Below, one piece after another: positions 1-64,000 of a DNA stretch of 64,000 bases; position 1 is the first letter of the stretch; the number at the start of each line of letters is the position of its first letter. The stretch lies in the NCBI RefSeq assembly GCF_035084215.1, contig NC_090327.1, forward strand, positions 141,546,001-141,610,000. Direction: 5' to 3'. The position numbers and the translations under genes were made by a program. Under the pieces are notes generated by a model. The model worked only from the letters and a program-made list of their open reading frames with translations. It searched no databases and was not told where the DNA came from. This DNA comes from Heptranchias perlo. Lineage: Eukaryota.

Positions 1-310
1 AGAGACTGACAGATACAGAATGAATCCCACACTCACACACAGTACCAGAGACTGACAGATACAGAATGAATCCCACACTCACACACAGTACCAGAGACTG
101 ACGGATACAGAATGAATCCCACACTCACACACAGTACCAGAGACTGACAGATACAGAATGAATCCCACACTCGCATACAGTACGAGGGACTGACAGATAC
201 AGAATTAATCTCATTCACACACAATACCAGAGACTGTATATATTTAAATAATCCCACACTCCCTTTAAGTACCAATTACTTACAGTTACAAAATGAATCC
301 CACACTCTGT
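1..310 (+). repeat. 46-bp satellite array (continues beyond the window start)
   Basis: Tandem unit agagactgacagatacagaatgaatcccacactcacacacagtacc (46 bp), near-perfect copies then decay. Confidence 0.92.
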
Positions 311-1069
311 ATCGTGCATTTAGCAACTATTGAAGTAACAATCAATCAGTCAGCTTGTGTTGGAGATTGACCCGTGTAACAGAAATGCAGGCTGAGAGAA
401 CGTTGTCTGATTGATGAACTGTAAATATTAAAACAATGAATTCCATATTAAATAATAGCTGGTGGTTGCATTTCAAACATTCCTGGTATTTCTCTGTGCC
501 TCCACTCCGTCTAACGCCACGGTTTGCGGTCAGCCTAAGGGGACATTTTCACTGCCGGCGGATCTTGTGCGGGAGAATCGGAAGAGTCGTGATAGGCCCG
601 AATCTTTTTGATGGACCGGCCAACTTCGAATCTGATTGCTGGGCTTCCCATGTGTATTGCATCATTGATGGGCGGCTCGCCGATTTGTAAGGCCGGCAAT
701 TTCAGGCGGCCGGGATTTCCGGCGGGCCCAGCGCTTTTTAAACCGCCCTCTTGTACTTTCCACCGAGACACATTTTTTGGATGGCGATTTTGGGACTTGA
801 CCCTGAGGAATGTCAGAACCAAAAGATCTGAGATTCAGTGATGCAGCAGTGGAGGTTTTGGGTGAGGACCCGCAAGGAGGTCTTTTTCCCTCGGATGGAA
901 GGAAGATGCCCAGGTAGACACTACGCCAGGCCAGGTGGTGGCACTCAATGTGAATGCCGGGAGTGAGGTTCTCAGGACAGGAGTGCAGTGTCGCAAGAAG
1001 TCCAACGACCTTACTCGGACTGCAAAAGTGAGTATGGTGTCCTGCTACCTCTGGACTGTGACTCCCGCT

Positions 1070-1200
1070 GCCAGCACTGAGGGACCGCTGCACGATCTGA
1101 GGTGCCATCTTTCGGATGAGACATTGAACCCAGCTCCCATCTGCCCTCTCCAATGGATATAAAAGATCCCACAGCACAATTGGAAAATGAACAGTGGAAA
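1070..1200 (+). mobile_element. DeuSINE (SacSINE1-like) central-domain fragment
   Basis: gcactgagggaccgctgcac..ggtgccatctttcggatgagac..aaaagatcccacagcac resembles the Deu domain as recalled. Confidence 0.65.
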
Positions 1201-1239
1201 CATTTTATCCTTATTTACTCTATCAAATCCCCTATCAAC

Positions 1240-1445
1240 ACCTCTAGTAAATCTCCTCTTAACCTTCTCTGCTCCAAGAAGAACAATCCCAGCTTCTCTG
1301 GTCTCTCCACATAACTGAAGTCCCTCATTCGTGGTACCATTCTTGCAAATTTCCCCTTATCCTTCTCTGCTCTGAGGAGAAGAATTCCAGGTTTCTTGGT
1401 TTCTCCACATAACTGAAGTCCCTCATCCCTGGGATCATTCTGGTA
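1240..1445 (-). mobile_element. Tandemly duplicated CR1 ORF2 3' fragment
   Basis: ccttctctgctc..ctccacataactgaagtccctcat occurs twice at ~98-bp period; its reverse complement encodes an ERLEKLGLFSLE-like CR1 segment. Confidence 0.6.
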
Positions 1446-1454
1446 TATCTGCCG

Positions 1455-1765
1455 TTGGTCAGTGGTAGCATTCTCACCTCTGAGTCAGAGGGATGTGGTT
1501 TCAAATCCCCACTCCAGGGACTTGAGCATAAAATCTAGGCTGTTGCTCCCATTGCAGCACTGAGGGAGTGCTGGACTGTCGGAGGAGACATCTTTTTGAT
1601 GAGATGTCAAATCAAGACCCCATCTGCCCTCTCAGGTGGACATAAATGATCCCATCACAGTATTTCAAAGAAGAGCAGGTTTTCCGGTCAATATTTATCT
1701 ATCAACCAACACCACTAAAACATAGTAGGAGATGGCTAGGTGACAACTGGCTGTGGGGTTTGCTA
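1455..1765 (+). mobile_element. DeuSINE (tRNA-derived head plus Deu domain), interrupted by CR1; tail resumes ~3100-3195
   Basis: tRNA-like head (cagtggtagc..ggtttcaaatcccc), Deu domain, and tail gaagcactttgggatgtcttgag after the CR1. Confidence 0.68.
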
Positions 1766-1766
1766 C

Positions 1767-3095
1767 ATAAGAACATAAGAAATAGGAGCAGGAGTAGGCC
1801 ATGCATTCCCTCGAGCCTGCTCCGCCATTCAATATGATCGTGGCTGATCATCGACCTTAAGTCCACTTTCTCTCCCGATCCCCATATCCCTTGATTCCCC
1901 ATGCGTCCAAAAATCTGTCTAAGTCAGTCTTGAATATACTCAACGACTCAGCATTCACAACCCTCTGGTGCAAAGAATTCCAAAGATTCACAACCCTCTT
2001 AGTGAAGAAATTCCTCCTCAACTCAGTCCTAAATATCCGACCCCTTATCCCCTAGTTCCCCTCTCTATGTCCCCTTTCAGCATCTACCCTGTCAAGCCCC
2101 CTCAGAATCTTATATCTTTCAATGAGATCACCTCTCATTCTTCTAAACTCCAGAGAGTATAGCCCCATTCTACTCAATCGTCCCTCATAGTTCAATCCTC
2201 TCATCCCAGGAATCAATCTAGTGAACCTTCATTGTACCACCTCCAATGGAAGTATATCATTCCTTAGATAAGGAGACCAAAAGTGTACATAGTACTCTTG
2301 GTGAGGCCTCACCAAAACCCTGTACAATTGCAGAGCGAATTCCCTACTTTTATACTCCACCCCCGCCCCCCACCCATTGCAATAAAAGCCAACATGTCAT
2401 TTACCTTCCTAATTGCTTGCTGTACCTGCATGTTATCATTTTCTGTTTCATGTACAAGGACACCTAAATGCCACTGAACACCAATAGTTACTCACCATTT
2501 AAAAATATACTGTTGTTCTATTTTTCCTATCAAAGTGAATAACCTCACATTTCCCATATTATACTCCATCTGCCACCTTCTTGCCCACTCACGTAATCTG
2601 TCAAAATTCCTTTGCAGACTCTTTGTGTCCACCTCACAACTTACTTTCGCATGTGGCGTTGTATCGTCAGCAAACTTGGACACATACAATTGGTCCCTTC
2701 ATCTAAGTCATTAAAATAGATTGTAAATAGCTGAGGCCCAACCACCAATCCCTGTGGCACCCTACTAGTTACAACCTGCCAACCCGAAAATGACCCGTTT
2801 ATCCCTACTCTCTGTTTTCTGTCTGTTTAGCAATCCTTAATCCATGCCAATATATTACCCCTAATCCCATGAGCCCTAATCTCGTGTAACAACCTCTTGT
2901 GTGGCACCTTATCCAATGTCTTTAGAAAATCCAAACATACTACATCCACTGGTTCCCCATAATCTACCCTGCTCGTTAGGCCCTCAAAAACCTCTATTAG
3001 ATTTTCCAACACGATTTCCCTTACGTAAAACCGTGTTGATTCGGCTTAATCATGTTCTGATTTTCTAAGCGCCCTGTTACTACGCCCTTAATAAT
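1767..3095 (-). mobile_element. 5'-truncated degenerate CR1 LINE
   Basis: Minus-strand RT motifs (VCLDFLKTLDKVPHKRLL, SKFADDT) and 3' tail repeats cataagaa. Confidence 0.85.
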
Positions 3096-4311
3096 ATATT
3101 CGGACGTTACAACAGTTAGAAAGCACTTCATTTACCGTGAAGCACTTTGGGATGTCTTGAGATTGTAAAATGCGTTCGTTCTTCTTTTCTTTATATGGAG
3201 CTGCCTCACTCCATCTGCACAATGCCATTACAGCAACTACACATTAATTCATTCCCACTCTTTGTGCAGGGCAAGTCTGCACACAAACCACGGAAGAGGA
3301 CCTGCACTCACGACCTCACCCAGATGGAGCAGGATGTCCTGGATATCATTGGAATAGCCCGCAGGAGAAGAATGAAGAATGACAAGGCTCGAGGCCAAAT
3401 ACCACAAAATGGAGGCCTATTTCTCTTATCCTCTCTTTCTTTAAGCAATCACATAGGCAGTGTGGCACCCTGGAGCTGTATTGCGCTGCCACTCGCCTGC
3501 TACTGCCTAACCGTCCCAGTACTTGATTGTCACTCACACTTTTTTCCAGGTCTATCTCATTACTTGGGCCCTGCTCTGCAAGTGATGGAGGGGGACCACC
3601 GTACAGACGATGCACCGTCACCAAGTCCATCCTTCCAATGCACAGCACAGGAATCAGCATGTGCGGTGGGAGAGATGTTCAGTTCGAAGGATCTACACAG
3701 AGTGAATCATTCACCAATAGAGAGCAGGAGCTGGCCATTTAGGAAAGGACAGTGCCGGAGATGGATGACCAAAGGGCCAGCTCAGATTCTAGCTGTGCCG
3801 AAGAAGACAAAGATGGAGATTTCAACGGCCCAGCCTTTAAAAGGAAGATCTTGCATGTGCATCATCAATTGCTCGAGTCATTGGACAGCCTGTCTGGGAG
3901 CTGCCTCACCCTGTCTGAAAGTATGGAAGAGTCCGCTTCCATATTGTTGGGCGCTCTGCCTCAAGGCCTCACCAATGTGCATTCTACCATGGAGCGTGTG
4001 GGCAGCATTCCGGACACTGCAATCAGGCCCTCTGTTCAGGAGCCTGTGGCACCAGCACTGGCATCACTGATCGAGACTCAGACTGCTGCCATTCAGGCCC
4101 TGGCCCGTACCATCTCATCCGGCTTGGAAAGGTTGGGGTGATGTATTGATAGGGGCTTCAGTCATGTCTCAGACCTCCTACAATCTGCTCTCCCACAGCT
4201 GAGTGACAGCGCCGAGTCACGGCCAGGTGGCAGTGGCACAGCGGGAGTGGCACATGCTGCCCTCTCTCAGCACGACAACACATCTGCTCCGTCCCAACCC
4301 CCTCAAACTCC

Positions 4312-4830
4312 GACTGCTCCAGGGCCAGGAAGCCAGCAAGACCCGACAGCCCAGGTGCCAAGAAGTCGACGAGAGCAGTCTGCCCAGGGGCCAAGAAGCG
4401 GCTAGACCAGATTGCCCCGGAGCCAGGAAGCGGCTCGACCAGATTGCTCCGGAGCCAGGAAGCGGCTGGACCAGATTGCTCCGGGGCCAGGAAGTCGACT
4501 GAACCAGATTGCCCCAAGGCCAAGAAGCGGCTCGACCAGATTGCCCCGGAGCCAGGAAGTGGCTCGACCAGTCTGCTCCGGGGCCAAGAAGCGGCTAGAC
4601 CAGTCTGCCCCGAGGTCAAGAAGTCGACGAGACCAGACTGCCCCGGGGCCAGGAAGCGGCTAGACCAGTCTGCTCCGGGGCCAAGAAGTCGCCAAAACAA
4701 GGCTGCTCAGGGGCCAGGAAGCCGGCTGGACCAGACTGCCCAGAGGCCAGGACGACGGCTGGACCAGACTGGTCCCAAGGCCAGCAAGCCAGTTTGACCA
4801 GACTGCCCCGCGCCAGGAAGCCGTCTAGAT
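4312..4830 (+). repeat. GC-rich 32-bp tandem repeat
   Basis: Unit ~gaccagattgccccggagccaggaagcggctc, about 16 variable copies. Confidence 0.88.
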
Positions 4831-6035
4831 CAGACTGGTTTGTTGGCTAGTGGGATTTTTGTAATTGCTCTGATCCTGACTGAACCGATCCTGCAGAAAC
4901 CGAGGGCAGCAGAATGAGTCGGTGCAACTGGAGAGAGAATGGGGAACTCATTTCTGACCCAGGAACAGGTCAGGGATTGTAAAATAGATGGGACTCCACC
5001 AGTGCCTAAAGCTGTAATCCAGTCTGACTTTACAATCTGTAACTATTAAATCAGATGTTTCCATCCCTGCTGTTTCTCTCGCTATCTTTTGATGATGAAG
5101 TGGGCGGCTGTAAAATGTGCCAATGGATTCTGTTCATTAATGGCACCTTTACTGATAAACTGAACGTGTGACTCCGAAATGGAGAGGGGTGTTCTCAACC
5201 CAATCCCGGAGAAACGTTGGGAAGTGGAGTCGGGTGTGTTTACTAGGACAGTGTAGGATTAATATCAGACAGCAACAGTCCCAGATTAATTTAATCATAG
5301 TGAAACACTCAATCACAGATTAAGATCGAACGGTTTTTAGCTGTAAGAGCGTAGTGTGATGGACACTGGCCGTTCTATCATTGATGTCCGAGGCACTAAC
5401 AGTGCATTTAACTAACTCCAGCACTGAGGCTGAGCCTCAATCGGTGGGATGTAAAACCCAGGGTGGATGTAATGCTCACTCGGATCAAATGAAGTTTCAG
5501 TTCATTGTCCCTCTCCAGCTGTACTCACAGAGACTGTTTCACTGGAACTCGCAATAATAGATCCAAAGGCTGATGATTAAAACCTATATTCCATGAGATA
5601 TTAAAGCCTGAGAAATCCGTTTAAAGTGTTTGGTTCTTTCACTCAGCGCCAGAATCAGAAGCAGTGGGACACATTAGTGTCACATTCACTGCGGTACTCG
5701 GAACTGACACAGGAACAGGCTCAGGGACAGAATAAATCCCTCACTCACATCCAATAACAGACACATTTCACTCACCCTGATTCAGCAATCGCTGAGACAA
5801 CCAGCTTCTGTTATACAAATCTGGGTAACAGAAGACACACCGAGTGAGTGTTGTCCGATGATGTTACTGTAAATAACACTTACGAAAATGGCCAGAACAC
5901 AATAGAAAGCATCTTATAGACGATGGTCAAACGTCCCTGGTATTTCTGTATCCCACCCGCCCAGTTCACTGACAATTATGATTATTTTGGCCTCATTTCC
6001 TGCACAAGCTGCAAATTTCAAACTATTGGAGGTTG

Positions 6036-6068
6036 GCGACATCTGGTGTCAGGAAACGAGTACTGTAA
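6036..6068 (-). promoter_or_regulatory. Putative CTCF site (core plus upstream motif)
   Basis: Minus strand reads TACAG-13 nt-ACACCAGATGTCGC. Confidence 0.45.
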
Positions 6069-6240
6069 CAGACCGATATGGATTAGTCATGTTTAACAAG
6101 GTATTTATTGTTCGTTTCGAACTGACGGGAGGCAGTTAGTTCCAGAATTGGAATCAGGTCTTCTGAGTCACAGGGGCATGAAATCGAGACAGGGAGAGTG
6201 AAATGTCCAGATCTGAAACATGTCGTCTTATTGTCAAATT

Positions 6241-6282
6241 GAAGCCCTTTCATAGATACAGTGGGTGGCCCTAAAAAGAGCC
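6241..6282 (-). terminator. Histone 3' stem-loop and downstream element (HDE) of H2A pseudogene
   Basis: GGCTCTTTTTAGGGCC-ACCCA at 6282-6267, followed by AAAGGGCT. Confidence 0.88.
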
Positions 6283-6307
6283 TGTGTGTTATCAGATTTT
6301 GGTCGCT

Positions 6308-6647
6308 TTACTTGCTCTTGGAGCTCAGTGCTGGACTTCTTCGGCAGCAGCACGACCTGGATATTGGGCAGCACCCCTCCCAGCAGCTTGTTGAGCTCCT
6401 CGTCGTTGCGGAGGGCCAGCTGCAGGTGTCTGGGGATGATGCGGGTCTTCTTGTCGCGGGCCGCGTTACCCGCCAACTCGAGGATTTCAGCCGTTCGATA
6501 CTCGAGCACAGCACCCACACATTCAGCATCGTTCCCCTTTCGCAGGAGGCTGTGAACACGGCCCACAGAGAACTGCAGTCCGACCCAGAATGAGCGAGAC
6601 TTGGCCTTGGCCCGAGCTTTACCGCCGGTTTTTCCTCTTCCAAACAT
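6308..6647 (-). pseudogene. H2A: Histone H2A pseudogene
   Basis: [19 protein letters not shown]..; lacks GAPVYLAA, the N of DNKK and VTIAQGG. A C-terminal frameshift bypasses the ancestral stop (6308-6310). TATAAG at 6714-6709 and CCAAT boxes upstream. Confidence 0.88.
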
Positions 6648-7603
6648 TTGCACAAACACCACGAACACTTTTACAAAGAATGAAAAAAAATCGTCCGCAC
6701 TCGCCCTTCTTATACCTTCTGGAGGAATACAGTGGGAGCAATTGTGATTGGCCCATCTGTTTTCAATTTCATTGGGCCCTTCGTTCAACCAGAGAGCTGT
6801 TGAATTCGCCAATCCATAGACGACAATGAGAAAAGGGCGGAAATACTGGCCCCAATTATCAGACCTGAAACGGTTTTTGAAATCTAAAAAGCCCGCCAAT
6901 ATATTTGTAACACAATAAGCGGGTTTATTAAATAATGTCGCGTTAAAACAAATATTTAAAAATCTCTCTCCTTTTAATCTGTTATTCCACATTTCCTGTC
7001 ACAACTTTGATACTCTTTCACAACCTGGTTAAAATTCGGCATCATTCTCCCTTTGCTTTCAATCGGGCGGGAATAAAGCCCCAATTAGTAGAGGGTCAGA
7101 TTCCTGATCTATCTTTGTAAAAAAAATAAACAGATAGTGGATTGATCCCAGTTCACATGAATTGCTGCGGGTTTTAAGTCGGAGCCGAGACTCCAGGTGT
7201 AATAGTCGAACAGAGACAGTCTTTAAACTATTCTGTTCTCGTTATGAACTCCCTTTCGGTGTTGCTATATTACACAGGATTGCGATTCATAAACTGATAT
7301 TCCTGAATAATGAACAAACAAACGTGAAAAGGAGAAAGAAATGACTGATGTCTAATCCACCGCCCATAAAGCGGCTCTGAAGGCGCAGATGCGGGGGATG
7401 GGCGCAATACGAACGGGAATGAGGGGATCAGGGCCACGTTTTTTGTTATTGGGACTCAATTGAACAGCGACACATACATTAAACCAGACAGTGATTATGA
7501 GAATCTTCCATATTTCAACACCAATGACAAAAGTACGAGAGTTGTAATAAGACAGTTAGTATCAAACGATCTGCAGCAAAATGATTCCATACAGATGTCG
7601 GTA

Positions 7604-7644
7604 CAGCGTCTTCAGAGAGACTGTGGGTGGCTCTTAAAAGAGCC
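7604..7644 (-). terminator. Histone 3' stem-loop and HDE of H2B
   Basis: GGCTCTTTTAAGAGCC-ACCCA at 7644-7629; purine-rich GAAGACGCTG downstream. Confidence 0.92.
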
Positions 7645-7681
7645 TTTGTGTTCAGGGTTTTTATCAGTTGACGGTGGAGCT

Positions 7682-8056
7682 TTACTTGGAGCTGGTGTAC
7701 TTGGTCACCGCCTTTGTCCCTTCCGACACGGCGTGCTTGGCCAGTTCTCCGGGCAGCAGCAGGCGCACGGCGGTCTGGATCTCCCGGGAACTGATGGTGT
7801 GGCGTTTATTATAATGGGCCAGGCGGGAAGCCTCTCCCGCGATACGCTCGAAAATATCGTTCACAAAGGAGTTCATGATGCTCATGGCCTTGGAGGAGAT
7901 GCCGGTGTCGGGGTGAACCTGCTTCATCACTTTGTAGATGTAGATGCCATAACTCTCCTTCCTCGACTTTCTCCGCTTCTTCCCGCCCTTGGCTGGTGCT
8001 TTATTCAGGGTTTTCTTGGCGCCCTTCTTGGGAGCTGCTTTCTTGTCCTCAGGCAT
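7682..8056 (-). CDS. H2B: Replication-dependent histone H2B (124 aa), intact
   Basis: Full H2B ([35 protein letters not shown]), intronless, with stem-loop and promoter elements. Confidence 0.97.
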
Positions 8057-8110
8057 TTTCCAAACTCAATTTCAGATCCAGAAATGAACCAAATCCGCTC
8101 CGAGCTCGGA

Positions 8111-8265
8111 TTAAATAGGCTGACGTCATCGCCCCATGCTAATGAGGAATGGGTGAAGGCAATGATTGTGATTGGACGAGCGCGAGTGACGTCACAATAC
8201 TGTTTCATTAAACGGTCCGATTGGTTTCTGACGATATCCAATCAGATTTAGTACCTGCCGCCAAT
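8111..8265 (-). promoter_or_regulatory. H2B promoter
   Basis: TATTTAA (8117-8111), TGACGTCA at 8121 and 8187, octamer variant ATTAGCAT (8143-8136), CCAAT boxes on both strands (8171, 8220, 8238, 8261). Confidence 0.85.
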
Positions 8266-8320
8266 CACAAACACGCTCACGCTGCACATTGTCCGGTTTG
8301 AGCAATTTGTTCTGAACTGT

Positions 8321-8351
8321 TGCAGTTCTGCTTCAGGCCAGTAGATGTCCC
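8321..8351 (+). promoter_or_regulatory. Putative CTCF site (core plus upstream motif)
   Basis: TGCAG-12 nt-CCAGTAGATGTCCC. Confidence 0.5.
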
Positions 8352-8510
8352 CAAACCCTGGGACACTGAAGTTTGCAGATGAGGGAGGGACAGAAGAGAA
8401 ACGAATTCTTCACATGATATTGCACGAGTGGGATCAGAAAAAAATGCGAATGGAGACGAGCTGCAAATACATTTTGTTAGACCAAGCATTAGTTGTAACA
8501 TTGTTTAAAA

Positions 8511-8547
8511 TTACCTGACGAAGGAGGAAGCCTCCGAAAGCTTGTAG
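8511..8547 (+). ncRNA. Minimal type I hammerhead ribozyme motif
   Basis: TTAC-CTGACGA-A-GGAGG/AAG/CCTCC-GAA-AGCT-T-GTAG. Confidence 0.62.
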
Positions 8548-8601
8548 ATTTCAAATAAAAATTGTTGGACTACAACTTGGTGTTGTAAAATTGTTTACAA
8601 T
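8513..8601 (+). mobile_element. 89-bp Penelope-like terminal fragment with 9-bp TSD
   Basis: Flanked by tttaaaatt (8504-8512 and 8602-8610); absent from copy B, which shows a single empty site near 40800. Confidence 0.8.
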
Positions 8602-8696
8602 TTTAAAATTCTAGTAATTGATTTAGGGTATATAGTCAATACTGAGGAATGTAAGGAATCGTACAACACCAGGTTATAGTTCAACACATTTGAAAA

Positions 8697-8733
8697 TCAC
8701 AAGCTTTCGGAGATTATCTCTTTCGTCAGATGT
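8697..8733 (-). ncRNA. Hammerhead motif, degenerate stems
   Basis: Minus strand: ACAT-CTGACGA-A-AGAGA/TAA/TCTCC-GAA-AGCT-T-GTGA. Confidence 0.45.
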
Positions 8734-9663
8734 GTGAAAGGTTCTCAAGTCGCATATCTTATATTAGGCTGGGACACGATCACACCAATCAGACAGGTTA
8801 GCCACGGAAAACAGTACATCCCAGTATACTGAATACACAATGGGTCGGATTACACAGACAAAGAGAGAAAGAGACCTGAAAGGCAGAGAGAGAGAGAGAA
8901 TGTCCAGTTGTATTAAAAACAGATTAAATTTTTTTTCCTGCTGGTGGGGTTATGTGTAGCGTGACATGAACCCAAGATCCCAGTTGAGGCCATCCTCATG
9001 GGTGCGGAACTTGGCTATCAATTTCTGCTCGACGATTTTGTGTTGTCGTGTGTCTCAAAGGCCACCTTGGAGAACGCTCACCCGAAGATCGGTGGCTGAA
9101 TGCACTTGACTGCTAAAGTGCTCCCCAATTGGGAGCATCCTTTCCTGCCCAGGAGCATGGTACATTGGCGAGACCATGCAGACACTGCGACAACAGATGA
9201 ACGGACACCGCGCAACAATCGCCAGACAGGAGGGTTCCCTCCCAGTCGGGGAACACTTCAGCAGTCAAGGACATTCAGCCACCGATCTTCGGGTAGGCGT
9301 TCTCCAAGGCGGCCTTCGAGACACACGACAACGCAAAATCATCGAGCAGAAATTGATAGCCAAGTTCCACACCCATGAGGACGTCCTCAACCGGGAACTT
9401 GGTTTCATGTCACGCTACACGTAACCCCACCAGCAGGAAAAAAAAAGTCATCTGTTTTTAATACAACTGGACATTTTCTCTCTCTCTCAGCCTTTCGGGT
9501 CTCTTTCTCTCTTTGTCTGTGTAATCTGACCCATTGTGTAATCAGTATACTGGGATGTACTGTTTTCCGTGGCTAACCTGTCTGAACACCAACGACACAT
9601 TTGATTGGTGTGATCGTGTCCCAGCGTAATATAAGATATGCGATTTGAGAACCTTTCACTCAC

Positions 9664-9700
9664 TCACCTGACGAAGGAGATAATCTCCGAAAGCTTGTGA
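9664..9700 (+). ncRNA. Minimal type I hammerhead ribozyme motif
   Basis: TCAC-CTGACGA-A-GGAGA/TAA/TCTCC-GAA-AGCT-T-GTGA: perfect stems I and II, palindromic stem III. Confidence 0.72.
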
Positions 9701-9791
9701 TTTTCAAATAAAACTGTTGGACTATAACCTGGTGTTGTAAGATTCCTTACATTTGTCCACCCCAGTCCATCACCGGCATCTCCACATCATG

Positions 9792-9960
9792 AATACTGAG
9801 GAAGACTGCGACAAAATAAATTTGCAGGATGGCCGTGTAAATGTCCATTGAATTTTAGTATAGAAAAGTGTGAGGTGGTGCATTTTGCCTTTGATAATGT
9901 ATCTAAGGAGGCCACATACTGCTTGGAAAATAAGAGTCTAAATGGGGTAGAGGAGCAATG
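9792..9960 (+). mobile_element. CR1 RT fragment
   Basis: NFSIEKCEVVHF..LNGVEEQ; continuous with ~8615-8649 across the PLE insertion. Confidence 0.7.
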
Positions 9961-10227
9961 TAAACCATGTCCTGAGAAATCAGAGAGAAATACTGTGCAA
10001 TGTACAGTAAAATATAATGGAGCAAATTCACAACTATCGAATGAGCAAAACATAAACTTTATTATGAATCAATTGTCTTTATTTTCACTATCAAAATGTG
10101 CAAAAATGCGATTGTAAAAGTTGCAGACAGAAACTTTCCTCACATTGCACATTGTCCTGTTTCTGTAACCACGACGGATAATGTGAATTTGTTCCGCTCT
10201 TTTACAGTTCTCGCTAACGTCCAGTTG

Positions 10228-10455
10228 AAGTCAGTCTCTGGTACTGTGTATGAAAGTGGGGTTTATTCTGTATCTGTCAGTCTCTGGTACTATGTCTGAG
10301 TTTGGGATTCATCTGTATCTGTAAGTCTCTGGTGCTGCATCTGAGTGTGGGATTCATTCTGTATCTGCCATTCTCTGCTACTTTATCTCAGTGTGGGATT
10401 CAATCTGTAATTAAGTCTCTGAGACAGTGTGAAAGGCTGGATTCATTCTGTATTT
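10228..10455 (-). repeat. 46-bp satellite, reverse orientation
   Basis: gtgggattcattctgtatctgtcagtctctggtac units. Confidence 0.8.
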
Positions 10456-10700
10456 TTATTTCAGTTTACGGTATCGTATTTGAAACTGTATCTTTAATAT
10501 TTTAACGTATATACAGTTTTTCGTCGAGTATTTAATTTGTAAATATGGATACACTTTTCGATTTTCTTTAATCAAACAATGTGTGTGAGTTTTGGAGTAG
10601 TATTACATCTTAATCGCTGAACTCTATTGTGAATGACAGTACCTTTCAATCTGTTCGCGGTGAAATTTTTGGACTGGTTCGCAATATGTAGCTCAGTCTG

Positions 10701-11379
10701 CGGAGGGAGCGTCCGATAAAAGGCGGGATTTCAGAGCGCTGAGAACAGCTGAGAGGAGCCGAGCCGAGCGGAGGGAGCGTCCCATAAAAGGCGGGATTTC
10801 AGAGCGCTGAGAACAGCTGTGAGGAGCCGAGCCGAGCGGAGGGAGCGTCCCATAAAAGGCGGGATTTCAGAGCGCTGAGAACAGCTGAGAGGAGCCGAGC
10901 CGAGCGGAGGGAGCGTCCCATAAAAGGCGGGATTTCAGAGCGCTGAGAACAGCTGAGAGGAGCCGAGCCGAGCGGAGGGAGCGTCCGATAAAAGGCGGGA
11001 TTTCAGAGCGCTGAGAACAGCTGAGAGGAGCCGAGCCGAGCGGAGGGAGCGTCCCATAAAAGGCGGGATTTCAGAGCGCTGAGAACAGCTGAGAGGAGCC
11101 GAGCCGAGCGGAGGGAGCGTCCGATAAAAGGCGGGATTTCAGAGCGCTGAGAACAGCTGAGAGGAGCCGAGCTGAGCGGAGGGAGCGTCCGATAAAAGGC
11201 GGGATTTCAGAGCGCTGAGAACAGCTGAGAGGAGCCGAGCGGAGCGGAGGGAGCGTCCGATAAAAGGCGGGATTTCAGAGCGCTGAGACAGCTGAGAGGA
11301 GCCGAGCGGAGCGGAGGGAGCGTCCGATAAAAGGCGGGATTTCAGAGCGCTGAGAACAGCTGAGAGGAGCCGAGCTGAG
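10701..11379 (+). repeat. 10 x 68-bp monomers in CR1 5'UTR
   Basis: Unit cggagggagcgtccgataaaaggcgggatttcagagcgctgagaacagctgagaggagccgagccgag; one unit is 67 bp. Confidence 0.95.
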
Positions 11380-11702
11380 CGGAGCTGCGACCGAGTTCGA
11401 AGTGACGTCAGGAATCAGATCGGGACGCGACACAGGGGAGGCACCTGATTGGTGAGTAGGTTCAGGTGAGTATTTCTACTTATCGACAGTAACTGAAGTA
11501 AAAGGAAAGGGAAGGTCTGCAGGTCTTATAGGAAGTAGCGTTTATTTTTTAGTGAATCAAGGTCCCTAGTGTAGTTAACATTCTCCAAATTGAGAACAAT
11601 TTAAAGGAGTAAACTCCTTAAAGGGAGTGGTAAGTAGTTTTTCTTTCCTTTTTTTTTCTCTTGACATTGTAGTTGTTTTTAAGCTAATTTAAGGGTTAAG
11701 TC

Positions 11703-12650
11703 ATGGCAGGAGATCCCAGCGCCGTGTCATGTTCCTCTTGTGGGATGTGGGAATTCAGGGCTCCTTCCTGTATCCCTGATTCCTTCACCTGCGGGAAGTG
11801 TGTCCAGCTGCAGCTATTGTTTGACCGCTTGACGGCTCTGGAGCTGCGGATGGACTCACTTTGGAGCATCCGCGATGCTGAGAAAGTCGTGGATAGCACG
11901 TTCAGTGAGTTGGTCACACCGCAGATAAAAATTACTGAGGGAGATAGTGAATGGGTGACCAACAGACAGAAGAAGAGTAGGAAGGCAGTGCAGAGGTCCC
12001 CTGCGGTCATCTCCCTCCAAAACAGGTATACCGTTTTGGATACTGTTGGCGGAGATGGCTCACCAGGGGAAGGTGGCAGTGGCCAGGTTCATGGCACCGT
12101 GGCTGGCTCTGCTGCACAGGAGGGCAGGAAAAAGAGTGGCAGAGCTATAGTGATAGGGGACTCGATTGTAAGGGGAATAGACAGGCGTTTCTGCGGACGC
12201 AACCGAGACTCCAGGATGGTATGTTGCCTCCCTGGTGCAAGGGTCAAGGATGTCTCGGAGCGGCTGCAGGACATTCTGGAGGGGGAGGGTGAACAGCCAG
12301 TTGTCGTGGTGCATATAGGCACCAACGATATAGGTAAAAAACAGGATGAGGTCCTACAAGCTGAATTTAGGGAGTTAGGAGTTAAACTAAAGAGTAGGAC
12401 CTCAAAGGTAGTAATCTCAGGATTGCTACCAGTGCCACGGGCTAGTCAGAGTAGGAATGACAGGATAGCTAAGATGAATACGTGGCTTGAGAGATGGTGC
12501 AAGAGGGAGGGATTCAAATTCCTGGGCCATTGGAACCGGTTCTGGGGGAGGTGGGACCAGTACAAATTGGACGGTCTGCATCTGGGCAGGACTGGAACCA
12601 ATGTCCTAGGGGGAGTGTTTGCCAGTGCTGTTGGGGAGGGTTTAAACTAA
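11703..12650 (+). CDS. CR1 ORF1p: zinc finger/leucine zipper plus SGNH esterase domain (315 aa)
   Basis: CxxC..CxxC then heptad leucines; GDS, GTND and DGLHL esterase blocks. Confidence 0.9.
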   Translation: MAGDPSAVSCSSCGMWEFRAPSCIPDSFTCGKCVQLQLLFDRLTALELRMDSLWSIRDAEKVVDSTFSELVTPQIKITEGDSEWVTNRQKKSRKAVQRSPAVISLQNRYTVLDTVGGDGSPGEGGSGQVHGTVAGSAAQEGRKKSGRAIVIGDSIVRGIDRRFCGRNRDSRMVCCLPGARVKDVSERLQDILEGEGEQPVVVVHIGTNDIGKKQDEVLQAEFRELGVKLKSRTSKVVISGLLPVPRASQSRNDRIAKMNTWLERWCKREGFKFLGHWNRFWGRWDQYKLDGLHLGRTGTNVLGGVFASAVGEGLN

Positions 12651-15598
12651 TGTGGCAGGGGGATGGGAACCGATGCAGGAAGTCAGTGGGAAATAAAGTG
12701 GTGACAGAAACAAAAGGCAGTAAGGGAGAGTGTACAGAACATGACCGGACAGATGGTCTGAGAAAGCAGGGCAAAGACCAAGGGAAGACTAGATTAAACT
12801 GCATTTATTTCAATGCAAGAAGTCTGATGGGCAAGGCAGATGAACTCAGGGCATGGATGGGTACATGGGACTGGGATGTTATAGCTATTACTGAAACATG
12901 GCTAAGGGAGGGGCAGGACTGGCAGCTCAATGTTCCAGGGTACAGATGCTATAGGAAAGATAGAGCAGGAGGTAAGAGAGGAGGGGGAGTTGCGTTCTTG
13001 ATTAGGGAGAACATCACGGCAGTAGTGAGAGGGGATATATCCGAGGGTTCGCCCACTGAGTCCATATGGGTAGAACTGAAAAATAAGAAGGGAGAGATCA
13101 CTTTGATAGGATTGTACTACAGACCCCCAAATAGTCAACGGGAAATTGAGGAGCAAATATGTAAGGAGATTACAGACAGCTGCAAGAAAAATAGGGTGGT
13201 AATAGTAGGGGACTTTAACTTTCCCAACATTGACTGGGACAGCCATAGCATTAGGGGCTTGGATGGAGAGAAATTTGTTGAGTGTATTCAGGAGGAATTT
13301 CTCATTCAGTATGTGGATGGCCCGACTAGAGAGGGGGCAAAACTTGACCTCCTCTTGGGAAATAAGGAAGGGCAGGTGACAGAAGTGTTAGTGAGGGATC
13401 ACTTTGGGACCAGTGATCATAATTCCATTAGTTTTAAGATAGCTATGGAGAAGGATAGGTCTGGCCCAAAAGTTAAAATTCTAAATTGGGGAAAGGCCAA
13501 TTTTGATGGTATTAGACAGGAACTTTCAGAAGTTGATTGGGAGAGTCTGTTGGCAGGCAAAGGGACGTCTGGTAAGTGGGAGGCTTTCAAAAGTGTGTTA
13601 ACCAGGGTTCAGTGTAAGCACATTCCTTATAAAGTGAAGGGCAAGGCTGGTAGAAGTAGGGAACCTTGGATGACTCGGGAGATTGAGGCACTAGTCAAAA
13701 ATAAGAAGGAGGCATATGACATGCATAGGCAGCTGGGATCAAGTGGATCCCTTGAAGAGTATAGAGATTGCCGGAGTAGAGTTAAGAGAGAAATCAGGAG
13801 GGCAAAAAGGGGATATGAGATTGCTTTGGCAGATCAGGCAAAGGTGAATCCAAAGAGCTTCTACAAATACATAAAGGGCAAAAGGGTAACTAGGGAGAGA
13901 GTAGGGCCTCTTAAGGATCAACAAGGTCATCTATGTGCGGAACCACAAGAGATGGGTGAGATCCTGAATGAATATTTCACATCGGTATTTACGGTTGAGA
14001 AAGGCATGGATGTTAGGGAACTTGGGGAAATAAATAGTGATGTCTTGAGGAGTGTACATATTACAGAGAGGGAGGTGCTGGAAGTCTTAACGCGCATCAA
14101 GGTAGATAAATCTCCGGGACCTGATGAAATGTATCCCAGGACGTTATGGGAGGTTAGGGAGGAAATTGCGGGTCCCCTAGCAGAGATATTTGAATCATCC
14201 ACCGCTACAGGTGAGGTGCCTGAAGATTGGAGGGTAGCAAATGTTGTGCCTTTGTTTAAGAAGGGCGGCAGGGAAAAGCCTGGGAACTACAGACCAGTGA
14301 GCCTGACATCTGTAGTGGGTAAGTTGTTAGAGGGTATTCTGAGGGACAGAATCTACAGGCATTTGGAGAGGCAGGGACTAATTAGGAACAGTCAGCATGG
14401 TTTTGTGAGAGGAAAATCATGTCTCACGAATTTGATTGAGTTTTTTGAAGGGGTAACCAAGAAGATAGATGAGGGCTGTGCAGTAGACATGGTCTACATG
14501 GACTTCAGCAAAGCATTTGACAAGGTACCGCATGGTAGGTTGTTACATAAGGTTAAATCTCATGGGATCCAAGGTGAGGTAGCCAATTGGATACAAAATT
14601 GGCTTGACGACAGAAGACAGAGGGTGGTTGTCGAGGGTTGTTTTTCAAACTGGATGCCTGTGTCCAGCGGTGTGCCTCAGGGATCGGTGCTGGGTCCGCT
14701 GTTATTTGTTATTTATATTAATGATTTGGATGAGAATTTAGGAGGCATGGTTAGTAAGTTTGCAGATGACACCAAGATTGGTGGCATTGTGGACAGTGAA
14801 GAAGGTTATCTAGGATTGCAACGGGATCTTGATAAATTGGGCCAGTGGGCCGATGAATGGCAGATGGAGTTTAATTTAGATAAATGTGAGGTGATGCATT
14901 TTGGTAGATCAAATCGGGCCAGGACCTACTCCGTTAATGGTAGGGCATTGGGGAGAGTTATAGAACAAAGAGATCTAGGAGTACAGATTCATAGCTCCTT
15001 GAAAGTGGAGTCACAGGTGGATAGGGTGGTGAAGAAGGCATTCAGCATGCTTGGTTTCATTGGTCAGAACATTGAATGCAGGAGTTGGGATGTCTTGTTG
15101 AAGTTGTACAGGGCATTGGTGAGGCCACACTTGGAGTACTGTGTACAGTTCTGGTCACCCTATTATAGAAAGGATATTATTAAACTAGAAAGAGTGCAGA
15201 AAAGATTTACTAGGATGCTACCGGGACTTGATGGTTTGACTTACAGGGAGAGGTTAGACAGACTGGGACTTTATTCCCTGGAGAGTAGGAGGTTAAGGGG
15301 TGATCTTATAGAAGTCTATAAAATAATGAGGGGCATAGATAAGGTCGATAGTCAAAATCTTTTCCCAAAGGTAGGGGAGTCTATAACGAGGGGGCACAGA
15401 TTTAAGGTGAGAGGGGAGAGATACAAAAGGATCCAGAGGGGCAATTTTTTCACTCAAAGGGTGGTGAGTGTCTGGAACGAGCTGCCAGAGGCAGTAGTAG
15501 AGGCGGGTACAATTTTGTCTTTTAAAAAGCATTTGGACAGTTACATGGGGAAGATGGGTATCGAGGGATATGGGCCAAGTGCAGGCAATTGGGACTAG
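12650..15598 (+). CDS. CR1 ORF2p: AP endonuclease plus reverse transcriptase
   Basis: YFNARS, ITETW, GDFN, SDH endonuclease motifs; KSPGPD, YRPVSL, GVPQGSVLGP, FADD RT motifs. Frame is open from 12494; start is uncertain (ATG at 12650 or frameshift). Confidence 0.93.
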   Translation: MWQGDGNRCRKSVGNKVVTETKGSKGECTEHDRTDGLRKQGKDQGKTRLNCIYFNARSLMGKADELRAWMGTWDWDVIAITETWLREGQDWQLNVPGYRCYRKDRAGGKRGGGVAFLIRENITAVVRGDISEGSPTESIWVELKNKKGEITLIGLYYRPPNSQREIEEQICKEITDSCKKNRVVIVGDFNFPNIDWDSHSIRGLDGEKFVECIQEEFLIQYVDGPTREGAKLDLLLGNKEGQVTEVLVRDHFGTSDHNSISFKIAMEKDRSGPKVKILNWGKANFDGIRQELSEVDWESLLAGKGTSGKWEAFKSVLTRVQCKHIPYKVKGKAGRSREPWMTREIEALVKNKKEAYDMHRQLGSSGSLEEYRDCRSRVKREIRRAKRGYEIALADQAKVNPKSFYKYIKGKRVTRERVGPLKDQQGHLCAEPQEMGEILNEYFTSVFTVEKGMDVRELGEINSDVLRSVHITEREVLEVLTRIKVDKSPGPDEMYPRTLWEVREEIAGPLAEIFESSTATGEVPEDWRVANVVPLFKKGGREKPGNYRPVSLTSVVGKLLEGILRDRIYRHLERQGLIRNSQHGFVRGKSCLTNLIEFFEGVTKKIDEGCAVDMVYMDFSKAFDKVPHGRLLHKVKSHGIQGEVANWIQNWLDDRRQRVVVEGCFSNWMPVSSGVPQGSVLGPLLFVIYINDLDENLGGMVSKFADDTKIGGIVDSEEGYLGLQRDLDKLGQWADEWQMEFNLDKCEVMHFGRSNRARTYSVNGRALGRVIEQRDLGVQIHSSLKVESQVDRVVKKAFSMLGFIGQNIECRSWDVLLKLYRALVRPHLEYCVQFWSPYYRKDIIKLERVQKRFTRMLPGLDGLTYRERLDRLGLYSLESRRLRGDLIEVYKIMRGIDKVDSQNLFPKVGESITRGHRFKVRGERYKRIQRGNFFTQRVVSVWNELPEAVVEAGTILSFKKHLDSYMGKMGIEGYGPSAGNWD

Positions 15599-15683
15599 CT
15601 TAGAGGTATAAACTGGGCGACATGGACATGTTGGGCCGAAGGGCCTGTTTCCATGTTGTAACTTCTATGATTCTATGATTCTA

Positions 15684-16320
15684 TAATGTATCTATCAGTC
15701 TGATACTTAATGAGAATTTTGGAATAATATGTAATGTGTAGCTCACTGTGCTCTAATGGAATTGATACTGTATCTATCAGTCTGACATGGTATGAGATTT
15801 TTGGATTGGAATGTGATGTGTCGCTCAGGCTGTGCTAATACTGTATCTTCCATTATGATCATTTATGAGATTTTTGGACTGGTGTGTAACATGTAGCTCA
15901 GTCTGTACTAATGGAATTGGTATTGTGTCATTGAGTCTTTTATCATATGAGATTGTTGGACTGCTATATAATGTGTGGCTCAGTCTGCACTAATGGAATT
16001 GATACTGTATCTCTCAGACTAACATTGTATGAGATATTCGGACTGGTATGTAATGTGTAACACAGTCTGTGCTAATAGAATTGCTACTGTATCTTCCAGT
16101 CTGATCATTTATGAGATTTTTGGACTCGTATGAATTGTGTAGCTCAGTCTGTACCAATAGAATTGATACTAAATATTTCAGTATTATACGATATGAATAT
16201 TTAGGAATGTAAACAATGTGTAGCTCAGTCTGCACTAATGGAATTGATATTGTATCATTCAATCTGATGCTATGAGATTTTTGGACTATTATGTAATGTG
16301 TAACACTGTCTGCAGTAATG
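15684..16320 (+). repeat. ~82-bp degenerate satellite (split by the CR1; also ~10640-10700 and ~16960-17150)
   Basis: tgtagctcagtctgcactaatggaattgatactgtatc..atgagatttttggact recurring every 81-82 bp. Confidence 0.8.
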
Positions 16321-17925
16321 TGACTGTGAGATTCATTATGTATCTGTCTGACTGTGGTACTGTGTGATTCATTCTGTATCTGTCAGTATGTGGTACTGTG
16401 TGTGGGTGTGGGATTCATTCTGCATCTGTCAGTCTCTGGTACTGTGTGTGAGTGTGGGATTAATTCTGTTCCTGTCAGTCCCTGTTGCTGTATGTGAGTG
16501 AGACATTCATTCCATATGTATCGATCTTCAATCTCTGATGTATGTGAGTGATATAAATTCTGTATCTGTCAGTCACTGGTACATTGTTTAAGTGTGTGAT
16601 TCATTCTGTATCTGTCAGTCACAGGTACATTGTGTGAGTGTGGGATTCATTCTGTATCTGTCAGTCACTGGTATATTTTATGACTGTGGGATTCATTCTG
16701 TATGTCAGACTCTGGCACTCTGAGTGGAGAGATTCATTCTTTATCTCTATGTAATTTGTACCCCTGTTTACAGTATGGCATTCAAAACTGTATCTTTAAT
16801 TCCTTAATGTAGAAATAATTTTTCCCTGTGTTTAATTGGTAATGATATACTTGAAAATGTAATGCTGTAGTTTATAATCAGAGAACATGTGCACTTTTGG
16901 AGTACTATTAAATCTGTATCTTAGTGAACCCAACTGTCATGATGACATTTTTGAACTTGTATTTAGAGTGTAGCTCAGTCTGCATGAATGGAATACTGCA
17001 TATTTCAGTCTGAATCTGTATCAGTTTTTTGTAGTAGTATATAATGTGTAGCTCAGTCTGCATTAATGGACTTCATACTGTATCTTTAAATCTGACAGGA
17101 TGAGATTTTTGGACTGGTACGTAATGTGTAACTCAGCCTGCATTAATGTAGGTGACTGTGAGATTCATTTTGTATCTCTCAGTCTCTGGTACTGCATTTA
17201 AATGTGGGATTCATTCTGTATCTGTCAGACTCTGGTATTGTGTGTGAGCGTGGGATTCATTCTGTATCTTGTCAGTAGTGTGTGTGCGAGTTTGCGATTC
17301 ATTCTATATATGCAGTCTCTGACACTGTGAGTGTAGGTTTTTTATGTGTCTGTTAGTCACTAATACTGTATATGGGTGTTGAATTCATTCTATATATGCA
17401 GTTTCTCGTACTGTTATTGTGGGATTCATTCTGTATCTGTCAGACTCTGATACTGTATGAGTGTGGGATTCATTCTATATCTGTCACTCTCTGGTACTCC
17501 ATGTGAGTGTGGGATTCATTCTATATCATTCAGTATTTAATAGTGTGTGGGTGTTGAATTCATTCTATATATGCAGTTTCTCATACTGATAGGGTAGTAT
17601 TCATTCTGTATCTGTCAGTCTCTGGTACTGTGTTAGTGTGGGCTTCATACTTTACCTTTCATCTCTGATACTTTATGAGACTGTGGGATTTAATCAGTAT
17701 GTGTCACTCCTTGTTACTATATGTCAGTGTGGGATTCATGCTGTATTTGTCATCTCTGGTACCATACGTGAATGTGGGATTCACTCTGCGTCTGTCAGTC
17801 TCTAGTACTGTATGAGAGTTTGGGATTCCTTCTGCATCTGTCAGTTTCTGGTACGGTATGTGATTGTGGAATTCATTCAGTGTCTGTGTGTCTCTGGTAC
17901 TGTATCTGAGTGTGAGATTCATTGT
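16320..17925 (-). repeat. 46-bp satellite arrays, reverse orientation, interrupted ~16745-17155
   Basis: Degenerate gtgtgggattcattctgtatctgtcagtc units. Confidence 0.85.
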
Positions 17926-18659
17926 ATGTAATTATTCTCTCAGACTACATTATGGCGCTCAATACTGTAGCTTTAATATATGAACATTTAAATTGTTTTT
18001 CTCAATATTTAATAGGTAAATATGGATACACATTAGGATTTGAAGCTGTAGGTTTTAATCAGGTAATTTCTGTGTTTTTTGGACTAGTATTAAATCTGTA
18101 CCTCTGTGAATACTATTGTGAATGATAATATATCTTTCAAACTAGGGTAATATTTTTGAATTGATCAAAAATGTGTAGCTCAATCTGTACAAATGGAATT
18201 GATACTGTATCATTCCATCCAATATTGTATGAGACTTTTGTTTGGTATTTAATGTATATCTCAGTCTGTTCTAATAGAATTGATATTCTATCTTACAATC
18301 TCATGCTATGAGTGCATTCTAAACTGGTATCAAATTTGTTTCTCAGGTTACACTGTCTTTCAGCATTTCTCAATTTGATACTCTACATGAATTTTTGACT
18401 TGTACAATGACATTCAAATTGCATACACTATTCAGATCGATACTGCATGTATTAAACTCACATGTTTGAGAGTTTTGGGCTAGCATTCAATTGGAATCTC
18501 CAGGTACATTATTGGGATTCATTCTGTACCTTTCAATCAGGTGCCATGTGTGATTTAAATCTGGTATCTAATTCATAGCTAAAGTTGCCCTATTGTGAGA
18601 TTGACACAGTGTCTTTCAACATGAAAGCGTGATTTTGGACTGGGATTTTTTTTATCTAC

Positions 18660-19870
18660 CTGTCAGCAGTACTGAGTTGGGGTGAAATAGAAACAGTGTC
18701 TGCCTCACCTGCTCTGCTTGACCATTGGATTGAAAATGTGTCTCTGGAATTTGGGATCAGTGTGGGACTGACTACTTCTACTGTCTGAGACTGTGGAACT
18801 GATGACCTGTCTGTGTCTCCGTGCTCTGTGGGTGATAATGTACCTACTGTGAGTGAGAAGGAGCTGGCTGCACTGTTCCTTGTGCCTCAGGTGGAGGAAA
18901 CATCACATTTATTCTGGGTCATTCAAGGATTTGCCTGCAGGGAGAAAAGTATCTCTTGTAACTCAAGAACAGGTGAGGTAGAAAATACAAAAGTGATCAG
19001 TTTAATAATCATTTTTAATATTCACAAATGAAAACCAGCGATACAGTGTCAGTGTCTGACTCCACTGCTGTACTGCAGCACTCAGCTTCTGCATACCAGG
19101 TGTGCTGGGCTGTTCTACAACAATGTAGTGACATCCAGACACAAGCAACCCCCTGTCCTGGTCCATAAATGTGACAACCCGATGGGGCAGTGACCTTTGT
19201 GCATTTCAGGTTTCTAATCCCCTCTCCAATTGGACTAACCGTTCAACCAAAACCAAACAGTCGCTGTTTAAAATGTGTCCTCCGTATGTCTCACCTGATG
19301 CCTGCAATAGATGATCTTTGTATAACTCCCCACATCCTCACTGTCCGGCTCTGTTTCCACTGTTCACTGTCCAATAACAACAAACAGGGTGAGACTGGAC
19401 CTAAACCAGGAACATTCACTACTGGTTTGGGGAGAGAAAGCAGCAATGATTTTAAATAGCAGGTTCTTCCCATTCTGTCTCCCTTACCCTGGACACACCC
19501 TGTACACACACAGCCCCAGAATGGTCTCTCCCTTCCCCCCTCACTCCATGTTCCGGGACCAGTTTCTGATCCACTCCGCCTCTTACAAACAGCCCCCGGA
19601 CTCCCCCTGAACTTACCCCGGTCTCAATGCCGATCTCTGAGCCCATCTGCGGACACGGTCCCGGAGCGATGAGCTGCTGTAACGAGGCTGCTGTTTGCTC
19701 CCTTACCCCGGGGCCGTGATCTCTCCATTCCCGCCTGTTTTAAACCATCTTCTTCCACTCACTGAGGGAATGGCCCCACAGGCCGAGCAGGGGGAGGGGA
19801 GCGCGCATGCGCTCTTCTGTTCACTTATAATGAGCGCTGGGGGCGGGGCTGAAGGACGCATGCGCAGATA
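18660..19870 (-). pseudogene. 5' portion of an unidentified spliced gene or lncRNA (CpG promoter plus three candidate exons)
   Basis: Donor GTAAGT at 19616; exon 18934-18660 bounded by ccctgcAG and GTagat; paralogs near 28k, 46k, 51k and 60k. Confidence 0.5.
19795..19870. promoter_or_regulatory. CpG-island-like promoter with NRF1 and Sp1 motifs
   Basis: GCGCATGCGC at ~19803, GGGGCGGGGC at 19840, GCATGCGCA at 19858. Confidence 0.6.
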
Positions 19871-20509
19871 TCAGGTTTAATTCTGAATACAAAAATCGAT
19901 GGAAACTTTCCCCAGTTGGAATTTTTCAGTCTGAGCAAAGGAAGTGGGTCTGGGGGAAAGGTCAGAGGGAATGGCGGGTGGAGAATGCTGGAGATGGAGC
20001 TGGAAGATCAGAGGCCGCTCTCCGCTCTGTCCGTCACTCTGACTCCTCCCTTCCTGCTCTCCCTGATTCTTCTCCCATCTGGAACCAAAGCGGGCAGGTG
20101 GACTTTAAATACGGTTTACTTGTTAACAAGGCGAAAGGCGAGTAATATTTCTGATCTCCTGGGCATCAGGCAATTTACTGTTACTTGTTTCTGTACAGAG
20201 TTACTTTTCAGTGATTCCCCAGTGTGTTTGATGCGTTATGTAAATAATCCAACAAAATTCAACAGAAATGGAGCAAAGCGCTGAATTCCACAGATGTATA
20301 AAGGTTAGTCGAGCAGTTATCGAGATGCTTTGAGAGCCCAACATGGTAAGTAGTGTAAATAAATACAATGAATGTGGTAACGTGTGGACTGGGGTGCAGA
20401 AGTTCCCGTTTAAAGTACCGGTCTGTGGTCGCTGCCCGACTCCAGTCCTATTAATACCCCCACGTCTGCAACAAGCCAAAGAAAGGCAGCTTAAAGCAAC
20501 ACTGTGGCC

Positions 20510-21145
20510 TAAAAAATGTTCTATACAAGTTTAACATAACTTCTTTGCTTTTCAATTCTATCCCTCTAGAAATGAACCGCAGTGCATGATTTGCCTTTTT
20601 ATGGCCTTGTTAACCTGCGTCGCTACTTTCAGTGGTTTGTGTATCTTTACCCCAAGATCCCTTTGCTCTTCTATCCCGTTTCGACTCTTATTATCCAAGC
20701 AGTAAGTGATCTTCTTATTCTGCAAGTTTATTAATATCCTCTTGCATTTTGACACATTCTTCCTTTCTATTAACTACACCGCCCAATGTGGTGTCGTAAG
20801 CTAATTTTGAAATTGTATTTCCGATTCACGGATGCAAACCGTTAATGTAAACTGTGAACAACAGTGGTCCCAGCACGATCCTTGTGGTAAACCACTTCCA
20901 AGTCCTTTCCAGTCTGAGTACCTTCCCTTAACCCCTATTCCCTGTTTTATGTTTTGGAGCCAGCTTGCTATCCATTCTGCCACCTGACCCTGACTCCACA
21001 TGCTTTGAACTTAGCCATCAGTCTAAAATGCGGTACCTTATCGAAGGCCTTATGAAAATCCAAATATATTACATTTGCTGCATTAATCTTGTCTACCCTT
21101 TCAGTTACTTCATCATTTATTTCAATAAGGTTGGTCCTGTCCTCT
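20510..21145 (-). mobile_element. Degenerate CR1 RT fragment
   Basis: WIASWL..GLPQGS and EEQRDLGVKIHKPLK on the minus strand. Confidence 0.75.
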
Positions 21146-21173
21146 TCCTGTTAGTGATTTGATCTTGGTCGCT

Positions 21174-21561
21174 TTACTTGCTCTTGGTGCTCCCAGCGCT
21201 TTCCTTCCATAGCAGCACGGCCTGGATATTAGGCAGCCCCCCGCCCTGAGCGATGGTCACCCCCCCCAGCAGCTTGTTGAGCTCCTCGTCGTTGCGGACG
21301 GCCAGCTGCAGGTGTCTGGGGATGATGCGGGTCTTCTTGTTGTCACGGGCCGCGTTACCGGCCAGCTCGAGGATTTCAGCCGTCAGATACTCGAGCACAG
21401 CAGCCAGATAGACCGGGGCTCCGGCACCCACACGTTCAGCATAGTTCCCCTTTCGCAGGAGCCTGTAAACACGGCCCACAGGGAACTGCAGTCTGGCCCG
21501 GGATGAGCGAGACTTGACCTTGGCCCGAGCTTTACCGCTGGTTTTTTTCTCTTCCAGACAT
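21174..21561 (-). pseudogene. H2A: Histone H2A pseudogene (frameshift in A-run after codon 4)
   Basis: ATG TCT GGA AGA GAA AAA AAC CAG CGG TAA; the H2A core continues in another frame. No stem-loop, because CR1 sequence abuts the 3' end. Confidence 0.9.
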
Positions 21562-21637
21562 TTCCACAATCTCAGAAACACTTTCACAAAGAATGAAGAA
21601 ATCTTCCCGCACTCGCCCTTCTTATACCTTCTGGAGG

Positions 21638-22035
21638 AATGTAAGGAATCTTACAACACCAGGTTATAGTCCAACGGTTTTATTTGAAAATCACAAGCTT
21701 TCGGAGATTATCTCCTTCGTCAGGTGAGTGAGTGAATGAAAGGTTCTCAAATCGCATATCTTATATTAGGCTGGGAATCAAAGGTGTCGTTGGTGTTCAG
21801 ACAGGTTAGCCTCGGAAAACAGTATGTCCCAGTATGCTGAATACACAAGGGTCAAATTACACAGGCAAGGAGAGAAAGAGACCCGAAAGGCAGAGGGAGA
21901 GAATGTCCAGTTGTATTAAAAACAGATAACTTTTTTTTCCCGCTGGTGGGGTTACGTGGAGCGTGACATGAACCCAAGATCCCGGTTGAGGCCGTCCTCA
22001 TTGGTGCAGAACTTGGCTATCAATTTCTGCTCGAC
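21638..22035 (-). mobile_element. Penelope-like element 3' fragment inserted in the H2A promoter
   Basis: Reverse complement of ~9340-9752; lies between TATA (21621-21626) and CCAAT (~22052). Confidence 0.85.
21691..21727 (-). ncRNA. Minimal hammerhead ribozyme motif
   Basis: Reverse complement identical to 9664-9700. Confidence 0.7.
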
Positions 22036-22087
22036 TATAAGGTGAAATATGATTGGCTGTTGTGTCATTTCCGTTGATCGTGGGTTG

Positions 22088-22119
22088 GTGACATCTACTG
22101 TGTGGTAACTGGAACTGCA
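22088..22119 (-). promoter_or_regulatory. Putative CTCF site (core plus upstream motif)
   Basis: TGCAG-13 nt-ACAGTAGATGTCAC. Confidence 0.42.
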
Positions 22120-22231
22120 ACAGAGCGAGAAAGGATCCGTCAGAAATCATGAAGGCCAAAATCCAACAGTCTGCTTTGTCTGTTCAGGGTCTGATGTTTG
22201 GCAACTATTTTATTGTCTGTAGTTAAAGTCG

Positions 22232-22592
22232 CACGGGCTCGATGGGCCGAATTGCCTCCTCCTGTGCTGTAACCATTCTAAGATTCTATGAAAGCCAGTG
22301 GTCAGAATAAGGGGTCGCCCGTTTAAGATGGAAATGAGGAGGAATTTCTTCTCTCAGAGGGTTGTGAATCTTTGGAATTCTTTACCCTAAAAGCTGTGGA
22401 GGCTGAGTCATTGAATACATTCAAGGCTGAGTTAGACACATTTTTGATCAGCAAGGGAGTCAAAGGATATGGGGAAAGGGCGGAAAGTGGAGTTGAGGTA
22501 AAAATCAGATCAGCCATGGTCTCATTAAATGGCGGAGCAGGCTCGAGGGGCCGAAAGGCCTACTCCTGCTCCCATCTCTTATGGTCTTATGG
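22232..22592 (+). mobile_element. Two stacked CR1 3' ends
   Basis: gatgggccgaa..ttctatg tail, then RRNFFSQRVVNLWNSLP-type end with (tcttatgg)n tail. Confidence 0.8.
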
Positions 22593-22612
22593 TTCAGTTT
22601 CTTCAGTAGTGA

Positions 22613-22685
22613 GCGATGTTGGTATAGTGGTGAGCATAGTTACTTTCCACGCTAATTGACCCAGGTTTGATTCCCAGCCATTGCA
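22613..22685 (+). pseudogene. tRNA-Gly(TCC) pseudogene
   Basis: Matches vertebrate tRNA-Gly-TCC (tggtatagtggtgagcatag..ttcca..ggtttgattcccagcca). The B-box and stems are mutated. Confidence 0.8.
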
Positions 22686-23754
22686 ATTTAATCCGTTTTA
22701 ATACATTTACTTCAGAAAGGACAAGATTGAAATCGAATTTGATGCAGTTCAGATGGATTTTGTTTCCAAAACATAAACAGGTAGAATTTATAAAAGAATA
22801 CTTTCAAACTTCATTTCTTTTCCCTATAGAAGGAATGCATAGAGCCGGCACGGATTCGATGGGGCGAATGGCCTCCTTCCGTGCTGTAGCCTTTCTATGA
22901 TTCGATGTGTTGATTATTGTGTCAACGATTGCTGAATCAGGTGAGTGAAATGTGCCTGTATTATTGGATGAGTGAGTGATTTATTCTGCCTCTGTCAGTC
23001 TGTTCCTGTGTCAGTTCCGAGTACCGCAGTGAATGTGATACTAATGTTTTACACTGCTTCTGATTCTGCTTCTGATTCTAGCGCTGAGTGAAAGAGCAAG
23101 ACACACTTTGCCTTTGGATCTATTAGTGCGAGTTGCATTGAAAGGGCCTTTCACTATACCTGTAGAGGGAAAATAGACTGAAAATTCACTTCATCCGAGT
23201 CTGGTTCTTCACATCCAGCATAGGTTTCAGCTCCCGTCCGATTGCACCAGTGCGAGATTCAAATATCCGGTAAAGTGTTGGAGTGAGGCTCGAACCTAAA
23301 AACCCTGACCCTGATTCGAGTGTTTCCAACCGAGCCAAGCTGACACTATATTGGAAATAAGAGCTTGTATCTCTTGCACTTTCCGCGGGTGCGCGAACCC
23401 ATCTCTGGAAATACGTCCAGTTAAATTGATACTGGGGTGTACGTACCTCATGTGAAAGAGTGGGATCGAAATCCGAAATTTCTGTACCTGTTTGTACTTT
23501 CTCTGTCCGGGTATGGCAATGAAGGCGAAGAGAGTCAGTCTGGTGGAATTCAATTCCCTCCATTCTTGCGTATGGAAATGAAACTGTCTCTGTTTCAAAT
23601 TCCTCATATTGGTTAGTCTGGAATTGGTACGCTTGTCTGTCTGCTGTTGATTCTTAGTGTAAAATTAACAGCTACTGTTTCTGCCATAAGATGTACAGCT
23701 CAGAACTACTCCCATCTCCCGGTGTTGAAATGGATAGTTTATAAACATGAGTCT

Positions 23755-23910
23755 ATTTTAGACAGTTACATGGGTAAGATGGGTATAGAGGGATATGGGC
23801 CAAGTGCAGGAAATTGGGACTAGCTTAGTGGTATAAACTGGGCGACATGGACATGTTGGGCCGAAGGGCCTGTTTCCATGTTGTAACTTCTATGATTCTA
23901 TGATTCTATG
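23755..23910 (+). mobile_element. CR1 3' end, same family as the full-length copy
   Basis: Near-identical to 15531-15682 with (ttctatga)n tail. Confidence 0.9.
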
Positions 23911-24094
23911 AGTCCTGCCCCGCCTGACAGCCACTCCCTCCCTTTCTAAATTTCCAGTTTAAGTAAATGTCTGAGAACTGCGCGATAGCGCGATTTCAAC
24001 CCCGGAGATTGATTCTCAGTGTAAAATTAACAGCTAACTTCTCTTTATGAATTTCCCGTGTAAATACGTTACTATGAACTGCGCGCGAGATCAG

Positions 24095-24134
24095 AGCTCT
24101 TTCCATCGCCGATTTGGTGGCTCTGAAAAGAGCC
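24095..24134 (-). terminator. Canonical histone stem-loop and HDE of H3
   Basis: GGCTCTTTTCAGAGCC-ACCAA (24134-24119) and AAAGAGCT (24102-24095). Confidence 0.93.
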
Positions 24135-24167
24135 TTTGTTGCACTTGATGCTGAAGCCGGGTCGGGT

Positions 24168-25330
<1,163 letters not shown>

Positions 25331-26599
25331 GTCAGAGTGACGGACAGAGCGGAGAGCGGCCTCTGATCTTCCAGCTCCACCTCCAGTCCTCTCCACCCGC
25401 CAATTTCAAACCGTTTATCGATAATAAAACCGAAACACAGCGCTCCGCACAAAACCTTACACACTCGGGCTTCATATTCAAGGATTTCCAGAAAGCCGGA
25501 GTTTTAAATAAGCCCCGTTACAATGAACAGTCAGTAATATTCGTGACCTACACAGTCCCTTCTGTAACAAGTCAACCCGCCACCTTCCATTTCAATCCCA
25601 GACTCGATTGTATCCCCTCCCAGACCGGTTCAGCAGTTCACAAACACCTTATTCCAGCTGATTTGGAGAATCTCGTGTGTTGGAGTTTAAATTGTGATAG
25701 CGGCGGATCTCCGCCAGTTTTACCGTCTCACAGAGACTCTGGCCCCGAATCTGTGGAAAAAGAATGAACTGGGACTGGAGCCGAACAAACCACGAGATAC
25801 AGTGAGACCCGGCCCGGACATCCCATTCTCACCCGATCGCTGACCTGATCTCTGTTTTTCTGCTGAAATCTTGAAGTGAACTAAAACTTTACGTTAAATT
25901 TCGACTCCTGAGCTCGGCAGGGGAGGAGGGCGATTGTTTGACAGGGTTTTTAAAAAGTTTGCTCAAAACGGACTCGGAAATCCGGCGATGAGGCCGGACA
26001 CACAAACACAGTGACATCAATCTCACCCGCCCGCCCCTTTAACACTCTCTCTGACACAAAGTTCACATCCGCACATTTACGGGATAAACTGTTCGCCTGA
26101 TTGACAATTCCCGGGACAGGCTTTCCTCCCCGCTCGGCCTGTGCTGCGGATTCTCGGGGGTTAGTTGTAGTTTCCCAGCTCAGTAACTGTTAAACACTCT
26201 GAGGCCGGCGCTCCTCACAGTGTCTGGTCCCACATTCAGGGACAGGAGTCAATCCCAGCTGTGGCTGTGATAATCCATATCTGGTTTTAAATTATTATAT
26301 TGTTCGCACACTGAAATATGTTTAGTTAAGATTAAAATTCAAATTATCCGCTCTGGGTTCCTCCAGTCTCTTTGTGTTTCTCTCTCCTCCTAAACTAACT
26401 GACAGATAACAGTAACTGGTGTCCTATCGATCCCATTCTCAACACCCAGAGACGGCTGGTTACTGAATAAATTCAACACACAGACAGTGTCAGAGAGTTA
26501 CAGACTGTTTTTGTCAACCTTTCCTTTCAGGACTGGAGACAGATAAACGCACCGTCAGACCGGCTCATTCATAATAGAAGGGACAGTGACCGTCTCACC

Positions 26600-27060
26600 A
26601 ACAGCACACAGACACAGAATCAGTCTTTCACTATCTATCAGTGTGTCCATATTACGCTGAGTAACAGTATCTCGTCTTCGTGTACAGACTAGAGAGAGAG
26701 AGAGCGAGAGATACAGAAAAACACACAGACAGTGACACAGAGTATCAATCTCACGCTGGCCGTTGACCGTATGACCGTTTAACGCTAAGTAACAGTATCC
26801 CACTGTCATGTGCAGCGCTGGAGAGAGATACAGACAGACAGATAGACAGAGACACAAACAGACGGACACAGTATCAGTCTCACAATTCCGATCTGTGTGT
26901 CCGATGCACATTCCGTATACAGTATACCACCTTCATGTACATGGATAGAGAGATACAGACAGGCACAGTATCAGCCTTACAATTCCTATCAGTGTGTCTG
27001 TATCACGCTCAATAACAGTATCCCACCTTCATATACAGTACAAAGGAGAGCGAGAAACTG
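26600..27060 (+). repeat. Degenerate ~110-130-bp tandem repeat, about 4 copies
   Basis: Recurring cagtatcagtctcacaattcc..aacagtatcccac..gagagatacaga blocks. Confidence 0.45.
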
Positions 27061-27779
27061 ACCTGTAATGTCCCGTTTTCGCCCAGTAACAAATGGGAAT
27101 TATTCCGTTCCAATTGATATTCCACATTGGAGTGACAGAAGATACAGTCTCATCTCTCACTGATATTATTTCAGAGACAGATACGTTATTAATCACACTC
27201 TCAGGGACAGTGTCACAGATGTAACCCTGTTTTGCATGTTATACCCGCTGCAATCTTGCAGCTCAGGGCCGTTCGGTATTATTCTCAGTGACCGAGAGTT
27301 TCACTCCGATTGAAATAAACTGGGACTGTTGCTGTCAGATATTAATCCTACACGGTCCCAGCAAATACACCGACTCCCACTTTCCTCCCACGTTTCTCCG
27401 GGATTAGTTTGAGTAATCCACACTCCAGTTTCGGAGTCACACGTTACTTTATCAGTGAAGGGACCAAGAATGAACAGAGTACATTGGCTCATTTCACAGC
27501 CGTCCACTTTATCTGTGAAAGACTCTTTACCATCAAAACATACCGAGAGAAACAGCAGGGATGGAAACATCTGGTTTAATAGTTGGAGATTTTAAAGTCA
27601 GTCTGGATTCCAGCGTTAGGCACTGGTGGAATCCCATCTGTTTTCCATTCTGGTGCCTGTTCCTGCTCTGCCTGTAGACCCCATTCCCTCTGACCTTTCC
27701 CCCAGACCCACTTCCTTTGCTCAGACTGAAAAATTCCAACTGGGGAAAGTTTCCATCGATTTTTGTATTCAGAATTAAA

Positions 27780-28988
27780 CCTGATATCTGCGCATGCGTC
27801 ATTCAGCCCTGCACCAGCGCGGATTGTTGGTGAGCAGAAGAGCGCATGCGCGCTCCCCTCCCCCTGCTCGGCCTGTGGGGCCATTCCCTCAGTGAGTGGA
27901 AGAAGATGGTTTAAAACAGGCGGGAATGGAGAGATCACGGCCCCGGGGTAAGGGAGCAAACAGCAGCCTCGTTACAGCAGCTCATCGCTCCGGGACCGTG
28001 TCCGCAGATGGGCTCAGAGATCGGCATTGAGACCGGGGTAAGTTCAGGGGGAGTCCGGGGGCTGTTTGTAAGAGGCGGAGTGGATCAGGAACTGGTCCCG
28101 GAACATGGAGTGAGCGGGGAAGGGAGAGACCATTCTGGGGCTGTGTGTGTACAGGGTGTGTCCAGGGTAAGGGAGACAGAATGGGAAGAACCTGCTATTT
28201 AAAATCATTGCTGCTTTCTCTCCCCAAACCAGTAGTGAATGTTCCTGGTTTAGGTCCAGTCTCACCTTGTTTGTTGTTATTGGACAGTGAACAGTGGAAA
28301 CAGAGCCGGACAGTAAGGATGTGGGGAGTTATACAAAGATCATCTATTGCTGAGAAGTGTGAAGGACACATTTTAAACAGCGGCTGTTTGGTTTCCTTTG
28401 AACGGTTAGTCCAATAGGAGTGGGGATTAGAAATCTGACCTGTACAAAGGTCCCTGCCCCATCGGGTAGTCCCATTCATGGACCAGGACAGGGTTGGGTT
28501 GTGTCTGGATGTCACTAAATTGTTGTAAAACTGCCCTACACACCTGGTATGCTGAAACTGAGTGCTGCAGCACTGCAGTTGAGTCAAACACTGACACTGT
28601 ATCGCTGGTTTTCATTTGTGGATATTCAAAATGATCATTAACAGAGATATTAAACTGATCACTTTTGTATTTTCTACATGACCTGTTCTTGAGTTACAAG
28701 AGATACTTTTCTTCCTACAGGCAAATACTTGAAGGACCCAGAATAAATGTGATGCTTCCTCCACTCGAGGCACGAGGAACAGTGCAGCCAGCTCCTTCTC
28801 ACTCACAGTATGTACATTGTCACTCGCAGAGCACAGAGACACAGACAGGTCATCAATTCCACAATCTCAGACAGCAGAAGTAGTCACTCCAATACTGATC
28901 CCAAGTACCAAATATGCACAATCAATTCAATGGTCAGAGGCGGAGATCCAGATGATTCCATTTCACCTCAACTCAGTACCACCGACAG
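27780..28988 (+). pseudogene. Inverted paralog of the promoter plus three-exon module
   Basis: NRF1-like motifs at 27789 and 27842; donor at 28038; candidate exons 28233-28312 and 28721-28988. Confidence 0.5.
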
Positions 28989-30150
28989 GTAGATACATAA
29001 ATCCCAGTCCAAAATCACACCCACTGTTGCTTGAAATGCACTGCGTCAATCTCAAAATATTGCAGCCTTAGCTACAAACAAAATCGTAGATGGAACTGAC
29101 ACGCGGCACCCGATTGAAAGATACAGCATTAGCCCCAATAATATAACCCGAGATTCAACTTAAATAGCGAGCAGACCTTACACACGTTATGAGTTTAAAA
29201 GATGCTGAATTCATCCCAATTCTGTAACCTGAGATACAAATTACATACCAGTTCAAAATTCACGTACAGTATCAGTGAGAGATGCTGAAAGATAGTATAA
29301 CCTAAGATACAAAATTAGATACCAGTTCAGAAATCACTCATATTATGAAAATGAAAGTTACAATATCTTTTCGATTAGACCCAGAGCAACACATTACATA
29401 ACTGCAAACATCTCGTACAGTGACACCTGAAAGATACACTATCAGTTCCATTAGTGGAGACTGAACTACACATTACATACCGGTCCAATAATCTCATACA
29501 GCATCAGACTGAGCTACAGCATCAATTCCATTCGTGTTCACTGTGATACATAACATCATAGAAAATTTATGGCACAGAAGGAGGCCATTCGGCCCACCAT
29601 GTCCACTCAGCCCGAAAATGAGTGACCCAGCCTAATTCCACTTTCCAGCATTTGGTCCGTAGCCTTGTAAGTCACAGCACTTCAGGTGAACATCCAGGTA
29701 CTTTTTAAATGCGATGAGGGTTTCTGCCTCTACCACCCTTTCAGGCAGTGAGTTCCAGACCACCACCACCCTCTGGGTGAAAACAATTCTCCTCAGCTCC
29801 CCTCTAATCCTTCTACCAATCACTTTAAATCTATGCCCCCTGGTTATTGACCTCTCTGCTAAGGGAAATAGGTTCTTCCTATCCATTCCATCTCCCCACC
29901 TCATAATTTTGTACACCTCAATTGAATCACCCCTCTGTTCCAAAGAGAACAACTGCAGCCTATGCAATCTTTCCATATAGCTAAATTCCTCCAGTCCTGG
30001 CAACATCTTCATCAATCTCCTCTGTATCCTGTCTAGTGCAATTACATCCTTCCTGTAATGTGATGACCCGAACTGTCCACAGTACTCAAGCTGTGACATA
30101 ACTCGTGTTTTATACAGTTCCAGCATAACCTCCCTGCTCTTATATTCTAT

Positions 30151-30276
30151 TGTAAACAATTTTACAACACCAAGTTATAGTCCAGCAATTTTATTTTAAA
30201 TTCACAAGCTTTCGGAGATTTTCTCCTTCCTCAGGCAAATGTTTCAAGATCTCCTTGAAGCCTACGCATTTATACA
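30151..30276 (-). mobile_element. Short Penelope-like terminal fragment with TSD
   Basis: Same gttgtaaaattgtttaca end as 8513-8601; flanked by tatattctat (30141-30150 and 30277-30286). Confidence 0.78.
30202..30238 (-). ncRNA. Minimal hammerhead ribozyme motif variant
   Basis: TTGC-CTGAGGA-A-GGAGA/AAA/TCTCC-GAA-AGCT-T-GTGA; changes fall at N7, loop II and stem I wobble pairs. Confidence 0.62.
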
Positions 30277-30669
30277 TATATTCTATATTCTATGCCTCAG
30301 CTAATAAAGGAAAGTATTTCATATGCCTTCTTAACCACCTTATCTACCTGTCCTGCTACCTTCAGGGATCTGTGGACATGCACTCCAAGGTCCCTCACTT
30401 CCTCTACACCCCTCAGTATCCTCCCATTTTTTGTGTACTCCCTTGCCTTTTTAGCCTTCAACAGGTTTAATACTGGTACAAAAGGCACACAGGTTGTCTC
30501 ATTAAAACCTACAGCAAGAAATTCTGAAGTGCATCATATTTACAAATTAATTACAAGGTGGAAAACCACTTATACGTTCATATATTAAAGATAGAGTTTC
30601 AAACACAAAATTGTAAACTGAGTTCCAATTAAAACTCAGATATGGAATTATTCCTGACTTGTGCACTGT

Positions 30670-32600
30670 TCCAGAGACTGACAGAAACACAATGAATCCC
30701 ACACTCACACACAGTACCAGAGACTGACAGATTGAGAATGTATCCCACACTCACACAGCACTAGAGACTGAGAGATGCAGAATCAATCTCACACTCATAC
30801 ACAGTACTGGTGACTGACAGCAATACAATGAATCCCACACTCACACAGAGCACTAGAGGCTGATAGATACAGAACGAGCCCCACACTGACACACAGCAAC
30901 AGAGACTGACAGAAACAGATTGAATCCCACACTCACACAAAACACCAGAGATTTATAGAAACAGAATGAATTCCACACTCACACACAGTGCCAGAAACAG
31001 ACAGACGCAGAATGAATCACACACTCACACAGTATGAGAGACTGCATTTATTGATTGAATCCTACACACACACACAATATCAGAGACTGACAGATATTGT
31101 AAGAACCTCACACACACACATACTGTTCCAGAGACTGATAGATGCAGAATGACTCCCATCCTCACACGGATCCAGGTACTGACAGATACAGAATGAACCC
31201 CACACTCACAGACAGTGCCGAAGACTGACAGATACAGAATGAATTCCACACTGAGATAAAGTACCAGAGACTGACAGATGCAGAATCAATCCCACACTGA
31301 GATAAAGTACCAGAGACTGACAGATGCAGAATCAATCCCACACTCACACACAGAACCAGAGACTGACAGATACAGAATCAATCCCACACTCACACACAGA
31401 ACCAGAGACTGACAGATACAGAATCAATCCCACACTCACACACAGTACCAGAGAGTGACAGATACAGAATCAATCCCACACTCACACACAGTACCAGAGA
31501 CTGACAGATGCGGAATGAACCCCACACACATACACAGCACTGGAGACTGGCAGATGCAGAATGAATCACACGGTCACTCAGTATGAGAGACTGCATTTAT
31601 GGATTGAATCCTATGCTCACACACAGTATCAGAGACTGACGGATATAGTGAGAACCTCACACACACATGCAGTACCAGGGGCTGACAGATACAGTATGAA
31701 TACAACGCTAACAAAGATCCAGAGACTGACAGATACAGAATGAATCTCACACTCACATGATGCGGAATGAAACCCACACACACACACAGCACTGGAGACT
31801 GATATGAACACAATGAATCCCATTCTCACCACAGCACCAGGGACTGATAGATGCAGAATGAATCCCACATTCTCACACAGTATGAGATGTTCACAGATGG
31901 ACAATGAATCCAAAACCCACATACAGTACCAAAGATTCTTAGGTGCAGAATGAATATCACACTCACACAGTACCAGAGGGTGACAGATAAGTATTTAATC
32001 CCAAATGCATATACGGTACCAGAGGCTGACAGGTACATAATGATTCCCACACTGACACAGCACCAGCAACTGACAGATACAGATTGAATCCCACACTCAC
32101 ACACAGTACCAGAGACAGACAGATACAGAATGAATCACACACTCACACACAATACCAGAGACAGACAGATACAGATTGAATCCCACACTCACACACAGTA
32201 CGAGGGACTGACAGATACGGAATGAATCCCACACTCACACACAGTACCAGAGACAGACAGATACAGAATGAATCCCACACTCACACACAGTGCGAGGGAC
32301 TGACAGATACAGAATGAATCCCACACTCACACACAGTACCAGAGACTGACAGATACAGAATGAATCCCACACTCACACACAGTACCAGAGACTGACAGAT
32401 ACAGAATGAATCCCACACTCACACACAGTACCAGAGACTGACAGATACAGAATGAATCCCACACTCACAGACAGTACGAGGGACTGACAGATACAGAATT
32501 AATCTCATTCACACACAATACCAGAGACTGTATATATTTAAATAATCCCACACTCCCTTTAAGTACCAAATACTTACAGTTACAAAATGAATCCCACACT
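30670..32600 (+). repeat. 46-bp satellite array
   Basis: Same unit as 1-310; most homogeneous near 32100-32500. Confidence 0.9.
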
Positions 32601-32832
32601 CTGTATAGTGCATTTAGCAACTATTGAAGTAACAATCAATCAGTCAGCTTGTGTTGGAGATTGACCCGTGTAACAGAAATGCAGGCTGAGAGAACGTTGT
32701 CTGATTGATGAACTGTAAATATTAAAACAATGAATTCCATATTAAATAATAGCTGGTGGTTGCATTTCAAACATTCCTGGTATTTCTCTGTGCCTCCACT
32801 CGGTCTAACGCCACGGTTTGCGGTCAGCCTAA

Positions 32833-35800
32833 GGGGACATTTTCACTGCCGGCGGATCTTGTGCGGGAGAATCGGAAGAGTCGTGATAGGCCCGAATCTT
32901 TTTGATGGACCGGCCAACTTCGAATCTGATTGCTGGGCTTCCCATGTGTATTGCATCATTGATGGGCGGCTCGCCGATTTGTAAGGCCGGCAATTTCAGG
33001 CGGCCGGGATTTCCGGCGGGCCCAGCGCTTTTTAAACCGCCCTCTTGTACTTTCCACCGAGACACATTTTTTGGATGGCGATTTTGGGACTTGACCCTGA
33101 GGAATGTCAGAACCAAAAGATCTGAGATTCAGTGATGCAGCAGTGGAGGTTTTGGGTGAGGACCCGCAAGGAGGTCTTTTTCCCTCGGATGGAAGGAAGA
33201 TGCCCAGGTAGACACTACGCCAGGCCAGGTGGTGGCACTCAATGTGAATGCCGGGAGTCAGGTTCTCAGGACAGGAGTGCAGTGTCGCAAGAAGTCCAAC
33301 GACCTTACTCGGACTGCAAAAGTGAGTATGGTGTCCTGCTACCTCTGGACTGTGACTCCCGCTGCCTGCACTGAGGGACCGCTGCACGATCTGAGGTGCC
33401 ATCTTTCGGATGAGACATTGAACCCAGCTCCCATCTGCCCTCTCCAATGGATATAAAAGATCCCACAGCACAATTGGAAAATGAACAGTGGAAACATTTT
33501 ATCCTTATTTACTCTATCAAATCCCCTATCAACACCTCTAGTAAATCTCCTCTTAACCTTCTCTGCTCCAAGAAGAACAATCCCAGCTTCTCTGGTCTCT
33601 CCACATAACTGAAGTCCCTCATTCGTGGTACCATTCTTGCAAATTTCCCCTTATCCTTCTCTGCTCTGAGGAGAAGAATTCCAGGTTTCTTGGTTTCTCC
33701 ACATAACTGAAGTCCCTCATCCCTGGGATCATTCTGGTATATCTGCCGTTGGTCAGTGGTAGCATTCTCACCTCTGAGTCAGAGGGATGTGGTTTCAAAT
33801 CCCCACTCCATGGACTTGAGCATAAAATCTAGGCTGATGCTCCCATTGCAGCACTGAGGGAGCGCTGGACTGTCGGAGGAGACATCTTTTTGATGAGATG
33901 TCAAATCAAGACCCCATCTGCCCTCTCAGGTGGACATAAATGATCCCATCACAGTATTTCAAAGAAGAGCAGGTTTTCCGGCCAATATTTATCTATCAAC
34001 CAACACCACTAAAACATAGTAGGAGATGGCTAGGTGACAACTGGCTGTGGGGTTTGCTACATAAGAACATAAGAAATAGGAGCAGGAGTAGGCCATGCAT
34101 TCCCTCGAGCCTGCTCTGCCATTCAATATGATCGTGGCTGATCATCGACCTTAAGTCCACTTTCTCTCCCGATCCCCATATCCCTTGATTCCCCTAGAGT
34201 CCAAAAATCTGTCTAAGTCAGTCTTGAATATACTCAACGACTCAGCATTCACAACCCTCTGGTGCAAAGAATTCCAAAGATTCACAACCCTCTTAGTGAA
34301 GAAATTCCTCCTCAACTCAGTCCTAAATATCCGACCCCTTATCCCCTAGTTCCCCTCTCTATGTCCCCTTTCAGCATCTACCCTGTCAAGCCCCCTCAGA
34401 ATCTTATATCTTTCAATGAGATCACCTCTCATTCTTCTAAACTCCAGAGAGTATAGCCCCATTCTACTCAATCGTCCCTCATAGTTCAATCCTCTCATCC
34501 CAGGAATCAATCTAGTGAACCTTCATTGTACCACCTCCAATGGAAGTATATAATTCCATAGATAAGGAGACCAAAACTGTACATAGTACTCTTGGTGAGG
34601 CCTCACCAAAACCCTGTACAATTGCAGAGCGAATTCCCTACTTTTATACTCCACCCCCCGCCCCCCACCCATTGCAATAAAAGCCAACATGTCATTTACC
34701 TTCCTAATTGCTTGCTGTACCTGCATGTTATCATTTTCTTTTTCATGTACAAGGACACCTAAATGCCACTGAACACCAATAGTTACTCACCATTTAAAAA
34801 TATACTGTTGTTCTATTTTTCCTATCAAAGTGAATAACCTCACATTTCCCATATTATACTCCATCTGCCACCTTCTTGCCCACTCACGTAATCTGTCAAA
34901 ATTCCTTTGCAGACTCTTTGTGTCCACCTCACAACTTACTTTCGCATGTGGCGATGTATCGTCAGCAAACTTGGACACATGCAATTGGTCCCATCATCTA
35001 ATCATTAAAATAGATTGGAAATAGCTGAGGCCCAACCACCAATCCCTGTGGCACCCTCCTAGTTACAACCTGCCAACCCGAAAATGACCCGTTTATCCCT
35101 ACTCTCTGTTTTATATCTGTTTAGCAATCCTTAATCCATGCCAATATATTACCCCTAATCCCATGAGCCCTAATCTTGTGTAACAACCTCTTGTGTGGCA
35201 CCTTATCCAATGTCTTTAGAAAATCCAAACATACTACATCCACTGGTTCCCCATAATCTACCCTGCTCGTTAGGCCCTCAAAAACCTCTATTAGATTTTC
35301 CAACACGATTTCCCTTACGTAAAACCGTGTTGATTCGGCTTAATCATGTTCTGATTTTCTAAGCGCCCTGTTACTACGCCCTTAATAATATATTCGGACG
35401 TTACAACAGTTAGAAAGCACTTCATTTACCGTGAAGCACTTTGGGATGTCTTAAGATTGTAAAATGCGTTCGTTCTTCTTTTCTTTATATGGAGCTGCCT
35501 CACTCCATCTGCACAATGCCATTACAGCAACTACACATTAACTCATTCCCACTCTTTGTGCAGGACAAGTCTGCACACAAACCACGGAAGAGGACCTGCA
35601 CTCAAGACCTCACCCAGATGGAGCAGGATGTCCTGGATATCATTGGAATAGCCCGCAGGAGAAGAATGAAGAATGACAAGGCTCGAGGCCAAATACCACA
35701 AAATGGAGGCCTATTTCTCTTATCCTCTCTTTCTTTAAGCAATCACATAGGCAGTGTGGCACCCTGGAGCTGTATTGCGCTGCCACTCGCCTGCTACTGC

Positions 35801-37250
35801 CTAACCGTCCCAGTACTTGATTGTCACTCACACTTTTTTCCAGGTCTATCTCATTACTTGGGCCCTGCTCTGCAAGTGATGGAGGGGGACCACCGTACAG
35901 ACGATGTTTCGTCACCAAGTCCATCCTTCCAATGCACAGCACAGGAATCAGCATGTGCGGTGGGAGAGATGTTCAGTTCGAAGGATCGACACAGGGTGAA
36001 TCATTCACCAATAGAGAGCAGGAGCTGGCCATTTAGGAAAGGACAGTGCCGGAGATGGATGACCAAAGGGCCAGTTCAGATTCTAGCTGTGCCGAAGAAG
36101 ACAAAGATGGAGATTTCAACGGCCCAGCCTTTAAATGGAAGATCTTCCATGTGCATCATCAATTGCTCGAGTCATTGGACAGCCTGTCTGGGAGCTGCCT
36201 CACCCTGTCTGAAAGTATGGAAGAGTCCGCTTCCATATTGCTGGGCGTTCTGCCTCAAGGCCTCACCAATGTGCATTCTACCATGGAGCGTGTGGGCAGC
36301 ACTCCGGACACTGCAATCAGGGCCTCTGTTCAGGAGCCTGTGGCACCAGCACTGGCATCATTGATGGAGGCTCAGACTGCTGCCATTCAGGCCCTGGCCC
36401 GTACCATCTCATCCGGCTTGGAAAGGCTGGGGTGATGTATTGATAGGGGCTTCAGTCATGTCTCAGACCTCCTACAATCTGCTCTCCCACAGCTGAGTGA
36501 CAGCGCCGAGTCACGGCCAGGTGGCAGTGGCACAGCGGGAGTGGCACATGCTGCCCTCTCTCAGCACGACAACACATCTGCTCCGTCCCAACCCCCTCAA
36601 ACTCCGACTGCTCCAGGGCCAGGAAGCCAGCAAGACCCGACAGCCCAGGTGCCAAGAAGTCGACTAGAGCAGTCTGCCCAGGGGCCAAGAAGCGGCTCGA
36701 CCAGATTGCCCCGGAGCCAGGAAGCGGCTCGACCAGATTGCTCCGGAGCCAGGAAGCGGCTCGACCAGATTGCTCCGGGGCCAGGAAGTCGACTGAACCA
36801 GATTGCCCCGGGGCCAAGAAGCGGCTAGACCAGATTGCCCCGGAGCCAGGAAGTCGACTGAACCAGTCTGCTCCGGGGCCAAGAAGCGGCTCGACCAGTC
36901 TGCCTCGAGTTCAAGAAGTCGACGAGACCAGACTGCCCCGGGGCCAGGAAGCGGTTAGACCAGTCTGCCCCGGGGCCAAGAAGTCGCCAAAACAAGGCTG
37001 CTCAGGGGCCAGGAAGCCGGCTAGACCAGACTGCCCAGAGGCCAGGACGACGGCTGGACCAGACTGGTCCCAAGGCCAGCAAGCCAGTTTGACCAGACTG
37101 CCCCGCGCCAGGAAGCCGTCTAGATCAGACTGGTTTGTTGGCTCGTGGGATTTTTGTAATTGCTCTGATCCGGACTGAACCGATCCTACAGAAACCGAGG
37201 GCAGCAGAGGGAGTCGGTGCGACTGGAGAGAGAATGGGGAACTCATTTCT
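32833..37250 (+). mobile_element. Harbinger Myb/SANT remnant with nested DeuSINEs, CR1 (34061-35390, minus) and 32-bp repeat (36605-37125), copy B
   Basis: Paralog of 539-4960. Confidence 0.62.
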
Positions 37251-38535
37251 GACCCAGGAACAGGTCAGGGATTGTAAAATAGATGGGACTCCACCAGTGC
37301 CTAACGCTGTAATCCAGACTGACTTTACAATCTGTAACTATTAAATCAGATGTTTCCATCCCTGCTGTTTCTCTCGGTATCTTTTGATGATAAAGTGGGC
37401 GGCTGTAAAATGAGCCAATGGGTTCTGTTCATTAATGGCACCTTTACTGATAAACTGAACGTGTGACTCCGAAATGGAGAGGGGTGTTCTCAACCCAATC
37501 CCGGAGAAACGTTGGGAAGTGGAGTCGGGTGTGTTTACTAGGACAGTGTAGGATTAATATCAGACAGCAACAGTCCCAGATTAATTTAATCAGAGTGAAA
37601 CACTCAATCACAGATTAAGATCGAACGGTTTTTAGCTGTATGAGCGTAGTGTGATGGACACTGGCCGTTCTACCATTGATGTCCGAGGCACTAACAGTGC
37701 ATTTAACTAACTCCAGCACTGAGGGTGAGCCTCAATCGGTGGGATGTAAAACCCAGGGTGGATGTAATGCTCACGCGGATCAAATGAAGTTTCAGTTCAT
37801 TGTCACTCTCCAGCTGTACTCACAGAGACTGTTTCACTGGAACTCGCAATAATAGATCCAAAGGCTGATGATTAAAACCTATATTCCATGAGATATTAAA
37901 GCCTGAGAAATCCGTTTAAAGTGTTTGGTTCTTTCACTCAGCGCCAGAATCAGAAGCAGTGGGACACATTAGTGTCACATTCACTGCGGTACTCGGAACT
38001 GACACAGGAACAGGCTCAGGGACAGAATAAATCCCTCACTCACATCCAATAACAGACACATTTCACTCACCCTGATTCAGCAATCGCTGAGACAACCAGC
38101 TTCTGTTATACAAATCTGGGTAACAGAAGACACACCGAGTGAGTGTTGTCCGATGATGTTACTGTAAATAACACTAACGAAAATGGCCAGAACACAATAG
38201 AAAGCATCTTATAGACGATGGTCAAACGTCCCTGGTATTTCTGTATCCCACCCGCCCAGTTCACTGACAATTATGATTATTTTGGCCTCATTTCCTGTAA
38301 AAGCTGCAAATTTCAAACTATTGGAGGTTGGCGACATCTAGTGTCAGGAAACGAGTACTGTAACAGACCGATATGGATTAGTCATGTTTAACAAGGTATT
38401 TATTGTTCGTTTCGAACTGACGGGAGGCAGTTAGTTCCAGAATTGGAATCAGGTCTTCTGAGTCACAGGGGCATGAAATCGAGACAGGGAGAGTGAAATG
38501 TCCAGATCTGAAACATGTCGTCTTATTGTCAAATT

Positions 38536-38577
38536 GAAGCCCTTTCATAGATACAGTGGGTGGCCCTAAAAAGAGCC
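38536..38577 (-). terminator. Histone stem-loop and HDE, H2A pseudogene copy B
   Basis: GGCTCTTTTTAGGGCC-ACCCA. Confidence 0.87.
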
Positions 38578-38602
38578 TGTGTGTTATCAGATTTTGGTCG
38601 CT

Positions 38603-38942
38603 TTACTTGCTCTTGGAGCTCAGTGCTGGACTTCTTCGGCAGCAGCACGACCTGGATATTCAGCAGCACCCCTCCCAGCAGCTTGTTGAGCTCCTCGTCG
38701 TTGCGGACGGCCAGCTGCAGGTGTCTGGGAATGATGCGGGTCTTCTTGTCGCGGGCCGCGTTACCGACCAACTCGAGGATTTCAGCCGTTCGATACTCGA
38801 GCACAGCACCCACACATTCAGCATCGTTATCCTTTCGCAGGAGGCTGTGAACACGGCCCACAGAGAACTGCAGTCCGGCCCGGAATGAGCGAGACTTGGC
38901 CTTGGCCCGAGCTTTACCGCCGGTTTTTCCTCTTCCAAACAT
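38603..38942 (-). pseudogene. H2A: Histone H2A pseudogene, copy B
   Basis: Same three deletions and frameshift as 6308-6647, with different missense changes. Confidence 0.88.
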
Positions 38943-39924
38943 TTGCACAAACACCACGAACACTTTTACAAAGAATGAAAAAAAATCGTCCGCACTCGCC
39001 CTTCTTATACCTTCTGGAGGAATACAGTGGGAGCAATTGTGATTGGCCCATCTGTTTTCAATTTCATTGGGCCCTTCGTTCAACCAGAGAGCTGTTGAAT
39101 TCGCCAATCCATCGACGACAATGAGAAAAGGGCGGAAATACTGGCCCCAATTATCAGACCTGAAACGGTTTTTGAAATCTAAAAAGCCCGCCAATATATT
39201 TGTAACACAAGAAGCAGATTTAGTAAATAATGTCGCGTTAATGCAAAGGTTTAAAAATCTCTCTCCTTTTAATCTGTTATTCCACATTTCCTGTCACAAC
39301 TTTGATACTCTTTCACAACCTGGTTAAAATTCGGCATCATTCTCCCTTTGCTTTCAATCGGGCGGGAATAAAGCCCCAATTAGTAGAGGGTCAGATTCCT
39401 GATATATCTTTGTAAAAAAAATAAACACAGATAGTGGATTGATCCCAGTTCACAGGAATTGCTGCGGGTTTTAAGTCGGAGCCGAGACTCCAGGTGTAAT
39501 AGTCGAACAGAGACAGTCTTTAAACTATTCTGTTCTCGTTATGAACTCACTTTCGGTGTTGCTATATTACACAGGGTTGCGGTTCATAAACTGATATTCC
39601 TGAATAATGAACAAACAAACGTGAAAAGGAGAAAGAAATGACTGATGTCTAATCCACCGCCCATAAGGCGGCTCTGAAGGCGCAGATGCGGAGGATGGGC
39701 GCAATACGAACGGGAATGAGAGGATCAGGGCCACGTCTTTGTTATTGGGACTCAATTGAACAGCGACACATACATTAAACCAGACAGTGATTATGAGAAT
39801 CTTCCATATATCAACACCAATGACAAAAGCACGAGGGTTGTAATAAGACAGTTAGTATCAAACTATCTAAAGCAAAATGTTTCCATACAGATATCGATAC
39901 AGCGTCTTCAGAGAGACTGTGGGT

Positions 39925-39940
39925 GGCTCTTAAAAGAGCC
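39925..39940 (-). terminator. Histone stem-loop of H2B copy B
   Basis: GGCTCTTTTAAGAGCC. Confidence 0.92.
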
Positions 39941-39977
39941 TTTGTGTTCAGGGTTTTTATCAGTTGATGGTGGAGTT

Positions 39978-40352
39978 TTACTTGGAGCTGGTGTACTTGG
40001 TCACCGCCTTTGTCCCTTCCGACACGGCGTGCTTGGCCAGTTCTCCGGGCAGCAGCAGGCGCACGGCCGTCTGGATCTCCCGGGAACTGATGGTGTGGCG
40101 TTTATTATAATGGGCCAGGCGGGAAGCCTCACCCGCGATACGCTCGAAAATATCGTTCACAAAGGAGTTCATGATGCTCATGGCCTTGGAGGAGATGCCG
40201 GTGTCGGGGTGAACCTGCTTCATCACTTTGTAGATGTAGATGCCATAACTCTCCTTCCTCGACTTTCTCCGCTTCTTGCCGCCCTTGGCTGGTGCTTTAT
40301 TCAGGGTTTTCTTGGCGCCCTTCTTGGGAGCTGCTTTCTTGTCCTCAGGCAT
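39978..40352 (-). CDS. H2B: Histone H2B, copy B, intact
   Basis: Protein identical to 7682-8056; stem-loop and promoter (40407-40561) retained. Confidence 0.97.
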
Positions 40353-40847
40353 TTTCCAAACTCAATTTCAGATCCAGAAATGAACCAAATCCGCTCCGAG
40401 CTCGGATTAAATAGGCTGACGTCATCGCCCCATGCTAATGAGGGATGGGTGAAGGCAATGATTGTGATTGGACGAGCGCGAGTGACGTCACAATACTGTT
40501 TCATTAAACGGTCCGATTGGTTTCTGACGATATCCAATCAGATTTAGTACCTGCCGCCAATCACAAACACGCTCACGCTGCACATTGTCCGGTTTGAGCA
40601 ATTTGTTCTGAACTGTTGCAGTTCTGCTTCAGGCCAGTAGATGTCCCCAAACCCCGGGACACTGAAGTTTGCAGATGAGGGAGGGACAGAAGAGAAACGA
40701 ATTCTTCACATGATATTGCACGAGTGGGATTAGAAAAAAATGCGAATGGAGACGAGCTGCAAGTACATTTTGTTAGACCAAGCATTAGTTGTAACATTGT
40801 TTAAAATTCTAGTAATTGATTTAGGGTATATAGTCAATACGGAGGAA

Positions 40848-41534
40848 TGTAAGGAATCTTACAACACCCAACTGGGAGCATCCTTTCCTGCCCAGGAGCA
40901 TGGTACATTGGCGAGACCATGCAGACACTGCGACAACAGATGAACGGACACCGCGCAACAATCACCAGACAGGAGGGTTCCCTCCCAGTCGGGGAACACT
41001 TCAGCAGTCAAGGACATTCAGCCACCGATCTTCGGGTAGGCGTTATCCAAGACGGTCTTCGAGACACACGACAACGCAAAATCATCGAGCAGAAATTGAT
41101 AGCCAAGTTCCACACCCATGAGGACGGCCTCAACCGGGTACTTGGGTTCATGTCACGCTACACGTAACCCCACCAGCAGGAAAAAAAAAGTCATCTGTTT
41201 TTAATACAACTGGACATTCTCTCTCTCTCTCAGCCTTTCGGGTCTCTTTCTCTCTTTGTCTGTGTAATCTGACCCATTGTGTAATCAGTATACTGGGATG
41301 TACTGTTTTCCGTGGCTAACCTGTCTGAACACCAACGACACATTTGATTGGTGTGATCGTGTCCCAGCGTAATATAAGATATGCGATTTGAGAACCTTTC
41401 ACTCACTCACCTGACGAAGGAGATAATCTCCGAAAGCTTGTGATTTTCAAATAAAACTGTTGGACTATAACCTGGTGTTGTAAGATTCCTTACATTTGTC
41501 CACCCCAGTCCATCACCGGCATCTCCACATCATG
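40848..41534 (+). mobile_element. Penelope-like remnant, copy B (inverted arm deleted)
   Basis: GIY-YIG C-terminus at 40919-41167; only ~20 bp of the inverted arm remain. Confidence 0.86.
41407..41443 (+). ncRNA. Minimal hammerhead ribozyme motif
   Basis: Identical to 9664-9700. Confidence 0.7.
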
Positions 41535-41971
41535 AATACTGAGGAAGACTGCGACAAAATAAATTTGCAGGATGGCCGTGTAAATGTCCATTGAATTTTA
41601 GTATAGAAAAGTGTGAGGTGGTGCATTTTGCCTTTGATAATATATCTAAGGAGGCCACATACTGCTTGGAAAATAAGAGTCTAAATGGGGTAGAGGAGCA
41701 ATGTAAACCGTGTCCTGAGAAATCAGAGAGAAATACTGTGCAATGTACAGTAAAATATAATGGAGCAAATTCACAACTATCGAATGAGCAAAACATAAAC
41801 TTTATTATGAATCAATTGTCTTTATTTTCACTATCAAAATGTGCAAAAATGCGATTGTAAAAGTTGCAGACAGAAACTTTCCTCACATTGCACATTGTCC
41901 TGTTTCTGTAACCACGACGGATAATGTGAATTTGTTCCGCTCTTTTACAGTTCTCGCTAACGTCCAGTTGA

Positions 41972-44835
41972 AGTCAGTCTCTGGTACTGTGTATGAAAGT
42001 GGGGTTTATTCTGTATCTGTCAGTCTCTGGTACCATGTCTGAGTTTGGGATTCATCCTGTATCTGTAAGTCTCTGGTGCTGCATCTGAGTGTGGGATTCA
42101 TTCTGTATCTGCCATTCTCTGCTACTTTATCTCAGTGTGGGATTCATTCTGTAATTAAGTCTCTGAGACAGTGTGAAAGGCTGGATTCATTCTGTATTTT
42201 TATTTCAGTTTACAGTATCGTATTTGAAACTGTATCTTTAATATTTTAACGTATATACAGTTTTTCGTCGAGTATTTAATTTGTAAATATGGATACACTT
42301 TTCGATTTTCTTTAATCAAACAACGTGTGAGTTTTGGAGTAGTATTACATCTTAATCGCTGAACTCTATTGTGAATGACAGTACCTTTCAATCTGTTCGC
42401 GGTGAAATTTTTGGACTGGTTCGCAATATGTAGCTCAGTCTGCACTATTGGAATTGATAATGTATCTATCAGTCTGATACTTAATGAGATTTTTGGAATA
42501 ATATGTAATGTGTAGCTCACTGTGCTCTAATGGAATTGATACTGTATCTATCAGTCTGACATGGTATGAGATTTTTGGATTGGAATGTGATGTGTAGCTC
42601 AGGCTGTGCTAATACTGTATCTTCCATTATGATCATTTATGAGATTTTTGGACTGGTGTGTAACATGTAGCTCAGTCTGTACTAATGGAATTGGTATTGT
42701 GTCATTGAGTCTTTTTTCGTATGAGATTGTTGGACTGCTATATAATGTGTGGCTCAGTCTGCACTAATGGAATTGATACTGTATCTCTCAGACTAACATT
42801 GTATGAGATATTCGGACTGGTATGTAATGTGTAACACAGTCTGTGCAAATAGAATTGCTACTGTATCTTCCAGTCTGATCATTTATGAGATTTTTGGACT
42901 CGTATGAATGGTGTAGCTCAGTCTGTACCAATAGAATTGATACTAAATATTTCAGTATTATACGATATGAATATTTAGGAATGTAAACAATGTGTAGCTC
43001 AGTCTGCACTAATGGAATTGATATTGTATCATTCAATCTGATGCCATGAGATTTTTGGACTATTATGTAATGTGTAACACTGTCTGCAGTAATGTGACTG
43101 TGAGATTCATTATGTATCTGTCTGACTGTGGTACTGTGTGATTCATTCTGTATCTGTCAGTATGTGGTACTGTGTGTGGGTGTGGGATTCATTCTGTATC
43201 TGTCAGTCTCTGGTACTGTGTGTGAGTGTGGGATTCATTCTGTTCCTGTCAGTCTCTGGCACCGTGTGTAAATTTGAGATTTATTCTTTATCTGTCAGTC
43301 CCTGGTACTGTGGGTGAGTGAGGGATTAATTCTGTTCCTGTCAGTCCCTGTTGCTGTACGTGAGTGAGACATTCATTCCATATGTATCGATCTTCAATCT
43401 CTGATGTATGTGAGTGATATAAATTCTGTATCTGTCAGTCACTGGTACATTGTTTAAGTGTGTGATTCATTCTCAATCTGTCAGTCACAGGTACATTGTG
43501 TGAGTGTGGGATTCATTCTGTATCTGTCAGTCACTGGTATATTGTGTGACTGTGGGATTCATTCTGTATCTGTCAGTCACTGGTACATTGTGTGAGTGTG
43601 GGATTCATTCTATATGTCAGACTCTGGCACTCTGAGTGGAGAGATTCATTCTTTATCTCTATGTAATTTGTACCTCTGTTTACAGTACGGCATTCAAAAC
43701 TGTATCTTTAATTCCTTAATGTATGAATAATTTTTCCCTGTGTTTAATTGGTAATGATATACTTGAAAATGTAATGCTGTAGTTTATAATCAGAGAACAT
43801 GTGCACTTTTGGAGTACTATTAAATCTGTATCTTAGTGAACCCAACTGTCATGACGACATTTTTGAACTTGTATTTGGAGTGTAGCTCAGTCTGCATGAA
43901 TGGAATACTGCATATTTCAGTCTGAATCTGTATCAGTTTTTTGTAGTAGTATATAATGTGTAGCTCAGTCTGCATTAATGGACTTCATACTGTATCTTTA
44001 AATCTGACAGGATGAGATTTTTGGACTGCTACGTAATGTGTAACTCAGCCAGCATTAATGTAGGTGACTGTGAGATTCATTTTGTATCTCTCAGTCTCTG
44101 GTACTGCGTTTAAATGTGGGATTCATTCTGTATCTGTCAGACTCTGGTATTGTGTGTGAGCGTGGGATTCATTCTGTATCTTGTCAGTAGTGTGTGTGCG
44201 AGTTTGCGATTCATTCTATATAGGCAGTCTCTGACACTGTGAGTGTAGGTTTTTTATGTGTCTGTTCGTCACTAACACTGTATATGGGTGTTGAATTCAT
44301 TCTATATATGCAGTTTCTCGTACTGTTATTGTGGGATTCATTCTGTATCTGTCAGACTCTTATACTGTATGAGTGTGGGATTCATTCTATATCTGTCACT
44401 CTCTGGTACTCCATGTGAGTGTGGGATTCATTCCATATCATTCAGTATTTAATAGTGTGTGGGTGTTGAATTCATTCTATATATGCAGTTTCTCATACTG
44501 ATAGGGTAGTATTCATTCTGTATCTGTCAGTCTCTGGTACTGTGTTAGTGTGGGCTTCATACTTTACCTTTCATCTCTGATACTTTATGAGACTGTGGGT
44601 TTTAATCAGTATGTGTCACTCCTTGTTACTATATGTCAGTGTGGGATTCATGCTGTATTTGTCATCTCTGGTACCATACGTGAATGTGGGATTCACTCTG
44701 CGTCTGTCAGTCTCTAGTACTGTATGAGAGTTTGGGATTCCTTCTGCATCTGTCAGTTTCTGGTACGGTATGTGATTGTGGAATTCATTCAGTGTCTGTG
44801 TGTCTCTGGTACTGTATCTGAGTGTGAGATTCATT
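41972..44835 (-). repeat. Alternating 46-bp and ~82-bp satellite blocks, copy B
   Basis: Paralog of 10228-17925 without the CR1. Confidence 0.85.
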
Positions 44836-45571
44836 GTATGTAATTATTCTCTCAGACTACATTATGGCACTCAATACTGTAGCTTTAATATCTGAACATT
44901 TAAATTGTTTTTCTCAATATTTAATAGGTAAATATGGATACACATTAGGATTTGAAGCTGTAGGTTTTAATCAGGTAATTTCTGTGTTTTTTGGACTAGT
45001 ATTAAATCTGTACCTCTGTGAATACTATTGTGAATGATAATATATCTTTCAAACTAGGGTAATATTTTTGAATTGATCAAAAATGTGTAGCTCAATCTTT
45101 ACAAATGGAATTGATACTGTATCTTTCAATCCAATATTGTATGAGACTTTTGTCTGGTATTTAATGTATATCTCAGTCTGTTCTAATAGAACTGATATTC
45201 TATCTTACAATCTCATGCTATGAGTGCATTCGAAATTGGTATCAAATTTGTTTCTCAGGTTACACTGTCTTTCAGCATTTCTCAATTTGATACTCTGCAT
45301 GAATTTTTGTCTTGTGCAATGGCATTCAAATTGCATACACTATTCAGATCGATACTGCATGTATTAAACTCACATGTTTGAGAGTTTTGGGCTAGCATTC
45401 AATTGGAATCTCCAGGTACATTATTGGGATTCATTCTATACCTTTCAATCAGGTGCCATGTGTGATTTATATCAGGTATTTAATTCGTAGCTAAAGTTGC
45501 CCTATTGTGAGATTGACACAGTGTCTTTCAACATGAAAGCGTGATTTTGGAATGGGATTTTTTTTATCTAC

Positions 45572-46792
45572 CTGTCAGCAGTACTGAGTTGGGATGAACT
45601 GGAAACAGTGTCTGCCTCACCTGCTCTGCTTGACCATTGGATTGAAAATGTGTCTCTGGAATTTGGGATCAGCGTGGGACTGACTACTTCTGCTGTCTGA
45701 GACTGTGGAACTGATGACCTGTCTGTGTCTCCGTGCTCTGTGGGTGATAATGTACCTACTGTGTGTGAGGAGGAGCTGGCTGCACTGTTCCTTGTGCCTC
45801 AGGTGGAGGAAACTTCACATTTATTCTGGGTCATTCAAGGATTTGCCTGCAGGGAGAAAAGTATCTCTTGTAACTCAAGAACAGGTGAGGTAGAAAATAC
45901 AAAAGTGATCAGTTTAATATCTATTAATAATCATTTTTCATATTCACAAATGAAAACCAGCGATACAGTGTCAGTGTCTGACTCCACTGCTGTACTGCAG
46001 CACTCAGCTTCTGCATACCAGGTGTGCTGGGCTGTTTTACAACAATGTAGTGACATCCAGACACAAGCAACCCCCTGTCCTGGTCCATAAATGGGACGAC
46101 CCGATGGGGCAGTGACCTTTGTGCATTTCAGGTTTCTAATCCCCTCTCCAATTGGACTAACCGTTCAACCAAAACCAAACAGCCGCTGTTTAAAATGTGT
46201 CCTTCACACTTCTCACCTGATGCCTGCAATAGATGCTCTTTGTATAACTCCCCACATCCTTACTGTCCGGCTCTGTTTCCACTGTTCACTGTCCAATAAC
46301 AACAAACAGGGTGAGACTGGACCTAAACCAGGAACATTCACTACTGGTTTGGGGAGAGAAAGCAGCAATGATTTTAAATAGCAGGTTCTTCCCATTCTGT
46401 CTCCCTTCCCCTGGACACACCCTGTACACACACAGCCCCAGAATGGTCTCTCCCTTCCCCGCTCACTCCATGTTCCGGGACCAGTTCCTGATCCACTCCG
46501 CCTCTTACAAACAGCCCCCGGACTCCCCCTGAACTTACCCCGGTCTCAATGCCGATCTCTGAGCCCATCTGCGGACACGGTCCCGGAGCGATGAGCTGCT
46601 GTAACGAGGCTGCTGTTTGCTCCCTTACCCCGGGGCCGTGATCTCTCCATTCCCGCCTGTTTTAAACCATCTTCTTCCACTCACTGAGGGAATGGCCCCA
46701 CAGGCCGAGCAGGGGGAGGGGAGCGCGCATGCGCTCTTCTGTTCACTTATAATGAGCGCTGGGGGCGGGGCTGAAGGACGCATGCGCAGATA
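45572..46792 (-). pseudogene. Promoter plus three-exon module, copy B
   Basis: Paralog of 18660-19870. Confidence 0.5.
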
Positions 46793-47439
46793 TCAGGTTT
46801 AATTCAGAATACAAAAATCGATGGAAACTTTCCCCAGTTGGAATTTTTCAGTCTGAGCAAAGGAAGTGGGTCTGGGGGAAAGGTCAGAGGGAATGGCGGG
46901 TGGAGAATGCTGGAGATGGAGCTGGAAGATCAGAGGCCGCTCTCCGCTCTGTCCGTCACTCTGACTCCTCCCTTCCTGCTCTCCCTGATTCTTCTCCCAT
47001 CTGGAACCAAAGCGGGCAGGTGGACTTTAAATACGGTTTACTTGTTAACAAGACGAAAGGCGAGTAATATTTCTGATCTCCTGGGCATCAGGCAATTTAC
47101 TGTTACTTGTTTCTGTACAGAGTTACTTTTCAGTGATTCCCCAGTGTGTTTGATGCATTATATAAATAATCCAACAAAATTCAACAGAAATGGAGCAAAG
47201 CGCTGAATTCCACAGATGTATAAAGGTTAGTCGAGCAGTTATCGAGATGCTTTGAGAGCCCAACATGGTAAGTAGTGTAAATAAATACAATGAATGTGGT
47301 AACGTGTGGACTGGGGTGCATAAGTTACTGTTTAAAGTAGCGGTCTGTGGTCGCTGCCCGACTCCAGTCCCATTAATACCCCCTCGTCTGCAACAAGCCA
47401 AAGAAAGGCAGCTTAAAGCAATACTGTGGCCTAAAAAAT

Positions 47440-48070
47440 GTTCTATACAAGTTTAACATAACTTCTTTGCTTTTCAATTCTATCCCTCTAGAAATGAACC
47501 GCAGTGCATGATTTGCCTTTTTATGGCCTTGTTAACCTGCGTCGCTACTTTCAGTGGTTTGTGTATCTTTACCCCTAGATCCCTTTGCTCTTCTATCCCG
47601 TTTCGACTCTTATTATCCAAGCAGTAAGTGATCTTCTTATTCTGTAAGTTTATTAATATCCTCTTGCATTTTGACACATTCTTCCTTTCTATTAACTACA
47701 CCGCCCAATGTGGTGTCGTAAGCTAATTTTGAAATTGTATTTCCGATTCACGGATGCAAACCGTTAATGTAAACTGTGAACAACAGTGGTCCCAGCAACA
47801 TTTCCTGTGGAACACCACTTCCCAGTCCTTTCCAGTCTGAGTAACTACCATTAACCCCTATTCTCTGTTTCCTGTTTTGGAGCCAGCTTGCTATCCATTC
47901 TGCCACCTGACCCTGACTCCACATGCTTTGAACTTAGCCATCAGTCTAAAATGCGGTACCTTATCGAAGGCCTTGTGAAAATCCAAATATATTACATTTG
48001 CTGCATTAATCTTGTCTACCCTTTCAGTTACTTCATCATTTATTTCAATAAGGTTGGTCCTGTCCTCTTC
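47440..48070 (-). mobile_element. Degenerate CR1 fragment, copy B
   Basis: Paralog of 20510-21145. Confidence 0.75.
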
Positions 48071-48096
48071 CTGTCAGTGATTTGATCTTGGTCGCT

Positions 48097-48484
48097 TTAC
48101 TTGCTCTTGGTGCTCCCAGCGCTTTCCTTCCATAGCAGCACGGCCTGGATATTAGGCAGCACCCCGCCCTGAGCGATGGTCACCCCTCCCAGCAGCTTGT
48201 TGAGCTCCTCGTCGTTGCGGACGGCCAGCTGCAGGTGTCTGGGGATGATGCGGGTCTTTTTCTTGTCGCGGGCCGCGTTACCGACCAGCTCGAGGATTTC
48301 AGCCGTCAGATACTCGAGCACAGCAGCCAGATAGACCGGGGCTCCGGCACCCACACGTTCAGCATAGTTCCCCTTTCGCAGGAGCCTGTAAACACAGCCC
48401 ACAGGGAACTGCAGTCCGGCCCGGGATGAGCGAGACTTGGCCTTGGCCCGAGCTTTACCGCCGTTTTTTTTCTCTTCCAGACAT
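48097..48484 (-). pseudogene. H2A: Histone H2A pseudogene, copy B
   Basis: ATG TCT GGA AGA GAA AAA AAA CGG CGG TAA; additional deletion between the TATA box and the ATG. Confidence 0.9.
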
Positions 48485-48524
48485 TTGCACAATCTCACAA
48501 ACACTTTCTTATACCTTCTGGAGG

Positions 48525-48922
48525 AATGTAAGGAATCTTATAACACCAGGTTATAGTCCAACGGTTTTATTTGAAAATCACAAGCTTTCGGAGATTATCT
48601 CCTTCGTTAGGTGAGTGAGTGAATGAGAGTTTCTCAAATCGCATATCTTATATTCGGCTGGGAATCAAAGGTGTCGTTGGTGTTCAGACAGGTTAGCCAC
48701 GGAAAACAGTATGTCCCAGTATGCTGAATACACAAGGGTGAAATTACACAGGCAAGGAGAGAAAGAGACCCGAAAGGCAGAGGGAGAGAATGTCCAGTTG
48801 TATTAAAAACAGATAACTATTTTTTCCCGCTGGTGGGGTTACGTGGAGCGTGACATGAACCCAAGATCCCGGTTGAGGCCGTCCTCATTGGTGCGGAACT
48901 TGGCTATCAATTTCTGCTCGAC
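48525..48922 (-). mobile_element. Penelope-like 3' fragment, copy B; hammerhead core mutated (CTAACGA, 48578-48614)
   Basis: Paralog of 21638-22035. Confidence 0.85.
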
Positions 48923-49498
48923 TATAAGGTGAAATATGATTGGCTGTTGTGTGATTTCCGTTGATCGTGGGTTGGCGACATCTACTGTGTGGAAACGGGA
49001 ACTGCAACAGAGCGAGAAAGGATCCGTCAGAAATCATGAAGGACAAAATCCAACAGTCTGCTGTGTCTGTTCAGGGTCTGATGTTTGGCAACTATTTTAT
49101 TGTCTGTCGTTAAAGTCGCACGGGCTCGATGGGCCGAATTGCCTCCTCCTGTGCTGTAACCATTCTAAGATTCTATGAAAGCCAGTGGTCAGAATAAGGG
49201 GTCGCCCGTTTAAGATGGAAATGAGGAGGAATTTCTTCTCTCAGAGGGTTGTGAATCTTTGGAATTCTTTACCCCAAAAGCTGTGGAGGCTGAGTCATTG
49301 AATACATTCAAGGCTGAGTTAGACACATTTTTGATCAGCAAGGGAGTCAAAGGATACGGGAAAGGGCGGAAACTGGAGTTGAGGTAAAAATCAGATCAGC
49401 CATGATCTCATTAAATGGATGAGCAGGCTCGAGGGGCCGAATGTCCTACTCCTGCTCCCATCTCTTATGGTCTTATGGTTCAGTTTCTTCGGTAGTGA

Positions 49499-49571
49499 GC
49501 GATGTTGGTATAGTGGTGAGCATAGTTACTTTCCACGCTAATTGATCCAGGTTTGATTCCCAGCCATTGCA
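49499..49571 (+). pseudogene. tRNA-Gly(TCC) pseudogene, copy B
   Basis: Paralog of 22613-22685. Confidence 0.78.
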
Positions 49572-49724
49572 ATTTCATCCGTTTTAATACATTTACTTCA
49601 GAAAGGACAAGATTGAAATCGAATTTGATGCAGTTCAGATGGATTTTGTTTCCAAAACATAAACAGGTAGAATTTATAAAAGAATACTTTCAATCTTCAT
49701 TTCTTTTCCCTATAGAAGGAATGA

Positions 49725-50100
49725 TGACACTAAGTTAGGTGGCACACTATATAGCGTAGATTGGAACAGTGACATCGATAGTTTAAGGGAGTGGGCAAAA
49801 TTGTGGCAGATGGAGTTCAATATAGGAAAGTGTGATGTCATCCATTTTGGACCCAAAAAGATAGATCAGAGTATTTTCTGAATGGCGAGAAGATAGGAAT
49901 TATAGGGGAACAGAGAGATTTCGGGTTCTAAGTACAGAAATCAGTAAAAGCTAACAGATAGGTACAACAAAGTAAGTTAAAATGGTAATGAATTTTGATC
50001 TTTATCTCAAGGGACCTGGAATAAAACGGAGTGGAAGTCATGTCACAGTTATACAGAGATCTGGTTAGTCCCCAGTAGAGTACTGCGTTCAGTTATAGGT
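49725..50100 (+). mobile_element. CR1 RT fragment at the duplication breakpoint
   Basis: gatgacactaag (DDTK) and gagtgggcaaaattgtggcagatggagttcaa (EWAKLWQMEFN). Confidence 0.75.
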
Positions 50101-50199
50101 TCCACACGTGCCTCCTGCCACCTGAATTCATCTCACCCTATCAATATATCCTTCTAATCCTTTCTCCCTCATAGGCTTTTCTAACTACCTTTTAAAACC

Positions 50200-50900
50200 A
50201 TCTCTGGTACTGCATGCGAGTGCGAGATTCATTCTGTATCTGGTGCTGTGTGTGAGTGTGGGATTCATTCTGTATCTGTCAGTCTCTGGTACTGTATATG
50301 AGTGTGAGATTCATTCTGTATCCGTCAGCCTCTGGTGCTGTGTGTGAGTGTGGGATTCATTCTGTATCTGCCAGTCTCTGGGACAGTGCACAAGTCTGGA
50401 TTCATTCTGTATCTGTACTTAATTTGCATCTCAGTTTATAGAATGGTATTTGAAACTATCTTTAATATATTAATGTATAAATAGTTTTCTGCCTAGTAAT
50501 TAATTTGTAAATATGGATGGATTTCAATATTTCTTACTGTAGATTTTAATGAGACAATCTGTGCTCCTTTTGGACCAGTATTAAATCTGTATCACGGTGA
50601 AAACTAATGGATTTGATAATCTATCTCAGTCTGACGCTATATGAGATTTTTGGATTAGTGTGTAATGTGAAGCTCAGTCTGCACTAATGGAATTGACACT
50701 GGATCTTTTCATATGTTTCATAATAAGGGTGAGTGCTCAACTGGTATCTAATATGTTTCACAGATTACACTTTCTTCCAGCATCTCTCAATCTGATACTG
50801 TTCGTGAGTTTTAGACTAGTATGTAATTGGTATCTCAGGATATACTATTGGGATGGATATTGCATCTTTTATATTTGTAATGTGTATGAGTTACTAGTTG
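50200..50900 (-). repeat. 46-bp then ~82-bp satellite remnants
   Basis: Same units as elsewhere in the window. Confidence 0.7.
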
Positions 50901-51078
50901 TTATTTAATTTTAATGTCGGGGTGCATTATTGGATTCATTCTATAACTTTGAATCCCGCACCGTGTGTCAGTTCTGTCTGGTATTTAATATATATCTAAG
51001 GCTGCACTATTGCGAGATTGGCACAGTGTATTTCACCTGATAGTGGGCATGATTTTGGACTGGGATTTTTGTATCTAC

Positions 51079-51353
51079 CTGTCAGTGGTACTGAGATGGA
51101 GTGAAATGAAAACAATGTCTATCTCTCCTGCTCTGTTTGACTGTTGGGTTGAAAATGTGTCTCCGGAGCTTGGGATCAGTGTGGGACTGACTGCTTTTGC
51201 TGTCTGCGACTGTGGAACTGATGAACTGCCTGTGTCTCCGTGCTCTGTGGGTGATAATGTACCTACTGTGTGTGAGAAGGAGCTGGCTGCACTGTTCCTT
51301 GAGCCTAGGGTGGAGGAAACTTCACATTTCTTCAGGTTTCTTCAAGTGCTTGC
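51079..51353 (-). other. Isolated copy of the module's large exon
   Basis: ttcctacAG..actgacag|GTagat on the minus strand; promoter part absent. Confidence 0.5.
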
Positions 51354-51479
51354 CTGTAGGAAGAAAAAGTATCTCTTGTAATTCAAGAACAAATGAGGTA
51401 GAAAATACAAAAGCGATCAATTTAACCTCTCTGTTAATAATCATCATCCTAAGAAAATCCGGCGATAAAAACAGAGTCC

Positions 51480-52240
51480 GTGAGTCCCATCTGATTCAGA
51501 AGGTGGTGGGTTCATGCCCCACTCCAGAGATTTCATCCCATTATCTAGGCAGAAGCTCTCAGTACAGTGCTGAGTGAGTGCTGCATTGTCGGGGGTGCCG
51601 TCTTTCGGGCGAGACGTTAAATTCAGTTTGACGAAAAAGATCCATTGGCCATTATTTCGAAGAGGAGCAGAGGAGTTCTTCGTGGTGTCCTGGCCAATAT
51701 TTTTGCCTGAACCAATACCATTGAAACGTCATCTCATTGTTGTTTTTGGGAGCTTGCTGTGTCCGAATTGGCTGCCACAATCCATTCACCACGACAGTGA
51801 CTAGACTTCAAATATAAAGATAGGAAGAACTTAAATTTATAGAGTGCCTTTTATGACCTCAGGACTTCCCAATGTGTTTCCCAACCGATGAAGTACTTTT
51901 TAAATGTCGTTAATGTTGCAAAGTCGGAAACGCGGCAGCCTATTTATCCATAGCAAGCTCCGACTGTGTTTCAGTGATTTTGGCTGAGAGAAAAATATTG
52001 GCCAGGGCACCGGGGAGAACTACCCTGCTGTTCCATGAAATAGTGTCATTTACTTGCACCTGGGAGGAGAGACGGGGCTTCGATTTAACGCTTCATCTGA
52101 AAGATAGTACCTCGAGCAGTGCAGTGCTCCACTCAGTACTGCACTGGGAGCGACTGACTAGATTTTATGCTCAAGTCTCTGAAGTGTGGACTTGAACCCA
52201 GAACCTCCTACAATCAGAGGCGAGAGTGCTGCCCACTGAC
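51480..52240. mobile_element. Two DeuSINEs tail-to-tail (plus ~51480-51810; minus ~51825-52240)
   Basis: tRNA-like heads and Deu domains in opposite orientations. Confidence 0.68.
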
Positions 52241-52325
52241 CAAACGGCAGAGGTACCAGAATGATACCATGGATAAGGAATTCAGATATGAGGAGAGACT
52301 TGAGAAGCTGGAATTGTTCTCCTTG

Positions 52326-55300
52326 GATTGGTGAGCAGCTGATTGGTGAGTGTTTTTTTAAGTCTTTAGTTTATTTCTGTTCAGTGAGTTGGTAATCTAA
52401 TAAATCGAGGCATGGCAGGGCACATCAGACCCGTCTTTATGGATGGCTCAGCTGCACAGGAGGGGAGGAGAAAGGTCAGGAGAGCGATAATGATAGGGGT
52501 TTCAATAGATGGAGGAACATACAAGCGTTTCTGTGGCCGCAGACATGAGTCCAGGGTGCCAGGGTCAAGGATTTTACTAAGCGGCTGCAGAACCTTCTGG
52601 AGGGGGCGGGTGAACAGCCATAGGTCGTGGTCCATTTCGCGACCAACAAATTAGCTAGAAAGAGGGATGAGGTCCTGCAGGCAGATTTTAAGTAGTTAGG
52701 AAATAGATTACCAAGCAGGACCTCAAAGGTAGTAATCTACCGATTACTCCGGTGCCAAGTGTTAATGAGTATAGAAACAGGGGGACAGAGCAGCTGAATG
52801 CGTAGCTGGAGAGATGGTGCAGGAGTGAGGTCTTCAGATTCCTGGGGCATTGGGACCTGTTCTGGTGGAGGTGGGACCTGTACAAGCCTCAATGGAGCTG
52901 GGACCAAAGTCCTGGCGAAGAGGCTCACTAGGGCTGTGGGGGGTGGGGCAGGGTGGTGAGGGAGGGGTTAAACTAGTTTGGCGGGGGGATGGGCACCAGG
53001 ATGTAGCATTGGAATGGAGAAAAAAGGTGCACAAAGGATTGGGAGAGAAAAACAGCACTAGAATAAGAAAAAGCACGGTATTAGGTGGGAAAAGGCTAAA
53101 CGATTTTCAGGAAAGTCTAAGATTGGTTTATAGTACATGTGTGTGTTTACCGCACTTTGTGCAGTGCACGAAGCACGGTAAACAAGATTGGTGAGCTGCA
53201 GGCCGCAAAAAGCCACATGGCAATATGGTCTCATGACGATAACGGAGACCTGGCTCAAAAAAGGGCAGGATTGGGTACATATTCCTAGATACAAGTTGTT
53301 CAGGGAAGGAAGGAAAGGAGGGGGTAGGAATGGGTGACAGAATTGATTAAGGAGAATATTGCAGTACTGGAGAGAAAGGGTGTCCTGGAGGGGTCAAGGA
53401 CAGAATCTATTTGGTTAGAGTTACGAAACAATAGAGGTGCCATTACACTATTGGGTGTATTCTATAGGCCACCAACTAGTGGGAAGGATAGAGCGGAGCA
53501 AATTTGCAGGGAAATTACCGAAAGGTGCAACAGTCATAGAGTGGTGAGAACAGGGGACTTCAACTATCGTAATGTAGACTGGGATAGTAATAATATAAGG
53601 GGAAAAGAGGGGGAGGAATTTTTGAAGCGTGTTCAGGAGAACTTTCTTGACCAGTATGTTTCCAACCCGATGAAGATGGAGGCATTGCTGGATTTGGTTC
53701 TGAGGAATGAGACGGGCCAAGTGGACAAGTGCCAGTGGGGGAATATGTAGGGAACAGCGATCATAGTATCATGAGGTTTAGAATAGCTATAGAAAAGGAC
53801 ATGAACCACGCTAAAGTAAAAATACTCGATTGGAGGAGGGCCAATTTCAGTGGGATGAGAACAGATCTGACCCGGCTAAATTGGAATCAAAGATTGGCAG
53901 GAAAATCAGTAATCGAACAATCGGCTGAATTAAGGAGGAGATTGTTCAGGTATAGTCTAGTTACATTCCCACGAGGGAGAAAGGTAGGACAACTAAAGCC
54001 AGAGCTCCCTGGATGACAAAAGAGATAGAGAGTAAGATAAAGCAGAAAAAAGGGGCGTATGACAGATGTCAGGATGATAACACAAGTGAGAACCAGGCTG
54101 AATATAGAAAGTTCAGAGGGGAAGTGAAAAAGGAAATAAGAGGATCAAAGAGAGAGTATGAGAATAGACTGGCGGCCAATATAAAATGGAATCCGAAAGT
54201 CATCTATAGGCATGTAAAAAGTAAACGGGTAAGAGGAGGGGTGGGGCCGATTAGAGACCAAAAAGGAAGTCTGCTCATTGAGGCAGAGGGCATAGCCGAT
54301 GTATTAAATGAATATTTTGCATCTGTCTTTACCAAGGAAGGAGATAATGCCAGAGTCTCAGTAAAGGAAGATGTAGTTGAGATACTGGATGGGCTAAAAA
54401 TTGGTAAAGAGGAGGTACAGTAAAGGCTAGCTGTAGTTAAAGTTGATAAGTCACCCAGTCCGGATGGGATGCATCCTAGGTTGCTGAGGGAAGTTAGCAC
54501 GGATATTGTGGAGGTACTGGCCATAATCTGCCAAACATCCTTATATGTGGAGGTGGTGCCAGAGGACAGGAGAATTGCAAATGTTACACCCTTGTTCAAA
54601 AAAGGGTGTAAGGATAAACCCAGCAACGATCAGCCAGTCAGTTTAACCTCAGTGGTGGGAAAACTTTTAGAAATGATAATCCAGGACAGAGTTAGCAGGC
54701 ACTTGGACAAGTGTGGATTGATTAGGGAAAGCCAGCACGGATTTGTTCAAGGCAAATTGTGTTTAACCAACTTGATAGAATTTTTTGATGAGGTAACAGA
54801 GAGGGTAGATGAGGGCAATGCAGTTGATGTGTATATGGACTTTCAAAAGGCATTTGATTAAGCACCGCATAATAGACTTGTCATTAAGATTGAACCCCAT
54901 GGAATAAAAGGGGCAGTAGCAGCATGGATACAGAATTGGCTAAGTAACAGGAAACAGAAAGTAATGGTGAACGGCTCTTTTTTCAGACTGGAGGGAAGTG
55001 TACAGTGGTGTAGCCCAGGGGTTGGTTCTTGATATTTATTAATGACTTGTCTTGGGTACAGGGCACAATTTTCAAATTTGCGGATGACACAAAACTTGGA
55101 AGTGTAGTGAACAGTGAGGAGGATAGTGATAGATTTCAAGAGGATATAGACAGGCTGGTGGAATGGCGGACACGAGGCAGATGAAATTTAATGTAGAAAA
55201 ATACAAAGTGATACATTTCGGGAGGAAGAATGAGGCGAAGCAATATAAACTAGAGCACAATAGTAAAAGGGGTAAAGGAACAGAGAGATCTGGTGGTATA

Positions 55301-56005
55301 TGTGCACAAATCGTTAAAGGTGGCAGGGCAGGTTGTGAAAGTGGTTAAAAAAGCATATGGGGTCCTGGGCTTTATAAATAGAGGCATAGAGTACAAAAGT
55401 AAGGAAGTCATGATGAAAATTCATAAAACACTGGCTCGGCCACTACTGGAGTGTTGTATCCAGTTCTGGGCACCGCACTTTACGAATGATGTGAAGGCCT
55501 TAGGGATGATGCAGAAGAAATTTACTGGAATGATTCCAGGGATGAGGGTATTTAGTTACGTGGATAGAATGGAGAAGGCGGGGTTGTTCTCCTTGGAAGA
55601 GAGAAGGTTGCGAGGAGATTTGATCGAGGTATTCAAAATCAGGAAGGGTCTAGACAGAGTAGGTAGAGAGAAACTGTTCCCATTGGTGGAAGGGTCAAGA
55701 ACCAAAGGTCATAGATTTGAGCTGATTGACAGAAGAACCAAAGGTGACATGAGTAAAAAAAATTACACAGTGAGTTGTTAGGATCTGGAATGCACTGCTC
55801 GAAGGAGTGGTCGGGACAAATTCAATCATGGCCTTTAAAAGGGAACTGGATAAGCACTTGAGAGGAAAACAAACTGCAGGGCTATGGGGATAGAGCGGGG
55901 GAGTGGGACTTGCTGTATTGCTCTTGCGTAGAGCCGGCATGGACTTGATGGGCTGAATGGCCTCCTTCCCCGTGCAGTAACATTTCTATCATTCTATGAT
56001 TCTAT
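52326..56005 (+). mobile_element. Old near-full-length CR1 with disrupted ORF1 and ORF2
   Basis: Esterase ORF1 remnant ~52410-52976; endonuclease and RT fragments 53334-55915 with stops and frameshifts; ttctat tail. Confidence 0.9.
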
Positions 56006-56189
56006 GGATTAGAGAAGGTAAGGGGAGACTTACTAGAATGGCACCAGGGATCAGAGACTTCAGTTCTGTGGAGAGACTGGAGAAGCTGGGATTGTTCTCT
56101 TTGGAGCAGGACATTTTAGGGGAGATTTAATGTAGGTGTTCAAATTTATGAGGGGTTGTGATTGAGAAAATAAGGAGGGACTGTTTCCC

Positions 56190-58468
56190 CCTACTCTTCT
56201 TCGAAAAGTGTAGTGGGATCTTTTACATCCACTGGAGAAGGCAGACAGGGAGCTTGGTTTAATGTCTCATCCAAAAGAATGCATCTCGGACCGTGCAGCG
56301 GTCTCTCAGTACTGGCAGGAGGAGGCACAGCCGGAGGTAGCAGGACATCATACTCATCATTGCAGTTTGGGTGAGGTCATTGAACTTCTTGCGACACTGC
56401 GCTCCTGTCCTAAGAACCTCACTCCCGGCATTAACATTGAGCGCCACCTCCTTCCAGGCCTGGCGTAGTTTCTGCCTGGGCATCTTCCTTTCATCAGAGA
56501 GGAAAAAGACCTCTTTGCGGGACCTCACCTGCTCCACCAAATCTCCACTGCTGCATAATTGAATCTCGCAGCTTAGAATCATAGAATCATAGAAGCTTAC
56601 AACATGGAAACAGGCCCTTCGGCCCAACATGTCCATGTCGCCCAGTTTATACCTCTAAGCTAGTCCCAATTGCCTGCACTTGGCCCATATCCCTCTATAC
56701 CCATCTTACCCATGTAACTGTCCAAATGCTTTTTAAAAGACAAAATTGTACCCGCCTCTACTATTGCCTCTGGCAGCTCGTTCCAGACACTCACCACCCT
56801 TTGAGTGAAAAAATTGCCCCTCTGGACCCTTTTGTATCTCTCCCCTCTCACCTTAAATCTATGCCCCCTCGTTATAGACTCCCCTACCTTTGGGAAAAGA
56901 TTTTGACTATCTACCTTACCTATGCCCCTCATTATTTTATAGGCTTCTATAAGATCACCCCTAAACCTCCTACTCTCCAGGGAAAAAAAGTCCCAGTCTA
57001 TCTAACCTCTCCCTATAAGTCAAACTATCAAGTCCCGGTAGCATCCTAGTAAATCTTTTCTGCACTCTTTCTAGTTTAATAATATCCTTTCTATAATAGG
57101 GTGACCAGAACTGTACACAGTATTCCAAGTGTGGCCTTACTAATGTCCTGTACAACTTCAACAAGACATCCCAACTCCTGTATTCAATGTTCTGACCAAT
57201 GAAACCAAGCATGCCGAATGCCTTCTTCAACACCCTATCCACCTGTGACTCCACTTTCAAGGAGCTATGAACCTGTACTCCTAGATCTCTTTGTTCTATA
57301 ACTCTCTCCAACGCCCTACCATTAACGGAGTAGGTCCTGGTCTGATTCAATCTACCAAAATGCATCACCTCACATTTATCTAAATTAAACTCCATCTGCC
57401 ATTCATCGGCCCACTGGCCCAATTTATCAAGATCCCGTTGCAATCCTAGATAACCTTCTTCACTGTCCACAATGCCACCAATCTTGGTGTCATCTGCAAA
57501 CTTACTAACCATTCCTCCTAAATTCTCATCCAAATCATTAATATAAATAACAAATAACAGCGGACCCAGCACCGATCCCTGAGGCACACCGCTGGTCACA
57601 GGCCTCCAATCTGAAAAACAACCCTCTACAACCACCCTCTGTCTTCTGTCGTCAATCCAATTTTGTATCCAATTGGCTACCTCACCTTGGATCCCGTGAG
57701 ATTTAACCTTACGTAACAACCTACCATGCGGTACCTTGTCAAAGGCTTTGCTAAACTCCATGTAGACCACGTCTACTGCACAGCCCTCATCTATCTTCTT
57801 GGTTAACGCTTCAAAAAACTCAATCAAATTCGTGAGACATGATTTTCCTCTCACAAAACCAAGCTGACTGTTCCTAATCAGTCCCTGCCTCTCCAAATGC
57901 CTGTAAGTCCTGTCTCTCAGAATACCCTCTAACAACTTACCCACTACAGATGTCAGGCTCACCGGTCTGTAGTTCCCAGGCTTTTCCCTGCCGCCCTTCT
58001 TAAACAAAGGCACAACATTTGCTGCCCTCCAATCTTCAGGCACCTCCCCTGTCGCTGTCGATGATTCAAATATCTCTGCTAGGGGACCCGCAATTTCCTC
58101 CCTAACCTCCCATAACGTCCTGGGATACATTTCATCAGGTCCCGGAGATTTATCTACCTTGATGCGTGTTAAGACTTCCAGCACCCCCCTCTCTGTAATA
58201 TGTACACTCCTCAAGACATCGCTATTTATTTCTCAAGTTCCCTAACATCCATGCCTTTCTCAACCATAAATACCGATGTGAAATATTCATTCAGGATCTC
58301 ACCCATCTCTTGTGGTTCCGCACATAGATGACCTTGTTGATCCTTAAGAGGCCCTACTCTCTCCCTAGTTACTCTTTTGCCCTTTATGTACTTTTGGTTC
58401 CATCATTCGTCAGGCCCTCATCGCAAGATCACTGTCCAAAAAACGTGTCTCGGTGGAAAGGACAAGAG
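56190..58468 (-). mobile_element. Third, diverged Harbinger Myb/SANT exon plus DeuSINE fragment, split by a CR1
   Basis: 56575-56350 encodes RQAWKEVALNVNAGSEVLRTGAQCRKKFNDL; 58391-58468 matches the reverse complement of ~748-825. Confidence 0.7.
56576..58390 (-). mobile_element. 5'-truncated young CR1, same family as 10702-15682
   Basis: ORFs 56970-58214 and 56660-56932 are near-identical to ORF2, with frameshifts; possible 3-bp TSD aag. Confidence 0.93.
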
Positions 58469-58469
58469 C

Positions 58470-58970
58470 GTGTGAGATTCATTCTCTATCTCTCAGTCTC
58501 TGGTACTGTGTGTGAGTGTGGGATTCATTCTGTATCTGTCAATCTCTTGTACTGTCTCTGAATTCGGGGTTCATTCTGTTTCTGTCAATCTCTTGTACTG
58601 TGTGTGAGTGTGGGATTCAAACTGTATCTGTCAGTCACTGGTACTGTGTATCAATGTGGGATTAATTCTATATGTGTAGTCTATCGTACTGTATGTGAGT
58701 GTGGGATTCAGTTTGTATATCAGTCACTGGTGCTGTGTACGAATGTGGGATTAATTCTATATGTGCATCTCTCGTACTGTATGCGAGTGTGGGATTCAGT
58801 CTGAATCTGTCTCTGGTACTGTGTGTGAGTGTGGGATTCAGTCTGAATCTGTCTCTGGTACTGTGTATGAGTGTGGGATTCAGTCTGAATCTGTCTCTGG
58901 TACTGTGTATGAGTGTGGGATTCATTCTGTGTCTCTCAGTCTCTGATACTACATGTTAGTCTGGGATTCA
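58470..58970 (-). repeat. 46-bp satellite with ~40-bp deletion variants
   Basis: gagtgtgggattcagtctgaatctgtctctggtactgtgt units. Confidence 0.82.
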
Positions 58971-59139
58971 TTTTCAAATACATTCTCACATACATTCCCA
59001 AATGGAGCTTCTTAAAGGGTCAACTCCCCAGCATTAAATGTAGTCTGTCCTTTCCCCCAGCTACCATTCCCGTGCTCAGAGTCTGATAAAAGCGAATTAG
59101 GGAAAGTTCCCACTGACTTTTGTGTTCTCAATTAAGGCC

Positions 59140-60348
59140 GAAATCTGCGCATGCGTGATTCATTCTCGCCCTCTTGACTGTTCTTACTGAGCAGCAGAGC
59201 GCATGTGCTCACCCCACCCCCACCCTCCTCCGCCCTGCCTGTGGGGCCATTCTCTCTGTGAGCCGAAGAAGATGGTTCAAAACAGCTGGAAATGGAGAAA
59301 TCACGGTCCCCGCGGTCAGGGAGCAAACAGCAATCTCCTTCGGAACCGTGTCCGCAGATGAGCGCAGAGATCGGCATTGAGACCGGGGTAAGTTCAGGGG
59401 GAGTCCGGGGGCTGTTTGTAAGAGGCGGAGTGGATCAGGAACTGGTCCCGGAACATGGAGTGAGGGGGGAAGGGAGAGGCCATTCTGGGGCTGTGTGTGT
59501 ACAGGGTGTGTCCAGGGGAAGGGAGACAGAATGGGAAGAACCTGCTATTTAAAATCATTGCTGCTTTCTCTCCCCAAACCAGTAGTGAATGTTCCTGGTT
59601 TAGGTCCAGTCTCACCCTGTTTGTTGTTTTTGGACAGTGAACAGTGGAAACAGAGCCGGACAGTAAGGATGTGGGGAGTTATACAAAGAACATCTATCGT
59701 AGGCATCAGGTGAGACGTGTGAAGGAGACATTTTAAACAGCGGCTCTTTAGTTTCGGTTCAACGATTGGGCCCCTGGGAGAGGGGATTAGACCTGTACAA
59801 ACTTCCCTGCCCCATCGGTTAGTCCTATTCATCGATTAGTACAGGAGTTCAGTTGTGTCTGGGTGTCTGTGTCTGGATTGTTTTGTACAGTCCAACACCC
59901 CTAGTATGCAGAAGCTGAGTGCTGCTTTATTGCAGTTGCGTCAGACACTGAAACTATCGCTTGTTTTAATTTGTGGATAATTCAATGATAATTAACGGAC
60001 AGGTTAAATTGATCACTTGTATTTTCTACCTCACCTGTTCTTGAGGTATAAGAGATATGTTTTCTTCCTACAGGCAAATACTTGAAGAAACCAGAATAAA
60101 TGTGATGTTTCCTCCACTCGAGGCACAAGGAACAGTGCAGCCAGCTCCTTCTCACTCACAGTAGGTACATTATCACCCACAGAGCACAGAGACACAGACA
60201 GGTCATCAGTTCCACAGTCTCAGACAGCAGAAGCAGTCAATCCCACACTGATCCCAAGTTCCAGATTCACATGTTCCCTCAAGCATTCAAACAGAGCAGG
60301 AGAGACAGCTGTTATTTCCAGATCACCCCAACTCAGTACCACCGACTG
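59140..60348 (+). pseudogene. Fourth promoter plus three-exon module
   Basis: NRF1-like tgcgcatgcg ~59146; donor at 59388; exon 60074-60348 ending ctg|GTacgt. Confidence 0.5.
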
Positions 60349-61218
60349 GTACGTATGCAAATCCAGGTCCAAAATCACACCCACTATCAGATTGAAAGGC
60401 CCTGTGTCAATCTCACAACAGTGCTGCCTTAGCTACAAATTAAATACCAGAATAGAAGTCTCACATGGTACCCGATTGAAAGGTATAGAATGAATCCCAA
60501 TAATTTACCCCAAGATTAAATTTAAATACTGGCCCAGAACTCTCACACATGTGAGTTTAAAAGATGCAGTATCCATCCCAATAGATTAGCCTGAGTTACA
60601 AAGTACATACAAGTCAAAAACTCAGTACAGTATCAGATTGAAAGAAGCTAAAAGAGCGTGTATCATGAGAAACATTAGATACCAGTTCATAACTCACTCA
60701 TAGTATGAGACTGAAAGATACACTACCATTTCACTTAGTGCAGACTGAGTTAAACTTTATATACCAGTTCAAAAATTTCACCATATCATTTTGGCAGGAA
60801 CATTATTATTCACAATTAAGAGATGAAAGTGCACACATTATCCAATTAAAACCTAAAGCATCAAATCCTAAAGTGTATCCATCTTTAGCAATTAAATAGT
60901 CAGAAAAACTGTTTATACATTAAAAACAATGATACAGTTGTGAACTCCATGCTGTTACCTGAGATACAAATCACATACAGATCCAGAATGAATCCCACAA
61001 TCTGATACAGTACTAGAGACAGAGAGGCACAGAAAGACTCCCATACTCACACACAGTACCAGAGACTGACAAATACAGAATTAATCTCACACTCACATAG
61101 AGTACCAGAGACTGATAGATACAGAAAAAGGTCCCACACGAACACACAGTACCAGAAACTGAAAGACACAGAATGAATCTCACGCTCACATACAGCACTA
61201 GAGAATGACAGATACAGA

Positions 61219-62117
61219 ACATAGGAACAGGAGTAGGCCATTCAGCCCCTCGTGCCTGCTCCGCCATTTGATAAGATCATGGCTGATCTGTGATCTAACT
61301 CCATACACCTGCCTTTGGCCCATATCCCTTAATATCTTTGGTTGCCAAAAAGCTATCGATCTCAGATTTAAATTTAGCAATTGAGCTAGTATCAATTGCC
61401 GTTTGTGGAAGAGAGTTCCAAAATTCTACAACCGTTTGTGTGTAGAAATGTTTCCTAATCTCGCTCCTGAAAGGTCTGGCTCTAATTTTTAGACTGTGCC
61501 CCCTACTCCTAGAATCCCCAACCAGCGGAAATAGTTTCTCTCTATCCACCCTATCTGTTCCCTTTAATATCTTATAAACCTCGATCAGATCACCCCTTAA
61601 CCTTCGAAACTTCGGAGAATACAACCCCAATTTGTGTAATCTCTCCTGGTAACTTAACCCTTGAAGTCCGGGTATCATTCTAGTAAACCTACGCTGCACT
61701 CCCTCCAAGGCCAATATGTCCTTCCGAAGGTGCGGTGCTCAGAACTGCTCACAGTACTCCAGGTGCGGTCTAACCAGGGTTTTGTATAGCTGCAGCATAA
61801 CTTCTGCCCCCTTGTACTCTAGTCCTCCAGATATAAAGGCCAACATTCCATTTGCCTTATTGATTATTTTCTGCACCTGTTCATGACACTTCAATGATCT
61901 ATGTACCTGAACCCCGAAGTCCCTTTGGACATCCACTGTTTTTAACTTTTTACCATTTAGAAAATACCCATTTCTATCCTTTTTTGATCCAAAGTGGATG
62001 ACCTCACATTTGTCTACATTGAATTCCATTTGCCACAGTTTTGCCCATTCAACTAATCTATCAATATCACTTTGTAATTTTATGTTTTCATCTACACTGC
62101 TTACAATGCCACCAATA
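61219..62117 (-). mobile_element. 5'-truncated CR1
   Basis: ORFs 61295-61714 and 61739-62122 encode the RT C-terminus. Confidence 0.88.
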
Positions 62118-62602
62118 CACACTCACTGACAGTCCCAGAGACTGACAGACACTGAATGAACTGCACACTCACATATGGTACTGGAGACTGGCAGACACAG
62201 GATGAATCCTACACTCACATACAGTACCAACAGACTGAATAGCACAATCACACACAGTACTGACAAGGTACAGAATTAATTCCACACTCACACAGTACCA
62301 GAAATTGACAGATACAGAATGAATCCCACACTTTTATACAGCAACACACACTGATAGATACAGAATGAATCCCAAACTGACACAGAGTGGCAGAGACTGA
62401 CAGATGAAGAATGAAGCCCACACTTACATACAGCACAGACATTGACAGATACAGAATGAATCCCACACTGACACAGTACCAGGGACTTGCAGATGCAAAT
62501 TAATCCCACACTCACAGCAAGTACCAGAGACTGACATATAAAGAATGAATCCCACTCTCACTCAGCTCCAGAAACTGACAGATACAGAATCAATCCCACA
62601 CT

Positions 62603-62926
62603 TCGATACTCGACAGCACCTCCCAAACCCACAACCTCTACCACCTGGAAGGACAAGGGCAGCAGGCACATGGGAACAACACCAGCTGCACGTTCCCCTC
62701 CAAGTCACACATCATCCCTACTTGGAAATATATCGCCGTTCCTTCATCGTCGCTGGGTCAAAATCCTGGGACTCCCTTCCTAACAGCACTGTGGGAGAAC
62801 CTTCACCACACGGACTGCAGCGGTTGAAGAAGGCGGCTCACCACCACCTTCTCAAGGGCAATTAGGGATGGGCAATAAATGCTGGCCTCGCTAGCGATGC
62901 CCACATCCCATGAACGAATAAAAAAA
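62603..62926 (+). mobile_element. 3' end of a different LINE (CR1/L2 group) with poly(A) and candidate TSD
   Basis: KSWDSLPNS..LKKAAHHHLLKG C-terminus, AATAAA and A-tail, flanked by aatcccacact (also part of the satellite unit). Confidence 0.7.
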
Positions 62927-63345
62927 AATCCCACACTCACAAAGAGTACCAGGGATTGACAGATACAGAATGAGTCCCACACTCACACACAGTACCAGAT
63001 ACTGACAGATACAGAATGAATCTCACACAGACGGTGCTACAGACTGAACGAATCACACAGACGGTGCTACAGACAATCTGTATTAACATTATTCAACAAT
63101 GATTGAAATCATAATCTCTGAATCAGTCCGATTTTGTTGTACAAAATTGTGTAACAAGAGAGACAGAGGGGAAAATAATGTAAATCAGTGAGAGGAGTTT
63201 AATACAACATGACAACCGTTTTTTGCTCTAATAAAATGTACTTAGAGCTCGTCTTCATTCCTAGATCTCGCCGTCCAATATAATGTGAACATTATTGTCT
63301 GCTGTGTCCGTCTGTAATCTGGAAACTTCAATGTACTGGAGTCTC

Positions 63346-63377
63346 GTGACGTCTGCTGGCCCGAAGCGAGAACTGCA
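63346..63377 (-). promoter_or_regulatory. Putative CTCF site (core plus upstream motif)
   Basis: TGCAG-13 nt-CCAGCAGACGTCAC. Confidence 0.48.
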
Positions 63378-63519
63378 ACAGAGCGGAACAAATTCATATT
63401 CAAAACTGAGATTGATAGATTTCTAGATATTTAAGGCATCAAGGGATAGAGGGAAATGTCGTTGAGGTAGAAGATCAACTGTGATCTTGTTGAATGGCGG
63501 AGCTGGCTCGAGGGGCTGG

Positions 63520-64000
63520 ATAAGAACATAAGAACATAAGAAATAGGAGCAGGAGTAGGCCAATCGGCCCCTCGAGCCTGCTCCGCCATTCAATAAGATC
63601 ATGGCTGATCTGATCCTAATCTCAAATCTAAATTCATGTCCAATTTCCTGCCTGCTCCCCGTAACCCCTAATTCCCTTTACTTCTAGGAAACTGTCTATT
63701 TCTGTTTTAAATTTATTTAATGATGTAGCTTCCACAGCTTCCTGGGGCAGCAAATTCCACAGACCTACAACCCTCTGAGTGAAGAAGTTTCTCCTCATCT
63801 CAGTTTTGAAAGAGCAGCCCCTTATTCTAAGATTATGCCCCCTCGTTCTAGTTACACCCATCCTTGGGAACATCCTCACCGCATCCACCCGATCAAGCCC
63901 CTTCACAATCTTATATGTTTCAATAAGATCGCCTCTCATTCTTCTGAACTCCAATGAGTAGAGTCCCAATCTACTCAACCTTTCCTCATATGTCCACCCC
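63520..64000 (-). mobile_element. CR1 3' end (runs off the window)
   Basis: ORF 63634-63978 RLGLYSLEFRRMRGDLIETYK; (cataagaa)n tail. Confidence 0.9.

What the first reader, a model, noticed from the sequence alone, without database searches (positions are those of the whole stretch)
8511..48614. Seven minimal hammerhead ribozyme motifs in Penelope-like termini, with structure-preserving variation
Seen: stem I-CUGAnGA-A-stem II-GAA-AGCU-U-stem I' at 8511+, 8697-, 9664+, 21691-, 30202-, 41407+ and 48578- (core mutated). Three variants differ at tolerated places: stem II GGAGA/UCUCC vs GGAGG/CCUCC (compensatory), loop UAA/AAG/AAA, N7 C or G, and G-U wobbles in stem I. Known: PLE terminal repeats carry minimal type I hammerheads whose palindromic stem III needs dimerisation. 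Unusual here: a 4-nt AGCU stem III, an extra A after the core and a CUU cleavage triplet. Caveat: two stem I bases at 8511-8512 come from the host TSD.
Basis: partly seen in the sequence, partly recalled or inferred. Interest (0 to 1): 0.7.

Follow-up and report, generated by a model that had tools for sequence, protein, structure and literature searches.

The report
Shark Penelope hammerheads behind transcription start
These are real copies of the tiny hammerhead self-cutting RNA motif already known from Penelope-like jumping genes, present tens of thousands of times in this shark genome, and many short copies begin about 30 bases after a TATA-like box just ahead of the motif, so they were likely copied from the uncut front end of the element's RNA.

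Summary
All seven motifs are at the stated places, but they are five independent motifs, and two (8697, 48578) are damaged. They lie in the terminal repeats of a Penelope-like element (PLE) with an intact 902-aa RT/GIY-YIG-type frame elsewhere in this shark genome. The exact motif occurs 70,510 times (control 0). The three 'unusual' traits are the published PLE minimal-hammerhead consensus; a turtle motif has the same extra A, AGCU and U17 (PMC4209133). Across subfamilies, core bases stay fixed while N7, loop 2 and stem partners vary, with two-sided changes in both stems. Cleavage was not tested.

Added here: 43 of 208 copies start 29-31 nt after a conserved TATA box, whatever its distance to the ribozyme (0 of 5000 permutations). 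Starts at the cut site show no spike (173, against 133 one base on). Templates were likely uncut RNA with the hammerhead in its first ~40 nt. The scan noted this start-site pile-up before in other shark-type genomes. Verdict: new member of a known kind.

The parts
8504..8512 (.). Left target-site duplication (9 bp) of the short insertion; right copy 8602-8610; empty site at 40800-40808 in the duplicated segment
8513..8601 (+). 89-bp PLE end fragment (subfamily 'B1', no tail), beginning inside stem I
8511..8547 (+). Minimal hammerhead motif, intact: core from 8515, predicted cut after 8543
8648..9135 (-). Inverted 5'-truncated arm (subfamily 'A', no tail) of a head-to-head insertion spanning 8648-9791, TSD 12 bp at 8638-8649 and 9792-9803
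8697..8733 (-). Minimal hammerhead motif, damaged (G10.1 to A; 3-bp stem I)
9146..9418 (+). C-terminal 91 codons of the PLE frame (endonuclease end), 89% identical to the intact 902-aa protein of L317
9630..9635 (+). TATA-like box, conserved 34-47 nt before CUGA across subfamilies
9658..9660 (+). Inferred transcription start (TATA+29 to +31), where 5' ends of short genomic copies pile up
   Evidence: inference, no RNA 5'-end data
9664..9700 (+). Minimal hammerhead motif, intact: stem I 9664-9667/9697-9700, CUGACGA 9668-9674, extra A 9675, stem II 9676-9688, GAAA 9689-9692, GC, U 9695, U17 9696
9701..9791 (+). Rest of the element's 5' UTR with a small hairpin and the ~36-nt 'tail', ending at the ATG (9789-9791) that opens the frame in full-length copies
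21632..22038 (-). 5'-truncated subfamily A copy just upstream of a histone H2A-like frame; no TSD found
21691..21727 (-). Minimal hammerhead motif, intact
30149..30279 (-). 131-bp end fragment (subfamily 'C'), 100% identical to the intact tandem element in L317; TSD 10 bp at 30141-30150 and 30277-30286
30200..30240 (-). Minimal hammerhead motif, intact, stem I of 6 pairs with two G-U
40889..41535 (+). Segmental-duplicate of the 9146-9791 arm
41407..41443 (+). Minimal hammerhead motif, duplicate of 9664
48519..48925 (-). Segmental-duplicate of the 21632-22038 copy
48578..48614 (-). Minimal hammerhead motif with core G5 changed to A, duplicate of 21691

Best explanation
The seven motifs are copies of the minimal hammerhead in the terminal repeat of a very abundant Penelope-like retrotransposon, where it sits just behind a TATA-like box and likely forms the first ~40 bases of the element's RNA as a likely slow self-cutter that would need a second copy or the element's protein. 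Shown: the order TATA, hammerhead, ~92-nt UTR, ATG, 902-aa frame, repeated every 3,081-3,086 bp in intact tandems; fixed core with changing stems across subfamilies; 5' ends of short copies at TATA+29 to +31; 3' ends at the ATG or ~36 nt before it. Inferred: RNA polymerase II starts at TATA+30; the reverse transcriptase starts inside the RNA near the ATG and runs off the 5' end of the uncut RNA, which makes the 90-150-bp motif-bearing stubs and their head-to-head pairs. Cleavage, when it happens, would cut a minority of transcripts at both repeats, removing the capped ~38-nt leader and the read-through end to give unit-length RNA. The dispersed stubs are by-products, not host ribozymes.
For: Element: window 9146-9418 is 89% identical to the end of a 902-aa open frame with RVT_1 at E=3e-10; intact tandems in L317-L319; nearest named proteins are from sharks, up to 92%. 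Motif: 70,510 exact matches, control 0. In 100 copies picked by a downstream 19-mer only, 83 span the motif without indel; core positions vary 0-5%, N7 42%, the closing pair 42-45%, two loop bases 19-31%; 62 of 83 keep core, both stems and palindrome. Pair counts on 48 distinct rows: 89.4% paired (shuffles 85.8, 0/500), covariation score 0.218 (0/500), slid controls 28-52%; one subfamily changes A-U to G-C in stem II and U-A to C-G in stem I together (3 copies). Start site: 43 of 208 5' ends at TATA+29-31, 9.1% per nt against 0.15-0.4% upstream of TATA+17; best 3-nt window 43 by TATA but 29 by CUGA; 0 of 5000 permutations; 32 of 163 after one event per inverted pair, 0 of 5000; 1,131 copies of one subfamily start at one base. 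3' ends of 99 copies: 36 at -38 to -34 and 43 at -1 to +7 from the ATG. Literature: PAc hammerhead cleaves only with protein, uncut RNA is the main template, and RT starts internally at two sites that give the tail (PMC11167929).
Against: No cleavage or RNA 5'-end data for this family; only contigs were available. The double hammerhead (-17.7 kcal/mol) is no better than two open monomers (2 x -9.3) and far above an alternative dimer (-28.2). Two pair measures are not significant (pairs with two-sided change 39/500, further pair types 101/500), and related rows inflate the others. The subfamilies are close (frames ~93% alike), so two-sided changes are few events. The 208 copies were the first listed by motif patterns on contigs C1-C3, and each was assigned its TATA by best-scoring reference. 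An extra cap-derived G was not seen: 24 of 30 start-site copies are inverted junctions, and of the 6 others 3 have G and 2 abut the TSD directly. What cleavage is for remains inferred.
Confidence: 0.7

Rival explanations
1. Published circle model: the two hammerheads pair through AGCU, cut out a unit-length RNA that is ligated to a circle, and the circle is the template for long and tandem copies.
For: Proposed in PMC4209133. Intact head-to-tail units of 3,081-3,086 bp exist. A religated circle restores the motif, so long copies that span it fit: 70 of 208 reach at least 141 nt upstream.
Against: A circle has no 5' end and cannot give the pile-up at TATA+29-31. Read-through linear RNA from tandems explains long copies equally. 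PAc needs no cleavage for insertion in vitro. It can hold for long copies alongside the best explanation.
Confidence: 0.25
2. The motif is kept as a structure or promoter-proximal protein-binding element and is effectively never cut in the animal.
For: No spike of 5' ends at the cut site: 173 at +1, 133 at +2, 69 at -3, roughly 160-210 at +3; 7 of 30 +1 loci are inverted junctions through stem I's own complementarity. Minimal hammerheads cut poorly in vitro. Naiad PLEs spread without them. Overlap with the start region could itself fix bases.
Against: The fixed bases are exactly the catalytic ones while N7 between them is free; the same pattern holds from cnidarians to reptiles; the related PAc motif does cut with protein.
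Confidence: 0.2
3. The 5'-end pile-up marks reverse-transcriptase stalling or template switching at an RNA structure or microhomology, not the transcription start.
For: 104 of 208 ends are inverted junctions, where microhomology shapes the break; subfamilies A, B1 and C have a hairpin of -4 to -6 kcal/mol ending near TATA+32.
Against: The peak follows the TATA, not the ribozyme, over spacings of 34-47 nt, also in non-inverted short copies (14 of 27, 0 of 5000). The subfamily with most ends there has a hairpin of only -1.6, while the stronger stem II (-5 to -7 when intact) is passed freely.
Confidence: 0.12
4. The motif is a chance or decayed look-alike carried along in a repeat.
For: No Rfam hit; weak folding z-scores.
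Against: Full match to the published consensus in the expected place of a PLE; position-specific constraint in an unbiased sample.
Confidence: 0.02

Closest known systems
[quoted passage not shown]
   Same: CUGANGA plus one extra base, G10.1-C11.1, GAAA-NN-U with palindromic 15.2-16.2 and no loop 3, short stem I, U-rich 5' and AU-rich 3' flanks; the Chrysemys picta row has the same extra A, GC palindrome and U17; opposite-strand pairs 100-700 bp apart; mostly single motifs in truncated copies.
   Different: No shark is in the part of the alignment read, and 'shark' has no hit in the supplement text searched (file 1 not searched). 70,510 exact motifs against about 4,000 (coelacanth) and 9,000 (Xenopus). 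Stem II is short (4-5 bp) and subfamilies are close, not highly variable.
Neptune-type endonuclease-positive PLEs (Craig et al. 2021, PMC8557442; passages read)
   Same: One frame with RT, DKG motif, CX4CxxC linker and C-terminal GIY-YIG-type end; partial tandems, inverted 5' copies, 30-40-bp tail at one end.
   Different: Clade not tested by tree; Nematis also has a linker zinc-finger motif. Pfam did not report the endonuclease in the 902-aa protein.
PAc, Poseidon element of Anolis (Frangieh et al. 2024, PMC11167929; parts 1-2 of 4 read)
   Same: Two 3' ends one tail apart; protein-assisted hammerhead; uncut RNA as main template; no reads ending at the cut site.
   Different: In PAc the frame starts inside the hammerhead and RT starts 111-118 nt into it; here the ATG is 92 nt after the cut site and the tail ends at the ATG. 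That paper's parts read do not map a start site.
Adineta vaga Penelope pLTRs (Arkhipova et al. 2013, PMC3846280; passages read)
   Same: Putative TATA box followed by an initiator-like TCACT in the pLTR; head-to-head inversions with palindromic junctions; tail on one arm.
   Different: No link drawn there, in the passages seen, between copy 5' ends and the start site; an antisense template is proposed for the inversions.
Non-LTR retrozymes (PMC7229834, passages; bioRxiv 10.64898/2026.07.22.740005, abstract and Results part 1 of 2)
   Same: Type I hammerheads in high copy (126,247 in axolotl); related to PLE pLTRs; reported in one chondrichthyan.
   Different: Retrozymes are non-coding tandem repeats of 170-400 nt with canonical motifs; these are dispersed, variably truncated ends of a coding PLE.

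Membership tests
PLE minimal hammerhead (min-HHR) | Core CUGANGA ... GAAA ... UH | tested here: met
   6 of 7 window motifs (48578 has G5A); 70 of 83 unbiased copies
PLE minimal hammerhead (min-HHR) | Extra base between 9 and 10.1; G10.1-C11.1 pair | tested here: met
   A in 83 of 83; pair G-C 78, G-U 5 of 83; broken in window copy 8697
PLE minimal hammerhead (min-HHR) | Palindromic 15.2-16.2, no loop 3 | tested here: met
   GC in 83 of 83
PLE minimal hammerhead (min-HHR) | Stems I and II with compensatory change between families | tested here: met
   89.4% of cells paired, 5 of 10 pairs with two-sided change; two of five measures not significant; closing pair often broken
PLE minimal hammerhead (min-HHR) | Location in the pLTRs of a PLE | tested here: met
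   one motif per repeat in intact tandems L317-L319
PLE minimal hammerhead (min-HHR) | Self-cleavage after position 17, as dimer or with protein | not testable with these tools
   no assay; energy model neutral; no genomic spike at the cut site
Endonuclease-positive PLE | Single frame with RT and C-terminal GIY-YIG endonuclease | tested here: met
   902-aa frame, RVT_1 E=3e-10; VVYLI...WYIGE motif by inspection; many homologues carry PF01541, recalled as GIY-YIG; Pfam itself gave no endonuclease hit on this protein
Endonuclease-positive PLE | Partial tandems, inverted 5' copies, 30-40-bp tail, TSDs | tested here: met
Neptune clade | CX2-5CxxC linker before the endonuclease | tested here: met
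   CHGNLCKTC in the frame; definition
Neptune clade | RT groups with Neptune references in a tree | not tested
   no named reference set was fetched
Non-LTR retrozyme | Non-coding tandem repeat of 170-400 nt | tested here: not met
   copies are truncated ends of a coding element; 116 of 357 collected copies have the endonuclease end upstream; tandem unit is 3.08 kb

The most novel reading that the evidence does not exclude
The hammerhead is a cap-removal switch: it occupies the first ~40 nt of the capped PLE transcript, so cutting sorts RNA away from the capped pool that is translated and copied, and the ~70,000 stubs are a fossil CAGE library showing internal-start, run-off reverse transcription on uncut RNA, with both target strands primed to give the one-tail head-to-head pairs.
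Probability: 0.3. Interest if true: 0.6.

Novelty: new member of a known kind. Interest (0 to 1): 0.32.

Why it matters
The motif itself is ordinary for PLEs. Its role is an open question (PMC8557442, PMC11167929). This family offers an intact, young vertebrate element, tens of thousands of natural variants, and a precise prediction: the ribozyme starts 4-17 nt after the transcription start and the copied RNA is uncut. One 5'-RACE and one cleavage assay would test it.

Tried and rejected
Rfam scan: no hammerhead model hit at E<=1. Folding z-scores were uninformative. DNA search with the 30149-30262 copy returned nothing, a filter effect, since patterns find that variant. A search for other stem II families (501 matches, control 5) gave almost only single-copy changes without compensation in the 100 listed; my pattern could not see the G-C-rich subfamily later found. 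Cleavage footprint: no spike at +1; a small trace is not excluded because -3 is lower than +1 to +3 and flank filters differ. Cap-derived extra G: 46 of the 100 listed starts have G before them, but the 30 loci read show this is mostly inverted-arm sequence; inconclusive. RNA: 18 runs listed, four of one sample laid; contigs only, RNA status a guess, so no start, end or strand. Downstream pseudoknot: stems are nearly invariant, so no covariation support. Lunse et al. 2017 is not held; seen only as cited in PMC6765202. The claim that the start-site pile-up and a shark min-HHR census are not in print rests on searches of an incomplete library; the bioRxiv preprint's supplements and supplement file 1 of PMC4209133 were not seen and may list this family.
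Full report
Observation. A scan of both strands finds the motif at all seven places named. Five are intact. The window holds a ~32-kb segmental duplication, so 9664/41407 and 21691/48578 are duplicates: five independent motifs from four insertions. The 8513-8601 insertion has a 9-bp TSD and an empty site in the duplicate; its two stem I bases at 8511-8512 fall in the TSD but equal the family's own bases. Rfam has no hit and folding z-scores are weak. The exact pattern matches 70,510 times in the 3.25-Gb genome, control 0, and a downstream 19-mer 107,019 times.

The element. Window 9146-9418 encodes 91 residues 89% identical to the end of a 902-aa frame that is intact in tandem units of 3,081-3,086 bp (L317-L319). 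The frame has an RT domain, a DKG motif, a CX4CxxC linker and a GIY-YIG-like end, the layout given for Neptune-type PLEs in PMC8557442 (passages); the clade was not tested by tree. The nearest named proteins are from sharks. Each repeat reads TATA-like box, hammerhead, about 92 nt, ATG. Subfamilies share about 93% of the frame but differ in the UTR upstream of the motif. The window's 30149-30279 copy is 100% identical over 131 nt to the intact tandem element. 3' ends of 99 copies fall in two groups, 36 at -38 to -34 and 43 at -1 to +7 from the ATG: the known PLE tail.

Is it unusual? No. PMC4209133 (parts 1-2 of 4 read) defines the minimal motif without loop 3 and names the extra base at 9/10.1, the G10.1-C11.1 pair and the palindromic 15.2-16.2 as conserved. 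Its supplement (file 2, part 2 of 3) shows the turtle Chrysemys picta with the same extra A, GC palindrome and U17, and U17 in many rows. What differs is number: about 4,000 and 9,000 motifs were reported for coelacanth and Xenopus, while axolotl has 126,247 canonical ones.

Constraint on the structure. To avoid fixing the answer by pattern, I took the first 100 copies found by the downstream 19-mer alone. 83 span the motif without indel and 17 do not. Core positions vary 0-5%, N7 42%, the loop-closing pair 42-45%; 62 of 83 keep core, both stems and palindrome. For pair counts I aligned 45 of the 53 distinct rows (8 truncated in stem I were left out) plus 5 window copies: 89.4% of cells pair (shuffles 85.8, 0/500), covariation 0.218 (0/500), slid controls 28-52%; pairs with two-sided change (39/500) and further pair types (101/500) are not significant. 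Stem I shows the path C-G, U-G, U-A, and one subfamily of 3 sampled copies changes A-U to G-C in stem II and U-A to C-G in stem I. Rows are related, so these are few events. The double hammerhead evaluates at -17.7 kcal/mol, no better than two open monomers, in line with the low activity reported for this class.

Where copies begin. A TATA-like box lies 34-47 nt before CUGA in 89 distinct reference copies drawn from 116 frame-linked ones. Of 208 motif-bearing copies (first-listed hits), 43 start at TATA+29 to +31, 9.1% per nt against 0.15-0.4% upstream of TATA+17; 70 reach 141 nt or more upstream. The peak follows the TATA (43) better than the ribozyme (29), 0 of 5000 permutations; in 27 non-inverted short copies 14 against 10, also 0 of 5000; with one event per inverted pair, 32 of 163. 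One subfamily has 1,131 copies starting at a single base. Of 30 of these, 24 are head-to-head inversions, and all 6 pairs with both arms listed have one arm with tail and one without. A local hairpin does not explain the peak: it is -1.6 kcal/mol in the subfamily with most ends. TATA+30 is the usual polymerase II start distance (established knowledge), and PMC3846280 (passages) notes a TATA plus initiator in rotifer pLTRs; the Drosophila virilis element, by contrast, was found to have an internal TATA-less promoter (PMC2377424, passages).

Is there a trace of cutting? Copies starting exactly at the cut site number 173, against 133 one base on, 69 three bases before, and roughly 160-210 two bases on after removing subfamily variants from 1,335 by the 100 listed. 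7 of 30 cut-site loci are inverted junctions through stem I's own complementarity. There is no spike; a small trace is not excluded. An extra cap-derived G was not shown. RNA runs were contigs only.

Mechanism. Shown: anatomy, copy number, constraint pattern, end distributions. Inferred: transcription starts 4-17 nt before CUGA; the RT starts inside the RNA near the ATG, as shown in vitro for PAc (PMC11167929, parts 1-2 of 4), and runs off the uncut 5' end, giving stubs that are the 5' UTR. PAc's hammerhead cut only with protein and was not needed for insertion. I therefore take the motif as a slow, assisted cutter that would trim a minority of transcripts at both repeats, removing a capped ~38-nt leader. 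The circle model may hold for long copies; a non-cutting role is not excluded.

Earlier notes and verdict. I reached the start-site reading before calling search of earlier findings; several notes on other shark-type genomes say the same, and two report a cut-site trace that I do not see here. They are leads, not support. My literature searches found no paper mapping copy 5' ends to a PLE start site, but the library is incomplete and Lunse et al. 2017 was not held. Interest 0.32.

Noticed in passing
window 9719-9776 (+) and 281 copies in the loci: Downstream of the hammerhead, a 6-bp hairpin keeps its closing pair as A-U (166), G-C (98) or G-U (13) of 281, and the short 3' end of insertions lies at its base. 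Two further 6-bp pairings could form a pseudoknot around it but are nearly invariant. A candidate RT-start structure.
   Followed up: partly
window 21632-22038 and 48519-48925 (-): The PLE copy sits between a CCAAT-like box and the TATA-like box of a histone H2A-like gene whose frame is shifted near its start; no TSD found.
   Followed up: partly
window 1-22837 vs 32295-49723: A ~32-kb segmental duplication (96-99%) carrying histone H2A, H2B and H3-like frames with 3' stem-loops; a third copy lies upstream of the window (L003).
   Followed up: no
window 11700-15598 (+): A LINE with a 316-aa first frame and a 1,035-aa endonuclease-RT frame that looks intact; CR1-like is recalled, not tested.
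   Followed up: no
window 24168-25012 (-): A 33-bp tandem repeat interrupts a histone H3-like frame.
   Followed up: no
L317-L319 (G000:C1, 3.12-4.47 Mb): Several near-identical full-length tandem units with open 902-aa frames, including a head-to-head pair of full units in L318: the family is young and likely active.
   Followed up: partly
G000:C2:11430781-11430812 (L270): One different hammerhead-like match with another stem II and A17 among the 100 listed; fetched but not analysed.
   Followed up: no
L001-L060: Subfamilies with ~93% identical frames have unalignable stretches of UTR between the stop codon and the TATA box, suggesting promoter turnover as in other retrotransposons.
   Followed up: partly
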